Source: an uncultured Methanosarcinales archaeon (GTDB lineage: Archaea; Nanobdellota; Nanobdellia; Woesearchaeales; DSVV01). From it: a stretch of DNA of 64,000 nucleotides. Both the position numbers and the translations under genes were made by a program. The notes beneath the pieces are model-generated. The model was not told where the DNA came from, made no database searches, and was given only the letters and a program-made list of their open reading frames with translations. Numbering within the stretch: the first letter of the stretch is position 1; each line of letters begins with the position of its first letter. The stretch lies in the NCBI GenBank assembly GCA_964469935.1, contig CAYXZQ010000002.1, positions 319 through 64,318 on the forward strand, written 5' to 3'. This document shows positions 1 to 64,000 of the stretch, one piece after another.

Positions 1-2
1 TG

Positions 3-1940
3 ATGAAAAAGCCGTTATGGAAGATGGCGCTCGACAGGCCTGACCTGACAAGACAGGTATTGGACTTCGCCAAGAGCTCAGGCGTGAAAAAGACAATGGA
101 CGTGGTCAAGAGCAGGCTCGATGTCTGGCACCTCTTAGGCTACAGCTCGGCAGGGACAGTGGTGAAAGCCGGAAAAAACGCAGCAGGCTTCGGAGTCGGA
201 GACAGGGTCGCATGCATAGGCTCTGGCTTTGCAAACCACGCAGAATACGTCGCAGTGCCGAAGACCTTGGCAGCAAAGATACCCAAAGGCCTGAAATTCG
301 ATGATGCAGCATTCTCAGGCATAGGATGCATAGCGCTCCAGTCAATTAGACAACTCCAGCCAGAACTCGGCGAAAACATAGTTGTCATAGGCCTCGGGCT
401 CATAGGACAGATGGTGGCCCAGCTTCTGAGAACGAACGGCTGCAGGGTCATAGGAATAGACATTGACAGGGAGAAGACAGGAAAGTCGTACATCGACGTG
501 GGAATAACCAGAAACACGATAAAGAACGTCATGAATGCAACAGACGGAGCAGGCGCAGACGGCGTCATAATAGCGGCATCCTCGAAAAAGAACCTTGTCA
601 ATGACGCATTCGACATGTGCAGGAAAAAAGGCAGGGTTGTCCTGTTAGGGATATGCAATCTTGATATAGACAGGCAGAAGATGTTCGAAAAAGAGCTGGA
701 CTTCAAAATATCCACTGCATTCGGCGCAGGCTCCCTGGACCAGATCTACGAGCAGGGAAAGGATTACCCTATAGAATACGCAAGATGGACATCCGGCAGG
801 AACCTAAAAGCAGTGCTTGAACTCCTCTCCACAAAGAAGCTCGACATAAGCGAGATGAAAAAAGATGTATTCGACATCAGCGACGCAAAGACAGCCTACA
901 GCGGACTCGAGCAGGGCAAGATGATGACTGCGCTCTTGAGGTACAACCCCAAAGACGAAGCGCAGACAATTGTCGCAGATGAAAAATTCAAAAAGACCGG
1001 AAAGATAAATGTCGCAATAATCGGCGCTGGCCAGTTCGTCAAAGGCTTCATACTGCCGGCGATAAAGAACATAAAGGAATTCTCACTATATGCAATAGCG
1101 ACAAAGAGCGGGCCGAATGCAAAGAAGCTCGCAAGAGAGCACGGGGCGAAGATCGCGAGCACGAGCTATGCAGACATCATAAACGACAAGAATGTCGACC
1201 TGGTGATTATAGGGACCAGGCACGACAGCCATGCAGAGATTGCAGCAGAGGCCCTAAAAAAGGGAAAGCACGTGTTCTCTGAGAAGCCCATGGCGATCGA
1301 TGAGAAATCCTTCCAGTCCCTGGCAAAAGAGATAAGGAAAACCGCCAGGACCTATGCATGCGGGTTCAACAGGAGGTACTCGCCTGTATTCAAAAAGATC
1401 AAATCAATGCTCTCAGACAAGTCTCCGATGATGGTAAATTACGTATTCAACAATACCTTCCTGCCTGCAGACCACTGGGTCAACCAGCCTGATGTGGGCG
1501 GGGGCAGAGTCATAGGCGAGGCATGCCATATCTTAGATATCTTCAATTTCCTCACAGGATCGAAGCCCGTGACAGTCCAGGCAAGCAAGCTCTCTTCAGC
1601 AGGCGGGAATGACGACAACAACATATCAGCTGTCATAAAATACCAGGACGGGAGCGTCTGCACTCTCACATACTCATGCATAGGAAGCTCGGGCGCTGAC
1701 AGGGAATCCTGCACCATAATCCAGGACGCAAACACAATCGAGATGAGCAGCCTCTCGAAGATAAGGCTCAATGGCAAGCCAGTCTACACAGGAAAGGCAG
1801 ACGAGGGCCACGCGCAGGAGATGAGGGAGCTTGCAGCACACCTCACAGGAAAAGAGAACTCGCTCGTGACAGCAGAGGAATGCATAACAGCCACAGAGAC
1901 GACATTCGGCATAGTGAAGTCTGCCAAGGGCAGCAGATAA
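3..1940 (+). CDS. Fused oxidoreductase with an N-terminal MDR/zinc-ADH-like Rossmann domain and a C-terminal Gfo/Idh/MocA domain. Probably a sugar-nucleotide dehydrogenase. The ORF abuts the window start, so the 5' end may be truncated.
   Basis: The first half has 'VVIGLGLIGQMVAQLL' (GxGxxG) and 'GDRVACIGSGFANHAEYVAV', typical of MDR dehydrogenases. The second half has 'KINVAIIGAGQF' and the 'SEKPMA' (EKP) motif of Gfo/Idh/MocA. The ADH GroES-like N-terminus looks shortened. The ORF begins at nt 3. Confidence 0.6.
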   Translation: MKKPLWKMALDRPDLTRQVLDFAKSSGVKKTMDVVKSRLDVWHLLGYSSAGTVVKAGKNAAGFGVGDRVACIGSGFANHAEYVAVPKTLAAKIPKGLKFDDAAFSGIGCIALQSIRQLQPELGENIVVIGLGLIGQMVAQLLRTNGCRVIGIDIDREKTGKSYIDVGITRNTIKNVMNATDGAGADGVIIAASSKKNLVNDAFDMCRKKGRVVLLGICNLDIDRQKMFEKELDFKISTAFGAGSLDQIYEQGKDYPIEYARWTSGRNLKAVLELLSTKKLDISEMKKDVFDISDAKTAYSGLEQGKMMTALLRYNPKDEAQTIVADEKFKKTGKINVAIIGAGQFVKGFILPAIKNIKEFSLYAIATKSGPNAKKLAREHGAKIASTSYADIINDKNVDLVIIGTRHDSHAEIAAEALKKGKHVFSEKPMAIDEKSFQSLAKEIRKTARTYACGFNRRYSPVFKKIKSMLSDKSPMMVNYVFNNTFLPADHWVNQPDVGGGRVIGEACHILDIFNFLTGSKPVTVQASKLSSAGGNDDNNISAVIKYQDGSVCTLTYSCIGSSGADRESCTIIQDANTIEMSSLSKIRLNGKPVYTGKADEGHAQEMRELAAHLTGKENSLVTAEECITATETTFGIVKSAKGSR

Positions 1941-1969
1941 GATATCGCCCCGGGCCATACATACAGAAA

Positions 1970-3124
1970 ATGAAGATACTGAGAACAATCGAGTCATTCT
2001 ACCCGTTCATGTCAGGCCCTGCGAACCAGGCATACATGATAAGCAAAAAGCTCAAAGAAAAAAACATCACTTCCAGCATCTTCACTACAGACTACATGGC
2101 AGAAGAGAGCCCTTCTGAAGAGGATTACAAGGGCATCCCTGTAAGGAGATTCAAAGTCAAAGGGAAGTATCTCAAATACCTCTACACGCCCCAGATGAAG
2201 AAGGAGTTCATCAGATTCCGCCCGGACCTCATCCACGCACACAACTACAGGAGCTACCAGTCGGAAATTGCATACAAGGCTGCAAAGAAGCTGAATATAC
2301 CGTTCATCATCAACACCCACGGAGGGCTGCATGGATATAAGAAAATAACCAAGGGCATAAATAAAGCCCCGTACTGGTCCTACGACCTGTTAGGCGGAAA
2401 AAAGCACATAAAAAGATCAGATGCAGTCATCGTCTCATCGAACCAGGAATATGGCGAGGCGCTTGATTTCGGCGTGAAAAAACAGAAGCTGCACATAGTC
2501 CCCATGGGAATCGATGTCAATGACTACAGGCAAAGCATGAGAAAAAGAGACGACGACAAGATAGTGCTTCTGTTCGTCGGGAGGATCACAAAGGACAGGA
2601 ACCTCATGCCCATGCTCGATGCATTGAAGGATATCGACGACAGAAGAATCAGCCTGAGGATTGTCGGCGGTGAGGCGAGGAGGACTGACACGGACAGGCT
2701 CGGGTATCTTGACCTGCTCAGGCACACAGCTGCAAAATACAGCATAAATTCCGTTTTCACAGGCCCGAAATACGGAAAAGACCTGATAAACGAATACATG
2801 AACGCAGACATCTTCATATACACCTCTGTCTGGGAGAACTTCGGCCAGACATTGCTCGAAGCAGGAGCAGCAGGGCTGCCGATAATATCGACAAGAGTAG
2901 GCATTGCAGAAGACATCGTGAAGGACGAAAAGACAGGCTATCTAGTCAGCCACAACAGCACAAAAGAGATTGAAAAGGCAGTACGCAACCTGATGGACAA
3001 GAAAAAAAGGGAATCATTCGGGAAGAGCATCCACACTCTCGTCAAAAAAGGCTTTGCCTGGGACAGAATCACTGAAAAATATGCAGGGATATACGAACAG
3101 GCACTCAAAAACAAAAAGAGATGA
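1970..3124 (+). CDS. Glycosyltransferase family 4 (GT-B, retaining).
   Basis: The C-terminal motif 'EAGAAGLPIISTRVGIAEDIVKDEKTGYLV' is the typical GT4 E-x7-E region. The likely start is MKILRT at 1970. The upstream ATG at 1880 would overlap the previous gene. Confidence 0.75.
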   Translation: MKILRTIESFYPFMSGPANQAYMISKKLKEKNITSSIFTTDYMAEESPSEEDYKGIPVRRFKVKGKYLKYLYTPQMKKEFIRFRPDLIHAHNYRSYQSEIAYKAAKKLNIPFIINTHGGLHGYKKITKGINKAPYWSYDLLGGKKHIKRSDAVIVSSNQEYGEALDFGVKKQKLHIVPMGIDVNDYRQSMRKRDDDKIVLLFVGRITKDRNLMPMLDALKDIDDRRISLRIVGGEARRTDTDRLGYLDLLRHTAAKYSINSVFTGPKYGKDLINEYMNADIFIYTSVWENFGQTLLEAGAAGLPIISTRVGIAEDIVKDEKTGYLVSHNSTKEIEKAVRNLMDKKKRESFGKSIHTLVKKGFAWDRITEKYAGIYEQALKNKKR

Positions 3125-3131
3125 GTCAGGT

Positions 3132-3926
3132 TCAATCTGAGAGCAGCCTTCTCAGCTTCTTCAGGTTCTCCAGGTCCTCTGAAAGATTCAGAAAATCTGT
3201 CTTGGGAGTCTCGAGCGAAAGATAAGCACCCTCAGGTATCTGCCTGACAAGATCCCTCAGGGGCAGGTCTCCATCGCCCAGGTGCAGATGCTCGTCTACT
3301 TCTTTATCCTTACGGCTGTCGCTGAGATGGAACATATAAGGTCCTAAACCCAGAAAATCCCTGACAAAACCCATCATCTTCCTACCATGCGTATTCGATG
3401 CTGCAATCGCGTGGCCGATGTCAAGGCAGAATCTGCAGCCGGTCTTGTCCAGCACTTCCCTGTATTCTTCAGGCCTGGATATGACCAGAGGGATATTGTT
3501 CTCATAGCCGACCGCAGGCACGTTCTCAAGTATGATGTCAAGCTCAGGCATAAGCCCTTTTATGTTCATGACAAGGCTCTGGACTGTGTCCCTTTTTTTG
3601 TCCAGCACATAGCCGGGGTGGAAGATTATCTTATTTTTGCCGAAAAACTCGGTGAATCTTCTGATTGTCTTGATTGATTCATGATAAGTCATGTCCTTGT
3701 TCGTGATGCTGAAGCCGTGGTTGTAGTTCGGGGCGTGGAATATGACAGGAACATCCTTAAGGATCTCAAGCTTAACGCCGTCGAACGTGCCGGGCACGAT
3801 GTAGAGCTCGACATAATCTATCAGCCCATCACTTAAGAATTCGGCAAGCTTCGTAAAGGACTCCTGGTTGATTGACCATATCTTGAGCCCCAGCCTGACC
3901 CTTTTTTCCCCCATTTGCAGGCCCAT
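3132..3926 (-). CDS. Sugar phosphate isomerase/epimerase, xylose-isomerase-like TIM-barrel family.
   Basis: Length and motifs ('IIFHPGY', 'CLDIGHA', a His/Asp/Glu metal-ligand pattern) fit the AP-endonuclease-2 / xylose-isomerase-like TIM fold. The likely start is MGLQMGEK (alternative starts at 3950 or 3914). Confidence 0.55.
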   Translation of the reverse strand: MGLQMGEKRVRLGLKIWSINQESFTKLAEFLSDGLIDYVELYIVPGTFDGVKLEILKDVPVIFHAPNYNHGFSITNKDMTYHESIKTIRRFTEFFGKNKIIFHPGYVLDKKRDTVQSLVMNIKGLMPELDIILENVPAVGYENNIPLVISRPEEYREVLDKTGCRFCLDIGHAIAASNTHGRKMMGFVRDFLGLGPYMFHLSDSRKDKEVDEHLHLGDGDLPLRDLVRQIPEGAYLSLETPKTDFLNLSEDLENLKKLRRLLSD

Positions 3927-4606
3927 TATCCTATTTCTCTGACCAGGCACAGCGCTTCTGCCAGTTCCAGCCCTGATTCCAGCCCCCTGAACTGCGCCAG
4001 TATCCTTATGCCTTCAAGAGACCTGGGATGGGGATATTTCCGAAGCTCGCTCCTGTACGCCTTCATCGCCTTAAGCTTGTCATCCATCACTCCTGAGATA
4101 TCATAGTAGACATTCGGCCTGAAGACACCCTCGCCCTTCGACTGCCATTCTGTAGACGACAAAGTCTCGAAAGCATATATCTTTTTCACGCAATCCTTTC
4201 CGATCGGCCTAGCCGCTGTCATAGCAGCCTGGAAGCAGATCCTGTGGTCGACATTGAGGTCGTTCTCGTGATGGGTATAGATTATGTCGGGCTTCAGCCT
4301 GTCCATGACCTTCTCGAACCCCTTGACAACATCCAGCAACGGCACTGAATCCATTGCATTGTCAGGGAAGTCGAGGAAGAAGACCTCTTTGAATCCCAGT
4401 ATGTCAGCTGCATTGAGGCTCTCCTTTCGCAGTCTCTTGACATCTGCATCAGTTTTCTTCCCCTTCGCGAGCCGTGAAGTCACGCCCTCGGCAGCGATTA
4501 AGCAGTAGACATCATCACCCGACCTGGCATGCCTCAGGACTGTCCCGCCTATGCCCAATACCTCGTCATCCGGATGGGCAGCTATGACAAGAACCTTATT
4601 CTTCAT
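3926..4606 (-). CDS. PIG-L/LmbE-family N-acetyl-sugar deacetylase.
   Basis: The N-terminus 'VLVIAAHPDDEVLGIGGT' carries the HPDDE zinc-binding signature of the PIG-L family. There is also a conserved 'HxxH'-like region 'YTHHENDLNVDH'. Confidence 0.8.
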   Translation of the reverse strand: MKNKVLVIAAHPDDEVLGIGGTVLRHARSGDDVYCLIAAEGVTSRLAKGKKTDADVKRLRKESLNAADILGFKEVFFLDFPDNAMDSVPLLDVVKGFEKVMDRLKPDIIYTHHENDLNVDHRICFQAAMTAARPIGKDCVKKIYAFETLSSTEWQSKGEGVFRPNVYYDISGVMDDKLKAMKAYRSELRKYPHPRSLEGIRILAQFRGLESGLELAEALCLVREIG

Positions 4607-5321
4607 CTTCCATCACCCTGATCGTCACATGAGCCCTGACTTTCCCGTCCGAAAGCCTGGATCTGGTGAACTCCAGCCTGAGCCTGCCTGATTCGATGAA
4701 CGCAGGCGGATAGCCCTCTCCGTCGAGCATCCTTATCCAGTCATGGACCTTCGATATTGCTGCGTCGTCAGGAATCCTGCTCTCTTCCGGTGTCCTCCTC
4801 TTGAACTCCACTACCTCGCCCTCCTGCTTTTTCGGGGCTGGTCTGTCCCTGATGATCTCTGCCATCATCCGAAATATGATGTCAGAGGCTTTCCTGAATA
4901 TCTCTTCAGCGCTGCCGCTCGAAAGGTCGAGGTCCCTCTTCATGTATATGTCGCCTGCATCAAGCCCCTTCACGACCCTTATCGCCGATATCTTTGTCCT
5001 GTATATCCCTCTTGAGATGAGGTTCTGCAGCGGGCTTCCCCCTCTTCCGAACGGAAGGTCTGTCATGTGGAAGACCACGCACTCGAAATCCTCGTAGACA
5101 TCTTTCGGGATTATCCATGACCAGTGCGGGAAGAACACGTACGCGGGGTTCAGCTCCCTGAGCCTCTCGGATGTCAGGTCTTCCTTCTTGTCTATCAGTG
5201 TCCAGCTGAAGCTGTCGAGCTCCTTCTCGATCTTGTTGAAATTGCCGACATTCCATGACTTGATCGTCACGACTACCATGTTCTTCTTGTCGTCTGTCAT
5301 TGTCTCATTTGCCATGCTCAT
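4596..5321 (-). CDS. Formyltransferase-fold protein (Fmt/ArnA N-domain-like). Putative sugar N-formyl or N-acyl transferase.
   Basis: 'VVFHMTDLPFGRGGSPLQNLISRGIYRTKISAIRVVKGLDAGDIYMK' aligns with the formyl_trans_N core 'H.SLLP..RG..P......G....G.T.H.....D.GDI'. The usual Asn two residues before the catalytic His is Val/Phe here. Confidence 0.6.
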   Translation of the reverse strand: MSMANETMTDDKKNMVVVTIKSWNVGNFNKIEKELDSFSWTLIDKKEDLTSERLRELNPAYVFFPHWSWIIPKDVYEDFECVVFHMTDLPFGRGGSPLQNLISRGIYRTKISAIRVVKGLDAGDIYMKRDLDLSSGSAEEIFRKASDIIFRMMAEIIRDRPAPKKQEGEVVEFKRRTPEESRIPDDAAISKVHDWIRMLDGEGYPPAFIESGRLRLEFTRSRLSDGKVRAHVTIRVMEDEE

Positions 5322-5782
5322 CTTGCATACCTCAACTCGACAAATTCCCCGTGGTCCTTGTGCAGCTTGTATCCGCTCTTCTCGAACGCCCTTACAGATG
5401 CTATGTTCTCGTGCTTGATATTGGCGATGATGTACTGCACGTCGAAATTGTCAAGGTAGAACCTGGCGGATTCTTTCAGCACCCTGGTACCTATGCCCCT
5501 GCTCCTGGACTCCGGGGCGATTGCGATGTCTATCTCTGCATGCCTTCCCTCCCTGTCGAACCTCACCTGGCCGAGCTTGCTGCCTTTACTGTCAGTGACG
5601 ATGAACAAGTTCCTCTTCGGGTTTGAAAGCGAGCTGCCGAACCACTTTACATGGTCTTTCTTCTGCACCTTCTTGGTATTGAATGAGTACTTCCTCGTGA
5701 CCGGGTCGTTTCTCCATCTTAGAAGGTCTTCGGAATCCTCCGGCCCGGCGAACCTGAAATATATCTCGTCAGTCATCGGCAT
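5318..5782 (-). CDS. GNAT-family N-acetyltransferase (PseH-like role).
   Basis: It is 154 aa. 'RSRGIGTRVL' is the acetyl-CoA binding motif (R/Q-x-x-G-x-G/A). It is wedged between NeuB and formyltransferase-like genes with 4-14 nt overlaps. Confidence 0.7.
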   Translation of the reverse strand: MPMTDEIYFRFAGPEDSEDLLRWRNDPVTRKYSFNTKKVQKKDHVKWFGSSLSNPKRNLFIVTDSKGSKLGQVRFDREGRHAEIDIAIAPESRSRGIGTRVLKESARFYLDNFDVQYIIANIKHENIASVRAFEKSGYKLHKDHGEFVELRYAR

Positions 5783-6845
5783 CCCCCTCTCTTATCGGCT
5801 CCTGCAGGCCGATGTCCCTTGATGCTGTCTTGCCGAGAAGATCTTCATAACGGTCGGGCTCAAGCCCTTGCTCTTTTTTTCCCGGCCTGAGCACGCCGAT
5901 GTTCTCCTTCGTGAACCTATCCCCCTTCTTAATTGGCTTGATAGAATATATGAAATGCCTGGCAAAGCTGTGCAGCTCTTTTTCAGCATCGCCCACATGT
6001 TTTTCCCCTGAACCCAGCGCCTGCTCCAGCTTATGGATGCCCGAAACAAGCTCCTTAAGTTCATCAGGCAGTATCGCAAACCCGTGGTCCGGTCCCGGCA
6101 GGCTGTTGTCTGTTGTGAAATGCTTCTCGATTACAGATGCGCCGAGGGCTACTGCTCCAAGAGGGGCGATCAGCGGCTCCCTCGAGTGGTCAGACAGGCC
6201 GACAGGGCATCCGAATTCCTTCATCATCTCCGGTATGACGCTGAGGTTCATGGCTGACATGGGCGCAGGGTATTTTGCCGTGCACTGCAGAAGGATTATA
6301 TCTTCATTGCCGCATTTCCTTATGTAATCCGCTGCTTTTCTTACATCATCCATGTCCGATGCCCCTGTAGAGATTATCATAGGCTTGCCTTTCCCGGCTA
6401 CATGCTTGAGCAGCGGGAAGTCTGTTATGGAGTATGACGCGAGCTTGTAGGCCTCAATCCCCGCTTTCTCCAGCTCGTCGGCAGATGCATTGTCAAACGG
6501 CGTCGCAAGGAACATGATGCCCTTGTCGTCGCAATGCCCCTTCAGCTTCGGCAGCCATTCATAAGGAAGCTCCATCTCCCTGATTATGTCGTATATCTTC
6601 TTTTTCTTGCCTATGTAATCCGCGTGGCCAGCGTCCTTTACATACAGCTTCTCTGCGCGGTAGACCTGGAATTTAACAGCATCTGCCCCGGCTTCAGCAG
6701 CGATGTCGATCAATCTCAATGCCTGCTCATAATTCTTGACCGGGTCGTCGGATATCCTGAAATTCGCGCCAGCCTCGGCTATAAAGTAGCATGGCTCGCC
6801 TTTCCCAACAATTTTTTTCCCGATTCTTGTCTTGGTGTCGACCAT
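5769..6845 (-). CDS. NeuB-family nonulosonic acid synthase (N-acylneuraminate, pseudaminate or legionaminate synthase), copy 1, with a C-terminal SAF domain.
   Basis: The N-terminus 'GKGEPCYFIAEAGANF...AGADAVKFQV' matches the NeuB/PseI/LegI signature. The C-terminus 'RSLVAIKDI'-like SAF region is 'RHFIYSIKPIKKGDRFTKENIGVLRPG'. Confidence 0.8.
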   Translation of the reverse strand: MVDTKTRIGKKIVGKGEPCYFIAEAGANFRISDDPVKNYEQALRLIDIAAEAGADAVKFQVYRAEKLYVKDAGHADYIGKKKKIYDIIREMELPYEWLPKLKGHCDDKGIMFLATPFDNASADELEKAGIEAYKLASYSITDFPLLKHVAGKGKPMIISTGASDMDDVRKAADYIRKCGNEDIILLQCTAKYPAPMSAMNLSVIPEMMKEFGCPVGLSDHSREPLIAPLGAVALGASVIEKHFTTDNSLPGPDHGFAILPDELKELVSGIHKLEQALGSGEKHVGDAEKELHSFARHFIYSIKPIKKGDRFTKENIGVLRPGKKEQGLEPDRYEDLLGKTASRDIGLQEPIREGDADD

Positions 6846-6859
6846 ATGCCATCATCGCC

Positions 6860-7903
6860 TTATACAAACATGCCTTCTTCTAAAAATACGTCTTTTTTGA
6901 CATCAGTCCTGAGTCTCCTGCCAAGGAATTCCTCGTACCTGTCAGCTGTTATGCCTGTGCCCGGCCTCCTGAAATCCAGGTCCTCCAGTTTCAAGACTGC
7001 TCCTTTTTTGAGGTCCTTGATAGCCACAAGGCTCCTCCTTCCCGCAAGCCCGGGCCTGAGCGCGAACACGTCCTCCGGCTTTCCTACAGCCCTCTCTATC
7101 TTGCGGACATTCTCGACAAAACCCTTGAGCTCATGAGGCTCGAGAGACATGTAATGCTCGGCGCTCCTCGTGGTCTTGTCAAGGGTTATTGTCTTCTCGA
7201 TGCAGTCGGCTCCGAAGCCCATGCATGCGTAATCCATCAGGGCGTCGACCGAATGGTCGGAGAACCCGACAGGGCAGTCGAACCTGTCCTTGAGAAATTG
7301 GAGCACAGAGAAGTTTATCTCCTCGTCCCTGCAGGGGTAGCCCGGCGGGCAGTGCATTATCATGATATTGTCGTTCCCATTGCCCCTGCAGACGCTGACA
7401 GCCCTTTCCAGCTCTTCGAGGGTCCCCCTCGCGTCAAGTATGACAGGAAGGCCTGATTTTGCCGCATACCTGATGAGGAAGGTATGGTTTATGTCCGCTG
7501 CTGCAATCTTGATTGCGCATGAGCCGATCTCCTTCAGGAGCTCCACCTCTTCGGGGAAGAACGCGGTGGAGAAGAACAGGATGCCCAGCTCGTCGCAGTA
7601 CTCCTTTAGCTCCTTCCACTGCGCGACAGGAAGCTCCCTCCTCTTGAGTATGTCATATAATCTCTCTGTCACGTCGCCGTCAGCTGTCCCGTATGTGAAA
7701 TCCACGGACTTGTCGCCCATGAGCCTGTCGACGTCCATTATCTGGAACTTGACAGCATCCGCCCCTGAATCGGCAGCTGCCTTGCAGAGCCTCTTTCCGG
7801 ACTCGAGGTCGTATATGGTAGGTCCTGCCTCAAGCACGATGAAGCATGGCTCGCCTTCTCCGACTGTCCTGTTTCCTATCCTCAATTTCCTGGCTTTCTT
7901 CAT
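6860..7903 (-). CDS. NeuB-family nonulosonic acid synthase, copy 2 (paralog).
   Basis: 'GEGEPCFIVLEAGPT...SGADAVKFQI' and a C-terminal SAF-like 'RRSLVAIKDLKKGAVLKLEDLDFRRPG'. It is a distinct paralog, only partly alignable to copy 1. Confidence 0.8.
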   Translation of the reverse strand: MKKARKLRIGNRTVGEGEPCFIVLEAGPTIYDLESGKRLCKAAADSGADAVKFQIMDVDRLMGDKSVDFTYGTADGDVTERLYDILKRRELPVAQWKELKEYCDELGILFFSTAFFPEEVELLKEIGSCAIKIAAADINHTFLIRYAAKSGLPVILDARGTLEELERAVSVCRGNGNDNIMIMHCPPGYPCRDEEINFSVLQFLKDRFDCPVGFSDHSVDALMDYACMGFGADCIEKTITLDKTTRSAEHYMSLEPHELKGFVENVRKIERAVGKPEDVFALRPGLAGRRSLVAIKDLKKGAVLKLEDLDFRRPGTGITADRYEEFLGRRLRTDVKKDVFLEEGMFV

Positions 7904-8580
7904 TTTACTCTCCTGATTAGATATTCTGCCAGCTCGAGGTCGAAAGGCTCGTTTATGTCGACAGTCCTCTTCGGGGGTATGTAGTATCCCACTATCCTCT
8001 CGCCGTAGTATGTCCTGTCCTTCCTGAGCTGGGCTGCTCTTGCGAAAATTATGGAGCCGTCGTGGACAAAGACCTCGGGATTCTTCTGGTCCTGTGTCAG
8101 GTATTCCCTGCCGTAAAGCGGATTGAGAAACCCGTCGCCTCCCTTCTTGAGCGCCCTGAATGGTGAATACCTGTAGTCTGTTACGGACATGAGATAGTCA
8201 GCTCCTGAGGATTCGAACAGCTCGAATGCTTTCCTGATGTCATCACCGGCCCTCAGGGGGCTTGTCGGCAGCAGTATGCAGATTGCCTCTACGGCGAAGC
8301 CCTTCTTTTCATACTTTGATATGGCATCTATGCATACCTGCGGCACAGTCGCGTCGTCGCTTCCGAGCGCGACATCTCTAATAAGCACTTCAGCCCCTAG
8401 TCCTTCGGCGATACCTGCTATCTCTTCATCGTCTGTCGATACGACGATCCTGTCGAATATCGCTGCCTTTTCTGCAGCTTCCACTGCGTATTGGAGCAAT
8501 GGCTTCTTATCCAGAAGAGCTATGTTCTTCCTCGGGAACCTCTTCGAGCCTCCTCTTGCAGGGATTATTGCCATCAGCAT
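7900..8580 (-). CDS. CMP-nonulosonic acid synthetase (acylneuraminate cytidylyltransferase, NeuA/PseF/LegF family).
   Basis: 'AIIPARGGSKRFPRKNI' is the canonical CMP-NeuAc synthetase N-terminal motif. It is 226 aa. Confidence 0.85.
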   Translation of the reverse strand: MLMAIIPARGGSKRFPRKNIALLDKKPLLQYAVEAAEKAAIFDRIVVSTDDEEIAGIAEGLGAEVLIRDVALGSDDATVPQVCIDAISKYEKKGFAVEAICILLPTSPLRAGDDIRKAFELFESSGADYLMSVTDYRYSPFRALKKGGDGFLNPLYGREYLTQDQKNPEVFVHDGSIIFARAAQLRKDRTYYGERIVGYYIPPKRTVDINEPFDLELAEYLIRRVK

Positions 8581-8687
8581 GGCGCAGAGTATTGGATAAG
8601 CATTTAAATAAGTTATGAATTGCAGACTTTAACAGACATTAATAAAATATTTAAATGTTGATTATCAGGTCAAGTGAGGGTGATATA
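8581..8687. promoter_or_regulatory. Divergent promoter region between the CMP-sugar synthetase operon (-) and the amidotransferase operon (+). It has two TATA-like boxes and an SD-like GGTGA before the + start.
   Basis: The AT-rich block reads 'gcatttaaataagttatgaa' and 'aaaatatttaaatgttg'. 'gagggtgatataATG' sits ahead of MRYCARC. Archaeal TATA consensus is TTTAWATA. Confidence 0.45.
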
Positions 8688-9953
8688 ATGAGATATTGTG
8701 CAAGGTGCGTATATCCTGAGAATGCAAAGCCAGCTATAATCTTCGACGAAGAGGGTGTCTGCAGCGGATGCAGGCTTCACGAGTCGAGGCCAAAGATTGA
8801 CTGGGACAAGCAGATGGAAAAGCTCAAGGAGATCCTGAAGGAGTACAGCAAGAAAGCGAGGGCGAACGGGTCGAAATACGACTGCATCATTCCTGTCAGC
8901 GGAGGCAAGGACAGCCATTTCCAGACCTATGTGATAAAGAAGCTGCTCGGGTACAATCCGCTGCTCGTCTGCTATAACCACGGCTTCAATACAAAGAGGG
9001 GAATCAGGAATCTCACTAACATGACAACGCAGTTCGGTACTGACATCCTCAGGTTCACTACCAATCCCGAGAGCGCGAGAAAGCTATCGACGTTCATGGT
9101 AAAGAAGGTGGGCGACCTGACCTGGCATTACCATGCAGGCATAACCACCTTTCCCATCAAGGCCGCGGTGATGTACAGGATCCCACTAATCATCTGGGGC
9201 GAGCACGGGTTTTCCGACATGCTCGGCATGTACAACCAGGAAGACATGCTGGAGTTCTCAAAGAAGGACAGGAGGGACCACAGCATGAGGGGCTTTGAGC
9301 CCGACGACATACTGGAGGACCCGGAAAACCCGGGAATAACCGAAGACGACCTTGACCCCTTCTATTATCCCAGCAACGAGGATATCGAAAAGGTGGGCGT
9401 GAGGGGTATCTTCCTTGCGAATTTCGTCCCCTGGGATGCAAGGAAGCACACTAAGCTGATGATCGACAAGTTCAATTTCGAGACAGCCCAAAAGCGCGAG
9501 AGGACATTCCACCTCTATGACAAGCTGGACGACATCCATGCCAACGGAACGCATGATTACCTGAAGTACCTCAAGTTCGGGTACGGCAGGGCGACAGACG
9601 ATGCGTCCATGGAGATACGCCACGGAAGGATGACAAGGGAGGAGGGCATCGAGATGGTAAAAAAATACGACCACGTGAGGCCGAGCGACCTTGACATCTG
9701 GCTGAAGTTCGTGGGCTGGGACGAGAAGAAGTTCTTGGACATGATAGAGCCAATGCGTGACAGCTCGATATGGGAGAAGAAGAACGGTGTCTGGGTAGCA
9801 AAGGACAGCGTGGCAAATCATGTCCATGACAAGGGCGTTGAAAAGGCAAGGCTCAAGCTCAAAGAGGACAGGAAGCCCATCGCGCCTACGAAAAGCCCGT
9901 ATTACTCCCGGGACGACCATGTCGAGGAGGACAAGGAATACATCTGGTTATGA
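8688..9953 (+). CDS. N-acetyl-sugar amidotransferase (PP-loop ATPase, WbuX/AglX/PseA-like). Acetamidino group formation.
   Basis: N-terminal zinc ribbon 'MRYCARCVYP...CSGC'. PP-loop 'IIPVSGGKDSHFQ' (SGGxDS). Immediately followed by HisH- and HisF-like genes with overlapping stop/start. Confidence 0.75.
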   Translation: MRYCARCVYPENAKPAIIFDEEGVCSGCRLHESRPKIDWDKQMEKLKEILKEYSKKARANGSKYDCIIPVSGGKDSHFQTYVIKKLLGYNPLLVCYNHGFNTKRGIRNLTNMTTQFGTDILRFTTNPESARKLSTFMVKKVGDLTWHYHAGITTFPIKAAVMYRIPLIIWGEHGFSDMLGMYNQEDMLEFSKKDRRDHSMRGFEPDDILEDPENPGITEDDLDPFYYPSNEDIEKVGVRGIFLANFVPWDARKHTKLMIDKFNFETAQKRERTFHLYDKLDDIHANGTHDYLKYLKFGYGRATDDASMEIRHGRMTREEGIEMVKKYDHVRPSDLDIWLKFVGWDEKKFLDMIEPMRDSSIWEKKNGVWVAKDSVANHVHDKGVEKARLKLKEDRKPIAPTKSPYYSRDDHVEEDKEYIWL

Positions 9954-10573
9954 TGATAGCCATCATCGACTACGGGGCGAGCAACCTCAGGTCGGTCGCC
10001 AATGCCCTGGAGGCACTTGGCACTGAATTTTTCATATGCTCTGACCCTTCAGACCTGCCGAAGGCTGACGGCATGATCCTGCCCGGGGTGGGCGCGTTTG
10101 CCGACGGCATGGGCAAGCTTGAGAGGATGGGGATGAAGGATGCCCTGGAATCCGAGGTATTGGAAAAGAAGAAGCCTTATCTCGGGATATGCCTCGGCAT
10201 GCAGTTCCTCGGGGAAGAGAGCGAGGAGCACGGTCTTTGCAGGGGATTCGGCTGGATGAAGGGCCGGGTGAGGAAGATTAAGCACGTGGACGGCTTCAAG
10301 ATCCCTCACATGGGCTGGAACGACACCGAGCTCAGGGAGGACGTGCCGATATTTTCCGGCCTCGGTAAAAGCGGGGTATTCTATTATGTCCACAGCTATT
10401 TCTTTGATGCCGAGGAGAAAGATACGATAATCGCCACCACGTTCCATGCAGAGAAGCTGATCGCCGGGGTGCAGAAGGGCAACATCATAGGGGTCCAGTT
10501 CCACCCGGAAAAGAGCCAGGGCGCAGGGTTGATGCTCCTGAAGAATTTCGTAAGGTTCGTGAAAGATGGTTAA
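9950..10573 (+). CDS. Glutamine amidotransferase subunit, HisH-like (WbuY/AglY-like).
   Basis: 'MIAIIDYGASNLRSV', 'LPGVGAF', catalytic Cys in 'GICLGMQ' and 'VQFHPEKS' make the class-I GATase triad, as in imidazole glycerol phosphate synthase HisH. Confidence 0.8.
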   Translation: MMIAIIDYGASNLRSVANALEALGTEFFICSDPSDLPKADGMILPGVGAFADGMGKLERMGMKDALESEVLEKKKPYLGICLGMQFLGEESEEHGLCRGFGWMKGRVRKIKHVDGFKIPHMGWNDTELREDVPIFSGLGKSGVFYYVHSYFFDAEEKDTIIATTFHAEKLIAGVQKGNIIGVQFHPEKSQGAGLMLLKNFVRFVKDG

Positions 10574-11351
10574 GAACAGGCTCATAGCGTGCCTTCTCTG
10601 GAAGGACGGAATACTCGTGCAGAGCAGGAATTTCAGGCATACCAATGCAGTGGGCAACGCTTTTGTCGCTGTCGAGTTCTTCAACAACTGGGCGATCGAC
10701 GAGATAGTCATACTCAACGTGACCAGGGGGGGCCCGGAAAAGGAGAAGTTCGTGGATTCCATAAATGAGATCTCCAAGAGATGCTTTGTTCCGCTAAGCG
10801 TAGGCGGGTTCATAGATTCAGTCAAGGATATCAGGCTGCTTCTCGCATCAGGGGCGGACAAGGTGGTCATCAACACCATGGCATTCAGGAACAACAGCCT
10901 GGTGACCGAAGGGGCGAAAATGTTCGGGAGCCAGTGTATAGTCGTCTCCATCGATGCAAAGGGTGACGAGGTGTATGTTGCACAGGGATCAGAGGCTACA
11001 GGGCTGAAACCTGCCGCCTGGGCAAAGAGATGCGAGGAGCTCGGCGCAGGCGAGATATTCCTCACTTCTATCGAGCAGGACGGGCAGGGGAAGGGATATG
11101 ATCTTAAATTGATAGGCGAGGTTGCGGAAGCGGTCAGCATCCCTGTAATCGCATCAGGCGGAGTGGGGGAATGGAAGCATTTTGTCGAAGGCATAAAGGC
11201 CGGAGCTGATGCTGTGTCTGCAGCGAACATCTTCCATTATTCAGATCAGAGCACGAAGAAGGCAAAGAATTACATGAAGGAAGCGGGAATAGACGTGAGA
11301 GAGCCTGTATTCTATGACATAAAGACCCCGAGGCGCCCCAGGTATTTCTGA
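10566..11351 (+). CDS. Cyclase subunit, HisF-like (WbuZ/AglZ-like).
   Basis: 'RLIACLLWKDGILVQS', 'VPLSVGGFI', 'GADKVVINT' and 'IPVIASGGVG' form the HisF (beta/alpha)8 signature. It overlaps the HisH-like gene by 8 nt. Confidence 0.8.
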   Translation: MVKNRLIACLLWKDGILVQSRNFRHTNAVGNAFVAVEFFNNWAIDEIVILNVTRGGPEKEKFVDSINEISKRCFVPLSVGGFIDSVKDIRLLLASGADKVVINTMAFRNNSLVTEGAKMFGSQCIVVSIDAKGDEVYVAQGSEATGLKPAAWAKRCEELGAGEIFLTSIEQDGQGKGYDLKLIGEVAEAVSIPVIASGGVGEWKHFVEGIKAGADAVSAANIFHYSDQSTKKAKNYMKEAGIDVREPVFYDIKTPRRPRYF

Positions 11352-11385
11352 TATTGCTAAGTCAGAGTCCGTTTTCTGTCCCGCT

Positions 11386-12513
11386 TCAGAAGAATTCCTT
11401 TATACTGGTGATTATCGTATCAGTTTCCTCATCTGTGAGCCCCGGATAGATGGGTATGCTCAGTATCCTGCCGTAGAATTCCTCTGCTCTCGGGCAGAGC
11501 CCCCTTTCGTAACCGAGTCCCTGGTACAAAGGATGGAGGTACACGGGGATGTAGTGCACCTGGCAGTTTATACCGCTTTTCGACAGGTGCTCGAAAAGGC
11601 CGAGCCTCTTTTTTGGTGTGTCAAGCATTATGATGAATAGATGATATGCATGGGTCCGGTCATTCGGAACTCCGATGAGCTCTATCTCCCTGACCGGTCC
11701 GAGCTCTTTTTGATACTTCCCGGCAATCTTTTGCCTGTCCCTGATGAACCTTTCTGCCTTGGTCAGCTGTCCCAGGCCGAGCGCGCACTGGATGTCAGTC
11801 AGTCTGTAGTTGTACCCGAGCTCCTGGATCTCATGATACCATGGGCCGTCGGGCCTGCCCACAAATTCTTTCGGCTCCTTTGTGATGCCGTGGTTCCTGA
11901 GCTTTTTCAGCCTCTTGTAAATCTTTTCCGAATTGGTCGTTATCATGCCGCCTTCCCCGGTTGTCATGAGCTTGACAGGATGGAAGCTGAATGTGCACAT
12001 GTCAGAGTGCCTGCAATCCCCTATCCTTGAGCCTTTGTACTCTGCCCCTAGCGCGTGGGAGCAGTCCTCTATGACTGTGAGGCCGTGCTTTTTAGCGATA
12101 GCTGAGATTTGCTCCATGTTGCACGGAAGTCCTGCAAGATGCACGGGTATGAGAGCCCTGGTCTTCTTGGTTACAGATTTTTCGACCTCTTCAGGGTTTA
12201 TCAGGCCGTGCTTGTCGATATCGGCGAACACCGGCCTTGCCCCGCAGTAAAGCGCGCAGTTTGCGCTGGCGGCAAATGTTATCGGCGATGTTATGACCTC
12301 CCCTCCCTTCACGCCCGCCGCCAGGCAGGCCAGGTGCAGGGCTGCGGTGCCGTTGCTGACAGCGACTGCGAACCTGGCTCCGACAAACTCCGCGAACCTC
12401 TTCTCGAACCTGTCCACAAGCGGTCCTGTTGTCAAAAAATCGCTCCTGAGCACGTCTGATACTGCCTTTATGTCATCTTCGCCGATTGTCTGCCTGCCAT
12501 AGTTGATCGCCAT
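11386..12513 (-). CDS. DegT/DnrJ/EryC1/StrS-family PLP-dependent sugar aminotransferase (PseC/LegC-like).
   Basis: 'NGTAALHLACLAAG' and 'CTFSFHPVKLMTTGEGGMITT' (PLP-lysine motif SFHxxK) in a 375-aa protein. Confidence 0.85.
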   Translation of the reverse strand: MAINYGRQTIGEDDIKAVSDVLRSDFLTTGPLVDRFEKRFAEFVGARFAVAVSNGTAALHLACLAAGVKGGEVITSPITFAASANCALYCGARPVFADIDKHGLINPEEVEKSVTKKTRALIPVHLAGLPCNMEQISAIAKKHGLTVIEDCSHALGAEYKGSRIGDCRHSDMCTFSFHPVKLMTTGEGGMITTNSEKIYKRLKKLRNHGITKEPKEFVGRPDGPWYHEIQELGYNYRLTDIQCALGLGQLTKAERFIRDRQKIAGKYQKELGPVREIELIGVPNDRTHAYHLFIIMLDTPKKRLGLFEHLSKSGINCQVHYIPVYLHPLYQGLGYERGLCPRAEEFYGRILSIPIYPGLTDEETDTIITSIKEFF

Positions 12514-13812
12514 TCATACAACACCCTTGGACTTTGCGAAATCGCCTATCATCTTCTGGTAATGCCCCTTGTTCTCAAGGACCTTTGGAAAAGTTCTGTA
12601 GCGTGACCTGAAAAAATCGTATTTCCTGATGAAAGGCAGGTACAGTATCATGTAATGGACCATGTTGAATATCACAGTGTTGAGATACAGTCCAGGAGAA
12701 AAGCGCCTCTTCTTAGGCTTGTTCTTCTTCAGGAAACTGTCTATCTTCCGGGCTGTCCGAAACCCGTTCAGACCGTCCAGGTATTCCGATTTCATGCGGA
12801 CGAACCCTTTCCTGAACCCCGACCTGTCGTCGAATGCCTTGATATGTCCATACCTGTAGAATTCGTCGATGTAGGACTGAAGCTCCCCGATGCTGCCTGC
12901 GATGACATTCCCCTCGTGCATCCTGCTATACCATTTGCTGTAGTCCTCTGCCTCGGGGACGACCTGGATGACGGGCTTGCCGAGTATCCACGACTCGACA
13001 GATGTTGTGCTGTCATACACCAGCCAGATGTCTGAGACGTTTATGAGGTCGTAGATGTTCTCCTCGTACTGCATGACGATTGCGTTGTCCAGCTCCGACC
13101 ATTCGTCCAGGATCTCGAGGACCCCTGGCAGGAGGCCCGGATGCTTCTTGAAGATGAACAGGATGTCGGGATTGTCGGCCAGGGCCCTTCCGAGAACGTC
13201 CCTGACGAACTCCAGGTCGAGCTTCCTGCGCTCGACCTCCTCATCTGAATATTCAAAGGGATTCGTCTCCCTTCTTTTCTCGTCGACGAAATAGCTGAAG
13301 TTCCAGCCGGCATAGGTCAAGACCTTGCTGAATCTCGTCTTGCCGTATTTTTTCAGGAGCGTCTTCTTGTCCTTGTATTTCATCCACCTGTACTTGTCAA
13401 AGCCCACTGCCCCTGACACGTCTATCACTCCCTTGTAATCCGGGCAGTCGGCAAGGACGTCTTCTTTTATCTTCCTGTTCCAGACAAACCTCAGGTCGAC
13501 GTTCATCTCCCTCCTGGTGTTGTAGCCCCAGAATGTGTCGAGGACCTGGGACTCGTGGTTGGACTCTGCGCTCAGCGAGACCGTGGTCATTCCGAGTCTC
13601 TTTGCGTACCTGGCGAACATGACCGCGTAAAAATCCCCGTTCGCGTCGGTGAGAAGGAGATATTTCGGCCTGTGCCTGAAGAGGGCGTGCAGGTCGAAAT
13701 GAGGGACGACCTTGACAGAATAACCCCCTCTCTCGAGATAGTACATCACGTTGTACAGGACAAGGGTGTCCCGCTCGACGTATCCCACCTGCGGAACGAG
13801 GATGTCCACCAT
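12514..13812 (-). CDS. TagF/TagB-like CDP-alcohol (glycerol/ribitol-phosphate) phosphotransferase family protein. It may instead be a related GT-B capsule/nonulosonic-acid transferase.
   Basis: 'IFKKHPGLLPG' (KxHP motif) and 'IYDLINVSDIWLVYDSTTSVESWILGKPVIQV' resemble the Glyphos_transf catalytic core ('D...LITDYSS...E...KP.I'). Confidence 0.45.
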   Translation of the reverse strand: MVDILVPQVGYVERDTLVLYNVMYYLERGGYSVKVVPHFDLHALFRHRPKYLLLTDANGDFYAVMFARYAKRLGMTTVSLSAESNHESQVLDTFWGYNTRREMNVDLRFVWNRKIKEDVLADCPDYKGVIDVSGAVGFDKYRWMKYKDKKTLLKKYGKTRFSKVLTYAGWNFSYFVDEKRRETNPFEYSDEEVERRKLDLEFVRDVLGRALADNPDILFIFKKHPGLLPGVLEILDEWSELDNAIVMQYEENIYDLINVSDIWLVYDSTTSVESWILGKPVIQVVPEAEDYSKWYSRMHEGNVIAGSIGELQSYIDEFYRYGHIKAFDDRSGFRKGFVRMKSEYLDGLNGFRTARKIDSFLKKNKPKKRRFSPGLYLNTVIFNMVHYMILYLPFIRKYDFFRSRYRTFPKVLENKGHYQKMIGDFAKSKGVV

Positions 13813-13813
13813 T

Positions 13814-14863
13814 TTACAAGAGTCCCTGGCTCCGGAAGAAATCCTCGGCCTCGTCCCTGCTGATGAGATTGTCCTTCGAGCTGTATTCGTCCATGTCCTT
13901 CTCTGTCATCTTCCTGCCCTTGAAATAAGCAGGCTTCCTGTCGTCTATATACTTCTCTATCTGCGATACTATGATGTAGTTTCCCTTGTATTCGTACGTC
14001 CTGGGCACTTCGCTGGAGTTGATCATCACCTCATGGAGCTTCTCGCCGGGTCTTATGCCGATTACCTCCACGCTGTTTTTGCTCCTGTTCTTGGATTTGA
14101 GTATGTCGATAAGGTCTATTATCCTGAAGGAAGGCAGTCTCGGGACAAAGACCTCCCCTCCTCGGCCTGTCTCGAATGCGTCGAATATGAGCTTGACAGC
14201 CTGCTCAGGGGTGATGATGAAGCGCGTCATGCGCTCGTCGGTCAGGGGTATCTTGTCCCCGTTCCTTATCTTCTCCTCGAAGAACGGGATGACAGAGCCG
14301 GTGCTCTCAAGCACGTTGCCGTACCTCACGCAAAGGAACCTGGTCGGGCACGTGCCCTTGTTGTAATTGCTCTCGATGAATATCCTCTCGCCGACGAACT
14401 TTGATGCCCCGTAGGTATTCACGGGAGAGCATGCCTTGTCAGTCGAGACGAAGACGGCTTTCTCGACCCTGTTTGCGAGGCATGCATTGACCACGTTGAG
14501 CGTGCCGAGGATGTTTGTCTTGATCGATTCCTCCACATTGTACTCGATCATGTCCAGCCTCTTCAGGGCTGCGGCATGGATGACGATGTCTGCGTCCCGC
14601 ATGGCCTTGTGCAGCCTCTCATAATCCCTCACGTCTCCTATCAGGTTCCTGAGCCTCGGGTCATTGCCGAAAAGCTCCTGGGTTCTGTGATGCTTGACCT
14701 CGTCCCTGGAAAAGAGCCTGATGCTCTGGGGCTTTTGCTTGAGCAGCTCTTTTGTCAGGGCGATCCCGAGATATCCCGTGCCCCCTGTTATCAGTATGGT
14801 CTTGTCCTTGAAAATCTTGCTCGCCTCCGGCCGGATATGTATGGAAACAGTGCCCGTCTCCAC
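13814..14863 (-). CDS. UDP-N-acetylglucosamine 4,6-dehydratase (CapD/PseB/LegB family SDR).
   Basis: 'ILITGGTGYLG' Rossmann motif. 'STDKACSPVNTYGASK' matches the CapD/FlaA1 catalytic S-Y-K region. It is 349 aa. Confidence 0.85.
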   Translation of the reverse strand: METGTVSIHIRPEASKIFKDKTILITGGTGYLGIALTKELLKQKPQSIRLFSRDEVKHHRTQELFGNDPRLRNLIGDVRDYERLHKAMRDADIVIHAAALKRLDMIEYNVEESIKTNILGTLNVVNACLANRVEKAVFVSTDKACSPVNTYGASKFVGERIFIESNYNKGTCPTRFLCVRYGNVLESTGSVIPFFEEKIRNGDKIPLTDERMTRFIITPEQAVKLIFDAFETGRGGEVFVPRLPSFRIIDLIDILKSKNRSKNSVEVIGIRPGEKLHEVMINSSEVPRTYEYKGNYIIVSQIEKYIDDRKPAYFKGRKMTEKDMDEYSSKDNLISRDEAEDFFRSQGLL

Positions 14864-14940
14864 GCCAATATGATGCTATGAACCCTGGATGACTTATAAA
14901 TTTTATGCACATCAGGTAAAGCCCGCCCTGCCTTTTGCCT

Positions 14941-16473
14941 TCATGTCCTGAATATGAGGCCCGGGTCGAGCCTGGAAATGTTTGTCCAGATGTCCCTTAC
15001 AAAGATCTTGTACAGCATCGAGATGACCTTTGTCTTCCTGTCGACATAAAAGAGGAGCGGGATGTTCAGTATGCAGAATATCACGTATTTCACAGCCGGC
15101 ACGACGAACGATGCGAGGCCTTCGCCTGCGGAATAGTCGAAGAGGCCGAGCACGTAGAAGAGCAGCGCCATGTAGGCGAAAGGGAAAACGTACATGCCTG
15201 TGGATTTGAGAATGTCCGGGACATTGAATCTCAGCGTCTTCAGGGTGTAGAAGCAGAAAATGAAGAACTCGATGAGATAGGCGATAAGCGTAGCGAGCGC
15301 GACGCCCAGGAGGCCGTAGCCCTGGCTGATGTATATTATGTTGAGGACCAGCACGAAAGCGATCATCATGGTCCTTATGGCGATGATGTTCCATTCGAAG
15401 TTTATCGAGATCAGAAAATTCGTTATCGGGATCTTGGCTGATGCGAAGAAGGCGGCAAACATAAGGATGTACACTATAGGGATCGCGGGTATGTATTTTG
15501 GGACAAAAAAGTTCACGAACGGGTTCAGGAAGAAGAATGCGCCTGCGATGATGAAGGGAATGGAGTAGGCTATGACCGTTGTGGGCACCAGTATGTAGTT
15601 CTTCATCTTCGAGTATGAGTTCCACCTGCCGTACGCCTCGATCTGTCTCGGGAACATGACGCCACCTATGGCCTGCGGTATGTAGCCGACTATCTCGATG
15701 ATGAACACCGCAAAGCCGTAGTATCCCAGCAGGGTCGTTGTGTAGAACCTTATCACCATCCATTTGTCGACTGTCAGGAAGGCTGTGGATATTATGTATA
15801 CCAGGGCAGGGAGGATGCCTGATTTTATCATGAGTGTCAGCGCCTTTTTTCTCATGTTCTTCGGGCTGAAGCTGAATTTATAAGGGGCGATGACGAGTCC
15901 TGTAACCGTTGTTATGATGTATGATATTATGAATGCCGCAAGGACGCCGTCGAGCCCGTATGGTCCGGCCAAAAGCAGCACGAGGATGAGCTTGCTTGCC
16001 GAGAGGACGACATTGAGGATGCCCGCTGCCCAGAATTTCTTGTCGATCCTGAGGAAATTGAGCTGGAAGAAGTTGAAGTGCTGGAAGAGGATGATTGCGG
16101 AGAGCAGCCTCAGCCCTGTCAGGGTCTCATGGCTGTAGTTGAGGATGAATGAGCTGATGAAGGCTCCGACAGCTATCAGGAGCATGATGTAGAACGTCGG
16201 GCCGAAAGTGAGGTCCCTGACCTCCTGGATCTCCTTGTCGCTCCTGCCCCTTCCCCTTATGAAGGGTATCCTCTTGTAGCTTGCGGAGTACAGCGGAAGG
16301 AACGCGAACCTGGTGTATTCGAGCACCAGCATGAGCGCCGAGTACAGCCCGAACAGCGAGACAGAAAGCTGCTTTAGGAGATAGGTCGTGGTGATCACGA
16401 CAAGAAAGAACGACGTGTACTTGCATACAGAGAACACGACCGTATCCTTGATTATCGAATGTTCCTCGCCCAT
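14941..16473 (-). CDS. Wzx-like oligosaccharide/polysaccharide flippase (MOP superfamily).
   Basis: 510 aa, roughly 12-14 predicted hydrophobic helices, no soluble domain. A TATA-like 'tttttata' lies about 30 nt upstream of the ATG. Confidence 0.65.
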   Translation of the reverse strand: MGEEHSIIKDTVVFSVCKYTSFFLVVITTTYLLKQLSVSLFGLYSALMLVLEYTRFAFLPLYSASYKRIPFIRGRGRSDKEIQEVRDLTFGPTFYIMLLIAVGAFISSFILNYSHETLTGLRLLSAIILFQHFNFFQLNFLRIDKKFWAAGILNVVLSASKLILVLLLAGPYGLDGVLAAFIISYIITTVTGLVIAPYKFSFSPKNMRKKALTLMIKSGILPALVYIISTAFLTVDKWMVIRFYTTTLLGYYGFAVFIIEIVGYIPQAIGGVMFPRQIEAYGRWNSYSKMKNYILVPTTVIAYSIPFIIAGAFFFLNPFVNFFVPKYIPAIPIVYILMFAAFFASAKIPITNFLISINFEWNIIAIRTMMIAFVLVLNIIYISQGYGLLGVALATLIAYLIEFFIFCFYTLKTLRFNVPDILKSTGMYVFPFAYMALLFYVLGLFDYSAGEGLASFVVPAVKYVIFCILNIPLLFYVDRKTKVISMLYKIFVRDIWTNISRLDPGLIFRT

Positions 16474-16569
16474 GAGTGCAGAGATTGGGCGTGCAGTATA
16501 AAAATTTTATGAACAGGCGGATTAATCGATGTCATAGGCTGTGTTCTTCAGCGACAGGCTCGATTCAAG

Positions 16570-17517
16570 TTAATTTAGGTTTTTGTATTGTTCCAGACCT
16601 GTTGTTATGGACGAATATCCCTGTTCGAAGAAGGCTTCGTCCTGTTCAAGGAGGCTAATGTATCTTTCCGCGTACTCAGAGGCCTTGGAATTGCCGTTGG
16701 TCACATAGGCATGCAGTGCCTTGACGCTTTCACAGAAACCTGCAGGTATTAGCGAATCAAGGACACTTAATATCGCCATTCCGAATCCCACCTCGTTCAG
16801 CACTGTCTTGTCAGGGTTTTGGATCTCATACAGGTCCCTGTCAATAAGGTTGTCTGTCGCATCAGCCAGGAGCGCTATCGCATGCGCAGGGTCGCCATAC
16901 CTGCTGATATTGTAAATCCTTGAGCTCCGCTTGTACCTCTTGATGGTACATTCATCCAGGATGGCTGCTATGTCGGGATCATCCAGCCTCTTCATGATAT
17001 TCAGGGGCGTCGTATGGATAAGGGCGGACTCGTGAGCGAGCCTGCTATCCTGTGTCGTGCCGTTCTCCCGGAGATGTGTCAGCAGGAGGATGTAATTGTT
17101 GCCGAAGCCCTCGTCCAAGAAATCATGGTTTATCACCGACGTCATCGAACTGTCATAGATCGGATCGTCATGGTCGAGCAGTTCGCCGAGGATCATGCTG
17201 GACCTGTACGGATGTATCGAGTAAGGCCGTTTCAATCCGTATTTGTCAGGATAGTCCCTTTTCGTCTTGCTGAGGCACTGGATATTGGTTATCAGGTCCT
17301 CTATGTGATGGGCAGAGAATATCCTTTCTTTGCCTGAATTTGATATTTTTGCCAGCCACCCCTTCATGGCTTTCTCATATTTCAGAAAACGCTCATGGTG
17401 TGACGGCACTTTCAGGCCATTGTTGAGCATCAGGTCATAATGATACAGGACCGCCAGGAAGTTCTCTTCCTGTATCCTGAGCCAGTCGATAAAATCAGCC
17501 GCTTCCATCCTTATCAA
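16570..17517 (-). CDS. Hypothetical protein (315 aa). No recognisable motif. It sits inside the glycan operon between the flippase and GT4.
   Basis: Soluble, Asp/Glu/His-rich. No Rossmann, P-loop, GT or sulfotransferase PSB signature was recognisable by eye. Position implies a glycan-modifying role. Confidence 0.4.
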   Translation of the reverse strand: MIRMEAADFIDWLRIQEENFLAVLYHYDLMLNNGLKVPSHHERFLKYEKAMKGWLAKISNSGKERIFSAHHIEDLITNIQCLSKTKRDYPDKYGLKRPYSIHPYRSSMILGELLDHDDPIYDSSMTSVINHDFLDEGFGNNYILLLTHLRENGTTQDSRLAHESALIHTTPLNIMKRLDDPDIAAILDECTIKRYKRSSRIYNISRYGDPAHAIALLADATDNLIDRDLYEIQNPDKTVLNEVGFGMAILSVLDSLIPAGFCESVKALHAYVTNGNSKASEYAERYISLLEQDEAFFEQGYSSITTGLEQYKNLN

Positions 17518-17581
17518 ATCAATCTACCAGAACCTCTTTGAATCCAGGGAAAACAGGATATTTATAAAATTAACCGAACAG

Positions 17582-18721
17582 TCATCTGCTGTTTTTCTCA
17601 AGGACACGTTCCATGTCCTCGCAGATCTTCTTCCAGTTGAAATTGTCCTGGACAAACTGCCTTCCCTGCTTGCCGAGCATGTCCCTGAGTATCTGGTCAT
17701 GGTAGAGTGCGCTTATCTGCTTCTCCCATTCCCTCACTGTCGACGCGTAGAGGACCCTGTCGCCGAGCATCGACCTTATCTCGTTCAGCTTCGAGCAGAT
17801 CGCGGGCTTCTCGCAGGAGAGGTATTCGAGGAGCTTGAGCGGGCAAGTGCCGTCAGTAACCCTGTTCTTCCTGAAAGGCACCGTCGTTATGTCCATCCTG
17901 TTGATATAGCGGGGGACATCGGAATAAGGGATATTGCCTGTAAATGTCACGATGCTCTCCATCCTCTCCTTTTTGACGAACTCCTTGTATCTCGGCAGGT
18001 CCTCTTCCCCGCCCACGACAAGGATATTTATCCTGTAGCCCTTGAGGTTCTTCACTGCAAGCAGCATCGGCCTGAGATCGACCCATTCACGCAGGGCGCC
18101 GAGATAACCGACGACAACTCCTTTGTGCTTTGCCTGCAGGGGACGGAACCTCCTCAGGTCCACTCCGTTCGGGATGTAAAGATGCCTAAACCTCTCTAGG
18201 TCGAGATTGCCTATGAGCTCTCTTGCAGACACTGTCACGATTGCTGCTTTGTTGAGGTTCTTCTCAAGCATGATGCTACCGAAATACCCTGCGAACGGCC
18301 GAAGGAATGCTGGTATCTGCGTGCTGCTCCTGAGCATGTCAGGCATGTCGTCTGCAAGGTCGTAGACTGTCTTTATGCCGTGCTTTTTCAGCCTCTTCGA
18401 TATCAGGTAGCTCAGTATAAGGCTGTTGTAAGCGAGATGGACATCCACTTTTTCGAGGTTGATTCCCTTCAGAAGCCTGCTTATGGAGAAATATGCCTTG
18501 CCCTTCTGGAGTATTGGGCTCAGCTCCCTGTCAGTGATATATCGGATCTTGATCTTTTTTATGAGCGCCTGGTTCTGCCTGACCCCCCTGTGCTTCCAGG
18601 AGTCCCTGAGGCTTATCACGATAACCTTGTGGCCTTTTGCAAGAAGATGCTCTATGAAATGATGAAGCCTGGAGTAGGAAGTCTTCTCGAGGTCTATTAT
18701 GGATGTTATCAAAATGTTCAT
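17582..18721 (-). CDS. Glycosyltransferase family 4.
   Basis: C-terminal 'EYLSCEKPAICSKLNEIRSMLGDRVLYAS' and 'VVGGEED' are GT4-like. The likely true start is MNILITS (18721). The ORF-track start at 18829 would overlap the 2-epimerase. Confidence 0.7.
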   Translation of the reverse strand: MNILITSIIDLEKTSYSRLHHFIEHLLAKGHKVIVISLRDSWKHRGVRQNQALIKKIKIRYITDRELSPILQKGKAYFSISRLLKGINLEKVDVHLAYNSLILSYLISKRLKKHGIKTVYDLADDMPDMLRSSTQIPAFLRPFAGYFGSIMLEKNLNKAAIVTVSARELIGNLDLERFRHLYIPNGVDLRRFRPLQAKHKGVVVGYLGALREWVDLRPMLLAVKNLKGYRINILVVGGEEDLPRYKEFVKKERMESIVTFTGNIPYSDVPRYINRMDITTVPFRKNRVTDGTCPLKLLEYLSCEKPAICSKLNEIRSMLGDRVLYASTVREWEKQISALYHDQILRDMLGKQGRQFVQDNFNWKKICEDMERVLEKNSR

Positions 18722-18767
18722 GCAGAAAGGGATTTTTGGTCTATTTAATAATCTTTTGGGGTTTTTT

Positions 18768-19880
18768 TTATTTCTTTTCAGTAGATTCTTTGAGCCAGAT
18801 ATCGATGATCTTCTCGCCTGCCCTGCCATCGCCGAACGGGTTTGACCAGTCTTTTCCGACCTTTAGCATGTGCCTTGCTGACTCGAGTATCCTTTTCGGC
18901 TCAGTCCCTGCAAGGATGTTTATCCCTGCATCGACCGTCTCGGGCCGCTCGGTATTGTCCCTGACTGTCACGCACGGCACTTTCAGTATGCACGCCTCCT
19001 CCTGGAGTCCGCCAGAATCAGTTATTATCAGCTTTGCATTCGCCTCGAGCTGGAGGAACTCGAGGTAGCCCAGGGGCTCGATGAGCCTGACCCCTTCAGG
19101 AGCCTTCAGCCCGAATCTCTTTATGTTGCTTGCGGTCCTCGGGTGCGCAGGGAAGATTACAGGAACCTTAGAGTGCTGCTGGACAAGCATCAGGCCGTCA
19201 AGTATCCCTCTCAGCCGCTTCTCGATATCGACGTTCTCTGCCCTGTGCGCAGTGACGACGATGTAGCCTTTCTTCTTCAGGCCGAGCTCTCCAAGGATAT
19301 CGACCTTGCTTTCAGCGATTTTCAGGTTCTGCTCGACTGCATCCACCACTGTGTTACCTGTCAGGAACACCTTGTTGTCGTTCAATCCTTCATCCTTGAG
19401 GTTCTTGAGCGCCGCCTTTGTCGGCGCGAAGAGGAAGTCGGAAATGTGATCCGTGATTATCCTGTTGGTCTCCTCGAGCATGGTCAGGTCATGGCTCCTG
19501 AGTCCGGCTTCGTGGTGCCCTACGGCTATCTTCAGCTTGTTTGCCGCAAGCGCGCCGGCAAGCACGCTGTTCGTGTCGCCCTGCACGAAGACTATATCCG
19601 GCTTTTCCTTCTCCAGGACAGCCATTATCTCCCTTATCATCATGCCGACCTGCTTCCTGTACTCCTGGCCGCCGACATTGAGGTTGTATCTCGGCTTTTT
19701 GAGCTCAAGCTCCTCGAAGAACTTTTTGTCCATGCCGTAGCTGTAATGCTGGCCCGTATGGAGGATGAAATAATCAAGCTTCTTTTTCTCGCACGCCCTG
19801 ATGAGCGGGGACATCTTTATTATCTCTGGCCGCGTGCCTATGATTATGCATATTTTCATCTTGGTATATCCCTGGCTCAT
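18768..19880 (-). CDS. UDP-N-acetylglucosamine 2-epimerase family (WecB/NeuC/LegG-like). Whether it is hydrolysing or not cannot be decided from sequence.
   Basis: 'MKICIIIGTRPEIIKMSPLIRA' is the canonical epimerase_2 N-terminus. 'HTGQHY' is present. The alternative start MKIC is at 19859. Confidence 0.8.
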   Translation of the reverse strand: MSQGYTKMKICIIIGTRPEIIKMSPLIRACEKKKLDYFILHTGQHYSYGMDKKFFEELELKKPRYNLNVGGQEYRKQVGMMIREIMAVLEKEKPDIVFVQGDTNSVLAGALAANKLKIAVGHHEAGLRSHDLTMLEETNRIITDHISDFLFAPTKAALKNLKDEGLNDNKVFLTGNTVVDAVEQNLKIAESKVDILGELGLKKKGYIVVTAHRAENVDIEKRLRGILDGLMLVQQHSKVPVIFPAHPRTASNIKRFGLKAPEGVRLIEPLGYLEFLQLEANAKLIITDSGGLQEEACILKVPCVTVRDNTERPETVDAGINILAGTEPKRILESARHMLKVGKDWSNPFGDGRAGEKIIDIWLKESTEKK

Positions 19881-20209
19881 TTCTTCTTCTCCTGCCTCAG
19901 TGCGATCTCCCTGGTAAGCTTTGTCATGTCCTGCTCAAGCTTCTCGATCTTGGAATATATCCTGTATACCGAGTAAATCAAAAACACGATGCTCAGGTAC
20001 ACGAGGACGTCCACCCCCCTGCCGATGCCGAATATCTGGGCAGGGATGGCGGTGATCCTCGGGACAAGCACCACGACGACAACCGACACCCACACCACTA
20101 TCCAGAGCAAAAATTCCAGGAGCGATTCCGTGTTCTTCCTGTACCTGAGATACGATCTGCTCAGCGCGAATGCCGCAAACAAAATGATTATTACCTGCAA
20201 CAACATCAT
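19877..20209 (-). CDS. DUF2304-like small membrane protein that partners with a GT2.
   Basis: Two TM helices plus a C-terminal coiled-coil 'IEKLEQDMTKLTREIALRQEKKK'. The start MMLLQV lies 11 nt after the GT2 stop. The long ORF-track N-terminus overlapping the GT2 is rejected. Confidence 0.5.
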   Translation of the reverse strand: MMLLQVIIILFAAFALSRSYLRYRKNTESLLEFLLWIVVWVSVVVVVLVPRITAIPAQIFGIGRGVDVLVYLSIVFLIYSVYRIYSKIEKLEQDMTKLTREIALRQEKKK

Positions 20210-20220
20210 TATCACCTTTC

Positions 20221-20898
20221 TTATTTCATCAACCTTTTCAATATAAGTTTTGCGACTATCCTTATCGCATTGATGCTGCTCTGGCCGTGCCTGAGCGAAT
20301 AGTCCGTGTATATCGCCTTTACCGGCACTTCCCTGAATCTCAGCCTGTTCCTCCCTATCTCCCTTATTATCTCCGAGCTGACCTCCATCCTGTTCGTCCT
20401 GATGTTGATCTTCGCTGCCGCCTCCTTTGAGAACGCCCGAAAGCCTGATTGTGAGTCGGTCGTCCATACGCCGAATAGGAAGTATGTTATGATGTTGAGG
20501 CCGAAATTCCCAGCCCTTCTCAGGAGGGGCATGCCTTTTGGGTTTATCAGCCTTGATCCTATCACCACGTCAGCCCTGCCTTTCAATATCGGCGCTATGG
20601 TCCTGCCAATGTCTTTGGGGTTGTGCTGGCCGTCGGAGTCGAATGTCACGATTATGTCCGCACCATGTCCGAGTGCAGCTGCGATCCCGGTCCCGAGGGC
20701 TCCTCCGAGCCCCCTGTTTATCGCGTGCCTGTAGAGGATTGCACCTTTCTTTTCGACGATAGAGGATGTCCTGTCCTCGCTTCCGTCATCGACGACGATG
20801 ATGTTTGTGTAGCCTTCGTCCATCACGCTGTCTATGACGCGGCCGATCACTTTCTCCTCGTTGAACGCAGGCATCACGATGAATATCTTTTTTTCCAT
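20221..20898 (-). CDS. GT2 polyprenyl-phosphate glycosyltransferase (DPM1/GtrB/AglK-like, soluble catalytic domain only).
   Basis: 'IFIVMPAFNEEKVIG', 'IIVVDDGSEDRT', 'FDSDGQH' and 'DSQSGFRAF' match DxD and the catalytic region of dolichyl-phosphate hexosyltransferases. Confidence 0.8.
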   Translation of the reverse strand: MEKKIFIVMPAFNEEKVIGRVIDSVMDEGYTNIIVVDDGSEDRTSSIVEKKGAILYRHAINRGLGGALGTGIAAALGHGADIIVTFDSDGQHNPKDIGRTIAPILKGRADVVIGSRLINPKGMPLLRRAGNFGLNIITYFLFGVWTTDSQSGFRAFSKEAAAKINIRTNRMEVSSEIIREIGRNRLRFREVPVKAIYTDYSLRHGQSSINAIRIVAKLILKRLMK

Positions 20899-20910
20899 TT
20901 GGATCGCATC

Positions 20911-21765
20911 TCAAATCAGGTACATGAGCACGAAAAGTGCCAGCCCCCACAATATCACAGACACGGAAAGGCCGGGGTCGGCGAATAGCCTTTCAGGCAG
21001 CCTGGGAATGCTTGAGCCCGCGGATATGAGGTAATGGTACCTGTACAGGCCGTAGAGCACTATGGGAAGGGTGTAGATGAGGTTATCCCCTCCTTTAAGG
21101 AATGTATAGAGAGTGTAGGATATCACGAGGATCGCCATTGTGGCTGACAGCTGGCTGTCGAGAAGCGTCACCGAGTATTTTCCCAGCACTTTCCTGTGGC
21201 CTGCTGCGCTCCTGCCCAAAAATACCAGCTCCGACCTCCTCTTTCCGAGAACCATGAACTGGGAGAGGAAGAACGCGCATACAAGAAGCCATGGTGATAT
21301 GTCCACCTTGATTATGAATGCGCCTGAAATCGCCCTGATAACGAAGTTGACGCTGATGATTATCATGTCAAGGTACATGACATCCTTTAATAAAAGAGTA
21401 TATGCGGTGCTCAAAACGAGCAATGCGATGACAGCAAGCATGAAATACAGTGAGAGGACAGAGGCGATGTAGACTGAGATGCATACAAGGAAGAGGCCTG
21501 TCAATCCCGCGGCATGGACAGGAATCCTGCCTGATGCCACCGGCCTGTCCTTCTTCTCAGGATGCAGCCTGTCGCCTCTCCTGTCTGCAATGTCATTGAA
21601 TATGTAGTTTGCCGATGATATGAGGCATAGGGAGACGAATCCTAGAAAGGTAAGCCATAGCTCTCCTGGCATGAAGAGGCCGCTTGTGAAGAATATTGCG
21701 ATGAAGATGATTATGTTCTTGTACCACTGCCTTACCCTCAGGAGCCTGGCAATATCCCTTATCAT
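20911..21765 (-). CDS. UbiA-superfamily prenyltransferase, resembling polyprenyl-phosphate phosphoribosyltransferase (DPPR synthase) type.
   Basis: 'NDIADRRGDRLHPEKKDRPVASGRI' carries NDxxDxxxD plus RPxxSG. It has 8-9 TM helices. It lies next to the GT2 and DUF2304 genes. Confidence 0.6.
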   Translation of the reverse strand: MIRDIARLLRVRQWYKNIIIFIAIFFTSGLFMPGELWLTFLGFVSLCLISSANYIFNDIADRRGDRLHPEKKDRPVASGRIPVHAAGLTGLFLVCISVYIASVLSLYFMLAVIALLVLSTAYTLLLKDVMYLDMIIISVNFVIRAISGAFIIKVDISPWLLVCAFFLSQFMVLGKRRSELVFLGRSAAGHRKVLGKYSVTLLDSQLSATMAILVISYTLYTFLKGGDNLIYTLPIVLYGLYRYHYLISAGSSIPRLPERLFADPGLSVSVILWGLALFVLMYLI

Positions 21766-21884
21766 GGATCAGGGAGGGGTGGGGCTTTTTTTAAATATTG
21801 TGAATCAGACGCCGTATCAGCAGGCAGGCTCAATTGGGTTCCCAAATAGCAATCTTTAAATCTTCCGCCTGAATTACAGCATCC

Positions 21885-22829
21885 ATGGGCAAAGGGATGA
21901 TCAATGCGGTGGTCCTGGAAAAGCCGGGTGTGGGAAAGATCAGGCTTCCAGGCCTGGACTGCAGAAAAGCCACTGGTGAGATTGTAGACGGGATAGCGAA
22001 ATACCTCCTGTCGACCGATGCGGACGGGATCGTCGTCGGCCTGTCCGGGGGTGTCGACTCGTCCCTTACGACCGTGCTGTGCAAAAAGGCAGTCGATGAG
22101 ATAGCCGGAAGGTTCCATGCCCTCATCATGCCGTCGGAAGAGAATTCGCCCAAGGATGCTGAGCATGCTGAAAAGCTTGCAAAAAAGCTGGGGCTTCCGA
22201 AGAAGGAAAAGAGTGTCCTGTCCAAATTTGCCTCAGGATATTCTATAGTTCCCATAGACGGAATCAAGCTGGCTGTGGAAGACGCTCTGGGGCTGGAGGG
22301 TGTTGCCCATGAGAACATGCAGAGCAGGATACGGATGCTCCTCCTGTATGGGATAAAGGAATCCGCTCCGCATTCTAGGGTGGCGGGAACCGGCAACAGG
22401 GACGAGGACTACGGGCTGGGATATTTCACGAAATACGGGGACGGCGGGGTCGACTTCTCGCCGATTGCGATGCTGTCAAAGCGCCTCGTGAGAGCCATGG
22501 CAAGATACAACGGCGTGCCTGATGAGATAGTCGATAAGAGGCCGACTGCAGGGCTGAGGAAAGGCCAGACAGACGCAGACGACCTCGGATGCAGCTATCT
22601 CCAGGCAGAGGTCATCGTCGCAGGGAAAGACCAGGGGCTTGAGAGCAGGAAGATAATTGAGATCAGCAGGTATTCTGCCCAAGACAGCAAGGGGCTGGAT
22701 GAGACCTTCAAAGAACAGTTATCGGGCATCACAGAGGGCATGATAAGGAATGTCCTGTTCCGCCATGAGAATCTCGCACCCCACAAGCTGGAAGCCCCGC
22801 CGGTCATCCGGACGACAGCCTTCAGATGA
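21885..22829 (+). CDS. nadE: NH3-dependent NAD+ synthetase.
   Basis: 'IVVGLSGGVDSSLTTVLC' is the PP-loop SGGxDS. Length and C-terminal region fit NadE. Confidence 0.75.
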   Translation: MGKGMINAVVLEKPGVGKIRLPGLDCRKATGEIVDGIAKYLLSTDADGIVVGLSGGVDSSLTTVLCKKAVDEIAGRFHALIMPSEENSPKDAEHAEKLAKKLGLPKKEKSVLSKFASGYSIVPIDGIKLAVEDALGLEGVAHENMQSRIRMLLLYGIKESAPHSRVAGTGNRDEDYGLGYFTKYGDGGVDFSPIAMLSKRLVRAMARYNGVPDEIVDKRPTAGLRKGQTDADDLGCSYLQAEVIVAGKDQGLESRKIIEISRYSAQDSKGLDETFKEQLSGITEGMIRNVLFRHENLAPHKLEAPPVIRTTAFR

Positions 22830-23664
22830 TGTCTGTCTTCATGCTGAGGTCAAGCGACTTGTAGGAATGGGTCAGCGCGCCAACGGAGATGTAATCCACG
22901 CCTGTTGATGCTGCTTCAGCGATATTGTCTGCCGTTATCCCGCCTGATGCCTCTGTCATCTTCTTCCTGTTTATCAGCTTGACAGCCTTTTTCATGGTCT
23001 GCACATCCATGTTGTCGAGCATTATCCAGTCGCAGCCAGTCGCAATCGCCTCATTGACCTCGTCAAGGGTTGCGCATTCGACTTCGATCTTGACGCCCTT
23101 TCCTGCATTTTTTTCCGCCTCTGCGACCGCTCCTGTTATCGAGCCGTTGACCTTGATATGGTTGTCTTTTATCAGGACCATGTCAAAGAGTCCCATCCTG
23201 TGGTTCTCTCCCCCTCCTGTCTTGACAGAGTATTTCTGCAGGTACCTCATGCCGGGAGTGGTCTTCCTGGTGTCGAGAAGCTTGGTATTCGTATGTCCGA
23301 TCAGTTTCACGTACCTTCCTGTCGTCGTTGCCACGCCGCTGAGGTTCTGCAGGAAATTCAGGAGCGTCCTTTCGACCGACAATATCGGTCTTGCCTGGCC
23401 ATCTATCTCAGCTATGGCATCACCGGGCGAGACAGTGTCGCCGTCTTTCTTCCATAGCCTGACCTTCACGCTGCTGTCCACGATTCGGAACATGAACCCA
23501 ATCAGCTCAAGCCCGCAGATGATTCCCCCGGCTTTTGCGATGATCCTTGCCCTGGCTTTCCTGCCCTCCGGAATGCAGGAAATTGTCGTGATGTCGCCTG
23601 CCCCTATGTCCTCAGAAAGGGCGAGCCGGATTATATTCTCGACCTTTTCGAATTCAAGCCCCAT
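22822..23664 (-). CDS. nadC: Nicotinate-nucleotide (quinolinate) phosphoribosyltransferase.
   Basis: 'LALSEDIGAGDITT', 'VLIKDNHI' and 'IEVECATLDEVNEA...IMLDNM' are NadC signatures. The start is taken at MGLEFEK. The 60-aa upstream extension is rejected. It converges on nadE with an 8-nt overlap. Confidence 0.8.
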   Translation of the reverse strand: MGLEFEKVENIIRLALSEDIGAGDITTISCIPEGRKARARIIAKAGGIICGLELIGFMFRIVDSSVKVRLWKKDGDTVSPGDAIAEIDGQARPILSVERTLLNFLQNLSGVATTTGRYVKLIGHTNTKLLDTRKTTPGMRYLQKYSVKTGGGENHRMGLFDMVLIKDNHIKVNGSITGAVAEAEKNAGKGVKIEVECATLDEVNEAIATGCDWIMLDNMDVQTMKKAVKLINRKKMTEASGGITADNIAEAASTGVDYISVGALTHSYKSLDLSMKTDII

Positions 23665-23773
23665 GCGGAATCGGATGAGGGCGTCATATTTAAATCTATT
23701 TGAAGCATCCGCCCTAAACCTGCTCCCCGATGAGCGATAATTTATTAAATCATGATAGAAATCACCAGATAGG

Positions 23774-24331
23774 ATGGTGTTGATTGATCCGTATGCAATA
23801 GAGGCCTGGGCGCATGGCAGCCGTCTGAAGAAGAAGATAGACAAGCATGAGAGGAATCATGATCTTGATGTTTTCTTCAAGGCATCATACATGATAAGGC
23901 ATTACGGCATCCAGGACCATGTGTCAATCAATTCCATCATTGTCGCCGGGTTCATGCATGACACGCAGAGAAAGGACCATCTCCAGGACCTGGGTCACGG
24001 CTACAGGGCGGCGGTGAAGTTCAGGGAGATCGTCCCGGAGGCCTGGGTCGAGAAAAAGCTGTTATCCGTCGATTCGATAGTATTCGCGCTTGAAAATCAT
24101 GATCTGGATACCTCTCCCGGCAGGGACTGGAACATCGTAAGCAACTATACCATCCCGGCGAGCATCAGACCAGAGGTACCAGCCATAGTATGGGATGCAG
24201 ACAGACTCTGCCTCTACAGGGTCCCTTTCATCAGGAATGTCAGGAACATCCAGCTTAACACCTCGTTCGGCCGGGAGTACGTCAACAGCCGTCAGAACAA
24301 GCTGCACTACAGCAGATTTGACCTTCTCTAG
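23774..24331 (+). CDS. Hypothetical protein with HD-like motifs. Possible metal-dependent phosphohydrolase.
   Basis: 'HYGIQDH...VAGFMHDTQR' and a second 'ENHDLD'. It is 185 aa. Confidence 0.35.
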   Translation: MVLIDPYAIEAWAHGSRLKKKIDKHERNHDLDVFFKASYMIRHYGIQDHVSINSIIVAGFMHDTQRKDHLQDLGHGYRAAVKFREIVPEAWVEKKLLSVDSIVFALENHDLDTSPGRDWNIVSNYTIPASIRPEVPAIVWDADRLCLYRVPFIRNVRNIQLNTSFGREYVNSRQNKLHYSRFDLL

Positions 24332-24408
24332 GGATGAATATTTAGGATATTCCTTTTTAACAGAAAGAAAATTTTAAATATGCTACCTCGCTCCTCTGCA
24401 TTCGGAAA

Positions 24409-25470
24409 GTGGCAAAAAAGGCTTTGATAACAGGAGTGACCGGCCAGGACGGCTCATACCTTTCGGAGTTCCTTCTTGAGAAGGGCTACGAAGTCTACGG
24501 CATGGTCAGGAGAAACTCGATCATAAAGCGCGAGAGGATAGACCATCTTAGGGGAAATAAGAGATTCAGGCTCATGTACGGCGACCTGTGCGATTCGAGC
24601 TCAATCAACAACATCATGCAGAATGTCATGCCTGACGAGGTATACAACCTGGCTGCCCAGAGCCATGTCGCAATAAGCTTCGAGATACCTGAATACACCG
24701 GTGATGCGACCGGCCTTGGCACGACCCGCATCCTTGACGCCCTCAGGATGATAGCCCAGACCTCTGGCAAGAAGATAAGGTTCTACCAGGCATCGACCTC
24801 AGAGCTCTACGGCAAGGTGGTCGAGACTCCCCAGAATGAGAACACACCGTTCTATCCGAGGAGCCCGTACGGATGCGCCAAGCTTTACGCATTCTGGACA
24901 GTCAAGAATTACAGGGAGAGCTACGGCATGTTTGCTGTCAACGGCATACTCTTCAACCATGAGAGCCCGAGGAGGGGCGAGAATTTCGTCACGCGCAAGA
25001 TAACCAAGGGCGTCGCGAGGATCAAGATGGGGGTTGGCAGCTGCCTGGAGCTCGGGAATCTCGACGCAAGGAGGGACTGGGGTCATGCAAGGGACTTCAT
25101 AAAGGGCATGTGGCTCATGCTCCAGCAGGACAGGCCTGATGACTATGTCCTTGCTACCGGAGAGAACCATTCTGTAAGGGAATTTATCGAGGCAGCCTTC
25201 AGCGCGGCTGGGATGAGCGTCAGGAGCAACGGCAGGAAGGGCATAAAGGAGGAATACGTTAGTACTGACACGGGAAAGCCCGTGGTAAGGATAAATCCGA
25301 AATATTTCAGGCCTTCAGAGGTGGACGTACTTCTTGGAGATTCATCGAAGGCAAAAAAAGAGCTCGGGTGGAAGCCAAGGATAGTGTTCAGTGACCTTGT
25401 CAAGGAGATGGTCGGGGCCGATCTTGAGGATGTCGAGAAAGAGCTCTATGGCTGCAACGGAAAAAAATGA
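24409..25470 (+). CDS. gmd: GDP-mannose 4,6-dehydratase.
   Basis: '[35 protein letters not shown]' is near-canonical Gmd. 'YGCAKLYA' is present. Confidence 0.9.
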
Positions 25471-26333
25471 GAAAGGCGCTGGTCACAGGCATCTCAGGTT
25501 TTGTCGGGCCGTATCTCAAGAGAGAGCTCGAGGATAATGGCTACGAGGTGCTTGGTCTTGATCGTCATGGCGGGGGCCAGGGTGTCCTTGTGTGCGATAT
25601 AACTGACTATGCGTCAGTATTCAAGGCTGTTGAAATGACAAAGCCTGACCTTGTTCTCCATCTTGCGGGTTTTAGCTCAGTCTCAAGGAGCTTTGAGGAG
25701 CCTGAGATGTGCCGCAGGATAAATGTCACCGGGACCAAGAATCTCCTGGATGCCATTTCCGGTCTGGGACTGAAGCCGAAAATCCTGGTAATATCCTCGG
25801 CAGATGTTTACGGCGAGCCCGAGCATCTTCCCATTGACGAGAAGCATCCCCTCAATCCGGTCTCCCCCTATGGGAAGTCTAGGGCAGAGCAGGAGAAGCT
25901 CGCCCTATCGTATGAGCTTCCCGTCACCATATCGAGAAGCTTCAACCACACCGGCAGGGACCAGCCAGATTCTTTTGTGATACCCAGCTTCAGGAAGCAG
26001 GTGGAAGAGGCAGAGGACGGCGGCACGATAAGAGTAGGGAACCTTGACATAGTGAGAGACTTCTCTGATGTCAGGGACGTGGTCAGGGCTTATCGCCTCC
26101 TGCTTGAGAAAGGAAAGGCAGGGGAGATATACAATGTCGGCTCAGGCACCGGCCACAGCCTGCGGGATATCCTGGATATGTTCATAAGAGAAACAAAAAA
26201 GAGGCTTGTTGTAAAAGTGGATGATGCAAGGCTCAGGAAAGACGACATCTCCAGGCAGGTCGCAGGGACAGCAAAGATAAGCAGTCTGGGTATCAGCCTA
26301 AGGGACTATTTCTCAGGGCTCAGTACTTCCTGA
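25467..26333 (+). CDS. GDP-4-dehydro-6-deoxy-D-mannose reductase-like SDR (Rmd-like). Would produce GDP-D-rhamnose or a related 6-deoxyhexose.
   Basis: '[17 protein letters not shown]' Rossmann motif. '[10 protein letters not shown]' (YxxxK). It is 288 aa and translationally coupled to gmd by a 4-nt overlap. The N-terminus is unlike Fcl. Confidence 0.6.
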
Positions 26334-27390
26334 ACAGCCTTCCCCATTCGGTCTTTTTGAATTTCCGTATCCTGCTCTTGCCGACTGCCGGGTACCAGAG
26401 GTAGTCATGGTAGAATGCCGAGCCGAAGATGGCGAGCCTGAAGAGTCCTGTGTGGAAGAGCAGGGGCTCAAGGAACGACAATGCCCCCTTCCTGAAGACC
26501 TGATCCCAGAATATGACAGGGCTCCTGCCTGTCTTGAATCCGAAATTGACTTTTGATATGTCTTCCCCTACGATATCGAGCTGCGATACGTCGCCGCAGC
26601 CCGTCCCCCTGTCATGCGACATCTTGATGAACTTGATCTTCATGGGATCGAACCCCATGAGCTTTGCAGACACAGCGTCGATTGCCACCTGGTCGGACGA
26701 GGCCAGTATGTAGTTCTTGACGACCGGATGCATCGTCCTCGGCCCGTTACCGTCCCCGCAGACCGTCCCGTCCATGACAGCGAATATTCCCGGGTGGATC
26801 TCCTTCTGTATCGACATGAGGTCGGCAAGCACCTCGTGTATCATCTTGTGGCTGTGATGCCTCCGCTCAGTTATCAGCCCCCCGAAGGAGTTCTTGATGG
26901 CCCCTGTCATGGTGGTGTGGCCGTGGGTCTTGATTGTCGGCATGTGTATGATGTCCTTGCCGATGAACATCTTCGGTATCATGTGGCCGTCGGGAAAAAG
27001 CCTGTCTAATGCAGGCACGCTTGCTTTTGGGACATATTTGACCCACTCGGTTTCTGTGAGCGGTTCGTAACTTAGATTGTACCTTTTGAGAACGCCGAGC
27101 CACCTGTTTCCCCTTGCCCCTTTCCAGACATCGGTTACTACTGTCTTGTTCTCGACAGGATGGAGCTTTTTGTACCCGTCTTCGGTTAGGGTCCTGACAA
27201 CGCCCTCAAGCTGCCAGGGCTCAGTGGAACAGGCCGGAAAATAAAGGGACCACGAGAGATTCAGCTTTAGCACTGTCTCTCTCTGCTTTGAGATGCTCTC
27301 CCGGTACCCTGCCATGTGCATCAGCCTGGAATAATCCTCCAGGACACTGGAAGGGGAGGTCTTCAGCACCGCGACTTTCGGCTGTGTCAT
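26320..27390 (-). CDS. DUF362-like protein. Cys-pair motifs suggest possible metal or Fe-S binding.
   Basis: About 356 aa from MTQPKVAVLK. Motifs 'CGDGNGP' and 'DRGTGCGD'. The family call is from memory and not verifiable here. Confidence 0.35.
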   Translation of the reverse strand: MTQPKVAVLKTSPSSVLEDYSRLMHMAGYRESISKQRETVLKLNLSWSLYFPACSTEPWQLEGVVRTLTEDGYKKLHPVENKTVVTDVWKGARGNRWLGVLKRYNLSYEPLTETEWVKYVPKASVPALDRLFPDGHMIPKMFIGKDIIHMPTIKTHGHTTMTGAIKNSFGGLITERRHHSHKMIHEVLADLMSIQKEIHPGIFAVMDGTVCGDGNGPRTMHPVVKNYILASSDQVAIDAVSAKLMGFDPMKIKFIKMSHDRGTGCGDVSQLDIVGEDISKVNFGFKTGRSPVIFWDQVFRKGALSFLEPLLFHTGLFRLAIFGSAFYHDYLWYPAVGKSRIRKFKKTEWGRLFRKY

Positions 27391-27391
27391 T

Positions 27392-27781
27392 TTACCTGAA
27401 CGTGAATGCCCTGTGCATGTTGAAGCTGTAGAAGAGGACAAGGAATACAGCTATCGCCTTTGCATAGAGATAAAGGAGGCCGAAATACTCGACCAGGATG
27501 TACATTATCGTCAGGGTTATGCAAAGCCCAACGAAATTCACCATGACATATGTCATCACCTGGTTGATGAGCCTCTTTTCATGCCTCTTGAAGTTGAAAT
27601 ACTTGTTGAGCAAAAAATGCGTCGCCGCACCGCATGGGTACGCAACGATCGTGGAATATATGTAATAGACCCCTAGAATGCTCGTGAACGTAAAGAGGAC
27701 TGAGAAGTCGATGGTGGCGGATATTCCGCCTATGAGGACGTATATGATGAACTGCCTCCTGACCCCTCTGTCGAGGAGCAT
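27392..27781 (-). CDS. GtrA-family membrane protein (polyprenyl-phosphate-sugar translocation).
   Basis: 4 TM helices, about 130 aa, with a 'FNFKRH' motif. Divergently paired with a GT2 in classic GtrA-GtrB arrangement. The start is taken at MLLDRG. Confidence 0.6.
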   Translation of the reverse strand: MLLDRGVRRQFIIYVLIGGISATIDFSVLFTFTSILGVYYIYSTIVAYPCGAATHFLLNKYFNFKRHEKRLINQVMTYVMVNFVGLCITLTIMYILVEYFGLLYLYAKAIAVFLVLFYSFNMHRAFTFR

Positions 27782-27942
27782 CGCCTTGAAAAAATCGACC
27801 GCTTCCACAGGAGCGTGAAAAAAAAATTTGATTATATAAATCTTTTTAAAAATCATCTGGCGGTGCATAGGGAACTGCCTCGGTCAGGCGGTTTTTTCTA
27901 TAGAAGCTTTTATAAATACCGTGCATTTCATTTGGGCTGTCA

Positions 27943-28620
27943 ATGAAAAAAAAGGAAAAGACGACAGTCGTGATACCTGCCTTTAACGAGGAGAAGACCA
28001 TCAGGTCCATGATAAAGAAGGTCAAAAAGCATTGCGATGAGGTCCTCATCGTCCTGTCCAAAAAATCAAAGGACAGGACCCGTTCAATAGTGAAGGAGAT
28101 GGGCGTCCCTTATATCGTCGACCATGGGAAAGGCAAGGGCGAGGCCATCAGGTGTGCGATAAGGTACGTGAAGGAGGGCATCATCGTCTTCATTGATGCT
28201 GACGGCTCGCACAGCCCGGATGATATCCCGCGGCTGACAGGCCATCTGATAGAGAACCGCTATGACATGGTCATCGGCTCGAGGATGACCGGCGGGAGCG
28301 ACGAGTTCAACGGCACCCTGGATGAGTTCTTCCGGCTGATGTTCGGAAGCATCATCACCCTTGTCATCAACATGAGGTTCGGCTCGAGGATATCGGACCA
28401 CCTCAACGGTTTTCGGGCGATAAGGTCAGATGTCGCAAAGAAGCTCGGGCTCAGGGAGAACATAGCGACGATCGAGCAGGAGATGGGCATCAAGTGCCTC
28501 AAGAAAGGATTCAGGATATCAGAGGTGCCCTGCCATGAATATTTCGGCGGCAGATCCACGATCAACATCTGGAGGGACGGCCCAAGGTTCTTCTGGCAGA
28601 TTCTCAGGGACATCTGGTAG
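27943..28620 (+). CDS. GT2 polyprenyl-phosphate glycosyltransferase (DPM1/GtrB-like catalytic domain).
   Basis: 'TVVIPAFNEEKTI', 'IVFIDADGSH' and 'NGFRAIR' are present. Confidence 0.75.
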   Translation: MKKKEKTTVVIPAFNEEKTIRSMIKKVKKHCDEVLIVLSKKSKDRTRSIVKEMGVPYIVDHGKGKGEAIRCAIRYVKEGIIVFIDADGSHSPDDIPRLTGHLIENRYDMVIGSRMTGGSDEFNGTLDEFFRLMFGSIITLVINMRFGSRISDHLNGFRAIRSDVAKKLGLRENIATIEQEMGIKCLKKGFRISEVPCHEYFGGRSTINIWRDGPRFFWQILRDIW

Positions 28621-28640
28621 ATTTCTGAGTAGGGCAGGCA

Positions 28641-29279
28641 TCATTTCCTGCAGACAAATACCAGGTTCATCGACAGGAGCGCCCAATACCTGCCCCTGAC
28701 ATAGGTGCTTGCACCGCCCGGAAGGACGATTTCGCCGAAGAATTCTATCTTGCTGAAACCAGCATCTTCAAAGATCCGGCGCCACTCGGCAGGCTTCAGG
28801 GTTGAGCAGTGGGTCCTGTCCAGGAAGTTGACAAAACCTGTAAAGGCCCTTCCTATAAGCCAGGACTTGTTGGGGAATGAGCCGATGAATATCCCGCCCG
28901 ACCTGAGGGATGCATATACCTTCGATACCACGCTTCGAAAGTCCCTGATATGCTCGAGGATGTTGAAACCTGCAATGACGTCATAATGATCTGCCTTAAG
29001 CCTGACTTTAGAGATGTCCCCTTCCGACACCCTGCCCTTGAACCGCTTTTTTGCATCTTCTACAGCATATCCGGATATGTCGATGCCAGAAACCTCGAAA
29101 TGCTCGCTTGCAACGTCTAGAAACCCTCCCACTCCGCAGCCTATCTCGAAGAGCCTTCCGCCCCTGGTGTATCTGAGTATCTCGCCCAGCCTCTTTTTGT
29201 TCCTCTTCGACCCCTTCCCCTTGCCGACAATTTTGTTGTTGTAGTAATTGCGGTCGTAATATTTCCTGATTATGCTCAT
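28641..29279 (-). CDS. Class I SAM-dependent methyltransferase.
   Basis: 'LFEIGCGVGGF' (motif I) and 'DVIAGFNILEHI' (methyltransferase type 11/12 pattern). Confidence 0.75.
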   Translation of the reverse strand: MSIIRKYYDRNYYNNKIVGKGKGSKRNKKRLGEILRYTRGGRLFEIGCGVGGFLDVASEHFEVSGIDISGYAVEDAKKRFKGRVSEGDISKVRLKADHYDVIAGFNILEHIRDFRSVVSKVYASLRSGGIFIGSFPNKSWLIGRAFTGFVNFLDRTHCSTLKPAEWRRIFEDAGFSKIEFFGEIVLPGGASTYVRGRYWALLSMNLVFVCRK

Positions 29280-29303
29280 CAGAATTGGTGTTCAGCCTCT
29301 CAT

Positions 29304-31187
29304 TTAAATAGGTTGCGTGCTTGGCAGGTTTATCCTGTATATCCTTGCAGCCTCGAGACCCTGGTAATAGAAAGACTTCTCAAGCACCAGGTACTTGTCC
29401 AGCTGGTCGGACCAGGGATGCGTTATGTTGAGCTCCGGCTTGACCAGTAGCGCGTCATACTGCCTGTACTGGTCGCCCCTCAACGCGGGGTCCAGCCATG
29501 TGTGGACCTTCTGGAAGCTGACATTGTATTTCTGAAGGGTCTTCTCGTAGCCGTCCTTGTCGATTATGAGGATAGGGTCGGACAAGCCCACAATCTGCCC
29601 GTTGCCATCGAACTGGTACACGTTGCTCAGCCACCTGAAATGCCAGAACAGGTATCTGACATTGTCCTTCTTCAGAAGCTCAACCCTCTTGCTGTCGTCG
29701 TCACCATGCAGTATCAGGGCCGCGTCCATGTACCTCGAGTCGACGTCCACAAACATGCCGAAATGTGCCCTTCGCGAGGCGAGGAGCTTCCTTCCCGTGA
29801 GGGCATTGAGCATGAACCCGTCCTCGTTGTCTGTCAGGAACACGTCATCGACATTGGTGTTCTGGTCGACCCAGTTAGTTATGTCCTGTAGATATTGGGG
29901 CAGAGGCTGCTCTGCGCTCTGGAAGAACTGGGACTTTGTCTTTGACGCAGTGTACCCAAGGGCTCCTGCCGAGAGGACTATTATGAATATGAGGATGAAT
30001 GCATGCTCGCCGTATCTCTTTATCCGGGCGGACCTTGCCGACAGGGTGTTGTAGAGTATTATCAGCCCGAAGAACGGGACCACGAGCGAGAGGACTGTGA
30101 TAGGGGTGCCTCCCACTGCAGGAGTCAGCTCGGTCTTGAAGAGCGGTTCTGTGACTAGGATATGCGCATATCCTATGACTGCGGCTATGAATAGGAACAG
30201 CATGTATCTTATCTCCTCAGACCTTTTCCTGATGAGGATCATCCCGATGAATCCCACGTCGAACAACATGACGAATATCCCCGTGAGGACATTGCTGAAA
30301 TTTGGGATGAAGAGGTATGCGATGGACGAGTAGATAGATTTGATCTGGAGGAAGAACGTGTCTGCGATCGGGTAGTTGAAATCCTGGAGCCTATTCAGGA
30401 CATGAAGGTGCAGGACGAATATCGGGACGAACCAGTAGATTAGACCTATGCAAAAGCCGATGCAGAACACAGTGAGGAAATAGGAGAGATTTCTTCCAAG
30501 GTTCTTTTTGATTCCTGCTATGTCGATTTTTTTTCTGCCGATGTACTGTATGAATGTCTTGTATACGGCATACATCGCCAGGAGGAACGAAGCCCCGATG
30601 CCGGCAGCTGTGTGGGACAGCATCACAAGGCCGTAGGAGATTCCTGCGAATATGCTGTATTTAAGCTCCTTCTTATGATAGGCGTAGAAGAGGAGCATGA
30701 CGAAGAGCATCGATGTCATGGTCCTTGCTGCATGGTAATGGAAATAGAGGGAGTTGACATAAAGGCTGTAGGCTGCAAGGGTCAGGGCAAGTGTCCTCCT
30801 TTTGAGAAATACGATTCCAAGTAGATAGGACAGCACGCCTATTATGGGTGTCCACAGGATGTTCGAGTAGAAGATGCCCTTGATGAGGCTTATGTCGAAT
30901 ATCCTTGAGAATCCGATGACGATTAGGTGGTACAGCGGCGGAACCCATGGGTATGCGCCTGCTGCCTGGGAATTCTCCCAGATGGATCCCCCGTCGTTGA
31001 TGTGGTTCATCATGCCCAGGTGATAATAGTAGTCCCCGCCGTAAAGCGGGCTCGGGAGCTGTTTCAGCTGGTCCAATATCCCTATCTGGAGGGCCAAAAA
31101 AATCAATATGACGGCGACAAGCACCTTGTCCTGCCAGTTGCCTTTCAGAAAACGCCGGAACCTCTGTCCTTTGGCACTGTCTTTCAT
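29304..31187 (-). CDS. Polytopic GT-C-like membrane protein (627 aa).
   Basis: About 12 TM helices plus a C-terminal soluble domain. Its early loop 'YGGDYYYHLGMM' resembles the STT3 EL1 'DPYxYY' loop, but no WWDYG motif was found. Confidence 0.4.
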   Translation of the reverse strand: MKDSAKGQRFRRFLKGNWQDKVLVAVILIFLALQIGILDQLKQLPSPLYGGDYYYHLGMMNHINDGGSIWENSQAAGAYPWVPPLYHLIVIGFSRIFDISLIKGIFYSNILWTPIIGVLSYLLGIVFLKRRTLALTLAAYSLYVNSLYFHYHAARTMTSMLFVMLLFYAYHKKELKYSIFAGISYGLVMLSHTAAGIGASFLLAMYAVYKTFIQYIGRKKIDIAGIKKNLGRNLSYFLTVFCIGFCIGLIYWFVPIFVLHLHVLNRLQDFNYPIADTFFLQIKSIYSSIAYLFIPNFSNVLTGIFVMLFDVGFIGMILIRKRSEEIRYMLFLFIAAVIGYAHILVTEPLFKTELTPAVGGTPITVLSLVVPFFGLIILYNTLSARSARIKRYGEHAFILIFIIVLSAGALGYTASKTKSQFFQSAEQPLPQYLQDITNWVDQNTNVDDVFLTDNEDGFMLNALTGRKLLASRRAHFGMFVDVDSRYMDAALILHGDDDSKRVELLKKDNVRYLFWHFRWLSNVYQFDGNGQIVGLSDPILIIDKDGYEKTLQKYNVSFQKVHTWLDPALRGDQYRQYDALLVKPELNITHPWSDQLDKYLVLEKSFYYQGLEAARIYRINLPSTQPI

Positions 31188-31191
31188 TTTG

Positions 31192-34100
31192 TTATTTAGC
31201 GTCGATGAGCTTGACTATCTCGTAGCCGTAGGCGGTCTGAAACGGCTTTGAAACGTCTCCTACCTGCAGGCTGAAGACCTGGTCCTCGAATGCCTTCGGC
31301 ATGACCCCCCTTCCGAACCATCCCAGGTTGCACCTGACTGTCTCGTCGCTGCATTCTGAATACTGCTGAGCCAGCTCATCGAAATTGTCAGGGGTTATCA
31401 TGCCGTATATCTTGTCTGCAAGGGCCGATGCCTGCTCATCCGTCCTGTTTGAAGTGCTTATGAGTATATGTTCCACCTTTGCAAGGGTCTTCTCCTGGAT
31501 AGGGTCCTGTGTCGTGTTGCCGGGGGAAACTGCCTGCGAAGTGTCCGTGGTTGCCTGCTCTGTCTGCGATGAGGCAGTGTCGACAGCTGGGGCCTGGCTG
31601 ACGCTTGCATTCCTTCCTGCCCAGTCGACCTTCCACGTGATAATCTTCGCTCCGGTGATGTCCCTTACATTGTTGAAGGAGTCGAAATGGGTGAGTCCCG
31701 CACCCTCGAAATAGAACAGCCTCGTGAACATGCTTCCCGCAAGGTCAGCGTCCATCAGGACCGACTGGTAGGTCCCGCCGGACTCCACGATGGCTGCACC
31801 TAGCGGCCTTCCGTCCTGGGACGTGATGTAGTTGCCTGCGTACTGCTTGACCCTGAACTGCCCGTACTTGTCAATGAATGATATTGCCCTGACATTGAGC
31901 GACGTCCCCTGTACTGACGCCTCTTCGGTCGAGAGGTCGAACTGGAGGCCGTTGCTGCACGAGACTGTGTTATCGCTCACCGTGCACGCTGTGAGATCTC
32001 CTGCATAGCTCGGCCACGGCGCGATCCACTGGTCCGGGTCCGTGGTCTTTATTTGGTTGTAGATGCTGAGGGCTGCAGTGCTGTTCAGGCCAAAATTGTC
32101 CTCAAGGTATGAGACTCCGTCTATCTGGTTCTTGTTGTACACCTTGTTGTACTGCTCGGCTCTCGTGAAATTCCATGCGCCGAAATGCGCCCATACCCCC
32201 GACTTGCCGACCATGTCTTCGCTGGTTATGAAATAGTCTTCGGGCGGGCTGCAGTGGGTGTACTGCAACACGTCCTCTGCCTGCGCGTCTGTAAGGCCTT
32301 TTGAGAGCAGGACGCTCTTTGCAGATGCCCTGTCGAGCACGATTATCTGGTATATCGTATCTATTGTCTTCAGTGAGTCGTTGTCCATGTACGGGAGCAG
32401 TGTGTCGAAGCCCGTGTTGGAGCCGCAGTCGAGGTATCTCAGTATCCCCACTGATTCAGTCTCGTTCCATGTGAGCATGAGCTTGCCCAGCCAGTGGGCT
32501 GCGGGGTTGTTCTGCCTCCCTCCGTCAAGGGTCACCCTCCTGTCTCCGATGGCTGCGAACCAATGGCCGAAGTCCCACCATGAATTGATGATGGCGTCAG
32601 GCTTGGACTGGTCCTTTATCTTGGTCAGCGAGGAATACCAGCTGTCGTCCATCGTTGGCACCTCGTTGAGGGCCGTGGTCTTTGCAGCCGATACAATGTT
32701 GATGGGAAAGAACATGAGCGCGCAGAAGATGGCGATGATTGCGCCGTAGGCGAATATCTTGTTCACCGTAAGCTCCTTTGATATCCATTCCGAGACCTCG
32801 GTGGTGACGATACCGGCTGTTATCCCGCAGGCGATAGAATATGCCGGGACCAGGAGAAGGATGAACCTGACTCCTTTTGAGCTTGCATATATCGTCGAGG
32901 CGAACCAGATGGCAAGTATCAATGAATATCTTATGTCCAGCTCTGTTCCCACGACCATTGTGTACAGGATGTATCCAGCGATAGGCAGAAATATTAGCAC
33001 TGCATAAAGCAGCTGGCTCTTGACCGCGCCCTGTATTATTATTATGAACAGGTACCAAACAGCGCTTATGGCGAGGAAATAGAGGCTGTCCTTCTTTTCG
33101 GATTTGAGATTGCCGAGAGGGAGCACAAGGCCTATGAGAGCGATGAAGTACCATATCTTGCTCCCGAGGCTGATCTGGCTGATCGTCGAGTTGAGCGTGG
33201 CAGGATTCAGCTCGGCCACTGTCGTGTACACGTTCGGCCATATCTTCTGGACTCCCACCTGCTTGAGCTGGGTGAATCCTATGGTGCCCTGGAAGAAGTT
33301 TATGAAATCCCCCCATGATTTGATGAGGGTCACGAACAACGCTGACAGGATGAAGAATGCGGCTGTTATGAGGAGCGCGTTCTTAAGCCTCTCGATCGAA
33401 AGCATTTTTTTCGGATTTTTGAAGATTGCCTTGCGGTTCATTATCCCGTGGTATGCTATGATGCCGAGGAGCATCACGATTACGAAATCAAAGATGAAGT
33501 ACCACGCGGTCCACGCGAAGCTGAACAGCCCCACGCAGAAGGCCGCAAGCCCTGCAAGTATGATGGTCTTTGTCCTGCTCCTGCTGTTGAGGGCCTCGAG
33601 AAGGAGCCATGTTATCATTAGAGGGAAGAAGACGTTGTAGGCGTCGGTGTCTGAGAACCCGCCTATGGTCCTTGAAAGCAATGCAGGGTGGATGGCTATC
33701 AGGACACCTGCGATGAACCCGCCGAAATCACCGGCTATCCTTCTCGTTATGAAAAATGCCGGGATGATTATCAGAGTCCCGAAGATGAGCGGCGTGAAGA
33801 ACACCACGTACATGAGGTCGACGTTGGGATTGAATAGTGCTGCAATCCTGTACATGACATATTGCACCAGGACATGGAAGTGCACGATTCTCTTGTCAGT
33901 GCCCTTGCCCATCGGCTGGCCTGCGAGGACCTTCGTGTCATGATAATACCCGTCAGGGCTCTGGTAGTCCCCTTCAAAGCCGTGGTCGATGACGTCCTCT
34001 GTCATCCTGTAATAATAGTACGGGTCTATGGCAAGAAGATACGTGTGGCCGTAATCATTCTGGAACCTCGACCTGAAATATTCCGAGTTCTGGCTTATGA

Positions 34101-34452
34101 CCTGGGAGATATCTACGTTCTGGCCCTGGATGTTGATCTGTCCTGTCTGGAGTATCTGGCTGAACTGGTCATTGACTATCTGGTTCTTGTTGGTGTCGGG
34201 GAGATTAGGATACTGTGTGGAGACCTGGCTCTTTATTGTCGACTTGATATTGTTGTAGATGGTGTTCTGGGCCCACTGGTCCGTTATCGGCAGGTAAACC
34301 GGCATGGCCCTCAGGTAAATGCTCAGGATGATGGGGATCAGGATCAGTATTACTGTTATGGATTTCTTCATCAGGGCCTTGTTTGAGAAAAACCCTTTCA
34401 GCTTCTTCAGATCAAGGCTCAGTTCCTCTTCCTTCTCCTTACCCTTGGACAA
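31192..34452 (-). CDS. aglB: STT3/AglB-family oligosaccharyltransferase fused to a C-terminal parvulin-type peptidyl-prolyl isomerase domain (1086 aa).
   Basis: EL1 motif 'AIDPYYYYR' and 'SWWDFGHW' (WWDYG variant). A Ser/Thr/Gln-rich linker follows. The C-terminus 'EHILIS...LGWFGRGVMPKAFEDQVFSLQVGDVSKPFQTAYGYEIVKL' aligns with PpiC/parvulin. Confidence 0.8.
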   Translation of the reverse strand: MSKGKEKEEELSLDLKKLKGFFSNKALMKKSITVILILIPIILSIYLRAMPVYLPITDQWAQNTIYNNIKSTIKSQVSTQYPNLPDTNKNQIVNDQFSQILQTGQINIQGQNVDISQVISQNSEYFRSRFQNDYGHTYLLAIDPYYYYRMTEDVIDHGFEGDYQSPDGYYHDTKVLAGQPMGKGTDKRIVHFHVLVQYVMYRIAALFNPNVDLMYVVFFTPLIFGTLIIIPAFFITRRIAGDFGGFIAGVLIAIHPALLSRTIGGFSDTDAYNVFFPLMITWLLLEALNSRSRTKTIILAGLAAFCVGLFSFAWTAWYFIFDFVIVMLLGIIAYHGIMNRKAIFKNPKKMLSIERLKNALLITAAFFILSALFVTLIKSWGDFINFFQGTIGFTQLKQVGVQKIWPNVYTTVAELNPATLNSTISQISLGSKIWYFIALIGLVLPLGNLKSEKKDSLYFLAISAVWYLFIIIIQGAVKSQLLYAVLIFLPIAGYILYTMVVGTELDIRYSLILAIWFASTIYASSKGVRFILLLVPAYSIACGITAGIVTTEVSEWISKELTVNKIFAYGAIIAIFCALMFFPINIVSAAKTTALNEVPTMDDSWYSSLTKIKDQSKPDAIINSWWDFGHWFAAIGDRRVTLDGGRQNNPAAHWLGKLMLTWNETESVGILRYLDCGSNTGFDTLLPYMDNDSLKTIDTIYQIIVLDRASAKSVLLSKGLTDAQAEDVLQYTHCSPPEDYFITSEDMVGKSGVWAHFGAWNFTRAEQYNKVYNKNQIDGVSYLEDNFGLNSTAALSIYNQIKTTDPDQWIAPWPSYAGDLTACTVSDNTVSCSNGLQFDLSTEEASVQGTSLNVRAISFIDKYGQFRVKQYAGNYITSQDGRPLGAAIVESGGTYQSVLMDADLAGSMFTRLFYFEGAGLTHFDSFNNVRDITGAKIITWKVDWAGRNASVSQAPAVDTASSQTEQATTDTSQAVSPGNTTQDPIQEKTLAKVEHILISTSNRTDEQASALADKIYGMITPDNFDELAQQYSECSDETVRCNLGWFGRGVMPKAFEDQVFSLQVGDVSKPFQTAYGYEIVKLIDAK

Positions 34453-34635
34453 ACTATCTTCCCCCGATTTCGGATTTTAAAAAATTACAGGTTGTATATA
34501 AAGATTATGATTGGAGGTGGCAGTAGGATTTTTATCACGGGCTTCGCCGCCGTTTCTTCTCTATGGATGATATGAGAAAGATTTAAATATGATTTCAAGT
34601 TTGCCTCAACCAGCAGTTATGGTAATGACAGTTTA

Positions 34636-36411
34636 TTGCTGACTGAAACGAGCAAAGGGGTGACCATCTTGGTGAAGCATAAGAAGAAGAAGCATTCTGC
34701 CGGTAGATCAGCCTCAGAGAACACTGAGGGGCATGCAAATGCAAAAGAACATGCAAATGTTCATCCGGACAAAAGCCCGCACACCCACAGTGTGCACAAA
34801 AAAGAGCCTAAAAAAGCTCCAAACCCTTGGATATGGGTCGCAGCCGCTGTAGTCCTGATTCTCGCTGTATATGCGATATACAACATTGGTTCCGGGGAGA
34901 TAAAAGAGGACAATACAGGCAACACCGTCGCAACAGGGGCAGTGAATTTTGACCTCTATGTCATGAGCCAGTGCCCCTATGGCACACAGGTTGAGGATTC
35001 ACTCGCACCAGTCCTCAAGACGCTCGGAAACAACGTCGATTTAAGCCTGAACTACATTGCAAATGACAACGGTGACGGTTCTTTCACCAGCCTCCACGGG
35101 AATAATGAAGTGCTGGGCGACATAGTCCAGCTCTGTGCGCAGAAATACAATCCGGACAAGTACATGGATATGATTATATGCCAGAACAAGGACGCGAGTT
35201 CCATTCCTGGGAACTGGGAATCCTGCGCAACGGACAACGGGCTTGACGTCGACAAGATCAAGTCCTGCTACAAGGGAGATGAAGGCAAGCAGCTGCTGAG
35301 TGCAAGCATCAAGGAATCAGAGGACATCGGTGCTACAGGCAGCCCCACTATCTACATCAATAACAACAGCTATTCCGGTGCGAGGGGGCAGAACGATTTC
35401 ATGAGGGCGATATGCAACGCATACACGGGTACGAAGCCCTCGGCATGCGATGACATACCTGCTCCTGCTGAGGTCGACGTCATTGTCATAAATGACAAGC
35501 GGTGTTCAGAATGCGAAACCGGCATGACACAGCTTCTCGCCCAGCTCAAGAGCGTGTTCCCCGGCCTTAAAGTGACATCCTACGACTACAGCCAGCCCGA
35601 GGCAAAGACCCTCATGGCGCAGACAAATGTCAAGCTTCTGCCGGCCGTGCTGTTTGACGACAGCGTCACGAAGGACGAGAATTACGCCAATGTCGAGCAG
35701 TACTTGGTGCCCGCAGGCGATTACACTTCGCTCAGGATAGGTGCTGATTTCGACCCGTCAGCAGAGATATGCGACAATGGCATCGATGACACAGGCAACG
35801 GCCTCATCGATTGCCTGGATCCTGAATGCAACGGGACCATTGTCTGCAGGCAGGAGATTAAAGACGACCTGCAACTCTTCATAATGAGCGACTGCCCGTA
35901 CGGCAAGCAGGCTGTAATCGCCTTGAAGGATGTGATCGGAAATTTCGGAAGCGCTCTGAAATACGACATCCATTACATAGCAAGCGAGACGTCAAGCGGC
36001 TTTTCGAGCCTGCACGGCACCTATGAGGCTGACGAGGATATTGTCCAACTCTGCACAAAGAAGCATTCGCCGGACGTGTGGTTCGACTATGTCTACTGCA
36101 GGAGCGAGGAAGGCATCAAGGGGAATGACTGGCACAACTGCGCAGAGCAGACAGGCGTTGACATAGACGCAGTCGAGGCATGTATCAACGGCACCGAAGG
36201 TCCCTCTCTGCTGAGTCAGGACATAAAGATAGCTCAGGGGCTCTCGATCAGCGCTTCGCCCACATGGCTTGCGAACAACAAGTACATATTCAGCGGAATA
36301 GCTGCAGAGGCAGTCAAGTCGAGCTTCTGCAAGTACAACCCTGACCTCACAGGCTGCAACAACACGCTGTCATCGGCTTCAGGGACAGTTGCTTCAGGCG
36401 CGTGTGGCTAG
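34636..36411 (+). CDS. Membrane-anchored extracytoplasmic protein with a tandem-duplicated Cys-rich domain. Possibly a thiol-oxidoreductase-like fold.
   Basis: A His/Lys-rich N-terminus is followed by one TM helix. Two ~240-aa repeats each carry 'MS[QD]CPYG[TK]Q', 'SLHG...IVQLC' and 'W..C....G.D.D....C' motifs. The linker 'CDNGIDDTGNGLIDCLDPEC' looks like a Ca-binding DxDxDG motif. Confidence 0.5.
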   Translation: MLTETSKGVTILVKHKKKKHSAGRSASENTEGHANAKEHANVHPDKSPHTHSVHKKEPKKAPNPWIWVAAAVVLILAVYAIYNIGSGEIKEDNTGNTVATGAVNFDLYVMSQCPYGTQVEDSLAPVLKTLGNNVDLSLNYIANDNGDGSFTSLHGNNEVLGDIVQLCAQKYNPDKYMDMIICQNKDASSIPGNWESCATDNGLDVDKIKSCYKGDEGKQLLSASIKESEDIGATGSPTIYINNNSYSGARGQNDFMRAICNAYTGTKPSACDDIPAPAEVDVIVINDKRCSECETGMTQLLAQLKSVFPGLKVTSYDYSQPEAKTLMAQTNVKLLPAVLFDDSVTKDENYANVEQYLVPAGDYTSLRIGADFDPSAEICDNGIDDTGNGLIDCLDPECNGTIVCRQEIKDDLQLFIMSDCPYGKQAVIALKDVIGNFGSALKYDIHYIASETSSGFSSLHGTYEADEDIVQLCTKKHSPDVWFDYVYCRSEEGIKGNDWHNCAEQTGVDIDAVEACINGTEGPSLLSQDIKIAQGLSISASPTWLANNKYIFSGIAAEAVKSSFCKYNPDLTGCNNTLSSASGTVASGACG

Positions 36412-36440
36412 AGACTTTTTTTTTTATTTACCTATTTTCT
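36412..36440 (+). terminator. Oligo-T stretch, archaeal-type terminator, between convergent genes.
   Basis: 'gagactttttttttttatttacctatttt' sits immediately after the stop at 36411. Confidence 0.4.
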
Positions 36441-36485
36441 AAACTATTTTCTTTATGTAAGCTAAAACATTGCAGAAAGCGGCGA

Positions 36486-37472
36486 TTATTCTCTCCAGCT
36501 GACCTCGACCTCGTCAGTCCTCTCGTAAGGCCTTATCGCCAGGTCTTTGTCTGATTTCCCTTTCATGCATTTGTGCTTCAGGAGTCCCAGCCATGCAATC
36601 ATCGCGCCATTGTCGACAAGGAACTCATTTTTTGGGACAAGGCATTTCGCACCCCTGTCTTTGCACATTAGCTTAGCCATCTCCTGGAGGCGGATGTTGC
36701 ATGCCACACCTCCGCCCAGGAGGAGCTCCTTTTTGCCCGTATGCGCCATGGCCCTCTCGGAAACCTCGATAAGCATGGCAAAGACGGTCTCCTGGGCAGA
36801 ATAAGCCAGGTCTTCCTTCCTGAACCTCCCTGAACTTATCTTCTGTTTGAGGTTTGTCAGAAGCCCGCCGAACGAGGTATCCATGCCCTTGACAACGTAC
36901 GGCAGCTCGACGTACCTTTTCCCTTTGAGCCCGAGCTCGTATATCTTCGGCCCGCCGGGAAACCCGAGGCCGAGCTCCCTGGCAAATGAGTCAAGGAAAT
37001 TGCCGATCCCGATGTCCAGGGTCTCGCCGAATATCCTGTACCTCCTCCCTTCATATGCGATGACCTGGGTGTTTGCCCCTGAGACATAGAGAAGGACCGG
37101 GTCTTTTGCAGGGAAAAGCATGTTGCCTATCTCAAGATGGGCGATGCAGTGGTTGACCCCTACTATGGGCTTTTTGTGTATCGCATGGATCGACCTTGCT
37201 GCCATGGCGCCAATGCGGAGGGCATGTCCAAGCCCGGGCCCCTGGGAGAAAGATACCAGGTCGATGTCTGAGATTTTCATTCCTGCATCGGAAAGCGCAT
37301 CCTTTATGACGATATTGAATACATCCACATGGTGCTCTGAAACCCTGTTCGGTATCATGCCGCCTTTCTTGGTGGTATAGCTGTCCGTGACATTGGCAAG
37401 GACTTTCCCTTCGTCATCCACGATGCCTGCACCGAATGTGTGGGCTGTGGACTCGATCCCGAGGCAAATCAT
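36486..37472 (-). CDS. kae1: tRNA N6-adenosine threonylcarbamoyltransferase, archaeal Kae1 type.
   Basis: 'MICLGIESTAHTFGAGIV' is the archaeal Kae1 N-terminus with two His. 'SFSQGPGLGHALRIGA' is present. The start is taken at MICLG. The 64-aa upstream extension is rejected. Confidence 0.8.
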   Translation of the reverse strand: MICLGIESTAHTFGAGIVDDEGKVLANVTDSYTTKKGGMIPNRVSEHHVDVFNIVIKDALSDAGMKISDIDLVSFSQGPGLGHALRIGAMAARSIHAIHKKPIVGVNHCIAHLEIGNMLFPAKDPVLLYVSGANTQVIAYEGRRYRIFGETLDIGIGNFLDSFARELGLGFPGGPKIYELGLKGKRYVELPYVVKGMDTSFGGLLTNLKQKISSGRFRKEDLAYSAQETVFAMLIEVSERAMAHTGKKELLLGGGVACNIRLQEMAKLMCKDRGAKCLVPKNEFLVDNGAMIAWLGLLKHKCMKGKSDKDLAIRPYERTDEVEVSWRE

Positions 37473-37556
37473 TGTCGACTGGAAAAAACCGGAATTAAAA
37501 ACATTTTCGATGCACCATCCACAACCTTTATTAACTGTACAAGGATTACTGGACTT

Positions 37557-39473
37557 ATGGCAGACCCCGAGCTTGAGAACCTCAAAAAACAGATACTCGA
37601 ATATAACCCGAAGGCCGACATTGCGCTTGTCGAGAAGGCGTACAAGTACGCGAAGATAGCCCACGAGGGCCAGGTGAGGGAGTCAGGCGAGCCTTATTTC
37701 AACCATCCCATCGGGATTGCTAGGATACTCATAGGGCTCAAGGTTCAGTCGACGACGATATGCGGCGCGCTTCTCCATGACGTCGTCGAGGAATCGAAGG
37801 TCAGCCTCAAGAAGGTGAAGGACGAATTCGGCCCCGAGATAGCCTCTCTCGTTGAGGGCGTCACGAAGATAGACAAGGTCCATTTCGAGAGCAAGCAGGA
37901 CTACACAGCAGAGAATCTCAGGAAGGTGCTGCTCGCGACTGCAAAGGACATAAGGATAATGCTCATAAAGCTTGCCGACAGGCTGCACAACATGCGGACC
38001 CTTAAATCCCTGAGGGAGGACAAGCAGAAGAGGATTGCAGAGGAGACCCTGAACATATATGCGCCCATAGCCCATAAGCTTGGCGTCTGGCACATAAAAG
38101 GAGAGCTTGAGGACCTCTCGCTCCGGTACCTTGACCCCGAGGCGTACCAGATGCTCAGGGACAGGATAAACGAGAAGCGCGAAGAGCGCGAAAAGAAGAC
38201 AAAGGAGTTCATAAGGACCATAAAGAAGAAGCTCAGGGCCCATGACATCGAGGCAGAGGTCAACGGCAGGGCCAAGTACTTCTACAGCATATACAAGAAG
38301 ATGAAGAAGAAGAACGTGGACTTCAGCGAGATATACGACCTGATTGCCATAAGGATAATAACAAAGAGCATCCCTGACTGCTATGCCGCCCTGGGCATAC
38401 TCCACGACACCTGGAAGCCCATTCCCAAGAAATTCAAGGACTACATAGCCACCCCCAAGGCGAACGGCTACCAGAGCCTGCACACAGCGCTTGTCGGGAG
38501 CCACGGCAAGATACTCGAGGTGCAGATAAGGACAGAGGAGATGCACCAGATCGCAGAGGATGGAATCGCGGCTCACTGGAGGTACAAGGGCACAGAGAGG
38601 GACAAGCAGTTCGACAGGAAGATATCATGGATAAAGCAGGTGCTCGACTGGAGGCAGTCGGCAAAGGATGCAGAGGATTTCATGGAGACCCTCAAGATTG
38701 ACCTCTTCGAGAAGGAGATAATAGTATTCACGCCCAAGGGCGACCCGATATCCCTGCCGGAGCACTCGACTCCCGTGGATTTCGCATATGAGATTCATAC
38801 GAACATCGGCAACCACTGCTCAAAGGCGCTGGTGAACGAGAAGCTGGTCACGCTTGACACAGAGCTCATGCCAGGCGATGTCATCGAGATAGTTACGATG
38901 AAGAATGCAAAGCCATCGAGGCAGTGGCTCAAGTTCGTCAAGACCAGCAAGGCCAAGGGCAAGATAAGGGCCATACTGAACATCGAGAAGGAGCATGACC
39001 CGAAGACCAGGAAGGAGGAGGAGCTCCCTGAAAATCGGGCGAAGATGATAGATATCATCGGCAAGGACGTGCCGATAAAGATATCCAAATGCTGCGATCC
39101 CAGGCCGTATGATTATATCGAGGGATTTTATACAAAAGACGGGAAGATAACTGTCCACAAGAAAGGCTGTCCCAATGTCCATTCCCTTGACCAGAACAAG
39201 AAGGCTGTCGTTCACTGGAAAAAGGAATCAGGGGACAGGTTCAAGGAATTCAAGATCATTGCTCAGGATAGGGTGGGGATGATAGCTGAAATACTCAACT
39301 TCCTCGTCGCCTTAAAGCTCAATGTGGAGAAGCTCAACACCAGCACGACAAAGCATGGCAGGTTCATGCTGAACCTGGGAGTCTCTTTGGATAAGGAAGA
39401 GACAGTTGCCGAACTCATAGCAAAGCTCAAGGAGATAAAGGGCGTCTTCGATGTCATGGAGTTCAAGGGCTAG
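37557..39473 (+). CDS. Full-length RelA/SpoT homolog with HD hydrolase, (p)ppGpp synthetase, TGS and ACT domains.
   Basis: HD domain: 'HEGQVRESGEPYFNHPIGIA...LLHDVVE'. Synthetase: 'FYSIYKKM...DLIAIRII...DCYAALGILHDTWKPIPKKFKDYIATPKANGYQSLHT...EVQIRTEEMH...AAHWRYK'. TGS: 'IIVFTPKGDPISLPEHSTPVDFAYEIHT'. There is a C-terminal ACT-like 'IIAQDRVGMIAEI'. Start MADPELENL. Confidence 0.8.
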   Translation: MADPELENLKKQILEYNPKADIALVEKAYKYAKIAHEGQVRESGEPYFNHPIGIARILIGLKVQSTTICGALLHDVVEESKVSLKKVKDEFGPEIASLVEGVTKIDKVHFESKQDYTAENLRKVLLATAKDIRIMLIKLADRLHNMRTLKSLREDKQKRIAEETLNIYAPIAHKLGVWHIKGELEDLSLRYLDPEAYQMLRDRINEKREEREKKTKEFIRTIKKKLRAHDIEAEVNGRAKYFYSIYKKMKKKNVDFSEIYDLIAIRIITKSIPDCYAALGILHDTWKPIPKKFKDYIATPKANGYQSLHTALVGSHGKILEVQIRTEEMHQIAEDGIAAHWRYKGTERDKQFDRKISWIKQVLDWRQSAKDAEDFMETLKIDLFEKEIIVFTPKGDPISLPEHSTPVDFAYEIHTNIGNHCSKALVNEKLVTLDTELMPGDVIEIVTMKNAKPSRQWLKFVKTSKAKGKIRAILNIEKEHDPKTRKEEELPENRAKMIDIIGKDVPIKISKCCDPRPYDYIEGFYTKDGKITVHKKGCPNVHSLDQNKKAVVHWKKESGDRFKEFKIIAQDRVGMIAEILNFLVALKLNVEKLNTSTTKHGRFMLNLGVSLDKEETVAELIAKLKEIKGVFDVMEFKG

Positions 39474-40504
39474 ATAAGCCTTCTTGCAAGCAGGAGCAGG
39501 CTAGGGTGCCTCAGGACAAGCCTTGGCAGGAGCTTTGCAGCCTCATCCCTGCCGTACCTGGAAAAAGCTGTCTTCTCGTCCTTGAGGACCCTTACAAGCC
39601 TGTCATAATCCTTGTCGCTGAACCTGCTGAGCACCTTTCTTATCAGGAGATGCGCGTGCAGCTCTTTGCCTGCTGCCCTGCGCCATCGCTTCTCGTAGTC
39701 CTGCCTGCTGATTATCGAGCCTGCAAGGGCGTGGGCGCATGCTAGGCCCGGGACGATTCCGCCGCCTGTCGATGCCTTTACCTGTCCTGCAGCATCCCCT
39801 ACTATGTAGATGTTTCCCTTCTGTGTCGTCAGTTTCGGGTCATATAGAGGTATCATCCCGGCCTGATAGCCTTCGATCTTCCTGATTTTTAGTCTTTTGA
39901 CGAGTTTCTGAAAAAGAGGCCCGGTATTCCTGTACGATGCGCATCCTATCCTTGCAGTGCTGCTGTCCTCCGGCACTACCCAGGCGAAGAAATCCGGTGC
40001 AACGCTTCCGACATACGCCTTGAAAACCCCTGGCTCGAACTCGCCTCTTACAGTAGCCTGCTTGCCTACCAGAAACGCGGTCTTTTTCCCCGGGTTGAGC
40101 ATGACCCTGACGAAGCTGCCCGGGCCGTCTGCGCCGATGGTTATGCTTCTCGGGTCTATCCTGCTGACCCTCCTGCCGAGAAATATCCTAGCACCCGCAT
40201 CCCTTGCCAAGTCAGCCAGGCTCCTGTCAAAGGCCGCACGGTCGATCACTATGTCATCCACAGGGAGCACGGCTCTCTCATTCGCTGAAATTATCTCGGC
40301 CTTCCTTATCCTGTTCACTGCCACACCTTTTTTTAAGCCAGCATATCTCGTGATGCCTGATGTGACTATGCCTGTGCACTGCACAGGAGACCCTATCTCC
40401 CTATGCTCCTCGTACACCCTGACCCTCTTTCCTGCCTTTGCGAGGGCTTCAGCAGCATAGAGCCCTGCAGGACCGGCGCCTATTATGTTTATCATAGTAA
40501 TCAT
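39470..40504 (-). CDS. Geranylgeranyl reductase family FAD-dependent oxidoreductase.
   Basis: 'IIGAGPAGLYAAEALAKAGKRVRVYEE' (FAD GxGxxG). 'CTGIVTS' matches the GGR family. It is 344 aa. Confidence 0.65.
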   Translation of the reverse strand: MITMINIIGAGPAGLYAAEALAKAGKRVRVYEEHREIGSPVQCTGIVTSGITRYAGLKKGVAVNRIRKAEIISANERAVLPVDDIVIDRAAFDRSLADLARDAGARIFLGRRVSRIDPRSITIGADGPGSFVRVMLNPGKKTAFLVGKQATVRGEFEPGVFKAYVGSVAPDFFAWVVPEDSSTARIGCASYRNTGPLFQKLVKRLKIRKIEGYQAGMIPLYDPKLTTQKGNIYIVGDAAGQVKASTGGGIVPGLACAHALAGSIISRQDYEKRWRRAAGKELHAHLLIRKVLSRFSDKDYDRLVRVLKDEKTAFSRYGRDEAAKLLPRLVLRHPSLLLLARRLI

Positions 40505-40694
40505 GAGGAAACTTGAAATTTATAAAATATGATGCATTTTCTGCATTATTGTCCGCCACCTCCAACCCTTTTGAGAATGGAGAATAAGTAACTACTGCAA
40601 AACAGTAACTAAATCGAAAGATTTATATATGTAATGTACTTACTTTTGATGATTTTGGTGTATAATCTTAAAAATATCAGGGGGTAAATGGAAA

Positions 40695-42005
40695 ATGAAG
40701 TATGTGAAACTGATAATCGTGATGGCACTGGTATTCACTTTGACAGCAGTGAGCCTGGCAAGCGCTTTGCCGGTTACTATTGACAAGGTCAAGATCGACG
40801 GCGATACAATACTGCCGACCAGCGCTGATTTCACCAGGTCTCTTGACAGGGACAATTCTTTCGACATCAAGGTCGAGGTGACGGCCCAGCAGGATGTGAA
40901 GGATGCCCAGATAGAGGTCTATCTCAGGGGCTACGACCATCCGGACCTGATCCAGGACATATCGGATGTATTCAATATGAAGGCCAACAGGACATATGTC
41001 AAGACCTTCACGCTGACATTCCCATACAAGCTGGACAAGGACCAGTACAAGCTGAGGGTAAGGGTCGAGAACCGCGACGGCGACTCTACTGAGCAGAATT
41101 ACGAGCTCGGCATAGAATCCGAGAGGCATGACATGATAATCAAGGACGTCCTGTTCTCACCATCCGATTCTGTCGAGGCAGGCAGGTCTCTTCTGACATC
41201 GATAAGGCTTGAGAACACTGGCATGACTGACCCAGAAGAGGGTGTGAAAGTCATGATAAAAATCCCGTCTCTGGGCATCTCAGCAGCCGACTACATCGAC
41301 AAGATAGATGAGGATGAGTCGACGACCTCTGAAGAGCTCTATCTCAGGATTCCCGAGTGCACAAAACCAGGGACCTATGACGCTGTCATAACTGCGACAT
41401 ACCATGATGGGGACAAGACCGCTTCAGTGGATAAGCAGGTGAAGATTACAGACGGCGATCTCTGCACTTCGGGCCAGCAGCCCACGACTGAGCCTGCAAC
41501 GCCCAAGACCATAATCACGGTCGGGCCGACAGCCCAGGATGTAACCCAGGGCCAGGGCGGAGTCATATACCCGCTTACGATATCCAATGCAGGGACAGCA
41601 GCAAAGACCTATGTGATAACCGCTGAGGGCTATGCTGACTGGGCTGACGTGAGCATGAACCCGGCAAACATCGTCGTGCTTCAGCCGGGAGAGGCAAAAG
41701 TGCTATATGTCTACCTCTCCGCGCATCAGGATGCTTCAGTAGGCCAGCATATGTTCATGATAAGTGTCGCTTCAGGCACAGAGACCCTCAAGCAGTTCTC
41801 GCTGACAGCAAATGTTGTACAGGGACAGCAGCAGACTACGACGACCACGACAGATCTCGGCGGCATCAAGAAGGTGCTTGAGATAGGTCTCGTGGTGCTT
41901 GTTGTGCTTCTGGTCATACTGGGACTGATAATCGGTTTCAGCAGGCTCAGGGGAAGCGACGAGGACATTGAGGACGACGAAGGCAAAAGTGAGACATATT
42001 ATTGA
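40695..42005 (+). CDS. Secreted surface protein with a signal peptide, CARDB/Ig-like repeats, a Thr-rich stalk and a C-terminal TM anchor.
   Basis: N-terminal 'MKYVKLIIVMALVFTLTAVSLASA'. Thr-run 'QQQTTTTTTD'. C-terminal hydrophobic 'VLEIGLVVLVVLLVILGLIIGF' followed by an acidic tail. Confidence 0.55.
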   Translation: MKYVKLIIVMALVFTLTAVSLASALPVTIDKVKIDGDTILPTSADFTRSLDRDNSFDIKVEVTAQQDVKDAQIEVYLRGYDHPDLIQDISDVFNMKANRTYVKTFTLTFPYKLDKDQYKLRVRVENRDGDSTEQNYELGIESERHDMIIKDVLFSPSDSVEAGRSLLTSIRLENTGMTDPEEGVKVMIKIPSLGISAADYIDKIDEDESTTSEELYLRIPECTKPGTYDAVITATYHDGDKTASVDKQVKITDGDLCTSGQQPTTEPATPKTIITVGPTAQDVTQGQGGVIYPLTISNAGTAAKTYVITAEGYADWADVSMNPANIVVLQPGEAKVLYVYLSAHQDASVGQHMFMISVASGTETLKQFSLTANVVQGQQQTTTTTTDLGGIKKVLEIGLVVLVVLLVILGLIIGFSRLRGSDEDIEDDEGKSETYY

Positions 42006-44218
42006 TTTTTTTCATTTACTTTCTCTTTGTCTTTAGTTTCTTGTACTGGAGCCCGGTGTCGCAGATGAGCCTTAAGAAAAGATACGCCTCGTTGATATTC
42101 TCATTGATATTGATTCTTGTATTCTTCTCAGCAGTTTCAGTTGCGACAGCTGGGGACTTCACCGCTTCGTCGAACCATGGGAGAATCACGCTCTGCAGGG
42201 GCGACATGTACCAGGACACTGTCACTGTCACCAGCACGGACCAGGCACCTGGGGCTTTTTCAGTATCGCCCTCCGAGAATTGGGCGCAGGTCGTCCCCCA
42301 GGGTTTCATCCTCGGGCCGGCAGGTGCGCAGGATGTTGTAGATTTCATCAGGCCCCCTCTGCAGGCAGGAACATATGAGCTCAGGACGACCATATCGTCC
42401 GGGACAGTAACAAAGGTCCTGACGCAGACAATAGAGGTCAGGGACTGCGAGAACACGAAGGTCCAGGTATTCCAGCAGGAAGCCACGATCTGCCCGTGCA
42501 CTCCCGCGCTGTACATATTCAACATAACCAATACAGGGACCTTCACCGATACCTATGACCTGGGCATCGATGCTGAACCGACATTCTACACCCTGAGCGA
42601 GAATCCGGTCGTCGTCAGACCCGGCAGGTCCAGGGCGGTCTATGCGTATTTCAACTTTCCCTGCAGCCAGTACGGCAGGGCGAGCATGCATTTCATCACA
42701 GAGGCAAGGCTTTCGGGCGAGAGGACAGAGACCGGCTTTAATATCGACATCAGTAGGGGATGTTACGATTACAGCCTGGATGCAGGGGATGCGTTAAATC
42801 TCAGCACAAACAAGACTTCGGCCAAGTTCGTCCCCTCTGCAAATGCAAAGTACAGCCTCTGTTACGGGACTGATTACGAGATACCTGTCAGGGTCAGGAA
42901 CACCGCGAATGTTAGCAACATATTCAGGTTGTCATCAGACCTCACGATCGACGGGAATAAAATGGAGATGCCTTCAGGGACGACTGCATACACGTATGTC
43001 CTTGTCCAGGGCATGGAGCCCGGATTCTATAACCGTATGATTAATTCAGTGTCCCTCAGGGGCAATATCGTCAAGAGCCTGCCCTTGGCGATAAACATAA
43101 GCCCGTGCGGGAATGCCAGCCTGTTGCAAGGACCCTCTGCGCAGTTCAGCGGGCTGAGAATAGCACTCTTTGTGCTTCTTGCTGTTTTGATTGTGCTTAT
43201 TGTCCTGTTTGCATTGATCTTCCCCAGGGCGAAGAGATGGCTCTGGAAAAGGGAGCAGAAAAGGCTGGCAGATGAAGGGTTGCAAGGCAGGGCAAGAAAG
43301 TTCCTTGCCGTGCATAAGAGACCGGTGACCGCCGTCATTGTCATACTGCTCCTTGTCCTTGTCACGATCGCTTCATATTACCTGCTGAGAAACCTGGGAA
43401 TAGACATGGTCGGGCTGGAATGGGGCATTCTAGGATCGATGTTCGCATTCGCTTCGCAGCATATGCTGTATGTGATTCTTGATATCGTGCTCCTTGCGAT
43501 AATCATCGCCTGCATCCTCTGGTTGCCGAAGCTGCTTGCCATGATGCAGAGAAGATGGAAGGAGAAGAGAGAAAGGGCGGACATCGTCCTTGAGAAGTAT
43601 CCGAAGGAGAGAAGCAGCAGCATGTGGATGTTTGTCGTTGTAATTGTCGTTGTGGTCTTCTTCCTATTGTCCTCGCTATGCTTCTTCACGACAGTCTGCA
43701 AAAATGCCGGCCTGAACATAGAGATAACGCATCCCGCGAACACGACCAACCAGACCCAGCTCAATGAGACTGCTGGTTATATCGTCGAGAATTCCACTGT
43801 CTACATATGGAACAAGAATACTGTAAAGGAGATTGACCTGTCAAGATACATAATCAACCAGGACAATGTTACGCTCCAGTACATATTCACCCCTGTAGAG
43901 AACATGACCGTGCAGATATCCGATCAGGGAATCGTGACACTTACTCCCGACAGGGGCTGGTTCGGCCACAGGGTGATGAACTTCATAATCGACGACGGAA
44001 GGGGGAACAGGGTGATAAGCCCTGATATAGACCTGTACGTTCTCGACGTCAATAGGACCTTTGCAGACCGGCTCACTGATTTCCTCGCTGTATATGTCAA
44101 TTACATCATAATCGGGCTCCTTTTCATTGTCATCGTCGTCATACTTCTGATATTGTTCACCAAGAAGCCGGGCAGGAAGAAAAGGATCCTCGTCAGGCGA
44201 AAGGGCCGGGACAGCTGA
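42002..44218 (+). CDS. Large polytopic surface/membrane protein (738 aa) with Cys-containing extracellular segments and many N-x-S/T sequons.
   Basis: N-terminal TM, then a roughly 330-aa extracellular region, then several TM helices, a second sequon-dense extracellular region ('NTTNQTQLNETAGYIVENSTVY') and a final TM. It overlaps the previous gene by 4 nt. Confidence 0.45.
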   Translation: MIFFIYFLFVFSFLYWSPVSQMSLKKRYASLIFSLILILVFFSAVSVATAGDFTASSNHGRITLCRGDMYQDTVTVTSTDQAPGAFSVSPSENWAQVVPQGFILGPAGAQDVVDFIRPPLQAGTYELRTTISSGTVTKVLTQTIEVRDCENTKVQVFQQEATICPCTPALYIFNITNTGTFTDTYDLGIDAEPTFYTLSENPVVVRPGRSRAVYAYFNFPCSQYGRASMHFITEARLSGERTETGFNIDISRGCYDYSLDAGDALNLSTNKTSAKFVPSANAKYSLCYGTDYEIPVRVRNTANVSNIFRLSSDLTIDGNKMEMPSGTTAYTYVLVQGMEPGFYNRMINSVSLRGNIVKSLPLAINISPCGNASLLQGPSAQFSGLRIALFVLLAVLIVLIVLFALIFPRAKRWLWKREQKRLADEGLQGRARKFLAVHKRPVTAVIVILLLVLVTIASYYLLRNLGIDMVGLEWGILGSMFAFASQHMLYVILDIVLLAIIIACILWLPKLLAMMQRRWKEKRERADIVLEKYPKERSSSMWMFVVVIVVVVFFLLSSLCFFTTVCKNAGLNIEITHPANTTNQTQLNETAGYIVENSTVYIWNKNTVKEIDLSRYIINQDNVTLQYIFTPVENMTVQISDQGIVTLTPDRGWFGHRVMNFIIDDGRGNRVISPDIDLYVLDVNRTFADRLTDFLAVYVNYIIIGLLFIVIVVILLILFTKKPGRKKRILVRRKGRDS

Positions 44219-44277
44219 AAAGCTTAAAGGGAAAAATTAATAAGGAGACAGCCAGTTCTGGATTTTTAGCCGTTTTT

Positions 44278-44427
44278 GGGGGCGTAGTTTAACCTGGCTA
44301 GAATAACTGGCTCCAGTGCTCTGGAGCGATGAGGGGAAGCGATTTCCCGATGACTTTAGGTCTGGTATGGCTCTTTTTTAAGGGCGAGAGATACCAGTTG
44401 ATCTGGGTTCAAATCCCAGCGTCCCCA
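44278..44427 (+). tRNA. tRNA-Trp (anticodon CCA) interrupted by a ~76-nt intron at the canonical 37/38 position (about 44317-44392).
   Basis: Acceptor GGGGGCG pairs with CGUCCCC (one G-U pair). U8 is present. D-arm GUUU/AACCUGGCUA/GAAU. Anticodon stem ACUGG/CCAGU. The anticodon loop C-U-C-C-A-G|intron|A is the canonical tRNA-Trp loop CUCCAGA. The T-arm is CUGGG-UUCAAAU-CCCAG and the discriminator is A. Confidence 0.6.
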
Positions 44428-44510
44428 TTTCACTTCGTTCAATGGGTCCCCGGGATTTGAAATACTCAAAAATCAAAGATTTTTGGCACCGCTCGAGCAA
44501 GCTCTCGTGG

Positions 44511-44526
44511 AATCCCAGCGTCCCCA
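44511..44526 (+). repeat. Exact 16-nt direct repeat of the tRNA-Trp 3' end ('aatcccagcgtcccca'), 84 nt downstream of the gene. Between the two copies lies an inverted tRNA-3'-like fragment at 44444-44461. Possible att-site remnant.
   Basis: 44412-44427 and 44511-44526 are identical. 44444-44461 'gggtccccgggatttgaa' is the reverse complement of a T-loop/acceptor-like 'ttcaaatcccggggaccc'. Confidence 0.5.
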
Positions 44527-44576
44527 CTCATTTCATTCTATCTATAAAATGCATATCCAATAATTTTCAAATAATT

Positions 44577-46508
44577 CTAGAATCCGGGCGGTGAGTTGCC
44601 GTCGTCGCGTTTTTGAGGGGCCTGGGGCATCCTTTGCTGGAGTTTCCTGTGTATCCTGCTGGTTATGACCAGGTTGGAGATGTTGACGACGATGAGGAAC
44701 AGTATGACTGCAAGGTATATTATCTCGTTCGAATGGCTTCTTATGCCCGATATTATGGTTATGATGGGCGATGTGAATGCGCCGTCGACCTTGAGCGGGT
44801 CTAAACCCACGATGTATAGGTCAGTGACCCTGTATGGGCCTGTGCCGTTGACCTTGTACGAGAGGTCCCAGCTGTAGTTTGCAGGCGCTGTGGCGTCAGG
44901 CCCGAACTTCGGCCCGAGGGACGAGTTCATGGTCCCTTTCCATTGTATGTCCCACCTGTAGGACATGCCGTAATAGTCGCTTCCCGGGCTCCCGACCGAA
45001 AGGTTCGAGCAGCCGCTCCCTCCAAGTGCGCACGAGTAGTAAGATGGTGACATGTTCCAGATTCCGAAGTCGTTCGGGACAAAGTCGTACACAGTCACCT
45101 TCTCGAACTGCGGGGTCCAGCCGTTTCCGATATTCTCGACGTGTATCTTGACCTGGTACTGGTCCTCTCCTATGTTGGTTATGTTCTTGGCGATCTGGAG
45201 CCAGTAGCCGTGGACGACGTAGATGTACTTGAGGTATGTGTCATTGCCGCTGACGCTCATTGTGTAGTTTACGATCTGGCCGGACATGTCGGAAATCAGG
45301 TATTCCGGTTTCATCCAGACGATGGGCGGCGGATACGCCGAGCTTGAGCCGTCTGTGTAGTTGAATGTCCATACGTAGCTGGAGTTCCCCCATGGCTTTG
45401 TTATGTTTATCTCCTGGAGCGGCGAGCCTGTGAAATTTTTTCCCAAGAGCCCCCATAGGGTCCCGGCAGTCGTGTTTGTCGGGTCCTGGTTCTGCGTGAC
45501 CCATAGCGAAACCTTGTTGAGATTATAGGATATGTTCACGGGGACTGTCACCCTCGGCGTGATCTCCCAGGTCACATTATGGTTCTGCTCGTTGTCGCTC
45601 GGCTTGATTATCCGCTTGTCGAAGTCGAAATCGACCTGGGAGCTGGCGTTTATGTCGTCTATCGTCAGGTTCGAGAGCAGGGTGTTGACCACCAGGAATT
45701 CAACCCTCTCTTTGAGGGCAAGGTATGTGGCAGTGAACGGGACGCTCAGCGGAGCGGTCATATTGTACCTGATGCTTGTGTTCCTGTGCCATGCAATCGT
45801 CCCGCCGCTGGGTGCCCACCACCAGGAGACATTGGATGTCCCGTTCCCATGGACATTGGCAAAATCCTTGTATGGATACAGGTTATTGAGATAGAAGCTG
45901 AACTGTGTCGAATTCCATACCACGTCTGCGGCAGTCATCGAGATGTTTATGTTCGTTACGCTTACGTTTATCTGGTTGTCGTTTCTCACAGTCTGGTTGA
46001 TTGTCCATTCATGGCCTGAAAGCACCTTCCTGTCGAAACCGTGCTCGAAATTATAGTAGTTAGTTATGACGTTCACAGGCGGGTCGACGCCCATGCACGA
46101 TATATTGTACCTGAATAATGAATTATCGCCCTGTCTCAGTTCAGGTACAAACAGTATTATCTCTGTTCCTGGCTGGCCTGATGTCTGGTTGCCGAACTTT
46201 GTAGTGTTGTCCCAGGTGAAGTTTGTCGAAAGTCCGCCTGTGTTCCTGAATGACACATGTATGTCATAAATTGTCTCATTGTTCGGGTTTGTGATGTTCA
46301 CTGTTCCAAGGCTGTAGCACGATTTCTGCCATTCAGTGAGCGTGAAGTTCTCTGCAAAGCTTGTCTGCTGGAAGACCTGTTCTGTGATGGAGACATTGAT
46401 GTGAGTGCCGAAATCCGCGCTCACGTTGAAGAAGCACATGATGAAGAAGAGTATGGAGCAAAAGAATAGAACGAGCCTGCCCTTATTCCTCTTTTTTAGG
46501 GGATTCAT
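44577..46508 (-). CDS. S-layer-like surface glycoprotein candidate with a signal peptide, about 34 N-glycosylation sequons and a C-terminal TM anchor with a basic tail.
   Basis: N-terminal 'LVLFFCSILFFIMCFFNVSA'. N-x-S/T motifs counted by eye, for example 'NFTWDNTTKFGNQTSG' and 'NVSVTNINISMT'. C-terminal 'IIYLAVILFLIVVNISNLVI' followed by 'RIHRKLQQR'. A TATA-rich region lies upstream at 46509-46594. Confidence 0.6.
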   Translation of the reverse strand: MNPLKKRNKGRLVLFFCSILFFIMCFFNVSADFGTHINVSITEQVFQQTSFAENFTLTEWQKSCYSLGTVNITNPNNETIYDIHVSFRNTGGLSTNFTWDNTTKFGNQTSGQPGTEIILFVPELRQGDNSLFRYNISCMGVDPPVNVITNYYNFEHGFDRKVLSGHEWTINQTVRNDNQINVSVTNINISMTAADVVWNSTQFSFYLNNLYPYKDFANVHGNGTSNVSWWWAPSGGTIAWHRNTSIRYNMTAPLSVPFTATYLALKERVEFLVVNTLLSNLTIDDINASSQVDFDFDKRIIKPSDNEQNHNVTWEITPRVTVPVNISYNLNKVSLWVTQNQDPTNTTAGTLWGLLGKNFTGSPLQEINITKPWGNSSYVWTFNYTDGSSSAYPPPIVWMKPEYLISDMSGQIVNYTMSVSGNDTYLKYIYVVHGYWLQIAKNITNIGEDQYQVKIHVENIGNGWTPQFEKVTVYDFVPNDFGIWNMSPSYYSCALGGSGCSNLSVGSPGSDYYGMSYRWDIQWKGTMNSSLGPKFGPDATAPANYSWDLSYKVNGTGPYRVTDLYIVGLDPLKVDGAFTSPIITIISGIRSHSNEIIYLAVILFLIVVNISNLVITSRIHRKLQQRMPQAPQKRDDGNSPPGF

Positions 46509-46594
46509 GTTGTCTCTACCAATTTAATATATATATTAATATACTAGGATAACATATATTGTCTAATACCTAGTATATAAATGTTTTGTTTTTT

Positions 46595-46936
46595 TCAGCT
46601 GATTCCAACCAAATCCCCTGTTTTCGATTTGGAACCTGATATTACGCCCTTTCTGGCTTCGATTACGTATTTTGCCTTGTTTTTCGACGTGTAGAAAGTA
46701 AACGGCAGGAAATTCTCCTTTAAGTCGACTATCTTCTTATCCCTGTCCAGGAAGATGACATCGATGGGAAAGAACACGAAGAACATGTGAAGGGATATTC
46801 TCCTCTCCTTCTCGAATATGAACAGGAGGCTCTTTTTGGGCGAGAACATGAGCCCCCTTGCCTTCTCGGGAACGCTCCTGCATTCGGTGAATTCCCCTGC
46901 GATGAGCTTTCCGCTTGTCAGATTCATTATCGCCAT
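46595..46936 (-). CDS. DUF192-family small protein.
   Basis: 113 aa. 'GLMF...LLFIF......ISLHM.FV.FPIDVIFLDRDKKIV' matches the COG1430/DUF192 pattern. Confidence 0.5.
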   Translation of the reverse strand: MAIMNLTSGKLIAGEFTECRSVPEKARGLMFSPKKSLLFIFEKERRISLHMFFVFFPIDVIFLDRDKKIVDLKENFLPFTFYTSKNKAKYVIEARKGVISGSKSKTGDLVGIS

Positions 46937-49383
46937 TTTACCAGGTAGGCGACTGTCCTCAGGGTCTCAGGTCGCGAATTGTCGGCGATGAGCCTGAAAT
47001 CATCAAGGCCATAGCCGTCGAGGACCATCAGCCTTATGTACGTGCTGTCAGCGATGTTCTTGTCGACCACGATCGCGTTGTATTTGTCGCTTCTTGGATA
47101 GATAACCATCGTGTATTCTGACTTGCTGTCATAGCTGAACCTGGTCAGGTTCCCGTCGATGAAGAACCAGAGCCCTGCCAGGTCGACATTGTTATGTCCC
47201 GTCCTAGAGTTGGCAGTGACTTGCGTGCTCCCGACACTGCATGTGAACGTATCATTATCCCTGCTGCAGTCGTAGGCTGTGAAGGCCTTGTAGGTCTTCT
47301 GCTCGTCGCTCGGCAGGTCGAAATCCCAGTATGCGTACTCCTGAACAGTATGGAAGCGGGTGAACATGTCGTCTGTCAGCGCGATATAGGTGACAGGGGC
47401 ATCACAGTGGGTGTATCTGGTGATCCGCCTGTCCTGATTGTTCTGGGCCAGGTATTCGTCAGCCTCTGTCTTGTTGAGCTTCAGGATGCTGTCAAGTACG
47501 CCAATCTTCCCGTTCATCGAGAGGTTGCCCTTCACAAGGCTGAGCGCCTTCTTCTCGCCGTTGCATGAAAGCATCCGGATGATGCCTGCGGAAAGGTTCT
47601 CGTCCGGTGTCATCAGGGCCTTGGCCATCCAGTAGGTCCTTGGCATGCTCGGAGCTGCCTTGAGAAGGACGTCCCTGTCAGACAATGCATAGAAGAAATG
47701 GCCTTTGTCCCACCAGGTGAATATCTTGGCATCAGGAGGGCTTACCTCCCCTATCTTCACGGCAGTGTTGTACAATGAGTCGTCCATCCTGGGCTTGATG
47801 CTCCTGACCGAGCTGTAGTCGGCCATGAACTGGCTCCCGATTATGAAGAGCAGAAGGGCTATGACCAGCACATAGGCAAGCGACCTGATGATGGTGTCCT
47901 TCTGGTCTATCCAATGGATGAATCTCGGTATCGAGTCAATTATCAAAAAAAGGCCGAACCCGAAAAGTATGCATATGTATGGGATGGAGAAAGGGAATAT
48001 CCTTATCGCCTTGAAAGCGGCGGGTATCATGATTGCTGCCGCTGTCAGTGCGAGCAATGGGCCGAAGGGTATGTCCTCCGAATCCGCAGCCCTCCAGAAT
48101 GTATAGGCAGCAGCCAGGAGCACTATCGCCAAAAATACCGGCCCTCCGAGCCTCGGGACCATGTCGCTGAAAGGGAGAGGCTGGAGCTCTGAGATTGATG
48201 AATAGCTGTCCGGCCATACCCCCTGCAGGCTGCCAGAGCCAAGATAAAGCTGTATCTTGGCAGGCATGAAGCCTATGAGAAACTTGAGTCCCAGCAGCAC
48301 TGCGATGACGATTATCAGGCAGACCAACACAAGATAAGCGATGCGCCCATTCGTTGTCTTGTCGGCTGTCAGCTTATTGAAGAGCCAGAGGCCGAGATAG
48401 ACAGCTGAGATGGCAGCAAGCAGGCCTATGACTATGTAATACCCTGTCCACGTGAACCTGAAGAGGAGAAGGAGCAGGACCAGTGATGCCCCTGCTATAA
48501 TCCTGTTCCTCAGCTTTTTCTGGAGAATCAGTTCAAGGAACACCCACGATATCGCGAGCATGAAGAATATGTTGATGGTATTGGTATCGCTCATCCCTGC
48601 AAGGCTGTACTTGAGGAATTCAGGGTGTATGGCAAAGGTTGCGGATGCGATTAAGCCTGCCAGGTCTCCTGCAATCCTCCTTGCAATGAAATATATAGGG
48701 AACATGGTCAATGCCACGAATATCAGCGGGATGTAGAAGCTTGTCGTCATCATTGACACGGTTTTGTTGAAAAGGGAGATGAAATTATGGAAGTAATACT
48801 CGAAGAAAGACAGGAAATCCTCGAGTTTCCCGTCCTTTGCGTTCTTGTAGTAGCTGTAGGGGTCTATGCCGTAGAGGTATATCTGCCCCTGCGGATCCCT
48901 GAAGCTGTCCCTGAGGCTTTCGGCCTTCTGGGCGATCTGCGCCTGGTACTGGTCTATCTTTTCCTTGACCTGCTGGTCTATGAGCTTGGTCTTCTGGTCA
49001 TCGCTGTAATAGGGGTACATCTGGTTGACGTCCTGTGTTATCTGCGGCCTGAATGTGGCGTCGGCAGACATCCTAGCCCAGTCATCCATGAGCGGGAGGC
49101 CTGCGTAATGCAGCCTTACGCCTACTGAGAGGATGATGGACAGGATGATGAAGATGACAGGGGCATATCTCCTGAACCAGGCAGGTGTCTTGAAGGCCTT
49201 GTGGTCTTCCCTTGCCTTCTTCTTTTTTGGACTGCGGGAATGTCTCTTCTTCACCTTCGGCTTTGGCTTCGGCTTATTCATCGCCTTTGACGCAATCTCC
49301 TGCTGCTTCTTCCTTATCATGTCTGCGCGCAGCTCGTTGCTGATGTCTGTGTCCCCTATGTTGTCCATGGGAAATGAAATCAT
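46927..49383 (-). CDS. aglB: Second STT3/AglB-family oligosaccharyltransferase paralog (818 aa) with a Lys/Pro-rich cytoplasmic N-terminus.
   Basis: EL1 'YGIDPYSYYK'. 'TWWDKGHFF' is a WWDYG variant. 13 or more TM helices plus a C-terminal soluble domain. The N-terminus reads 'KPKPKPKVKKRHSRSPKKKKARED'. Confidence 0.75.
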   Translation of the reverse strand: MISFPMDNIGDTDISNELRADMIRKKQQEIASKAMNKPKPKPKVKKRHSRSPKKKKAREDHKAFKTPAWFRRYAPVIFIILSIILSVGVRLHYAGLPLMDDWARMSADATFRPQITQDVNQMYPYYSDDQKTKLIDQQVKEKIDQYQAQIAQKAESLRDSFRDPQGQIYLYGIDPYSYYKNAKDGKLEDFLSFFEYYFHNFISLFNKTVSMMTTSFYIPLIFVALTMFPIYFIARRIAGDLAGLIASATFAIHPEFLKYSLAGMSDTNTINIFFMLAISWVFLELILQKKLRNRIIAGASLVLLLLLFRFTWTGYYIVIGLLAAISAVYLGLWLFNKLTADKTTNGRIAYLVLVCLIIVIAVLLGLKFLIGFMPAKIQLYLGSGSLQGVWPDSYSSISELQPLPFSDMVPRLGGPVFLAIVLLAAAYTFWRAADSEDIPFGPLLALTAAAIMIPAAFKAIRIFPFSIPYICILFGFGLFLIIDSIPRFIHWIDQKDTIIRSLAYVLVIALLLFIIGSQFMADYSSVRSIKPRMDDSLYNTAVKIGEVSPPDAKIFTWWDKGHFFYALSDRDVLLKAAPSMPRTYWMAKALMTPDENLSAGIIRMLSCNGEKKALSLVKGNLSMNGKIGVLDSILKLNKTEADEYLAQNNQDRRITRYTHCDAPVTYIALTDDMFTRFHTVQEYAYWDFDLPSDEQKTYKAFTAYDCSRDNDTFTCSVGSTQVTANSRTGHNNVDLAGLWFFIDGNLTRFSYDSKSEYTMVIYPRSDKYNAIVVDKNIADSTYIRLMVLDGYGLDDFRLIADNSRPETLRTVAYLVKWR

Positions 49384-49474
49384 GCAGGGTTATATATAAT
49401 TTTTGCTGGAAAACTTCTCGATTTCCCTCAATAATTCCAAAATATATTTAAATGATGCTTGAGCCCCGGGCATC

Positions 49475-50107
49475 ATGGATGCAATAATAATCGCAGGCGG
49501 CAAGGGGACGAGGCTCGGCGGCAATATCCCCAAAGCCCTTGTGGAGGTCAAAGGAAAGCCCCTGGTGGCCCACCAGATAGATTACCTCCTGCAGTCCGGG
49601 ATTGTCGACAGGTTCATCCTGGCTCTCGGACATAAGTCAGAGATTGTAATGGAATTTGTCAAGAAAAGATATCCAGATGAAAAAATAATTTTTTCAGTCG
49701 AGGAGCAGCCTCTTGGTACAGGTGGAGGGGTAAAAAAGGCGATGAAGCTGGCCAGATCAGATTATGTCATTGCCCTCAATTGTGACGACGTGACCGATAT
49801 CGACGTAAAAAAGCTCGCTGCCATGGGTGAGAACACCATATGCGTCGCACACCCCAGGCTCATATTCGGCCTCGTGATAGAGAAGGACGGATATGCCATA
49901 TTTAACGAGAAGCCCGAGATCAAGGACTGGGTGAACTGCGGATGGTATCTCCTTGACAGGGTTGAGATGCTCAGGATCCTCCCGGACAAGGGAAGCCTGG
50001 AGATTGATGTGTTTCCGAACATCAGGATGAGGGTCTTCAGGCACGAGGGTTTCTGGAAGACCGTGAATACCCAGAAGGACATCGACGAGTTCGACAAAAC
50101 TATCTGA
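49475..50107 (+). CDS. Sugar-1-phosphate nucleotidylyltransferase (NDP-sugar pyrophosphorylase, short form).
   Basis: 'AIIIAGGKGTRLG' is the G-x-G-T-R nucleotidyltransferase motif. It is 210 aa. A TATA-like 'atatatttaaatg' lies upstream. Confidence 0.7.
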   Translation: MDAIIIAGGKGTRLGGNIPKALVEVKGKPLVAHQIDYLLQSGIVDRFILALGHKSEIVMEFVKKRYPDEKIIFSVEEQPLGTGGGVKKAMKLARSDYVIALNCDDVTDIDVKKLAAMGENTICVAHPRLIFGLVIEKDGYAIFNEKPEIKDWVNCGWYLLDRVEMLRILPDKGSLEIDVFPNIRMRVFRHEGFWKTVNTQKDIDEFDKTI

Positions 50108-50698
50108 TCAGCCGAGTTTCAGGCTTTCCAGAAGGTGTCTAGCGCATGTCTCAGCGTCGTCCTTGCCTGAATCAAGGATCATTTCTGGACTCTTGGGTTC
50201 CTCATAAGGTGCGCTGACCCCTGTGAAATCCTTGATCTTTCCTTGTTTTGCCTTCTTGTACATCCCTTTAGAATCCCTCTTCTCGCATTCCTCTACAGGG
50301 CATCTAACATAAATCTCGATAAAGTCATCCCCAATAAGCCCTCTTGCTTTCAGTCGGTCTCTTTCATACGGGCTTATGAAGCAGACCAGCACGAAAATGC
50401 CTGCATCATGAAGAATCCTCGCGACCTCCCCTATCCTCCTTATGTTCTCTTCCCTGTCTTTTGGACTGAACCCGAGTTCCGAATTGAGGCCATGCCTGAT
50501 GTTGTCGCCGTCAAGTATGTAGGTTGGAAGGGCGGCATCATGCATCTTCTTCTCAGCCAGGGCTGCAATCGTGGACTTGCCTGAGCCAGAGAGGCCTGTG
50601 AACCACAGGACCTTGTTTTTCCTTCCGCCGAGAAGCCTTGTCCTGTCCTCTCTTGAGACGAGTCCTCTGTGCCATACAATATTTTTTGATGCCATCAT
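50108..50698 (-). CDS. cysC: Adenylyl-sulfate (APS) kinase.
   Basis: 'VLWFTGLSGSGKSTIA' (P-loop) and 'LDGDNIRHGLN', 'FISPY' are canonical APS kinase motifs. Confidence 0.9.
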   Translation of the reverse strand: MMASKNIVWHRGLVSREDRTRLLGGRKNKVLWFTGLSGSGKSTIAALAEKKMHDAALPTYILDGDNIRHGLNSELGFSPKDREENIRRIGEVARILHDAGIFVLVCFISPYERDRLKARGLIGDDFIEIYVRCPVEECEKRDSKGMYKKAKQGKIKDFTGVSAPYEEPKSPEMILDSGKDDAETCARHLLESLKLG

Positions 50699-50776
50699 GT
50701 CAAGGGTTCACGGAACCTATAGGGTTTATCCGTGCATTTCCGGAACTGCGAGAGCTGTACTGCTGATATCGATCTT

Positions 50777-51571
50777 TTAGCCATTTTTTATTATCTCCAG
50801 GAGCTCATTATGATTCCTGTTGTTGGATGCCAGAAATCCGCTCTTCTTCAATGGGTTTTCCTGGTTGTATATCAATTCTTTTCCATCAAGGTCAGTCATC
50901 CTGCCCCCTGCCTCCTTTATGATGATGTCCATCGCGCATATGTCCCATTCATTGACAGGCCCGAGCCTTGGGTAGAGGTCTGCCTCCCCTTTTGCGACCA
51001 GGCATCCCTTGACAGAGCTTCCTGTCACAACTGCCTCCCTGAACCTTTTCATTAGTTTCCTGAGCTTTTCCGATTGATGTGACCTGCTCACGGCTATCTC
51101 CATGTATTTCGGGTCTGAGGTCGACGATACCTTTATTCCCTGGTCCTGGTAGAATGAGCCTTTTCCCTCAGTAGCATAATAAAGCTCGTCTGTCACCGGG
51201 ACATAGATGACTCCGATGATTGGTCTTCCGTCCTGGACAAGCGCGATGTTGACTGTGAACTCGCCGTTCTTCTTGATGAATTCCTTGGTGCCGTCGAGCG
51301 GGTCGATGATCCACACCATGCTGCTATCCTGCCTCTTCTTGTCATCCTTGCCTTCTTCGGTGAGGATGGGGATGTCCGGGAAACTTTCCTTGAGACCTAT
51401 GACAATCACACTGTTGGCAGCCAGGTCAGCCCTTGTCAGCGGGCTTGTGTTCCCTTCCTGGTCCTTTTTCTCAGTGATGTCGAAATCTTCTGAGTTGTAG
51501 ATTTCGAGAATCTTTTCCCCGGCCATGATGACAAGCTCTTTTGCATTCTCCAGCATTGATGAGATGTCCAT
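50777..51571 (-). CDS. cysQ: 3'(2'),5'-bisphosphate nucleotidase / inositol monophosphatase family (CysQ-like PAP phosphatase).
   Basis: 'WIIDPLDGTKEF' (DPxDGT), 'EEGK' and 'GGRMTDLDG' are IMPase-fold metal-site motifs. Confidence 0.75.
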   Translation of the reverse strand: MDISSMLENAKELVIMAGEKILEIYNSEDFDITEKKDQEGNTSPLTRADLAANSVIVIGLKESFPDIPILTEEGKDDKKRQDSSMVWIIDPLDGTKEFIKKNGEFTVNIALVQDGRPIIGVIYVPVTDELYYATEGKGSFYQDQGIKVSSTSDPKYMEIAVSRSHQSEKLRKLMKRFREAVVTGSSVKGCLVAKGEADLYPRLGPVNEWDICAMDIIIKEAGGRMTDLDGKELIYNQENPLKKSGFLASNNRNHNELLEIIKNG

Positions 51572-51899
51572 ATTCCCATAGATTGCAGGGGATTTTATAT
51601 AATTAATGATTGTCCAGCCTATAGGATATCAAAGGCGACGGGAATTTCCAGGTAGGTCATCTTGCGCCTCAGTAATCAGCCTTTTCCGTTCTTGCCGATT
51701 TTCCAGATTTAACTTTGTCATATAGCACGGAACAACACATTTTAAATATTAGTTCTACACCCTCTGCCTTATTTTAGAGTCACTGCATAGTAAAGAAAAT
51801 GTTCTGGACAGGTGACGCATAGTATAGATTCCGACTTGAGAACCTAATTTAATAATAACATTTATATATTAATATATTAATTACTATAAAGGTATCAAA

Positions 51900-54485
51900 A
51901 TGTCTATTGACGAAGAAGTGAACAGAGAGATTGGAATACTCAGGAAGCTTAAAGATAGGCTTGCGAATACAAAAACAGGAAAAGTCCTTTCAGCGCTCTC
52001 TGTTTTCTGGGCAACTTACACTTTTTCGCCCGGAAGTGTCCAGGAGCTCGTTTCAGTCCTCAATAACAGGATAAACATCACGGACTTTATAGGTTTCATG
52101 CCGGCTGCCAGGGCGCAGGACTTCAGCTTTGCCTGCGACCCAAACAATGAGCCTGACCTGTGGGGCTATAAGATATTCTATGGCAACCACAATGGAGGAC
52201 CATATGATGGGGCAGGAGGTTCAGAGAGCGATTCGCCTGTAGAATTTCCGCTGTCCGGTCTGCCTGACCCGAATAATCCGACATTCCAGATCCACGGACT
52301 TTCAAGCACAAAGAACTGGTATTTTGTCGCAGTTGCGCGTGACATATACGGCAATATAAGCAATTTTTCGAACCAGCTGCAGTGGCTGGGTGGTTCTGCG
52401 GACACGACTCCACCTGTAGTATCAGCCGATGCATTCTCAAGATACGTATCGGGCTCAGTCTTCAGGCGGACAGGGGACATCACGGACGATGTGGAGCTCG
52501 ATGACCCCGAGACACTGGAATTCTGGCTGCAGAAAGATGATGAAGCTGCTTTGGACATCACTGACCAGGTGAATGTGACTGTCGTGAATAACAGCCATTA
52601 TGCTTTCGACACAGGAAATATCACTGTGGGCGAAGGTGATTTTACTCTCACGATCAAGGCCTGGGACTATGAGGGGAACCAGGCTGTATACAGCGATTCC
52701 CAGACCCTCATCGAGAACCCGCCGGTTATCCTTTCAGATGACATGACCGGCGGTTTTTCAGGAGGGACGCTGAATCTTGATATCCCGTTTGAAGGTGTAG
52801 GTGTCTCAGAGGGTCACGCGGTTGTCGGAGGAAGGACTCTGGACCTGGTAATGGGAGACGGAGTCCTGCAGTTCGCAAATCCCATGCTGGTGTCTGATAT
52901 TGCAGAACATTACGGCGCATTGGATATCTCTCTTCACCTGACAAACGGGCTGGGCTCAGAGTTCACCAAGCACGGAGAGATCATCTTCGAATCCGAGACA
53001 GGCTCTCTCAGGCAGTCGCTCCAGAATCCCGTATCCCTGGATTCGATGGACAATTACCTGCTGTGGAACAACAATTATCCGCAGCTTTTCGGCGTCTCGC
53101 AGGACACGGCTGATTTCGTGGAAGGCAGTTCCAGCATGAAGGTGGATTATGCTTACGATCCATCTTACAGCAAAAGATATCTCTGGCGCTGGGTTGACAG
53201 CGGGAAGAGGGACTGGTCGGCAAAGAATGTAATGGACGTCTGGATAAGATCTGACAAGGATGCACGCATCGGCCTTATGGCCAGGAACTCCGGCTCATAC
53301 ACATCTATCAAGTGGATCGACGTTTCCGTAGGCTCCGGGGATTATGCAGTCGACATAAGCGACTGGAGCAGGGAGGACGTGGACAAGCTATATATCAAGT
53401 TCGACGGCCGTGAAGGTTATGACTACCAGATGAGCATCGACGACATCGTGCTGGCCGATGCTATTGTAAATCAATCCTCTGCCCAGAATATCCTAAACAA
53501 GGTCCAGCTGGATTCGATGGACAATTACCTGCTGTGGAACAACATATATCCCCAGCTTTTCGGGGTCTCGTTGGACACGGCTGAATTCGTGGAAGGCAGC
53601 TCCAGCATGAAGGTGGATTATACATACGACCCCTCGTACAACCAGAGATACCTCTGGCGCTGGATAGACAGCGGGAAGAGGGACTGGTCGGCAAAGAATG
53701 TCATGAGCATGTGGGTGAATTCCGACAGGGATGCGCGCATCGGCCTGATGGCCAGGAACTCCGGCTCATACACCTCGATCAGGTGGATCGATGTCAAGAG
53801 CGGCTCAGGCAGATATGTCGTCGACATAAGCGACTGGAGCAGGGCGGATGTGGACAAGCTCTACCTGAAGTTCGACGGCCGTGAAGGATATGACTACCAG
53901 ATGAGCATCGACGACATCTCCCTTGGTGACGGGTTACACGAGACAGGAGGAGGGCTTTTCGACTGGAAGACTCTGGACTCGATGGACAGTCTCCTGGCCT
54001 ATCTGAACAGATACCCTGAATTGTTCCAGCTTTCTGTTGATACTGCGAACAAGGTAGAGGGCTCAGGCAGCCTGAAAGTGGACTTCAGCTACAATCCTTC
54101 ATATTCTCCTGAGAGATACATCCACCGGCCTGTCGATTCAGGGGACCAGGACGAGTCGCAGTACAATGTAATGAGGCTTTGGACAATGGGGACGTTCGCC
54201 CAAGCAGGCCAGGCAGCGCAGATAGGGATAATGGCTCGGAATGCCGGGTCTTATACAGGAATACAGTGGTTTGACGTGGCCTCAGGCAAAAAATGGCAGA
54301 CCATGGACATAAGTCAGATGCCGAGGGACCTTTGGCAGTACCTTTATTTCAAGTTCAAGGGCGATGAAGGCTACGATTACCAGGTGAATCTCGACAGCCT
54401 GCAGCTGGTCGACACCAAAGGGGAGAAGAACGTGTACTTTTCTGATTCCAAGAATTCTGCACTTGTCATCAGATGGGATGACTGA
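51900..54485 (+). CDS. Large secreted or surface protein (861 aa) with an FN3-like N-terminal region and three tandem ~145-aa beta-sandwich/CBM-like repeats.
   Basis: The repeat unit reads 'LDSMDNYLLWNN.YPQLFGVS.DTA.FVEGSSSMKVDY.YDPSY..RYLWRW.DSGKRDWSAKNVM..W..SD.DARIGLMARNSGSYTSI.WIDV..GSG.Y.VDISDWSR.DVDKLY.KFDGREGYDYQMSIDDI'. It occurs three times. Confidence 0.5.
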   Translation: MSIDEEVNREIGILRKLKDRLANTKTGKVLSALSVFWATYTFSPGSVQELVSVLNNRINITDFIGFMPAARAQDFSFACDPNNEPDLWGYKIFYGNHNGGPYDGAGGSESDSPVEFPLSGLPDPNNPTFQIHGLSSTKNWYFVAVARDIYGNISNFSNQLQWLGGSADTTPPVVSADAFSRYVSGSVFRRTGDITDDVELDDPETLEFWLQKDDEAALDITDQVNVTVVNNSHYAFDTGNITVGEGDFTLTIKAWDYEGNQAVYSDSQTLIENPPVILSDDMTGGFSGGTLNLDIPFEGVGVSEGHAVVGGRTLDLVMGDGVLQFANPMLVSDIAEHYGALDISLHLTNGLGSEFTKHGEIIFESETGSLRQSLQNPVSLDSMDNYLLWNNNYPQLFGVSQDTADFVEGSSSMKVDYAYDPSYSKRYLWRWVDSGKRDWSAKNVMDVWIRSDKDARIGLMARNSGSYTSIKWIDVSVGSGDYAVDISDWSREDVDKLYIKFDGREGYDYQMSIDDIVLADAIVNQSSAQNILNKVQLDSMDNYLLWNNIYPQLFGVSLDTAEFVEGSSSMKVDYTYDPSYNQRYLWRWIDSGKRDWSAKNVMSMWVNSDRDARIGLMARNSGSYTSIRWIDVKSGSGRYVVDISDWSRADVDKLYLKFDGREGYDYQMSIDDISLGDGLHETGGGLFDWKTLDSMDSLLAYLNRYPELFQLSVDTANKVEGSGSLKVDFSYNPSYSPERYIHRPVDSGDQDESQYNVMRLWTMGTFAQAGQAAQIGIMARNAGSYTGIQWFDVASGKKWQTMDISQMPRDLWQYLYFKFKGDEGYDYQVNLDSLQLVDTKGEKNVYFSDSKNSALVIRWDD
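53020..54420 (+). repeat. Three in-frame tandem repeats of about 430-470 nt inside the CDS. Copies 1 and 2 are far more alike at the nucleotide level than either is to copy 3.
   Basis: For example, 'ctggattcgatggacaattacctgctgtggaacaac' occurs at 53038 and 53511. Long identical runs are seen through 'gactggtcggcaaagaatgt' and 'gcgactggagcagggcggatgtggacaagct'. Confidence 0.7.
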
Positions 54486-54546
54486 ACACCTGTCTCAGCG
54501 TGCATTTATAATAAAATTTAAATAAAAACCGGTTTCTCGGGTAGTT

Positions 54547-55476
54547 ATGGAATATTCAGTGATTATAGCCACGTACAATGAAGAGCAGAATGTCGAGCCG
54601 CTTTACAGAGAAGTAAAGACCGTCATGGACAAGATTACCGACGATTATGAGATTATCTTCGTCGATGACGGAAGCAATGACAGCACGTTCAGCCGGCTTG
54701 AAAAGCTGAATGCGAGGGACGCCAAAGTCAGGGTCCTGCAGTTCCGCAAGAATTTCGGCCAGTCAGCTGCATGGGATGCGGGCATAAATTTCGCCTCAGG
54801 GAACATTCTGATAACTCTTGACGGCGACCTGCAGAATGATCCTGCCGACATCCCCAAACTGCTCAAAAAGCTGGATGAGGGATATGATGCTGTCTCAGGA
54901 TGGAGATGGAAGAGGAAGGATGGCTTCTCGAAAAGGCTGTTCTCCCGCTTCTCGAAGCATATGCGGCGGCTGATAATCGATGACAAGCTCCATGATTCAG
55001 GATGCTCCCTCAAGGCATACAAGAAGGAGTGTTTCGAGGATTTCCATCTCTACGGCGAACTCCACAGGTATATCGCAGAGATGCTTGCGCTCAACGGGTT
55101 CAGGATAGGCGAGGTCAAGGTGAATCACAGGCCGAGAACCAAGGGCAGGACCAAGTATGGGTTGAAGCGCATATATAAGGGACTTCTGGATCTTTTTCTC
55201 ATCTGGTTCTGGAGAAAGTATTCAGGCAGGCCCCTTCACCTCTTCGGCGGTTTGGGTCTGCTGACTTCATTTATCGGCGCGATATGTTTTTGTTATGTGA
55301 TCTTTCTCAAGATTTTTTCGGACAGAGACCTCTCCAACAATTTCCTGTCCGTGCTGTCCGTATTCCTGGTAATTGTCGGCGTCCAGTTCTTTGTTTCCGG
55401 GATAATGAGCGACCTTCTCATCAAGAACCATTACAGGGATAAGAAGATATACAAGATAGGAAAGATCTTAAAATGA
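54547..55476 (+). CDS. GT2 polyprenyl-phosphate glycosyltransferase with a C-terminal TM pair (GtrB/ArnC/AglK-like).
   Basis: 'YSVIIATYNEEQNV', 'IIFVDDGSNDST', 'LDGDLQNDP' and two C-terminal hydrophobic helices. Confidence 0.8.
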   Translation: MEYSVIIATYNEEQNVEPLYREVKTVMDKITDDYEIIFVDDGSNDSTFSRLEKLNARDAKVRVLQFRKNFGQSAAWDAGINFASGNILITLDGDLQNDPADIPKLLKKLDEGYDAVSGWRWKRKDGFSKRLFSRFSKHMRRLIIDDKLHDSGCSLKAYKKECFEDFHLYGELHRYIAEMLALNGFRIGEVKVNHRPRTKGRTKYGLKRIYKGLLDLFLIWFWRKYSGRPLHLFGGLGLLTSFIGAICFCYVIFLKIFSDRDLSNNFLSVLSVFLVIVGVQFFVSGIMSDLLIKNHYRDKKIYKIGKILK

Positions 55477-56657
55477 GGATATTGGAGATTGCGCCGGAGC
55501 CTGTCTTTGAATCAAGGGGTACGCCATTCAGCGTGTATCACAGGACCCTTGCGCTGAGCAGGCTGGGCCACAGGATCGACCTTGTCTGCTATCACATAGG
55601 AAATGATGTCCGGATAAGGAACACAAGGGTGTTTAGGACCCTGAGGATCCCGTTCATAAGAGAGGTCCCGATTGGCCCGTCCTTCAGGAAGATTTTCCTT
55701 GATATCTTCATATTTTCAAGATCCCTCAGGCTGCTCCTGGCAAACAGGTATGACTATATCCATACCCATGAGGAGGCCGGCCTGTTCGGGGTCATATTCA
55801 GGGGACTTTTCAAAAAAAAGCTGGTCTATGACATGCATTCAAGCATGCCCCAGCAGCTGACGAATTTCAATTTCTCGAAAAGCAAGCCGCTCATCAGGCT
55901 CTTTTCGCGCATCGAGAGGTTCGTCCTGGACCATGCAGACGCCGTGATTGTCATCTGCCCCCATCTGGGTGACACGGTAAGAAAGATAAGCCCGAAAAAG
56001 AAGAGGTTCCTTATCGAGAACACGCCCATGGCCAAGGATGTTAAGTCAGTACCGAAGAAAGATGTCGAGAGGCTGAGAAAAGAGCTGAAGATAAAAGATG
56101 AGAAGGTGATCCTGTACACGGGGACTCTTGAGCCCTACCAGGGCATCGACATGCTCCTCGAATCCATACCTTATGCAATTGCCGGGGAAAAGAATCTGCG
56201 GTATCTCATCGTCGGAGGGAAAAAGGTGCAGGTCGAACATTTCAGATCCCTGGCAAGAAAGCTCGGCGTGGATGCGCACGTGACCTTCACCGGGCAGAGG
56301 CCGATTGAGGAGATGGACGCTTTCATGGGCCTTTCAGACGTACTTGTCTCGCCGAGGTACAAGGGGACGAACACTCCGCTTAAGATTTATTCCTATCTCA
56401 AGTCAGGAATACCGATAATGGCAACAGACATCCTGACGCATACACAGGTCCTGGACAGTTCGGTCGCTGTCCTTGCAAAACCGAGTCCGGAGGATTTCGG
56501 AAAGATGACACTGGAGCTCATCCGGGACAAGTCCCTGCAGGTAAGGCTCGGCAAAAATGCAAAAAGGCTTGCAGAGACCAAGTACAGCTATGAGCAGTTC
56601 CTTGAGAAGACAAAAAACTTGTGCGATTATATCGAAAAGACATCTATACGAGGATAA
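55473..56657 (+). CDS. Glycosyltransferase family 4.
   Basis: 'MRILEIAPEP'. The C-terminal GT4 region is 'FMGLSDVLVSPRYKGTNTPLKIYSYLKSGIPIMATD'. It overlaps the upstream GT2 by 4 nt. Confidence 0.75.
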   Translation: MRILEIAPEPVFESRGTPFSVYHRTLALSRLGHRIDLVCYHIGNDVRIRNTRVFRTLRIPFIREVPIGPSFRKIFLDIFIFSRSLRLLLANRYDYIHTHEEAGLFGVIFRGLFKKKLVYDMHSSMPQQLTNFNFSKSKPLIRLFSRIERFVLDHADAVIVICPHLGDTVRKISPKKKRFLIENTPMAKDVKSVPKKDVERLRKELKIKDEKVILYTGTLEPYQGIDMLLESIPYAIAGEKNLRYLIVGGKKVQVEHFRSLARKLGVDAHVTFTGQRPIEEMDAFMGLSDVLVSPRYKGTNTPLKIYSYLKSGIPIMATDILTHTQVLDSSVAVLAKPSPEDFGKMTLELIRDKSLQVRLGKNAKRLAETKYSYEQFLEKTKNLCDYIEKTSIRG

Positions 56658-56658
56658 A

Positions 56659-58527
56659 GTGTGCGGCATTTGCGGGATATATTCAGGGGAAGGCGGACCG
56701 TCCCATGATCTTGTCAGGTCAATGACAAGGGAGCTCTCCCATCGCGGCCCTGACCAGGACGGGTTCTATTTCGACGACCGCCTTGGCATGGGCATGAGGA
56801 GGCTCTCCATCATCGACCTCAGGACAGGGAAACAGCCCATCTCGAATGAGGAAGGCACAGTATCCGTGGTCTACAACGGGGAGATATACAACTTCCCTGA
56901 GCTCAGGCTTCTGCTGGAGAAGAAAGGGCACCGGTTCGCAACCGACACTGACACAGAGGTCATTGTCCATGCTTATGAGGAATACGGGTTTGAGTGCCTT
57001 AAGCGCTTCAACGGCATGTTCGCATTCTCACTCTGGGATTCCGAAAAGAAGATCCTGTTCATCGCCCGCGACAGGCTGGGTATCAAACCCCTCTATTATC
57101 ATCATGGCCCGCAGCGGTTCGCATTCGCATCAGAGATCAAGTCCATCATCAAGATAGGGGATATCAAGAGGACGATTAATCGCAGGGCACTCTACCATTA
57201 CCTTGGCTATGAGTTCGTGCCTGCGCCGGACTCCATATTCGAGGGGATAAGGAAGCTGCCACAGGGTCATTACCTTGTCTTCGACAGCAGACAAAATTCC
57301 GTCAGGGTGAAAAAGTACTGGGACTGCTCATTCAGGGCCAAAAGATACAGCGAGGACCAGCTTGCAGGGCAACTTCTCGAGAACCTGAAGAGGGCAGTCG
57401 AGAGGAGGCTCATAAGCGACGTGCCGCTCGGAGCATTCCTTTCAGGAGGCATCGATTCGAGCGCAATCGTCGGCCTGATGTCCGGCCTGAAGGAGGACCC
57501 TGTCAGGACCTTCTCTATAGGCTTTGAGGATGCGTCATACAACGAGCTTGCCCACGCGAGAAAGGTTGCCGAGTGTTTCGGGACGGACCACACCGAGAAG
57601 ATGATAACTCCTGACGCGGTCAATCTTACAGGAGAGATAGTGAAATATTTTGACGAGCCCTTTGCAGACATATCCGCAATCCCGACATTTCTTGTCTCTG
57701 AGCTTGCCAGGACAAAGGTCAAGGTGGTCCTGTCAGGGGACGGCGGGGACGAGCTGTTCGCAGGATACGAGAGGTATGTCGCGAGCAGGATTGCAGGGAC
57801 GCTCCCTATTCCGAGGCCTGTCGGCAGGATTGCCGGCAGCCTATTCAAACCCAGGGAGAAGAAGAAAGGGCTCGCGAACATGTTCCAGAGATACAGCGAG
57901 GGCCTGCAATTGCCGGATGACGCAAGGCACATGCGCTGGCAGTATTTCCTGAACAAGAACCTGGAGGACGGCCTGTTCCAGAAAGATTTAAGGGCCCTGG
58001 CTGACAGGACGGATGCATTCGGTCCTCTGAACACCTTCTATGGCAAGAGCGGGCTCAAGGGGAGGCTTGACAGGGAGCAGTACGCAGACATCAAGCTGTA
58101 TCTTGCGGACGACATCCTTGTGAAGGTCGACAGGATGAGCATGGCCCATTCCCTCGAGGCCAGGGTGCCGTTCCTGGACCATACTCTCGTGGAGTTTGCG
58201 ATGACGATCCCCCCCGGACTTAGGCTGAGGAGCCTAAGGACTAAGCACATCCTGAAAAAGGCTGTCAGCGGCCTTCTTCCAAGGGATATCATAAACAGGA
58301 AGAAAGAGGGTTTCAGCATCCCCATCAAGAACTGGCTCAGGACCGATCTCAGGGACCTGATGAAAGAGAAGCTGGAGAGGCCGGCATTTTCACGTGAGAG
58401 ACTCTTCAACCAAAGGTTTATTAATAAACTCATGAAACTCCACATCAGGGGGGATAAGAACTACAGCCACCAGCTATGGGCATTGATGATGTTCGGGATG
58501 TGGTACGAAAGATACATGACAAAATGA
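56659..58527 (+). CDS. Asparagine synthetase B-family glutamine-dependent amidotransferase. Likely a glycan amidotransferase in this context.
   Basis: GTG start giving 'MCGICGI' (Ntn Cys2). 'SGGIDSS' PP-loop. It starts 2 nt after the GT4 stop. Confidence 0.75.
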   Translation: MCGICGIYSGEGGPSHDLVRSMTRELSHRGPDQDGFYFDDRLGMGMRRLSIIDLRTGKQPISNEEGTVSVVYNGEIYNFPELRLLLEKKGHRFATDTDTEVIVHAYEEYGFECLKRFNGMFAFSLWDSEKKILFIARDRLGIKPLYYHHGPQRFAFASEIKSIIKIGDIKRTINRRALYHYLGYEFVPAPDSIFEGIRKLPQGHYLVFDSRQNSVRVKKYWDCSFRAKRYSEDQLAGQLLENLKRAVERRLISDVPLGAFLSGGIDSSAIVGLMSGLKEDPVRTFSIGFEDASYNELAHARKVAECFGTDHTEKMITPDAVNLTGEIVKYFDEPFADISAIPTFLVSELARTKVKVVLSGDGGDELFAGYERYVASRIAGTLPIPRPVGRIAGSLFKPREKKKGLANMFQRYSEGLQLPDDARHMRWQYFLNKNLEDGLFQKDLRALADRTDAFGPLNTFYGKSGLKGRLDREQYADIKLYLADDILVKVDRMSMAHSLEARVPFLDHTLVEFAMTIPPGLRLRSLRTKHILKKAVSGLLPRDIINRKKEGFSIPIKNWLRTDLRDLMKEKLERPAFSRERLFNQRFINKLMKLHIRGDKNYSHQLWALMMFGMWYERYMTK

Positions 58528-59690
58528 GAAAGAAATTACTGGAACTGCTCGCTTGCCCAAGATGCAGGTCCGGGCTCAGGCTCGACATCTTTGAGGAAGG
58601 AGACCAGGTCGAGAGCGGGCTTCTGACTTGCAGCTGCGGTGAATGGTTTCCTGTCATAAAAGGTGTGCCGCGCATCCTCATCGGCGACATGCGGGGGGAT
58701 TACTCGGGCTTCATCTCCGGGTTCAGGAAACATTTTCCAGAGGGAGTCCTGAAGAAGTCACATGCGGGCAAGGGCAGGACCCGACTGAAGAAGAGGACAA
58801 GCAACAGCTTCGGCCTGGAGTGGAAGAAGTACAGCAGGTACGGCTGGCTCGGGAGGGGAAAAGGAGAGAAGCTGGACATCTCTGATTACAGGTCCGCGCA
58901 TCTGGAGCACACCTGGGCCCACACTGTAGAGACTTTCTGGAGAAAGACTTTGCTGGAACCGGGAGAGGTCCGTGGAAAGCTTGTCCTTGACGTCGGCGTG
59001 GGAAACGGGAGATACGCACAGGCTTGCACGGACGCAGGGGCAGAGGTAGTGGGCATCGACCTGAGCGAAGCAGTCGATGTGGCATACGCAAACACGAAAG
59101 GAAAGGTCAACACGGTCCAGTGCGACATATTCAATCTTCCGTTCAAGGAAGGATGCTTTGATGTCATATACAGCATAGGAGTCCTTCATCACACGCCGGA
59201 TACGAAGGCTGCATTTGAATCAGTGCAGAAGCTTGTGAAAAAAAACGGCATAGTTTCCATACACCTGTATCACAAGGGAAATCCCATCTACGAATTCAAC
59301 GATCGACTTATAAGGCTCGTGACGACAAGGCTGTCCCTGGGCCTGCTTTGGTACCTCTGCTATGTCCCTGCTTTCCTGGGAAGGATGGCGTCAGTCTCGA
59401 GGTTCCTGTATGCCGGAGCCAACTCCCTCGTCGTCATCAGGAGCGACCATCACTTCAATTTCGACTGGTACTCGGCTCCGGTTGCTTACCACCACACGGA
59501 AACCGAGGTTGCCGGTTGGTTCAGGGGGCTTGGGTTCAGGAAGATAAGGGGCGATGATCCCTGCAGGTATGCGGGCTCTTATTTTGCAAAGATCTATCCT
59601 GGATTCACGAAGAATGCCGACGGTACGGTTAAGAGGTGGGCTGCGGGCCTGGTCCCGAGATGGGCCCTGACAGTAAGGGGAATAAGATGA
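58524..59690 (+). CDS. Trm112-like zinc-ribbon domain fused to a class I SAM methyltransferase.
   Basis: 'LLACPRCRSGL...LTCSCGEWFPVIKGVPRIL' (Trm112/DUF343-like). 'VLDVGVGNGRYA' is SAM motif I. ATGA overlap with asnB-like stop. Confidence 0.65.
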   Translation: MRKKLLELLACPRCRSGLRLDIFEEGDQVESGLLTCSCGEWFPVIKGVPRILIGDMRGDYSGFISGFRKHFPEGVLKKSHAGKGRTRLKKRTSNSFGLEWKKYSRYGWLGRGKGEKLDISDYRSAHLEHTWAHTVETFWRKTLLEPGEVRGKLVLDVGVGNGRYAQACTDAGAEVVGIDLSEAVDVAYANTKGKVNTVQCDIFNLPFKEGCFDVIYSIGVLHHTPDTKAAFESVQKLVKKNGIVSIHLYHKGNPIYEFNDRLIRLVTTRLSLGLLWYLCYVPAFLGRMASVSRFLYAGANSLVVIRSDHHFNFDWYSAPVAYHHTETEVAGWFRGLGFRKIRGDDPCRYAGSYFAKIYPGFTKNADGTVKRWAAGLVPRWALTVRGIR

Positions 59691-60412
59691 CCAGTTCCCA
59701 GGACAAGAAGAAAGAGAGGCAGGTCTTCGACAGGCTGAGCGAGGATGAATACAGCGAGGCGCATGAGGCGGATTACCAACGCCTGTATGCCAGGTTCTTT
59801 GATGGGTTTGAGGTCAGAAACAAGGAGCTGCTGGATATCGGCTGCGGTCCCGGTATAAATTCTGTCAGGCTTGCGAAGCTAGGCCTTAAGGTCACGGGCA
59901 TGGATCTGTCAGACAGGGCAGTCATCAAGGCCAGGGTATTGTCAAAAAAGGCCGGGGTTGATGTAAGGTTTATCGTAGGTGACGCAGAAAAGACGCACTT
60001 CAGGGACGATTCGTTTGATTTCGTGTTCTGCGGGGCTGTCCTGCATCACTTTCCGAATCTGAAAAAGATATCAAGGGAGATATACAGGGTCACAAAGCCG
60101 GGTGGTATGGTTTTGTCGTACGACCCAAACGCCCACCATCCCTATGGCTTGATAGTGCACAACGTGCTGAACAGGTTCATCAGGCTGAAATATTTCTCTC
60201 CGAATGAGAGGGCCCTCAGGGACAGGGACCTTTTTGTCCCGTTCTCAGAGGCAGGATTCAAAAACTTCAGGTTCTCGTCAATAACCATGCAGACTAAAAA
60301 GAAAGGCCTTGTCAGGAGATGCATCAGGAAGACAGCATATCGTGTCTCTGAGCTGCTTCTTCAGGGCCTTCATAAGAGGCCTTTTTTGGTGATGATCTGT
60401 GAAAAAGAATAA
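59687..60412 (+). CDS. Class I SAM-dependent methyltransferase.
   Basis: 'LLDIGCGPGINS' is motif I. 'FDFVFCGAVLHH'. ATGA overlap with the upstream gene. Confidence 0.75.
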   Translation: MTSSQDKKKERQVFDRLSEDEYSEAHEADYQRLYARFFDGFEVRNKELLDIGCGPGINSVRLAKLGLKVTGMDLSDRAVIKARVLSKKAGVDVRFIVGDAEKTHFRDDSFDFVFCGAVLHHFPNLKKISREIYRVTKPGGMVLSYDPNAHHPYGLIVHNVLNRFIRLKYFSPNERALRDRDLFVPFSEAGFKNFRFSSITMQTKKKGLVRRCIRKTAYRVSELLLQGLHKRPFLVMICEKE

Positions 60413-61358
60413 TAGGACGGCCTACCTGAAATTATTCCTCCGCCTTCTGTTTGCAATCATACTTGTAGCCATCCTGGTGGCCAATCTTGATGTCAGGCAG
60501 ATATATGATATCATAATCAAGATCAACAGCCTGGTTTTCTTGACACTGATAACTATCATAATAGGCACATTGGCGAGTGCACTGAGGCTCAAGGATCTCC
60601 TCAAGCCACATGATGTCAGCCTGTCCCTTCGCAATTCCGTAGACATTTACTTCATCGGGAAATTTTTCAGTGCATTTCTGCCCAGTACAGTCGGCGGTGA
60701 CATTTACAGATTCATGTGGCTGTCGAAGGATAACAGAAAGAGGCTGGGCTCATTCCTCGCTCTGCTGTTCGATAGGGCAAGCGGGGTGTTTGCCGCGTTG
60801 TTGATATCGGTCCTGTCAATGATATTCATCGGTTATTATAAGATAGTGGAATTGAATGCCTCCATAATGAGCGTCCTGATGCTTTTTCTGGCAGTGTTCG
60901 TGGTGTTGACTATCCTCGGGTTCAACCATAGGTTCACTGCGCTCGTTTCAGGGCTTCTCTTACGGATGAGATTGAGATACCTGTCAGAGAAGGCCGGCAT
61001 GGTAATGAAATCATTCCAGACATATAGGGATCACCCGAAAATACTGATGAGCTCGATAATCTATTCCATCATCTTCTATGTTTCGTCAATATTTCAGGTA
61101 TACATTATCTCACGAGCCTTGGGAATACGCCTTGACCTTGTTTTTTTCTTCCTGTTCATCCCGATAATCACCATCATATCCATGATTCCCGTGTCAATAA
61201 ATGCCCTGGGTATAAGGGAAGGTGCTTTCATCTACCTCTTCGGACAGGTTGGCGTCTCCCTGGAAGCTGCCTTTTCGATATCTATCATGACTTTCCTAAT
61301 TTCGCTCATCATCAGCGGATTCGGTGGCATCGTGTTCATTGCCAAGAAGAGGAGATGA
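60399..61358 (+). CDS. Flippase-like integral membrane protein of the lysylphosphatidylglycerol-synthase-TM/UPF0104 family. These are often GT2-associated.
   Basis: About 8 TM helices, 319 aa, no soluble domain. It is the last gene of a coupled GT2-GT4-asnB-MT-MT operon. Confidence 0.45.
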   Translation: MKKNNRTAYLKLFLRLLFAIILVAILVANLDVRQIYDIIIKINSLVFLTLITIIIGTLASALRLKDLLKPHDVSLSLRNSVDIYFIGKFFSAFLPSTVGGDIYRFMWLSKDNRKRLGSFLALLFDRASGVFAALLISVLSMIFIGYYKIVELNASIMSVLMLFLAVFVVLTILGFNHRFTALVSGLLLRMRLRYLSEKAGMVMKSFQTYRDHPKILMSSIIYSIIFYVSSIFQVYIISRALGIRLDLVFFFLFIPIITIISMIPVSINALGIREGAFIYLFGQVGVSLEAAFSISIMTFLISLIISGFGGIVFIAKKRR

Positions 61359-61407
61359 CTGCCGGGCATTGAGTTTCAGGAACAGAGATGGTATCTTGAT
61401 TAAGGGT

Positions 61408-62532
61408 TCACAATCCCGGGCACTCTCTGCATACTTTCGGGGCGTTCGTAAGCAGCCGCTTCCTGAATCTCTTCAGTTTTTTTCCGTTCCATACCTCCTG
61501 GAAGGGCTGCTTGAGGATGTTGCCGTAGGAATATCCTTCACCTTCGTGGGAAAAGTCGCAGTGGCTCGAGACATTGCCGACCCAGTCTTCCCTGGGTAAC
61601 TTGTCGTTCGGAAGGTTTATCATCAGCTTCCACCACATTGTCGAGCAGTTGACCCTCTTCCTTCCTTTCGGCGGGAACCTGGGAGGGAAGACCCTCAGGC
61701 CGAGGGATCTCCCATATGCTACGGCCTCGTCAATCGACTTTATCAGCTCATGGTCCGTCTCCTGTATCACGTTGTCCTTTGAGCATATGGGGTGGTCTAC
61801 GAAATCTACAGGCACAAGGTATGAGAATATGACGTCGTCAGCCCCTATCTCCTTGCACGTGTCCATCAGGTCCTTGTACGTGTGGACATTGGACCTCATC
61901 GCTATGCAGTATATCCCTATCTTGAATCTTCTCTTGTACTTCTTGCGTAGCACGCTAAGCTTCTTGATGTTTCCGATTATCGTCTCCCATTTAGCGCCCC
62001 TGCGTATCTCTTCGAACTCTTTCGGGTCGCCGCTGTCAAGGTTCGTGTTCAGCCTGTTTATGCCGCTCTTTGCGAGGTGCTCCAGATTTTTCGTGACCTG
62101 CCGGTTCATGTTTGTCATGATCGAGCAGGTCATTTTGCTTTTCCTGACGTACTCTATCATGTCGAATATGTCCTTGTTGAGGAGAGGGTCCCCTGTCCCG
62201 CAGAGATGGACATGGGCGATCTTGGTCTTCTTCAGTTCGTCCAAGATCCTTTCAAAATCAGCCAGGGACAGCCTCATGGGCCAGTACGGCCTCTCTGTGA
62301 ATGGAGAATGCCAGAGGCAGTAGATGCATTTCTGCGTACACACGCTCTCAGTCACTATCGTTACGTATGTCGGGTCCCAGGGCACCTGGGTTATGTTCCT
62401 GTTTCTCATGAGCATGTATTTGACAGCGTTTGCGACCTGGCCTAAAGAATGCTCCCTGATGAATTTGATTCCTTCCTGGACGACATAGACATCCGTGTGT
62501 ATGGATGATTTGATATTGAACAGCCTAACCAT
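61408..62532 (-). CDS. Radical SAM enzyme with a C-terminal Cys-rich (SPASM/twitch-like) region.
   Basis: 'CTQKCIYC' (Cx3Cx2C). 'HLCGTGDPLL'. The C-terminus has additional Cys: 'RVNCSTMWW...SSHCDF...KVCRECPG'. Confidence 0.7.
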   Translation of the reverse strand: MVRLFNIKSSIHTDVYVVQEGIKFIREHSLGQVANAVKYMLMRNRNITQVPWDPTYVTIVTESVCTQKCIYCLWHSPFTERPYWPMRLSLADFERILDELKKTKIAHVHLCGTGDPLLNKDIFDMIEYVRKSKMTCSIMTNMNRQVTKNLEHLAKSGINRLNTNLDSGDPKEFEEIRRGAKWETIIGNIKKLSVLRKKYKRRFKIGIYCIAMRSNVHTYKDLMDTCKEIGADDVIFSYLVPVDFVDHPICSKDNVIQETDHELIKSIDEAVAYGRSLGLRVFPPRFPPKGRKRVNCSTMWWKLMINLPNDKLPREDWVGNVSSHCDFSHEGEGYSYGNILKQPFQEVWNGKKLKRFRKRLLTNAPKVCRECPGL

Positions 62533-62582
62533 TCAACCGGTCAAATCATGGAAATTTAATAAAGGTTTCGTTTCTACTTTCG

Positions 62583-64000
62583 CTAACAGAAATAGACATA
62601 GCTGCTCCCGTCCTTATAAGAATATCTCAACTGGCATTCGCTGTCTATGACAGCGATGGTGTCGCAGTTGAACCTGGATGGATATCTATGGTCGAGTATG
62701 AGCCAGATGTTCCCGCTCTTTTGTATCAAGTCCCTGAGTTCGGTGGAATTGATCCATGGCGTCCCTATCTGCTTGTCGGTGCCGGCCTCTTCATCCTCAG
62801 GGTTCTCCTGGTAGAGCTTGAAGCCTATCTCCATGATGTAATAATCGGGCTTCCTGAAGTAATAATCGGTCGCGGCTGGAGAATTCGTGATTATGGTATC
62901 ATTGCTGCTGTAATTGTTCTTTACGAAGTCGTTAATACCCCTATAATCCATCACCCTCATGATTGTCGCCTTATCGTAATATGTGCCTGAAATGTCTCCG
63001 AATGCGAAGGAATTCACGAAAAAAGAGGACATGACCACAAAGAGCAATATGAAAGACGCCAGGTACGTATTTCTGAAAAAGATGTTGTTTCTGAGCATCT
63101 GGTACGTGAAATACAGGCCTGCTGCAGCAGATATAAGGATCAACGGAAGCAGGTTTATTATGTACCTGTCTGATTTCGACCTAACGATGAATGTGAAAAG
63201 AAGAAAGCTCAGGACAAACACCGAATTTATGAAATTCAGCTCTTTTTTCCCGGAGATGATGCCGATGCCGACTGATACGGCGACAAGAAGCAGTATCAGG
63301 ACAGACACCTCTGAGAACAGGAACAGGAACGGCGCCTCGATGTTTGTTATCGCGAATATCTGGCTGCTCGCATCCTGGATGAATGTCGTCTTGGAAAATG
63401 CCTGGAACAGCACGAAGGCGAGCCCAAGGACGAAACAGCTTATCAGGTAAGGCAGGTCGCTTATGAATCTAGCTATGCTGCCCCTGTTCATGAAAGCATA
63501 ATAAAGGAAGCATGACAGCACAAGGAATACGCCTATGGAATGGCTTAGCAGGGTGAGCACCATGATGATGGGATAAGCCAGCTTGAATATTTTTTTCCCG
63601 TTTATAAACCCCTCATAGAATACATACACCGAGAGGATGCTCATCATCATGAAGAGGGAGTACATCCTTGCCTGCCTTGACCACGTGATGGCCCATGACG
63701 AGAACGCGATAAGGGCTGCCGAAAGTATGGCGACGTTCCTGTTGAACCATCTGCCAGCAATGAAGCATACGATCAGGATTGCGGCTGCTCCGAAAATCAC
63801 GCTCGGAATTCTTGCTGTGAGCTCTGATATCCCGAACAGGGAGAAAAACCCTGCGAGTAAATATGAATGCAGCAGTCCGCGAGCGTAGAACAGTCCGCTC
63901 TCGAAGACCGGCAGTCCGTGCTGGAGGATGCCTTTTGCTGCAAGAACGCTTATGAGCTCATCCCCTAGGAAGCCATAGAGGTTCAGCTTAAATGCCCTGA
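62583..64000 (-). CDS. GT-C-fold membrane glycosyltransferase (ArnT/PMT-like, GT83/GT39-type). The N-terminus runs off the window end.
   Basis: The reading frame stays open upstream of the track's GTG 'start' at 63800 all the way to nt 64000. It translates as '...GLPVFESGLFYARGLLHSYLLAGFFSLFGISELTARIPSVIFGAAAILIVCF', typical of the ArnT-like N-terminus. At least 10 TM helices. Confidence 0.6.
   Translation of the reverse strand, partial: RAFKLNLYGFLGDELISVLAAKGILQHGLPVFESGLFYARGLLHSYLLAGFFSLFGISELTARIPSVIFGAAAILIVCFIAGRWFNRNVAILSAALIAFSSWAITWSRQARMYSLFMMMSILSVYVFYEGFINGKKIFKLAYPIIMVLTLLSHSIGVFLVLSCFLYYAFMNRGSIARFISDLPYLISCFVLGLAFVLFQAFSKTTFIQDASSQIFAITNIEAPFLFLFSEVSVLILLLVAVSVGIGIISGKKELNFINSVFVLSFLLFTFIVRSKSDRYIINLLPLILISAAAGLYFTYQMLRNNIFFRNTYLASFILLFVVMSSFFVNSFAFGDISGTYYDKATIMRVMDYRGINDFVKNNYSSNDTIITNSPAATDYYFRKPDYYIMEIGFKLYQENPEDEEAGTDKQIGTPWINSTELRDLIQKSGNIWLILDHRYPSRFNCDTIAVIDSECQLRYSYKDGSSYVYFC

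What the first reader, a model, noticed from the sequence alone, without database searches (positions are those of the whole stretch)
1..64000. The whole window reads as one coherent N-glycosylation island for a complex, heavily decorated glycan
Seen in sequence: genes for making, decorating, flipping and transferring a glycan are tightly packed together with the probable acceptor proteins. They cover a nonulosonic-acid pathway with an acetamidino triad, a 6-deoxyhexose branch (Gmd plus Rmd-like), GT2/GT4/GT-C enzymes, GtrA, a Wzx-like flippase and two STT3/AglB paralogs. Decoration genes include three SAM methyltransferases, AsnB, a formyltransferase-like protein, a GNAT, PAPS supply (CysC and CysQ), a TagF-like phosphotransferase and a radical SAM enzyme. 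The acceptors are sequon-rich surface proteins. Inference: the encoded N-glycan would carry a terminal or internal acetamidino-nonulosonate, a 6-deoxyhexose, and methyl, amide, sulfate and possibly polyol-phosphate groups. No such composite system has been characterised as a unit, and sulfated nonulosonate-bearing archaeal N-glycans with dual OSTs are not a textbook case. The function of each of these as a glycan-decoration gene is inferred from neighbourhood.
Basis: partly seen in the sequence, partly recalled or inferred. Interest (0 to 1): 0.75.

Follow-up and report, generated by a model that had tools for sequence, protein, structure and literature searches.

The report
Woesearchaeal cell-surface glycosylation gene region
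This is a stretch of a DPANN (Woesearchaeota) archaeal chromosome unusually dense in protein-glycosylation genes, but it is three modules with different histories mixed with housekeeping genes, not one island for one glycan; its least ordinary feature is an oligosaccharyltransferase fused to a protein-folding enzyme.

Summary
About 37 of 54 protein genes are glycan-related. One encoded surface protein has 35 N-X-S/T sequons (z=9).

The "one coherent island, one glycan" reading is only partly supported. The organism is a Woesearchaeota (DPANN) archaeon. Window 1-50.1 kb is collinear with the closed chromosome OY970338.1. Three modules emerge:
- A (1-16.5 kb): a pseudaminic-type nonulosonate cassette. 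Identity at 4-fold synonymous sites is 0.75 against 0.40 elsewhere, so it was exchanged recently.
- B (16.5-50.1 kb): a lineage-conserved core holding both AglBs, lipid-phosphate-sugar synthases, GtrA and surface proteins. It is interrupted by nadE, nadC, kae1/tsaD, relA/spoT and tRNA-Trp, and carries a two-gene GMD/Rmd insertion.
- C (50.1-64 kb): a replaceable cassette (CysC, CysQ, GTs, AsnB, methyltransferases).

Corrections:
- The "TagF-like" gene belongs to the Tannerella nonulosonate-transferase family.
- The 2-epimerase is a non-hydrolysing WecB.
- No sulfotransferase or ATP sulfurylase is present.
- Dual AglBs, sulfated glycans, acetamidino sugars and nonulosonates all have archaeal precedents.

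The most novel feature is AglB#1, which is fused to a parvulin. Close homologues carry FKBP or VKOR-type thioredoxin domains instead.

The parts
3..1940 (+). Module A: ADH_zinc_N + GFO/IDH/MocA fused oxidoreductase (5' end cut by the window; 692 aa in the relative)
   Evidence: Pfam; NCBIfam. 97.5% aa identity to OY970338.1.
1880..3124 (+). Module A: GT4 glycosyltransferase
   Evidence: Pfam Glycos_transf_1, 105 bits.
3132..3950 (-). Module A: xylose-isomerase-like TIM barrel (sugar isomerase/epimerase-like)
   Evidence: Pfam AP_endonuc_2.
3926..4606 (-). Module A: PIG-L family de-N-acetylase
   Evidence: Pfam PIG-L, 105.6 bits.
4596..5321 (-). Module A: formyltransferase-like protein
   Evidence: Pfam Formyl_trans_C_2, 79.7 bits; the N-terminal domain match is weak. 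NCBIfam ArnA/fmt matches are weak.
5318..5782 (-). Module A: GNAT N-acetyltransferase (best match PseH, below cutoff)
   Evidence: 53.7 bits, cutoff 93.
5769..6845 (-). Module A: NeuB-family nonulosonate synthase #1
   Evidence: Pfam NeuB, 294 bits. NeuB_NnaB 327 and PseI 288 bits, both below cutoff.
6860..7903 (-). Module A: NeuB-family synthase #2 (33% identical to #1)
7900..8580 (-). Module A: CMP-nonulosonate cytidylyltransferase (best match PseF)
   Evidence: 170 bits, cutoff 206.
8655..9953 (+). Module A: WbuX/PseA-type N-acetyl sugar amidotransferase (acetamidino triad)
   Evidence: NCBIfam TIGR03573, 331 bits, cutoff 203.
9950..10573 (+). Module A: HisH-like glutamine amidotransferase (triad)
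   Evidence: Pfam GATase. The overlapping 393-aa minus-strand ORF has no family hit.
10566..11351 (+). Module A: HisF-like cyclase/ammonia-channel subunit (triad)
   Evidence: Pfam His_biosynth, 195 bits.
11386..12513 (-). Module A: PseC aminotransferase
   Evidence: NCBIfam PseC, 484 bits, cutoff 423.
12514..13812 (-). Module A: BFO_1060-family GT-B protein.
   Evidence: NCBIfam NF046086, 299 bits, cutoff 200. Glyphos_transf only E=1.4e-3. The family founder was tested genetically (PMC5420450).
13814..14863 (-). Module A: PseB-like UDP-GlcNAc 4,6-dehydratase
   Evidence: Pfam Polysacc_synt_2, 304 bits. PseB 356 bits, cutoff 408.
14941..16473 (-). Module A: divergent MOP/Wzx-type flippase (12 TM). 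It is the last gene of the high-identity block.
   Evidence: No direct HMM hit. 2003 homologues; 49 of 50 sampled match Polysacc_synt_3.
16570..17517 (-). Unknown 315-aa protein (HD-like motifs)
   Evidence: No family or PDB hit. 62% identical to the relative's orthologue.
17582..18829 (-). Module B: GT4 glycosyltransferase
18768..19880 (-). Module B: WecB, non-hydrolysing UDP-GlcNAc 2-epimerase (not NeuC/LegG)
   Evidence: NCBIfam wecB, 421 bits, cutoff 210; NeuC only 98 bits.
19877..20467 (-). Module B: DUF2304 small membrane protein (true start probably near 20203)
   Evidence: The orthologue is 108 aa.
20221..20898 (-). Module B: GT2 polyprenyl-phosphate sugar synthase-like protein (best matches PpgS and AglJ)
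   Evidence: 165 bits, below cutoff.
20911..21765 (-). Module B: UbiA-family protein resembling decaprenyl-phosphate phosphoribosyltransferase
   Evidence: NCBIfam NF008977, 222 bits, cutoff 234.
21885..22829 (+). Housekeeping: NAD synthase (nadE)
   Evidence: Pfam, 185 bits.
22822..23844 (-). Housekeeping: quinolinate phosphoribosyltransferase (nadC)
   Evidence: Pfam, 210 bits.
24409..26333 (+). Two-gene insertion absent from the relative: GMD (24409-25470) and an Rmd-like SDR (25467-26333)
   Evidence: GMD equivalog, 531 bits, cutoff 415. The SDR has no specific model, and Fcl scores only 25 bits. No counterpart in OY970338.1.
26320..27441 (-). Module B: DUF362 protein, found next to GtrA in the window and all four related AglB-parvulin contexts examined
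27392..27868 (-). Module B: GtrA-family small membrane protein (lipid-phosphate-sugar translocation)
   Evidence: Pfam, 73.5 bits.
27943..28620 (+). Module B: GT2, AglJ/Dol-P-hexose-synthase-like
   Evidence: AglJ 126 bits, below cutoff.
28641..29279 (-). Module B: SAM methyltransferase
29304..31187 (-). Module B: 627-aa polytopic membrane protein with a C-terminal soluble domain. It lies immediately downstream of AglB#1 and is a candidate GT-C.
   Evidence: 9 or more TM. A PMT_2 protein occupies the same slot in more distant relatives. hhalign to the AglB profile is only 57% probability. No PDB hit. The structure model failed.
31192..34452 (-). Module B: AglB#1 (STT3) fused to a C-terminal parvulin PPIase (residues 987-1085)
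   Evidence: Pfam STT3, 146 bits, plus Rotamase, 71 bits. Motifs D143, D268-x-D270, E414 and WWDFG625. PDB parvulin/PrsA hits at E=2e-12.
34636..36411 (+). Module B: membrane-anchored protein with two GILT/DsbA-like thioredoxin-fold domains and 21 Cys; the active-site position reads CPYG twice
   Evidence: It lies divergently next to the AglB-parvulin gene in 5 of 5 contexts.
36486..37664 (-). Housekeeping: Kae1/TsaD (true start probably near 37478)
   Evidence: Pfam, 267 bits.
37440..39473 (+). Regulatory/housekeeping: long RelA/SpoT homologue (HD, synthetase, TGS, ACT)
   Evidence: Conserved at this position in relatives.
39470..40504 (-). Geranylgeranyl-reductase-family flavoprotein (candidate polyprenol/dolichol reductase)
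   Evidence: NCBIfam GG-red-SF, 143 bits, cutoff 159. It lies directly upstream of AglB in other Woesearchaeota.
40695..42005 (+). Surface protein with Ig-like FixG_C/NPCBM_assoc domains, a signal peptide and a C-terminal TM; only 1 sequon
42002..44218 (+). Multi-pass membrane/surface protein with 13 sequons (z=3.9)
44278..44427 (+). tRNA-Trp(CCA) with an 80-nt intron. The 16-nt 3' end is repeated at 44511-44526.
   Evidence: Rfam, 47.6 bits. Anticodon read by hand. Repeat found. ARAGORN missed the gene.
44577..46508 (-). S-layer-like surface glycoprotein candidate with a signal peptide, a C-terminal TM anchor and 35 sequons
   Evidence: z=9.1. All 35 sequons are kept in the 86%-identical orthologue and 29 of 35 in the 65%-identical one. 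The orthologues carry Pfam AF2028_C.
46595..46936 (-). DUF192 protein, overlapping the AglB#2 stop codon and always next to AglB#2
46927..49383 (-). AglB#2: a divergent STT3 paralogue (24% identical to AglB#1), called as 813 aa elsewhere
   Evidence: Pfam STT3, 59 bits. Only 5 close homologues were found. Clade-invariant D-T-N, SxxE and WWDKG motifs.
49475..50107 (+). Sugar-1-phosphate nucleotidyltransferase; the last gene collinear with the relative
50108..50698 (-). Module C: CysC (APS kinase)
   Evidence: 255 bits, cutoff 163. A 57-codon remnant sits at the same junction in the relative.
50777..51571 (-). Module C: CysQ (PAP phosphatase)
   Evidence: TIGR01331, 243 bits, cutoff 229.
51900..54485 (+). 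Module C: 861-aa protein with three ~157-aa repeats (a 471-bp tandem repeat at 53037-53923); not sequon-enriched
   Evidence: No family or PDB hit.
54547..55476 (+). Module C: GT2 with two C-terminal TM segments; resembles the ArnC/PgfS/AglJ lipid-phosphate-sugar synthases
55473..56657 (+). Module C: GT4 glycosyltransferase
56557..58527 (+). Module C: AsnB-type glutamine-dependent amidotransferase
   Evidence: TIGR01536, 527 bits, cutoff 267. The best match is the EPS-associated amidotransferase.
58476..60412 (+). Module C: two SAM methyltransferases (58476-59690, with a Trm112-like N-terminus; 59636-60412)
60399..61358 (+). Module C: LPG_synthase_TM 'flippase-like' membrane protein
   Evidence: Pfam, 128 bits. 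TIGR00374, 71 bits, cutoff 43.
61408..62532 (-). Module C: radical SAM/SPASM enzyme with no specific assignment
62583..63998 (-). Module C: PMT_2-family GT-C glycosyltransferase (5' end cut by the window)
   Evidence: Pfam PMT_2, 49 bits.

Best explanation
The window is nearly all of a 64.5-kb contig from a Woesearchaeota (DPANN) archaeon. It encodes a cell-surface glycoprotein biogenesis region made of three modules, not one island for one glycan.

Module A (1-16.5 kb) makes and uses a CMP-activated 5,7-diamino nonulosonate of the pseudaminic type.
- Backbone enzymes: PseB-like, PseC, GNAT, two NeuB synthases and a PseF-like cytidylyltransferase.
- N-acyl tailoring: the WbuX/HisH/HisF acetamidino triad, a PIG-L deacetylase and a formyltransferase-like protein.
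- Use of the sugar: a BFO_1060-family nonulosonate transferase, a GT4 and a divergent Wzx flippase.
- The module has been exchanged recently between lineages.

Module B (16.5-50.1 kb) is a core conserved in this lineage.
- It encodes WecB, a UbiA phosphoribosyltransferase-like enzyme, AglJ/PpgS-like GT2 lipid-phosphate-sugar synthases, GtrA, a candidate GT-C and a methyltransferase.
- AglB#1 is fused to an extracytoplasmic parvulin and lies beside a GILT/DsbA-like protein.
- A rare second AglB lies with DUF192 next to an S-layer-like protein that has 35 conserved sequons.
- Housekeeping genes and a GMD/Rmd insertion interrupt the module.

Module C (50.1-64 kb) is a replaceable decoration cassette. 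It holds CysC/CysQ, a GT2, a GT4, AsnB, two methyltransferases, a flippase-like protein, a radical SAM enzyme and a GT-C.

Inferred mechanism:
1. Glycans are built on dolichyl phosphate at the cytoplasmic face.
2. They are flipped across the membrane.
3. The AglBs transfer them to N-X-S/T sites of the surface proteins.
4. Outside the cell they are extended from lipid-phosphate sugars by GT-C enzymes, while the fused parvulin assists folding.

What is shown: family membership, synteny, sequon density and conservation, and the recombination signal. What is inferred: which sugars reach which glycan, and the division of labour between the two AglBs.
For: - Taxonomy and identity: the closest AglB#1 homologues are named Woesearchaeota, Nanoarchaeota or Nanobdellota. 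The best genome is OY970338.1, 'Candidatus Woesearchaeota', a 1.84-Mb chromosome.
- Families.
- Collinearity: window 1-50,094 aligns with relative 693,029-641,373.
- Module A boundary: nucleotide identity is 81-96% up to 16 kb and 67-80% beyond, with one 87.5% bin inside relA/spoT. Identity at 4-fold degenerate sites is 0.75 pooled for genes 3-16473 and 0.40 for genes 16570-50107.
- GMD/Rmd has no counterpart in the relative.
- Module C is replaced in the relative by Wzx, Wzy_C, GT4 and methyltransferase genes, and a cysC remnant is left at the junction.
- The core neighbourhood GILT | AglB-parvulin | GT-C recurs in 5 of 5 contexts. A methyltransferase, a GT2 and GtrA follow in most of them.
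- AglB#2-DUF192-AF2028_C protein recurs in 3 of 3 contexts.
- AglB catalytic motifs are present.
- Sequons: 35 in 643 aa, z=9.1. Sequon Asn is conserved 35/35 against 20/28 for non-sequon Asn.
- Flippase assignment.
- Nonulosonate transferase family.
Against: - No glycan structure, expression data or enzymology exists for this lineage.
- PseG is missing. PseB, PseH, PseI and PseF all score below their equivalog cutoffs, so the exact nonulosonate is uncertain. The BFO_1060-family protein could be a PseG substitute rather than a transferase.
- No classical initiating phosphoglycosyltransferase is in the window.
- The 627-aa 'GT-C' assignment rests on topology and position only.
- The parvulin lacks the second active-site His (GYEIVKL).
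- The GILT-like domains read CPYG, not CxxC.
- AglB#2 has D-T-N where AglB#1 has D-T-D.
- The high identity of module A is established against one genome only.
Confidence: 0.65

Rival explanations
1. The whole 64 kb is one functionally coherent N-glycosylation island whose genes together build a single glycan. That glycan would carry acetamidino-nonulosonate, 6-deoxyhexose, methyl, amide, sulfate and polyol-phosphate groups, and would be transferred by two OSTs.
For: Glycan genes are extremely dense. AglBs and a sequon-rich acceptor lie in the same region. Window 1-50 kb stays together in a second genome.
Against: - The parts have three different histories.
- GMD/Rmd and the CysC-to-GT-C cassette are absent from the relative.
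- Five housekeeping genes and a tRNA gene are interspersed.
- No sulfotransferase is present.
- The 'TagF-like' gene is in a nonulosonate-transferase family.
- Several separate lipid-phosphate-sugar, flippase and GT-C sets imply several products.
Confidence: 0.12
2. Only the AglB-proximal genes serve N-glycosylation. The nonulosonate module and the variable cassette would feed other glycoconjugates, such as O-linked glycans, a Wzx/Wzy-type surface polysaccharide or glycolipids.
For: - Module A has its own Wzx, GT4 and transferase and moves independently of the core.
- The founding BFO_1060 enzyme acts in O-glycosylation.
- The equivalent cassette in the relative contains Wzx and Wzy_C, typical of polymerised polysaccharide or O-oligosaccharyltransferases.
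- The AsnB is closest to EPS-associated amidotransferases.
Against: - Archaeal N-glycan pathways also use Wzx-like flippases and carry nonulosonates, acetamidino sugars, sulfate and rhamnose (PMC11407970).
- No Wzy or O-OTase is in this window.
- The only obvious mass acceptor nearby is an N-sequon-rich protein.
Confidence: 0.3
3. AglB#2 is not a second general OST. It would be either a specialised enzyme dedicated to the adjacent S-layer-like protein, or a catalytically altered paralogue with another role.
For: - The clade is tiny: 5 close homologues among 5.8 billion proteins.
- It is always linked to DUF192 and the AF2028_C surface protein.
- Clade-invariant substitutions separate it from AglB#1: D-T-N for D-T-D and WWDKG for WWDFG.
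Against: - The remaining catalytic residues (D of IDPY, E of SxxE, WWD, and a Lys/Arg-type pocket) are conserved under purifying selection.
- Synteny alone cannot show substrate specificity.
- Multiple functional AglBs in one genome are known (PMC3703281).
Confidence: 0.3
4. The region is a horizontally acquired mobile genomic island.
For: - A 16-nt repeat of the tRNA-Trp 3' end lies 99 bp downstream of the tRNA.
- Module A shows recent exchange.
- Close WecB homologues occur in Patescibacteria.
Against: - No integrase, transposase or plasmid/phage gene is present.
- GC content is even, at 0.46-0.53.
- 50 kb is collinear with a related chromosome at background divergence and includes housekeeping genes.
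Confidence: 0.04

Closest known systems
aglB-anchored N-glycosylation gene clusters of Archaea (Haloferax volcanii agl cluster; Methanococcus maripaludis agl genes)
   Same: - AglB is surrounded by GT2/GT4 enzymes, a Wzx-like flippase, methyltransferases, nucleotidyltransferases and a Dol-P-sugar synthase for a post-transfer step.
- The main acceptor is an S-layer-type glycoprotein.
- A conserved major cluster sits beside a variable second cluster (PMC11407970).
- M. maripaludis has an acetamidino sugar in its N-glycan.
   Different: - The lineage is DPANN.
- AglB#1 carries a fused parvulin and has a GILT/DsbA-like neighbour.
- A second, very divergent AglB sits beside the acceptor gene.
- Housekeeping genes are interspersed.
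- None of the halophile or methanogen Agl equivalog models is met.
Pseudaminic acid pathway and its glycosylation islands (Campylobacter/Helicobacter PseBCHGIF with PseA; Tannerella forsythia Pse5Am7Gra cluster with transferase Tanf_01245)
   Same: - PseC passes its equivalog cutoff.
- PseB-, PseH-, PseI- and PseF-like enzymes are present.
- The cluster holds a WbuX/PseA-type amidotransferase for an acetamidino group and a BFO_1060-family transferase.
   Different: - No PseG is present.
- There are two NeuB paralogues, both scoring higher on NeuB than on PseI.
- An extra PIG-L deacetylase and a formyltransferase-like protein are present.
- The host is archaeal and the likely target is N-linked rather than O-linked.
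Legionaminic-acid N-glycans of Halorubrum sp. PV6 / virus HRPV-1
   Same: An archaeal N-glycan carrying a 5,7-diamino nonulosonate, including an N-formyl derivative. This is taken from the reference list seen and from my own knowledge.
   Different: The best-supported enzymes here are Pse-type. The only 2-epimerase is a non-hydrolysing WecB, so no LegG/NeuC is present.
Gtr (GtrA/GtrB/GtrV) and AglD/AglR/AglS-type extracytoplasmic glycan modification; mycobacterial DPPR synthase and PpgS lipid-linked donors
   Same: GtrA, polyprenyl-phosphate-sugar synthase-like GT2 enzymes, a UbiA phosphoribosyltransferase-like enzyme and GT-C proteins are clustered.
   Different: All scores fall below the equivalog cutoffs. 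The GT-C next to AglB#1 has no recognisable family. The sugars are unknown.
Eukaryotic OST with thioredoxin-fold subunits (Ost3/Ost6, TUSC3/MagT1), and Gram-positive PrsA foldase
   Same: An oligosaccharyltransferase is physically coupled to a folding catalyst on the non-cytoplasmic side. The parvulin domain is homologous to PrsA and SurA. Close AglB homologues carry a VKOR-type thioredoxin domain instead.
   Different: Here the coupling is a gene fusion to AglB itself. The eukaryotic comparison comes from my own knowledge and was not tested here. The parvulin lacks the second catalytic-site His.

Membership tests
STT3/AglB/PglB oligosaccharyltransferase (AglB#1, 31192-34452) | STT3 transmembrane domain above the Pfam gathering score | tested here: met
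   PF02516, 145.6 bits, cutoff 24.5.
STT3/AglB/PglB oligosaccharyltransferase (AglB#1) | Two acidic DXD-type motifs in the TM region, the TIXE/SVSE Glu, and the WWDYG motif (criteria from PMC3703281) | tested here: met
   D143 (IDPYYYY), D268-T-D270, E414 (TVAE) and WWDFG625-629. All are invariant across 19 homologues.
STT3/AglB/PglB oligosaccharyltransferase (AglB#1 and AglB#2) | DK (DXXKXXX[MI]) or MI (MXXIXXX[IVW]) motif forming the Ser/Thr pocket | tested here: inconclusive
   AglB#1 reads M747xxK750xxxW754. AglB#2 reads M668xxR671xxxV675 (K in one homologue). Both are hybrids of the two consensus forms. A structure would be needed to decide.
STT3/AglB/PglB oligosaccharyltransferase (AglB#2, 46927-49383) | STT3 domain plus catalytic motifs | tested here: inconclusive
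   PF02516, 59.3 bits, cutoff 24.5. D173 (IDPY), E399 (SISE) and WWDKG557 are present. The second motif is D266-T-N268, invariant in all 5 clade members.
Pseudaminic acid biosynthesis pathway (PseB, C, H, G, I, F) | PseC aminotransferase equivalog | tested here: met
   TIGR03588, 483.9 bits, cutoff 423.5.
Pseudaminic acid biosynthesis pathway | PseB, PseH, PseI and PseF equivalogs | tested here: inconclusive
   Each is the best or second-best match but falls below its cutoff: PseB 356/408, PseH 54/93, PseI 288/340 (NeuB_NnaB scores higher, at 327), PseF 170/206.
Pseudaminic acid biosynthesis pathway | PseG UDP-sugar hydrolase | tested here: not met
   No PseG or Glyco_tran_28 hit in any ORF. 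The only GT-B candidate is the BFO_1060-family protein.
Legionaminic/neuraminic acid pathway | Hydrolysing 2-epimerase (NeuC/LegG) | tested here: not met
   The only 2-epimerase is a non-hydrolysing WecB: 421 bits (cutoff 210) against NeuC at 98 bits (cutoff 236).
Acetamidino-forming triad (WbuX/PseA amidotransferase + HisH-like + HisF-like) | All three families present and adjacent | tested here: met
   TIGR03573, 331 bits, cutoff 203. GATase 85 bits and His_biosynth 195 bits. The genes overlap at 9950-9953 and 10566-10573.
   PF04464, 18.1 bits, cutoff 22.1, E=1.4e-3. The protein instead passes NF046086 BFO_1060 (299 bits, cutoff 200).
MOP/Wzx flippase (14941-16473) | Polysacc_synt-type domain and 12 TM segments | tested here: inconclusive
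   No direct hit. 12 TM predicted. Full-length homologues at E<=1e-27 hit Polysacc_synt_3 in 49 of 50 cases. Membership is supported by transitivity.
GDP-6-deoxyhexose pathway (GMD + RMD) | GMD equivalog, plus a 4-reductase | tested here: inconclusive
   GMD is met (531 bits, cutoff 415). The downstream SDR overlaps GMD by 4 bp but matches no specific reductase model. GDP-fucose synthase scores only 25 bits.
PAPS-dependent glycan sulfation system | ATP sulfurylase, APS kinase, sulfotransferase and PAP phosphatase | tested here: not met
   CysC and CysQ pass their cutoffs. No ATP sulfurylase or sulfotransferase family hit was found in any ORF. The rest of the genome is not available.
Archaeal S-layer glycoprotein (44577-46508) | Secreted, membrane-anchored, abundant lattice protein with N-glycosylation | not testable with these tools
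   The signal peptide, C-terminal TM and 35 conserved sequons are shown. Lattice formation and abundance are unknown. No S-layer family hit was found, and the model had pLDDT 33.
Mobile genomic island | Integrase or transposase, atypical composition, absence from related genomes | tested here: not met
   No such genes. GC is 0.46-0.53. 50 kb is collinear with OY970338.1. Only a 16-nt tRNA-end repeat was found.

The most novel reading that the evidence does not exclude
In this Woesearchaeal lineage, N-glycosylation would be physically coupled to extracytoplasmic protein folding. AglB is fused at its external C-terminus to a foldase:
- a parvulin here and in 20 of the 120 closest homologues;
- FKBP in 2 of them;
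- a VKOR-type CxxC thioredoxin domain in 4.

In the parvulin clade, AglB is always paired with a divergently encoded double GILT/DsbA-like membrane protein. This would be a prokaryotic 'glycosylate-and-fold' machine, analogous to eukaryotic OST with its Ost3/6-TUSC3 thioredoxin subunits.

A second, rare AglB paralogue (D-T-N, WWDKG), together with DUF192, would be dedicated to the adjacent S-layer-like protein with 35 sequons. It might use a different donor, for example the recombining nonulosonate-bearing glycan.
Probability: 0.3. Interest if true: 0.7.

Novelty: new variant of a known kind. Interest (0 to 1): 0.48.

Why it matters
DPANN archaea live attached to other cells, so their surface glycoproteins are the likely interface with hosts. 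Almost nothing is known about their glycosylation.

This region gives a concrete parts list:
- a conserved AglB core;
- a recombining nonulosonate cassette;
- a swappable decoration cassette that could generate surface diversity between close relatives, as described for Haloferax.

The recurrent fusion of AglB to three unrelated kinds of folding catalyst is gene-fusion evidence that glycosylation and folding are coupled outside the cell in an organism without an ER. That idea can be tested with recombinant proteins. The individual sugar pathways themselves are ordinary.

Tried and rejected
- Exact look-ups of window proteins (NeuB#1 and P0001) in the contig index found nothing, so the source contig itself could not be fetched.
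- PDB sequence searches for the 315-aa, 861-aa, 510-aa and 627-aa proteins, and for a 4-sequence profile of the 627-aa family, gave nothing significant.
- A metagenome scan with the 627-aa protein found no relatives.
- hhalign of the 627-aa protein against the AglB profile gave 57% probability. With a 4-sequence profile it gave 87%, over only 85 C-terminal columns. BLASTP against the positional PMT_2 protein in L012 showed no similarity. GT-C membership therefore stays unproven.
- Single-sequence AlphaFold models were unusable: 627-aa protein pLDDT 41, S-layer candidate pLDDT 33. No fold search was run.
- BLASTP of the 510-aa protein against the relative's annotated Wzx found nothing. The link was made later through homologues.
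- A literature search for 'AF2028' returned only antibody catalogue numbers.
- Searches for STT3/AglB together with parvulin or PPIase found no paper.
- The M. maripaludis acetamidino paper (PMC3347211) is not held.
- I considered a bacterial origin because of the long RelA/SpoT and TsaD. I rejected it after the AglB homologue names, the intron-containing tRNA and the collinearity with a Woesearchaeota chromosome.
- I rejected the 393-aa minus-strand ORF at 10049-11230 in favour of the HisH and HisF genes on the plus strand.

Full report
**What the sequence is.** I called 54 protein genes from non-overlapping longest ORFs and scanned all of them against Pfam, and the key ones against NCBIfam. 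The closest homologues of the larger STT3 protein are named Candidatus Woesearchaeota, Nanoarchaeota or Nanobdellota. The identical protein sits on a 64,495-bp NCBI contig, so the window is essentially that whole contig. A genome scan found one close genome, OY970338.1: [quoted passage not shown], 1,838,930 bp. An intron-containing tRNA fits an archaeal origin. I first suspected a bacterium because of the long RelA/SpoT and TsaD-family genes. Both lie at the same place in three related archaeal contigs, so they belong to this genome.

**Checking the observation.**
- Nonulosonate genes: two NeuB synthases, a PseF-like cytidylyltransferase, a PseB-like dehydratase and PseC (484 bits, cutoff 423). 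Also a GNAT, a formyltransferase-like protein and a PIG-L deacetylase.
- Acetamidino triad: WbuX (331 bits, cutoff 203) followed by overlapping HisH-like and HisF-like genes.
- 6-deoxyhexose branch: GMD (531 bits, cutoff 415) followed by an SDR that overlaps it by 4 bp.
- Transferases and membrane proteins: three GT2, three GT4, GtrA, a PMT_2 GT-C and two STT3 proteins.
- Decoration genes: three SAM methyltransferases, AsnB, CysC and CysQ (both above cutoff) and a radical SAM/SPASM enzyme.
- The 12-TM protein at 14941-16473 has no direct family hit. A full scan of 1.84 billion representatives gave 2003 homologues, and 49 of 50 sampled match Polysacc_synt_3. "Wzx-like flippase" therefore holds by transitivity.

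About 37 of 54 protein genes are glycan-related, far more than chance would give.

**Corrections to the observation.**
- The "TagF-like phosphotransferase" (12514-13812, between PseC and PseB) gives only E=1.4e-3 to Glyphos_transf. It passes the NCBIfam BFO_1060 glycosyltransferase model (299 bits, cutoff 200). BFO_1060 is the Tannerella forsythia enzyme family (Tanf_01245/TFUB4_00887). Those enzymes are required for adding the terminal Pse or Leg derivative to the O-glycan, and the authors noted their TagB-like domain (PMC5420450). The polyol-phosphate inference therefore falls.
- The 2-epimerase is a non-hydrolysing WecB (421 bits, cutoff 210), not NeuC/LegG.
- No PseG is present. PseB, PseH, PseI and PseF all score below their equivalog cutoffs. 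The sugar is best described as a Pse-type 5,7-diamino nonulosonate of uncertain exact identity.
- No sulfotransferase or ATP sulfurylase is in the window.
It also missed a UbiA enzyme close to decaprenyl-phosphate phosphoribosyltransferase (222 bits, cutoff 234) and tRNA-Trp at 44278-44427.

**Acceptor proteins.** The protein at 44577-46508 has a signal peptide and a C-terminal TM anchor with a basic tail. It carries 35 N-X-S/T sequons in 643 residues (z=9.1 against shuffles). All 35 are conserved in position in the 86%-identical orthologue. In the 65%-identical orthologue, which has 39 sequons in total, 29 of the 35 are conserved. Sequon Asn is kept in 35/35 and 30/35 cases, against 20/28 and 19/28 for other Asn residues. 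The orthologues carry Pfam AF2028_C. This is a convincing heavily N-glycosylated surface protein, although "S-layer" itself is an inference. The 738-aa membrane protein at 42002-44218 is moderately enriched (13 sequons, z=3.9). The Ig-like protein at 40695-42005 (1 sequon) and the 861-aa repeat protein (7 sequons, z=0.1) are not enriched.

**The two oligosaccharyltransferases.**
- AglB#1 (31192-34452, 1086 aa) has D143, D268-x-D270, E414 and WWDFG, all invariant in 19 homologues. After a Ser/Thr-rich linker it carries a C-terminal parvulin domain that is homologous to archaeal parvulins, PrsA and SurA (E=2e-12). The second active-site His is replaced by Glu.
- AglB#2 (46927-49383) is 24% identical to AglB#1. 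It belongs to a very small clade, with 5 close homologues found. Clade-invariant motifs are D-T-N, SxxE and WWDKG.
- AglB#2 is always followed by an overlapping DUF192 gene and lies next to the sequon-rich protein.
- Several AglB paralogues in one genome are already known from Archaeoglobus fulgidus (PMC3703281).

**Comparative genomics.** Four overlapping loci tile 632,109-696,158 of OY970338.1. Window 1-50,094 is collinear with 693,029-641,373 of that chromosome. Three points break the "single island" picture.
1. Nucleotide identity is 81-96% for window 1-16 kb and 67-80% beyond, apart from one 87.5% bin inside relA/spoT. Identity at 4-fold degenerate sites is 0.75 pooled for the 16 genes up to 16473, against 0.40 (near saturation) for all 25 orthologue pairs from 16570 to 50107. 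The nonulosonate module was therefore exchanged between these lineages long after they diverged. By contrast, the S-layer-like protein (86% aa identity, 0.38 at synonymous sites) and RelA/SpoT (91%, 0.42) are simply under purifying selection.
2. The GMD/Rmd pair is a clean two-gene insertion between convergent genes and is absent from the relative.
3. Window 50.1-64 kb (CysC, CysQ, repeat protein, GT2, GT4, AsnB, two methyltransferases, flippase-like protein, rSAM, GT-C) has no counterpart at that site. The relative carries DUF4330, Wzx, four methyltransferases, two GT4 and Wzy_C there. It also keeps a 57-codon cysC remnant at the junction (44% identity, E=1e-10).

**The conserved core.** In five contexts (AglB#1 identity 100-52%) the following order recurs: GILT/DsbA-like gene, then divergently AglB-parvulin, then a polytopic membrane protein. 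That membrane protein has no recognisable family in the three closest contexts and is PMT_2 in the two more distant ones. A methyltransferase, a GT2 and GtrA follow in most contexts but not all. DUF362 is nearby in all five. UbiA-GT2-DUF2304, nadE/nadC, kae1, relA/spoT and the GG-reductase gene recur nearby in most of them. In Woesearchaeota whose AglB lacks the parvulin, the GG-reductase-family gene lies directly upstream of AglB and a GT2 follows it directly. DUF2304, DUF192, FixG_C proteins, Trm112 and AsnB also recur in the better-covered of those two contexts. The three small GT2 enzymes all resemble polyprenyl-phosphate-sugar synthases (AglJ, PpgS, ArnC/PgfS), though below cutoffs.

**Most likely mechanism.**
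- Shown: family membership, gene order, conservation, sequon selection and the recombination signal.
- Inferred, step 1: UDP-GlcNAc is converted by the PseB-like enzyme, PseC and the GNAT. It is condensed by a NeuB enzyme and CMP-activated. Its N-acyl groups are remodelled by the deacetylase, the formyltransferase-like protein and the amidotransferase triad.
- Inferred, step 2: the BFO_1060-family enzyme adds the nonulosonate to a dolichol-linked oligosaccharide built by GT2 and GT4 enzymes.
- Inferred, step 3: the Wzx-like protein flips the oligosaccharide, and an AglB transfers it to Asn.
- Inferred, step 4: outside the cell, lipid-phosphate sugars made by the AglJ/PpgS-like GT2 enzymes and the UbiA enzyme are translocated with GtrA or the flippase-like protein. 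GT-C proteins then add them to the glycan.
- Inferred, step 5: methyl, amide, 6-deoxyhexose and possibly sulfate groups vary between strains through the cassette and the insertion.
- Whether module A and module C feed the N-glycan or other glycoconjugates is open. I give the latter about 0.3.

**Comparison with known systems, and novelty.** The kind of system is known. These are aglB-anchored gene clusters with a conserved part and a variable part. Archaeal N-glycans already include sulfated sugars, rhamnose, an acetamidino-mannuronic acid and legionaminic acid (PMC11407970). The Pse-type pathway, the acetamidino triad, GMD/RMD and CysC/CysQ are ordinary modules.

What departs from described systems is the architecture around the OSTs. 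Among the 120 closest AglB#1 homologues, 20 carry a parvulin and 2 an FKBP domain. Four carry a CxxC domain, and one of these, when tested, is homologous to the VKOR-associated thioredoxin domain (E=5.5e-14). That makes three unrelated folding catalysts fused to the same external terminus. I found no paper describing this, but the library does not cover all journals. I rate the locus a new variant of a known kind, of moderate interest.

**Dead ends.** Single-sequence structure models failed, with pLDDT 41 and 33. PDB and profile searches did not place the 627-aa, 315-aa or 861-aa proteins. The GT-C assignment of the 627-aa protein remains positional.

Noticed in passing
window 44278-44427 (+); repeat at 44412-44427 and 44511-44526: An intron-containing tRNA (80-nt intron in the anticodon loop). 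Read by hand, the anticodon is CCA, so it is tRNA-Trp, and the intron has GAUGA box-C-like motifs. ARAGORN missed it. The 16-nt 3' end AATCCCAGCGTCCCCA is repeated exactly 99 bp downstream, like an att scar. The segment 44428-44558 does not align with the relative.
   Followed up: partly
window 31192-34452 and homologues P0001-P0120: AglB homologues in Woesearchaeota carry three unrelated C-terminal folding domains. 20 of the top 120 have a parvulin, 2 have FKBP_C (P0090, P0094) and 4 have a CxxC domain (P0015, P0017, P0024, P0026). The P0017 domain matches the VKOR-associated thioredoxin domain 3KP8 at E=5.5e-14.
   Followed up: partly
window 37440-39473: A full-length RelA/SpoT homologue (HD, synthetase, TGS, ACT) in a DPANN archaeon. 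It is conserved at the same position in three relatives. It is 91% identical at the protein level although synonymous sites are saturated (0.42).
   Followed up: partly
window 1-16500 vs L006/L007: The nonulosonate module has much lower synonymous divergence from OY970338.1 than the rest of the region (0.75 vs 0.40 identity at 4-fold sites). Identity is mosaic within the module (0.53-0.88), which suggests repeated recombination.
   Followed up: yes
L003 9075-9245: A 57-codon remnant of cysC (44% identity to the window's CysC residues 139-195, E=1e-10). It lies in the relative between the nucleotidyltransferase gene and DUF4330, exactly where the window has an intact cysC.
   Followed up: yes
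window 34636-36411: The GILT/DsbA-like protein has two GILT domains whose active-site position reads CPYG (a single Cys) rather than CxxC. It also has one CSEC motif between the domains and 21 cysteines in all. AglB#1's external domain has four invariant cysteines (C676, C734, C823, C832).
   Followed up: partly
window 18768-19880: The closest WecB homologues include Patescibacteria (CPR) bacteria at 73-74% identity, alongside Woesearchaeota at 69-83%. This suggests gene sharing across domains between the two groups of ultra-small organisms.
   Followed up: no
window 51900-54485 (repeat 53037-53923): An 861-aa protein with three ~157-aa repeats resembling a carbohydrate-binding module. Two copies form a 471-bp tandem repeat at 84% identity. 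It is the first gene of the variable cassette operon and has no family or PDB match.
   Followed up: partly
window 20911-21765, 20221-20898, 19877-20467: A UbiA enzyme resembling decaprenyl-phosphate phosphoribosyltransferase lies next to a PpgS-like GT2 and DUF2304. This pairing is reminiscent of the mycobacterial arabinogalactan lipid-linked donors, here in an archaeon. It is conserved in three related contexts.
   Followed up: partly
window 39470-40504; L013 3386-4474; L014 6798-7922: A geranylgeranyl-reductase-family gene lies directly upstream of AglB in other Woesearchaeota and close to it here. It is a candidate polyprenol/dolichol reductase.
   Followed up: no
window 16570-17517 and 23774-24331: Two small cytoplasmic proteins with HD-like His/Asp motifs and no family match. 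Both are conserved in the relative (62% and 72% identity). The first sits at the boundary of the recombining module.
   Followed up: no

Follow-up and report, generated by a model that had tools for sequence, protein, structure and literature searches.

A predicted pseudaminic-type nonulosonic acid cluster with a divergent second NeuB in a DPANN-type archaeon

Why would a nonulosonic acid (NulO) gene cluster carry two NeuB synthase genes side by side? The question is posed by a 64,000-nucleotide stretch of DNA (the window) whose context is archaeal: two AglB genes, many glycosyltransferases, and an intron-bearing tRNA. An initial annotation placed ten genes here; an ORF check of the window and domain profiles find all ten in place and uphold their domain calls. 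The family scores of WbuX and PseC support the identity of the region as a nonulosonic acid cluster, which is predicted to make a decorated nine-carbon, sialic-acid-like sugar. The preferred reading, to which we give about an even chance, is that the region forms the core of an N-glycosylation island in a DPANN-type archaeon, that its product is a CMP-activated, N-modified pseudaminic-type NulO, and that the second synthase, NeuB-2, is active.

Locus organization

A minus-strand operon runs in the order CMP-transferase, NeuB-2, NeuB-1, GNAT, Fmt-like protein, PIG-L protein, and TIM-barrel protein. The overlapping stops and starts described for it are present (4-25 bp) except between the NeuB genes, where a 14-bp gap intervenes. 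The operon diverges from a plus-strand WbuX-HisH-HisF triad across an AT-rich spacer, earlier put at roughly 100 bp and measured at 107 bp (8581..8687; 30% GC vs 51% in the window). Two TTTAAAT boxes (8603-8609 and 8650-8656) look like archaeal TATA boxes, and the spacer may serve as a divergent promoter region. GGTGA at 8679 lies ahead of the ATG at 8688. The 1.84-Mb chromosome of a 'Ca. Woesearchaeota' relative (OY970338.1; L001) has the same arrangement, gene for gene, and dN/dS indicates purifying selection on all of its cluster genes. The CMP-transferase-NeuB-1-GNAT-(Fmt-like-PIG-L)-TIM operon also occurs in Nanoarchaeota and Woesearchaeota relatives.

The amidotransferase triad

The WbuX-type N-acetyl sugar amidotransferase, a PP-loop ATPase (8688..9953, plus strand), scores 330.7 bits against TIGR03573 (cut-off 203.2) and carries the SGGKDS PP-loop motif, as expected from its original assignment. 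Its start at 8688 is supported because the HMM alignment begins at residue 12 of the 8655 ORF, and it is 98.6% identical to its L001 orthologue (dN/dS 0.03). Downstream on the same strand, a HisH-like glutaminase in the WbuY role (9950..10573; TIGR01855, 229.5 bits, cut-off 105.4) has an intact Cys-His-Glu triad, with the Cys in GICLGMQ and an HPE motif. The HisF-like barrel that follows (10566..11351, plus strand) would take the WbuZ/AglZ role of ammonia channel. Its best matches are WbuZ (TIGR03572) and AglZ, although it falls under both cut-offs (255.5 vs 299.7 and 205.7 vs 310 bits, respectively). It is not the HisF of histidine biosynthesis, because the cyclase Asp11 has become Leu (CLLW); the Asp130 equivalent is retained.

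The combination of PP-loop amidotransferase, HisH, and HisF-like barrel is shared with WbuX/WbuY/WbuZ of Escherichia coli O145 and AglX/AglY/AglZ of Methanococcus maripaludis, but the substrate here is likely a NulO, not FucNAc or ManNAc3NAcA. WbuX-type genes are documented in Legionella and Campylobacter NulO clusters (PMC3766260). Unlike PseA, the amidotransferase here is accompanied by HisH- and HisF-like partners.

A Pse-type gene set lacking PseG

The PseC aminotransferase (11386..12513, minus strand) passes its equivalog model (TIGR03588, 483.9 bits, cut-off 423.5). It lies only 35 bp past the HisF-like stop, so the earlier placement of dehydratase, aminotransferase, and 2-epimerase 3-11 kb onward holds only in part. 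Three further genes fall short of their Pse models: the PseB-like UDP-GlcNAc 4,6-dehydratase (13814..14863, minus strand; Polysacc_synt_2, 304.5 bits; TIGR03589, 356 vs 407.75), the PseH-like GNAT N-acetyltransferase (5318..5782, minus strand; Acetyltransf_3, 62.8 bits; TIGR03585, 53.7 vs 93.1), and the PseF-like CMP-NulO synthetase that opens the minus operon and overlaps NeuB-2 by 4 bp (7900..8580; CTP_transf_3, 83.9 bits; TIGR03584, 170.2 vs 205.7). Both NeuBs are likewise under equivalog cut-offs, and the 'Pse-type' label therefore comes mainly from PseC. Curated cut-offs are passed by WbuX, PseC, WecB, HisH, and the BFO_1060 transferase.

The pathway had been called complete, but profile searches found neither PseG nor a hydrolysing NeuC/LegG epimerase. 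The 2-epimerase (18768..19880, minus strand) is the non-hydrolysing UDP-GlcNAc type, WecB (TIGR00236, 421.3 bits, cut-off 210), and stands outside the NulO pathway; a NeuC assignment was rejected (TIGR03568, 97.7 vs 235.9). A candidate for the missing function is the xylose-isomerase-like TIM-barrel protein of the AP_endonuc_2 family (3132..3950, minus strand; PF01261, 53 bits), which weakly matches deoxyribonuclease IV and MJ1311 (PDB 3wqo) and whose gene is conserved at the end of NeuB-1 operons in DPANN archaea. The gene adjoins NeuB in L041, L090, L091, L092, and L093, none of which has a true PseG, and is absent from 16 loci that do have PseG. This complementary distribution, seen across few loci, suggests a non-orthologous PseG replacement, a role more likely than the isomerase first proposed.

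Two other genes of the minus operon point to further N-modification. The PIG-L/LmbE-family de-N-acetylase (3926..4606; PF02585, 105.6 bits) has orthologues at 44-50% identity in NulO loci L006, L015, L019, L075, and L082, and in L006 it adjoins an Fmt-like gene. The formyltransferase-like protein (4596..5321, minus strand; Formyl_trans_C_2 PF21553, 79.7 bits; Formyl_trans_N, 24 bits, under cut-off) matches PDB 1zgh at 290 bits and is probably a sugar N-formyltransferase. Its catalytic triad retains His and Asp, with Val in place of Asn. The same type of operon in L090 also encodes 5-formyl-THF cyclo-ligase and FolD beside the Fmt-like gene, and in L004 an Fmt-like domain is fused to NeuB.

Genes for transfer and export may lie further along the minus strand. 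The BFO_1060-family glycosyltransferase (12514..13812; NF046086, 298.7 bits, cut-off 200) is probably a CMP-NulO transferase; in L005, L007, and L091 the corresponding place is taken by Capsule_synth-like proteins. A very hydrophobic 510-aa protein (14941..16473) matched no family in profile searches and is probably a glycan flippase or polymerase; L090 and L091 encode similar-sized Polysacc_synt proteins. An AglB/STT3 oligosaccharyltransferase fused to a PPIase (31192..34452, minus strand; STT3, 145.6 bits; Rotamase, 71 bits) is the likely final glycan user, and a second STT3 lies at 46927-49383.

Family membership suggests an eight-step route. The PseB-like dehydratase and PseC would yield UDP-4-amino-4,6-dideoxy-L-AltNAc (step 1), whose N4 would be acylated by the GNAT, with the Fmt-like enzyme as the other candidate (step 2). 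The nucleotide would be removed without PseG, perhaps by the TIM-barrel protein (step 3), before NeuB-1 would condense the free sugar with PEP (step 4) and the PseF-like enzyme would add CMP (step 5). WbuX, with the HisH-like glutaminase and HisF-like channel, could convert an N-acetyl to an acetamidino group (step 6), while the PIG-L and Fmt-like enzymes could exchange N-acetyl for N-formyl (step 7). The BFO_1060-type transferase and AglB would then place the sugar on glycoproteins (step 8).

One close reference is the PseB-PseC-PseH-PseG-PseI-PseF pathway, with PseA, of Campylobacter jejuni and Helicobacter pylori. The likeness lies in a PseC that passes its equivalog model and in PseB-, PseH-, PseI-, and PseF-like genes beside a WbuX/PseA-type amidotransferase. 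The archaeal cluster differs in having no PseG, in its sub-cut-off PseB, PseH, PseF, and synthases, and in its additional NeuB, PIG-L/Fmt-like pair, and TIM-barrel gene; its host is an archaeon with AglB, whereas the comparison systems belong to bacteria with flagellin Maf transferases. Halorubrum sp. PV6 makes 5-N-formyl-legionaminic acid through a LegB, C, H, G, I, F cluster (PMC6137143). Shared with it are an archaeal N-glycan NulO, a putative N-formyltransferase, and adjoining N-glycosylation genes, but that pathway is Leg-type, with a NeuC-like LegG, one synthase, and no amidotransferase triad.

Two synthases from separate clades

NeuB-1 (5769..6845) and NeuB-2 (6860..7903), both on the minus strand, each combine a NeuB barrel with the SAF/AFP-like domain of Neisseria meningitidis NeuB (1xuu), C. 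jejuni-type PseI (8h2c), and Bacillus subtilis SpsE (1vli), and both keep the Arg314 equivalent of these solved synthases. At 33% identity to each other, they branch in separate clades of the tree. Neither copy is disrupted, and dN/dS values of 0.11-0.12 indicate purifying selection on both. The annotation's claim of two distinct paralogs thus stands, and a same-clade pair with one pseudogene does not describe them.

NeuB-1 is a His-type, SpsE-like synthase of a DPANN/CPR subfamily typical of DPANN archaea, with 1vli as its best solved relative (295 bits). It retains the metal His residues, the PEP Ser residues, and Arg314. Compared with the solved synthases, it has Ser at the Glu134 position (Ser or Thr in 90/120 homologues) and a six-residue FRISDD loop inserted after the EAGAN motif. 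Some homologues carry fused GNAT domains (P0128, P0136, P0215, P0220).

NeuB-2 (A135/P187 subtype) belongs to T2, a widespread uncharacterised clade (NJ bootstrap 175/200). Numerous phyla of both Bacteria and Archaea carry its genes within Pse-type clusters, and Chromobacterium is a cultured example. Relative to the solved synthases it shows His236 to Thr, Ser154 to Asp, Glu134 to Asp, Ser132 to Ala, and Asp247 to Glu. T238 (N. meningitidis His236), D157 (Ser154), D137 (Glu134), and E249-H250 are invariant in 120 homologues, and every T2 member has lost the metal ligand His236 to Thr and the PEP-phosphate residue Ser154 to Asp. His236 is reported as fully conserved in NeuB-family synthases, in the same account that assigns the residue roles (PMC11339185). 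NeuB-2 did not arise by recent duplication and is no pseudogene; it comes from a distinct, old clade with a rebuilt metal/phosphate site.

The pairing had been described as unusual, yet for T2 it is the rule: a His-type NeuB is also present in 11/11 independent T2 loci of at least 12 kb, against two NeuBs in 3/27 controls (p = 3e-7). The constancy of this company marks the tandem as a recurrent module, not a duplication. The partner varies among PseI-like, SpsE-like, and E134D NeuB types.

Function of NeuB-2

Our best guess, predicted from sequence, is that NeuB-2 works as a second active ulosonate synthase, with the adjacent CMP-transferase as its partner. That T2 is functional is supported by its full length, dN/dS of 0.12, bootstrap support, and 32 invariant columns across 50 sequences of 43-70% identity. 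Its synthase-like character rests on the retained PEP-carboxylate lysines (K52, K132), E25, E236, H217, and the counterparts of the Gln, Tyr, and Arg314 that bind the sugar, and on its gene neighbourhood: T2 adjoins a CMP-transferase in 11/20 tabulated loci, as well as in L092 and L093, and is fused to one in P0006, a fusion also seen in canonical synthases (P0172). The product might be a variant NulO drawn from the same hexosamine pool, with another N-acyl state or C4 stereochemistry.

The loss of His236 and Ser154 counts against a second synthase, as does the constant His-type company, which is unexpected for a free-standing synthase. Both features fit a somewhat unlikely alternative, in which T2 does not condense PEP and acts on the partner's NulO before CMP activation, by C4 epimerisation (retro-aldol/aldol) or some other modification of the keto-acid end. 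The former PEP-carboxylate and sugar pockets, whose residues persist, would then hold a product-like molecule; the varied partners fit a need for 'a NulO' and not for one lineage, and the adjoining CMP-transferase and the DHDPS/NAL-family aldolase ahead of T2 in L006 and L094 are also consistent with it. Against it, a kinase is the next gene in 8/8 loci of the K135 subtype, which suggests a phosphorylated ligand and not a plain NulO, and Asp157 could be a mere substitute metal ligand. The NeuB family is not known to include activities other than that of a synthase.

Canonical NeuB is a domain-swapped dimer. A non-catalytic NeuB-2, pairing with the canonical copy as a heterodimer or scaffolding either the amidotransferase or the CMP-transferase, would explain the missing metal ligand and the canonical NeuB present throughout T2 loci. 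It is nonetheless very improbable: active-site positions invariant across phyla (E25, K52, Q54, K132, D137, D157, H217, E236, T238, E249, H250) are unlike those of an enzyme that has lost its activity, the partners are of mixed phylogenetic origin, and T2 is frequently not adjacent to the partner gene.

That the two copies serve unrelated parallel NulOs with their own precursor branches (Pse plus Leg, or a NulO plus a keto-sugar), as the initial annotation suggested, is improbable. Their 33% identity would allow it, and some T2 loci duplicate precursor genes (two PseB-like in L005; two DegT in L018 and L025). The cluster at 1-20 kb, however, has one PseB-like gene, one PseC, one CMP-transferase, and no NeuC/LegG-type hydrolysing epimerase or other sign of a Leg branch, and numerous T2 operons consist of one continuous pseB-pseC-T2-pseF-pseG-pseH-pseI series (L016, L017, L095). 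This single gene set also weighs against the preferred reading of NeuB-2 as a second synthase.

A second neuB-family gene in an acetamidino-forming NulO cluster has a parallel in the Legionella pneumophila LPS locus, which makes Leg5Am7Ac with NeuABC and a PtmG-like amidotransferase and in which neuB-family ORF 9 adjoins the PtmH-like methyltransferase ORF 8 (PMC3766260). ORF 9 is compared here by its description, and that locus differs in its legionaminic backbone and NeuC-type epimerase.

Organization of the nonulosonic acid cluster

The surfaces of pathogens and of environmental microbes carry nonulosonic acids (NulOs), whose synthases are regarded as one uniform family with a strict metal requirement. 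The present cluster joins the known pseudaminic (Pse)-type NulO and acetamidino systems as a new example, in a DPANN host. It is distinguished from those systems by a second NeuB paralog with a rebuilt active site and, in the loci examined, an obligate partner; by the lack of PseG, for which a conserved TIM-barrel protein is the candidate substitute; and by a PIG-L/Fmt-like exchange module. Every function assigned here is read from sequence.

All of the open reading frames called in the initial annotation are present. One arm encodes, by Pfam and NCBIfam, an AP_endonuc_2 TIM-barrel protein (3132-3950), a PIG-L protein (3926-4606), an Fmt-like protein (4596-5321), a GNAT protein (5318-5782), the tandem paralogs NeuB-1 (5769-6845, minus strand) and NeuB-2 (6860-7903, minus strand), each with NeuB and SAF domains, and a CTP_transf_3 CMP-transferase (7900-8580). 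The divergent arm encodes WbuX (8688-9953), HisH (9950-10573), and a HisF-like protein (10566-11351). Genes overlap by 4-25 bp, the exception being a 14-bp gap that separates NeuB-1 from NeuB-2. Between the divergent arms, a 107-bp spacer with 30% GC (51% for the window) contains two TTTAAAT boxes. The nearest genome is the 1.84-Mb chromosome of a 'Ca. Woesearchaeota' MAG (L001, OY970338.1), in which the cluster recurs gene for gene.

A NeuB paralog with a rebuilt active site

NeuB-1 and NeuB-2 share 33% identity, are both full length, and are both under purifying selection relative to their L001 orthologues (dN/dS of 0.11 and 0.12, respectively). Both belong to the NeuB family, scoring 294.2 and 219.0 bits against PF03102 and 34.8 and 42.3 against the SAF model PF08666. 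Neither reaches the NeuB/NnaB equivalog TIGR03569 (326.7 and 248.2 vs a cut-off of 399.65) or the PseI equivalog TIGR03586 (288.2 and 207.1 vs 340.25). NeuB-1 is closest to SpsE of Bacillus subtilis (295 bits), the legionaminic-acid (Leg) synthase of the sps pathway (PMC7439481). Its subfamily occurs mainly in DPANN and CPR genomes and retains both metal-binding histidines, the three PEP serines, and Arg314; it also has an inserted loop, and of 120 members, 90 have Ser or Thr in place of Glu134.

In the N. meningitidis enzyme, His215 and His236 are Mn ligands and Ser132, Ser154, and Ser213 bind the PEP phosphate, residues said to be shared without exception by the bacterial and mammalian enzymes (PMC11339185). 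NeuB-1 has this canonical site intact (H220, H242, S137, S159, S218). NeuB-2 keeps H217 and S215 but carries Thr238 in place of His236, Asp157 in place of Ser154, and Ala135 in place of Ser132, thereby departing from two active-site features reported to be fully conserved. Asp137 and Glu249 further replace Glu134 and Asp247. The substitutions are not decay, since T238, D137, D157, E249-H250, and a CP(S/P)GYP motif vary little or not at all across 120 NeuB-2 homologues of 43-91% identity. The same is true of the PEP-carboxylate lysines and the equivalents of the Gln, Tyr, and Arg314 residues. Such invariance of catalytic-site residues weighs against inactivity and makes it less likely that NeuB-2 and its relatives act as a dead scaffold subunit.

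Distribution of the T2 clade

NeuB sequences that lack the second metal histidine form one clade, here T2, with a bootstrap of 175/200 in a neighbor-joining rather than maximum-likelihood tree whose four references were rebuilt from PDB alignments and do not include LegI, E. coli NeuB, or NANS. An initial motif definition (EKT) was not monophyletic in this tree; the supported clade was obtained upon adding two EKS/EKP variants. When 1.84 billion cluster representatives were searched with a profile, 5,391 NeuB-family representatives matched at E < 1e-30. About 45-55 of the best 150 are His-less; T2 makes up roughly one third of the 150 best-scoring NeuB-family clusters at 50% identity, with classes assigned by motif as no clean score gap divides T2 from His-type NeuB.

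Members of T2 are found in Elusimicrobiota, Planctomycetota, Anaerolineae, Nitrospirota, CPR, Aenigmatarchaeota, and Magnetococcia, and in the cultured Chromobacterium phragmitis, Chitinivorax, Andreprevotia, and Paraburkholderia. A tblastn search of PLSDB with NeuB-2 gave at most 34% identity, and no T2 was found on the plasmids of that database. C. phragmitis, which has a complete genome (CP029554.1), carries at 7847-16325 of locus L095 the order pseB-pseC-T2-pseF-pseG-like-NeuB (E134D type)-hexapeptide acetyltransferase-WbqC-methyltransferase-PIG-L, with T2 at 10001-11071, making this cultured organism a tractable system for direct tests of the role of T2. The literature that could be searched contains no description of the clade. 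One extensive NeuB phylogeny mentions E134D and is silent on His236 (PMC8208679), and the second neuB-family gene of the Legionella pneumophila LPS locus, ORF 9, may be a precedent.

Partnership and putative role of T2

All 14 T2 loci that span 6.9 kb or more, and the window as well, also contain a His-type NeuB. Among independent T2 loci of at least 12 kb, 11 of 11 contain a His-type NeuB, whereas two NeuBs occur in 3 of 27 control loci centred on His-type NeuB (Fisher p = 3e-7), co-occurrence being scored within 10 kb either side of the gene and not over whole genomes. The partner is PseI-like in most loci, SpsE-like in the window, and of the E134D type in Chromobacterium. The usual bacterial order is pseB-pseC-T2-pseF-(hisH-hisF-wbuX)-pseG-pseH-NeuB (L015-L018 and the C. 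phragmitis locus). T2 is an accessory insertion rather than part of the core, as two archaeal relatives, L090 (Nanoarchaeota) and L091 (Woesearchaeota), have the NeuB-1 operon without it.

The initial annotation raised the possibility that the two NeuBs serve parallel Pse and Leg branches. This is less likely, as a second set of precursor genes is missing from the window. The main rival to a second synthase is that T2 acts on the NulO made by its partner, which would account for the obligate partnership, the varied identity of those partners, and a phosphate site that has been lost. The retained carboxylate and sugar pockets, together with synthase-like fusion and adjacency, instead favour T2 as an active second ulosonate synthase, probably coupled to the CMP-transferase. 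A CMP-transferase gene adjoins T2 in 11 of 20 tabulated loci as well as in L092 and L093, and the two are fused in protein P0006. Other T2 fusions involve a GFO/IDH/MocA oxidoreductase, an aldo-keto reductase, and ferredoxin. A specific link to GFO_IDH_MocA and class-III aminotransferase genes was rejected, as these occur in 10 and 6 non-T2 loci, respectively.

Neighbourhoods differ with the residue at position 135. Where it is Lys, an APH-family kinase gene lies directly downstream in 8 of 8 loci (L006, L007, L008, L010, L011, L013, L093, L094), often followed by a PAPS_reduct PP-loop protein. The kinase is next to no other T2 subtype, although in L074 an APH gene stands two genes further down. 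This correlation of residue with gene suggests a phosphorylated ligand for the Lys135 subtype. Ser135 forms sit within Pse-operon strings. The Ala135 and Pro187 form is found in the window, L001, and L092, where WbuX-HisH-HisF is in each case transcribed divergently from T2 and the CMP-transferase. WbuX is present in 7 of 11 T2 loci vs 7 of 27 controls (p = 0.06) and, where present, lies within 3.7 kb of T2. Of the genes found with T2 at other loci, those for the APH kinase, PAPS_reduct, DHDPS, and PseG have no homologue in the window.

The traits of T2 suggest that NulO biosynthesis includes a step, or yields a product, that has escaped recognition. A broader proposal is less likely than not: that T2 is a new type of NulO enzyme, either a synthase whose re-engineered metal/phosphate site takes another donor or an acceptor that is charged or phosphorylated, or a partner-dependent product modifier; that many bacteria and DPANN archaea thereby make an undescribed NulO derivative or stereoisomer; and that the AP_endonuc_2 TIM barrel replaces PseG in a DPANN form of the pathway.

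Precursor supply and the absence of PseG

The initial annotation described the pathway as complete, which overstates its content: both PseG and a NeuC/LegG-type hydrolysing epimerase went undetected. No PseG model matched among the 20 proteins scanned against NCBIfam (1-20.5 kb; proteins beyond this were scanned against Pfam only, with part of the ORFs left out), and a tblastn search of the 64-kb window with a PseG of locus L009 gave no match at E < 1. The sole Epimerase_2 protein scores 97.7 vs 235.9 for NeuC (TIGR03568) and 421.3 vs 210 for the non-hydrolysing WecB. A glycosyltransferase of the BFO_1060 family was considered as PseG and rejected on a weak, local GT-B-like match (E = 0.007). 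Of the other Pse steps, PseC is present at equivalog level (483.9 bits vs 423.5). PseB (356 vs 407.75), PseH (the GNAT protein, 53.7 vs 93.1), and PseF (the CTP_transf_3 protein, 170.2 vs 205.7) are the top matches for their respective proteins despite sub-threshold scores.

L090 and L091 share the operon skeleton CMP-transferase-NeuB-1-GNAT-(Fmt-like-PIG-L)-TIM barrel, with PseB/PseC-like genes and without PseG. None of the loci retrieved contains both the TIM-barrel gene (six loci and the window) and true PseG (16 loci); an iterated PseG profile drifted to GT4 and Epimerase_2 proteins, and matches below ~280 bits were discarded. By elimination, as the two never occur together, the TIM-barrel protein, which has a distant likeness to endonuclease IV and MJ1311, is a candidate nucleotide-sugar hydrolase in place of PseG.

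Probable acetamidino and N-formyl modification

The amidotransferase triad adds an unremarkable further example to a known system. The initial annotation's assignment of WbuX is borne out by a score of 330.7 bits against TIGR03573 (cut-off 203.2) over profile positions 1-343 of 344. The PP-loop SGGKDS occupies residues 71-76, and the start at 8688 is supported because the HMM alignment opens at residue 12 of the longer ORF. HisH is a glutaminase of the TIGR01855 type (229.5 vs 105.4), with a Cys-His-Glu triad in GICLGMQ and FHPE motifs. The HisF-like protein has WbuZ as its top match but falls below the WbuZ (TIGR03572, 255.5 vs 299.7), AglZ (NF038364, 205.7 vs 310), and HisF (231.2 vs 294.55) models. 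Leu replaces the cyclase Asp11, so it is not a histidine-pathway enzyme; this loss and the operon context support a putative role as a WbuZ/AglZ-type acetamidino partner, below the model threshold. WbuX-type genes are established in the NulO clusters of L. pneumophila and Campylobacter jejuni, and PtmG converts CMP-Leg5Ac7Ac to CMP-Leg5Am7Ac (PMC3766260).

The Fmt-like protein scores 79.7 bits for Formyl_trans_C_2 and 24.1 for Formyl_trans_N, under the gathering score of 26.1. From the catalytic Asn-His-Asp set, His (FHMTDLPFGRG) and Asp (LDAGD) are kept and the Asn position is Val. In L090, 5-formyl-THF cyclo-ligase and FolD genes form an insertion that separates PIG-L from the TIM-barrel gene in the NulO operon (12886-14291); they resemble a dedicated source of formyl-THF for the Fmt-like enzyme. 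Their place beside the Fmt-like/PIG-L pair argues that the Fmt-like protein may truly use formyl-THF and that the NulO is probably N-formylated. In a Methanosarcinales MAG (L004, 9956-11725), a 589-aa fusion of a NeuB domain with an Fmt-like domain homologous to 4596-5321 of the window ties synthase to formyltransferase. The 5-N-formyl-Leg of Halorubrum provides a precedent (PMC6137143). The cluster indicates that DPANN archaea probably decorate N-glycans with N-formyl or acetamidino NulOs through a PseG-less pathway.

Genomic setting

The window is archaeal in character, given its TATA-like promoter boxes and an intron-containing tRNA. The latter is a 150-nt match at 44278-44427 (plus strand; Rfam RF00005, 47.6 bits), missed by ARAGORN and presumably an intron-containing archaeal tRNA. 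Downstream minus-strand genes encode PseC, the BFO_1060-family glycosyltransferase, the PseB-like dehydratase, two proteins without family, a GT4, the WecB-type non-hydrolysing 2-epimerase, and a DUF2304/GT2 pair. Beyond lie a GDP-mannose dehydratase, extra glycosyltransferases and methyltransferases, an APS kinase, and two AglB/STT3 genes. The surrounding glycosylation genes and the two AglB/STT3 copies make the cluster the biosynthetic core of an N-glycosylation island.

One AglB/STT3 (31192-34452, minus strand) has a parvulin-type PPIase fused at its C-terminus; the second STT3 lies at 46927-49383. L091 encodes an STT3 with a cyclophilin-type PPIase fusion (16033-19383), and the oligosaccharyltransferase is thus fused to two PPIase families. 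The island also contains, at 50108-51571 (minus strand), the APS kinase and a CysQ-like gene of the inositol-monophosphatase family, which, with sulfotransferase genes in the relatives L006 and L090, hints at sulfated glycans. Long RSH proteins are uncommon in archaea; a full RelA/SpoT-type ORF (HD_4, RelA_SpoT, TGS, ACT) is encoded at 37440-39473 (plus strand) in an otherwise DPANN-like window. Within the cluster, a soluble 315-aa protein (16570-17517, minus strand) matches no Pfam or NCBIfam model and, among the loci examined, is conserved only in L001. Flanking the NulO operon, directly upstream of a GT4 gene, a gene at 3-1940 (plus strand), kept in L001, encodes a Zn-type alcohol dehydrogenase domain joined, unusually, to a GFO/IDH/MocA oxidoreductase domain.

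Follow-up and report, generated by a model that had tools for sequence, protein, structure and literature searches.

A BFO_1060/GtfS family protein in an archaeal pseudaminic-acid gene cluster, a candidate nonulosonate transferase

What is the function of the protein encoded at 12514..13812 on the minus strand, in the midst of an archaeal glycan cluster? The stretch of DNA analysed here, 64 kb long and called hereafter the window, had been given a sequence-only reading that proposed a TagF-like polyol-phosphate transferase, with a GT-B nonulosonate transferase as the alternative. The motif string on which it was built is genuine: translation gives KKHP and SDIWLVYDSTTSVESWILGKPVI, the same residues as had been read.

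Family, fold and conserved residues

The open reading frame has an ATG start and a TGA stop and codes for 432 aa. It is a real gene and not a chance reading frame, because an orthologue, homologues, cluster representatives and a match to a curated family were all found. The closest orthologue (93% identity) lies in a 1.84-Mb metagenome-assembled genome (MAG) labelled as an uncultured Candidatus Woesearchaeota, in which the whole surrounding cluster is syntenic with the window. Three metagenomic relatives share 48–49% identity, further homologues reach an E value of 1e-33 by sequence search, and an exhaustive profile search gave 243 cluster representatives at E<=1e-30, a figure that rises to 645 at E<=1e-10. 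Bacterial homologues are 25–34% identical, a distance that weighs against the transferase function favoured below.

The NCBIfam model NF046086, "BFO_1060 family glycosyltransferase", matched the protein with 298.7 bits (E 6.2e-89), against a curated cut-off of 200 bits. The match spans the full model, aa 12–362 aligning with profile positions 9–365 of 365; bacterial homologues, a Tannerella one among them, score 408–411 bits. The match places the protein in BFO_1060/GtfS, a known family that is biochemically uncharacterised, as a new member from an archaeon; it shows that this mainly Bacteroidota family extends into a genome labelled Woesearchaeota. Pfam Glyphos_transf (PF04464), the model expected for a TagF-like enzyme, did appear, but below its gathering cut-off (18.1 versus 22.1 bits, E 0.0014, the 82 residues 212–293). 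The two other models put forward with it, Capsule_synth, to which KpsS/KpsC-type transferases belong, and GT52 (Glyco_transf_52), were both absent from the Pfam matches listed at E<=10, as was any other sialyltransferase model. TIGR04396, "surface carbohydrate biosynthesis protein", gave a sub-threshold match. Neither the protein nor a profile of 12 sequences found anything useful among PDB sequences, the one match being a chance one (E 0.14).

The family includes Tannerella forsythia GtfS, or Tanf_01245 (PMC5420450). Its counterpart for a Leg derivative, TFUB4_00887, is 81% identical to it, and BFO_1060 of strain FDC 92A2 is the homologue of TFUB4_00887 (PMC5420450; PMC6388019). Knock-out of Tanf_01245 or TFUB4_00887 leaves the S-layer O-glycan without its terminal Pse or Leg derivative, and cross-complementation between the two fails (PMC5420450; PMC6388019). 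CMP-Pse5Am7Gra is still present in the Tanf_01245 mutant (PMC5420450). Therefore, the founding members act after donor synthesis. This support for the function of the family is genetic, in vitro activity having been reported for no member; the same authors pointed out a TagB-superfamily/GT-B domain and a sialyltransferase HP motif in these enzymes (PMC5420450).

An AF2 model of the archaeal protein (pLDDT 85.4, pTM 0.84) consists of two Rossmann-like halves followed by three C-terminal helices. The modelled fold is that of GT-B enzymes and most resembles UDP-GlcNAc 2-epimerases and TarL/TagF. Almost all of the best 50 Foldseek matches were 2-epimerases. By hhalign, an alignment of the family matched a WecB/NeuC alignment with a probability of 94% (E 9e-8, 301 columns) and a TagF-like alignment with a probability of 20% (E 1e-3), an uneven comparison, the TagF set being less diverse. 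On the epimerases, H224 falls on their H-P and the region of SDIWLVYDSTTSVESWILGKPVI on "TDSGGLQEEA"; for their acidic triad the alignment gave no confident placement. The 2-epimerases, including the hydrolysing NeuC/LegG (Epimerase_2; 1V4V, 5ZLR, 1F6D), thus have a similar fold. However, Epimerase_2, WecB and NeuC models (TIGR00236, TIGR03568) did not match the protein in the Pfam and NCBIfam scans, whereas the WecB encoded in the window itself scores 421 bits, and the genetics of the family indicate a transfer step after CMP activation (PMC5420450).

Conservation was read from a 150-sequence alignment of the BFO_1060/GtfS family, and four features of the protein were retained:

13564..13566, minus strand: E83, a Glu found throughout the family, on the loop that follows beta4 in the N-terminal domain (alignment, AF2 strand, codon).
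13138..13149, minus strand: KxHP motif, K222-K-H224-P225 (translation, conservation, hhalign).
12967..13035, minus strand: S260-I282, SDIWLVYDSTTSVESWILGKPVI, nucleotide-binding loop and helix of the C-terminal Rossmann domain (translation, conservation, hhalign).
12517..12726, minus strand: C-terminal tail, aa 363–432, with one hydrophobic helix, 374–396 (composition, hydropathy, AF2).

In the KxHP motif, K222 is conserved at 91% (the remainder being R), H224 in 149 of the 150 sequences and P225 in all. The second motif is held nearly as firmly, with D261 in 145/150, S268 in 135/150, T270 in 131/150, and E273 and W275 in 148/150 each. The invariant residues of the N-terminal domain are R14, D15, E83 (150/150, directly after the strand at 76–80 of the AF2 model), W111, G134 and D139. 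All of these are kept in the archaeal protein, and so are the family-invariant K222, H224, P225, N243, D261, S268, T270, E273, W275, R334, D346, G347 and R352. The only departure at a position conserved to at least 95% is G84S (G in 142/150), common to its sub-clade. With N56D, also a substitution of the sub-clade, it lies near E83 and the putative active site, and both count against the transferase function.

GT-B sialyltransferases are defined by a D/E-D/E-G and an HP motif (PMC5420450). The HP is matched by H224-P225. The sole candidate site for the other is A82-E83-S84, which reads S-E-G in most of the family, so that E83 followed by G resembles the catalytic motif with no literal match. 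These enzymes (GT38 polysialyltransferase 5WC6, GT52, GT80) use a CMP-nonulosonate donor, as predicted here for the archaeal protein.

The C-terminal tail falls beyond the NF046086 domain model. It is basic, with 16 K/R versus 3 D/E in 70 aa, and AF2 predicts helices at 373–390, 396–406 and 408–428. Its best 19-residue Kyte-Doolittle mean is 1.45, under the transmembrane threshold of 1.6. The tail is probably a monotopic membrane anchor, as would be fitting for a protein whose acceptor is lipid-linked.

Gene context and predicted donor

The genes around the candidate, and the two oligosaccharyltransferase genes farther off, are as follows:

3132..3950, minus strand: xylose-isomerase-like TIM barrel.
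3926..4606, minus strand: PIG-L/LmbE deacetylase.
4596..5321, minus strand: formyltransferase-like protein.
5318..5782, minus strand: PseH-like GNAT.
5769..7903, minus strand: two tandem NeuB/PseI-like nonulosonate synthases, 6860–7903 and 5769–6845 (TIGR03569, TIGR03586; 207–327 bits, all under the cut-offs).
7900..8580, minus strand: PseF-like CMP-nonulosonate synthetase (TIGR03584 best match, 170.2 bits, under the cut-off of 205.7).
8655..11351, plus strand: WbuX/HisH/WbuZ trio, N-acetyl to acetamidino on a sugar (TIGR03573, 330.7 bits, cut-off 203.2; TIGR01855, 229.5 bits; TIGR03572, 255.5 bits, under the cut-off of 299.7).
11386..12513, minus strand: PseC aminotransferase, directly downstream (TIGR03588, 483.9 bits, cut-off 423.5).
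12514..13812, minus strand: the candidate gene, a BFO_1060/GtfS family GT-B protein (open reading frame, NF046086, AF2 model).
13814..14863, minus strand: PseB-like UDP-GlcNAc 4,6-dehydratase (inverting), directly upstream (TIGR03589 best match, 356 bits, under the cut-off of 407.75).
14941..16473, minus strand: 510-aa membrane protein, upstream and in the same direction (12 segments with a Kyte-Doolittle mean of at least 1.6).
31192..34452, minus strand: STT3/AglB oligosaccharyltransferase fused to a PPIC-type peptidyl-prolyl isomerase (PF02516, 145.6 bits; PF00639, 71.1 bits).
46927..49383, minus strand: second STT3/AglB-like oligosaccharyltransferase (PF02516, 59.3 bits).

The candidate is tightly packed between its two neighbours, the junction with the pseB-like gene being TAA-A-ATG (stop codon, 1 nt gap, ATG) and that with pseC TGA-ATG, with a gap of 0 nt. 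The PseF-, PseH- and PseI-like genes and the WbuX/HisH/WbuZ trio all lie within 9 kb of it, and the gene order of the cluster is repeated around the 93%-identical orthologue of the MAG and around a metagenomic relative of 48% identity. PseC exceeds its equivalog cut-off, and the upstream neighbour matches PseB best; the donor is therefore predicted to be a Pse derivative, supplied as a CMP-sugar by the predicted activity of the PseF-like protein and probably carrying an acetamidino group. The four genes at 3132..5782 are probable N-acyl tailoring enzymes.

Also upstream of the candidate are a GT4 glycosyltransferase, WecB, an AglJ/PpgS-like GT2 and a UbiA-family transferase. The membrane protein at 14941..16473, for which no Pfam or NCBIfam match was found, is a possible glycan flippase, and the STT3/AglB-PPIC protein is likely to use the lipid-linked glycan at a later step. 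The window encodes in addition a GDP-mannose 4,6-dehydratase and a TsaD/Kae1-family protein, and contains a 150-nt tRNA match, with no ARAGORN call, which is taken to be a tRNA with an intron. In favour of an archaeal context are the two STT3/AglB genes, the tRNA match, the TsaD/Kae1-family gene and the nearest genome, which is labelled Candidatus Woesearchaeota; these features fit an archaeal surface-glycan island.

The association with nonulosonate genes recurs in the family. Within 10 kb of 79 bacterial homologues, NeuB/PseI-like genes were found at about 50 loci, PseC-like at 49, PseB-like at 45 and PseF-like at 35, the usual order being X-pseB-pseC-pseF-...-pseI, where X is the family member. 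Some loci are of the Leg type, as in Tannerella sp. oral taxon 808, where a NeuC-type epimerase is present. About one third of the bacterial loci, many of them on short contigs, had no nonulosonate gene nearby, and this counts against the transferase function.

Comparison with GtfS, TFUB4_00887 and BFO_1060 shows proteins of similar size (442–445 aa versus 432 aa here), with an HP motif and a GT-B/TagB-like domain in common, each of GtfS and the candidate being encoded next to a CMP-Pse or CMP-Leg synthesis locus. The likely donor would have an acetamidino group, like T. forsythia Pse5Am7Gra. In contrast, identity to the Tannerella sp. homologue is only about 30%, the host is an archaeon and not a member of the Bacteroidota, and the gene sits between pseB and pseC, whereas in T. 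forsythia it is downstream of the locus. The archaeal product probably goes into an AglB-type N-glycan, that of GtfS into the Bacteroidota O-glycan. The T. forsythia enzymes have no predicted transmembrane region (PMC5420450), whereas the archaeal protein ends in the basic, hydrophobic tail, and G84S and N56D set its sub-clade apart from the GtfS family at large.

The nonulosonate transferase that had been offered as the alternative thus becomes the preferred explanation, on the NF046086 score, the T. forsythia knock-outs, the pseB and pseC flanks and the linkage across the family. The confident GT-B model, the retained invariant residues, the two AglB genes and the release of CMP in common with TagF-like enzymes also speak for it. 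With a probability of roughly 0.7, the protein is a membrane-associated GT-B transferase of the BFO_1060/GtfS family that would move a CMP-activated pseudaminic-acid derivative onto a lipid-linked oligosaccharide on the cytoplasmic side of the membrane. The present analysis itself shows the family to which the protein belongs, its fold, its conserved residues and its linkage to neighbouring genes, and the genetic role of the founding members comes from the literature.

Other donors, sugar hydrolysis and polyol phosphate

A GT-B glycosyltransferase using another donor, a UDP- or GDP-sugar, might merely be co-located with the Pse genes. The third of homologue loci with no nonulosonate genes within reach would agree with this, as would the GDP-mannose 4,6-dehydratase and WecB of the window, but the linkage is strong and recurs across phyla, and the T. 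forsythia genetics point to nonulosonates (PMC5420450). Moreover, K-x-H-P with S-T-T is a signature of a CMP leaving group, found in TagF-like enzymes and bacterial sialyltransferases and not in GT4 or GT1. We consider such a donor unlikely.

A PseG gene was sought in the 64-kb window with a single PseG sequence, itself validated by a score of 158 bits against a cut-off of 153.55, and with a profile made from 35 PseG sequences. Neither search found a PseG-like reading frame, so that the pathway encoded here is not the textbook one, a point against the transferase function. It also raises the possibility that the candidate, wedged between pseB and pseC, replaces PseG: the archaeal sub-clade protein would then remove UDP from UDP-2,4-diacetamido-2,4,6-trideoxy-L-altrose, as a hydrolase or a hydrolysing epimerase, instead of or besides acting as a transferase. 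The epimerase-like fold, with its hhalign match to the WecB/NeuC family, and the N56D and G84S substitutions are in keeping with this. However, 35 bacterial loci hold both a family member and PseG, for example as a PseG-PseH fusion above the cut-off (locus L039), so the family is not a general substitute for PseG. In addition, CMP-Pse is still made by the T. forsythia mutant (PMC5420450), the PseG model TIGR03590 found no match to the protein in the NCBIfam scan, as Epimerase_2 found none in Pfam, the local PseG profile gave E 1.3, every family-invariant residue is retained, and pseG may be elsewhere in the genome. The coexistence of the two genes and the persistence of CMP-Pse led us to reject the missing PseG as the main function (PMC5420450), and a hydrolytic role seems distinctly improbable. 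If it were true, the protein would be a new kind of PseG analogue and not, or not only, a transferase.

The polyol-phosphate transferase of the sequence-only reading would be a TagF/TagB-like enzyme with a CDP-polyol as donor, from which glycerol- or ribitol-phosphate is added to the glycan. Since CMP is the leaving group in TagF-like enzymes as well as in nonulosonate transferases, a C-terminal domain with a KxHP, a loop rich in S/T and, on the next helix, a Glu is expected in both groups. The weak Glyphos_transf match, a point in favour of the proposal, lies across this KxHP and "YDSTTS" region. The comparison with TagF was made with an alignment of Glyphos_transf proteins fetched with a synthetic consensus-like bait; all are genuine, carrying a precomputed PF04464, and one matches TagF 3L7I with E 6e-108. 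On the C-terminal domain of TagF, and likewise in favour of the proposal, hhalign placed VLTYAGW with VIMYAPTW, GAVGFD with GYPRND, SDIWLVYDSTTS with SDCLITDYSSVM and SDIWLVYDSTTSVESWILGKPVI with SDCLITDYSSVMFDYGILKRPQF.

TagF-like enzymes need two invariant histidines, TagF H444 (in a W-H-G motif) and H584, or TarL H300 and H433 (PMC10901376); the TagF numbering was borne out by a PDB alignment that includes the mutant chains H444N and H584A. The two histidines fared differently. H224 (149/150 in the family) aligns with H584, the second invariant histidine, which contacts the donor phosphate, but the first has no counterpart: no position in residues 1–200 has His in 20% or more of the 150-sequence family alignment, and the W-H-G motif of TagF falls in a gap of the profile-profile alignment. 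The N-terminal domains gave no significant alignment between the candidate family and TagF, in local or global mode. The sequence-only reading had itself held that a protein of another GT-B family lacking the TagF histidines would speak against it; with the first of them absent, half of this was found.

Supply genes for a CDP-polyol are lacking as well. No TagD, TarI or TarJ was detected in the cluster, whose only cytidylyltransferase is the PseF-like protein at 7900–8580, in agreement with the earlier remark that no TagD-like enzyme is seen nearby. An IspD/MobA-like nucleotidyltransferase gene at 49475–50107 would favour the proposal, but it is 36 kb from the candidate and beside an inositol monophosphatase gene. 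A regex scan of 82 homologue loci found no TagF-like protein with the "KxHP...DYSS" pattern. In all, the candidate differs from the TagF-like enzymes (PF04464; S. epidermidis TagF 3L7I, S. aureus TarL 8VA1, TagB) by its sub-threshold score, by the missing counterpart of the W-H-G histidine and by the missing CDP-polyol genes; TagF moves a polyol phosphate, whereas the candidate is predicted to move a sugar. With these differences, an overall hhalign probability of only 20% and a score above the curated cut-off of another family, the polyol-phosphate proposal is not upheld and is very improbable.

Proposed mechanism and meaning

For the preferred function, transfer of a pseudaminic-acid derivative, we infer the identity of the donor, the acceptor, the catalytic roles of residues, the membrane topology and the link to N-glycosylation. 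The C-terminal Rossmann domain would bind the CMP of the donor through K222/H224/P225, S268–T270 and E273, the KxHP being predicted from sequence to contact the phosphate of the CMP leaving group and H224 to help CMP leave. The N-terminal domain would hold the acceptor sugar. From its place just after strand beta4, E83 may occupy the position of TagF H444 or of epimerase E117; it is proposed as the general base, so that invariant E83 (or D139) would deprotonate the acceptor hydroxyl. The basic, hydrophobic C-terminal tail would keep the enzyme at the membrane, and the completed glycan would be flipped, after which an AglB enzyme of the window would attach it to protein.

Transferases of Pse and Leg are poorly known. 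According to a 2018 study of legionaminic acid in archaea, no such enzyme was known from that domain at the time (PMC6137143), and our search for literature on pseudaminic or nonulosonic acid in DPANN archaea or in archaeal N-glycans found nothing newer. A teichoic-acid-like system in an archaeon would have been surprising; a GtfS-family gene within an archaeal pseudaminic-acid cluster is mildly interesting and not surprising, and the outcome is mainly a corrected annotation. No earlier concrete candidate for a nonulosonate transferase of archaea was found in the literature searched, and the protein provides a testable candidate for a pseudaminic-acid transferase feeding an AglB-type glycosylation pathway.

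Nonulosonate synthesis genes

PseB-, PseC-, PseH-, PseI- and PseF-like genes were all found in the window, within the Pse-type cluster (3132–14863); no recognisable pseG, the gene for the UDP-sugar hydrolase, was found across the whole window (1–64000). By comparison, pseG is present in 35 bacterial loci that encode the same transferase family as the candidate, the putative pseudaminic-acid-derivative transferase at 12514–13812.

5769–6845 and 6860–7903, (-): two tandem NeuB/PseI-like nonulosonate synthases

Both synthases score below the equivalog cut-offs, for NeuB as well as for PseI, and the same paired arrangement is kept in the related MAG, a 1.84-Mb archaeal genome. Some bacterial loci with a homologue of the candidate (L025, L040 and L074) also show a closer match to the second synthase copy, at 41–43%.

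Further genes in and beside the cluster

14941–16473, (-): 510-aa protein, flippase-like, with 12 hydrophobic segments
16570–17517, (-): 315-aa protein
19877–21765 and 27392–27868, (-): UbiA-family decaprenyl-phosphate phosphoribosyltransferase-like gene, AglJ/PpgS-like GT2, DUF2304 protein and GtrA-like protein

The 315-aa and 510-aa proteins belong to the cluster, and neither had a match in Pfam or NCBIfam. Comparison with the MAG orthologues gave an identity of only 62% for the 315-aa protein, about 80% for the GT4 and WecB encoded upstream of it, and 95–96% for the 510-aa protein and the PseB encoded downstream of the latter. The 315-aa protein may be a fast-evolving, glycan-specific component. 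The UbiA-family gene, together with the GT2, DUF2304 and GtrA-like genes, suggests a polyprenyl-phosphate-sugar branch beside the Pse cluster.

Other features of the window

31192–34452, (-): STT3/AglB oligosaccharyltransferase, 1086 aa, with a PPIC-type peptidyl-prolyl isomerase domain at its C-terminus
37440–39473, (+): long RelA/SpoT homologue (domains HD_4, RelA_SpoT, TGS and ACT)
44278–44427, (+): tRNA-like stretch, 150 nt, scoring 47.6 bits against the tRNA model of Rfam and covering its 71 positions in full
46927–49383: second STT3 gene, a weaker match
49475–50107, (+): IspD/MobA-like nucleotidyltransferase
50777–51571, (-): inositol monophosphatase family gene, neighbour of the preceding gene

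The joining of STT3/AglB and a PPIC-type domain in one protein is an unusual fusion. The IspD/MobA-like and inositol monophosphatase pair, which may belong to a CDP-alcohol or inositol-phosphate pathway, is the sole conceivable source of a CDP-polyol within the window and lies 36 kb from the candidate. ARAGORN called no tRNA at 44278–44427, a stretch that is consistent with an archaeal tRNA containing an intron. The long RelA/SpoT homologue sits on an apparently archaeal contig; since Archaea seldom carry long RSH proteins, it may be another acquisition from bacteria.

Gene order in a relative

A 4.1-kb JGI contig (3300017613, 38% GC; locus L083) encodes a relative of the candidate at 48% identity, and its PseB and PseC are respectively 69% and 60% identical to those of the window. 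The gene for this relative is embedded there in the same order as the candidate in the window, pseB-X-pseC (X being the candidate or its relative). These features suggest that the embedded arrangement occurs in a wider sub-clade, possibly archaeal.
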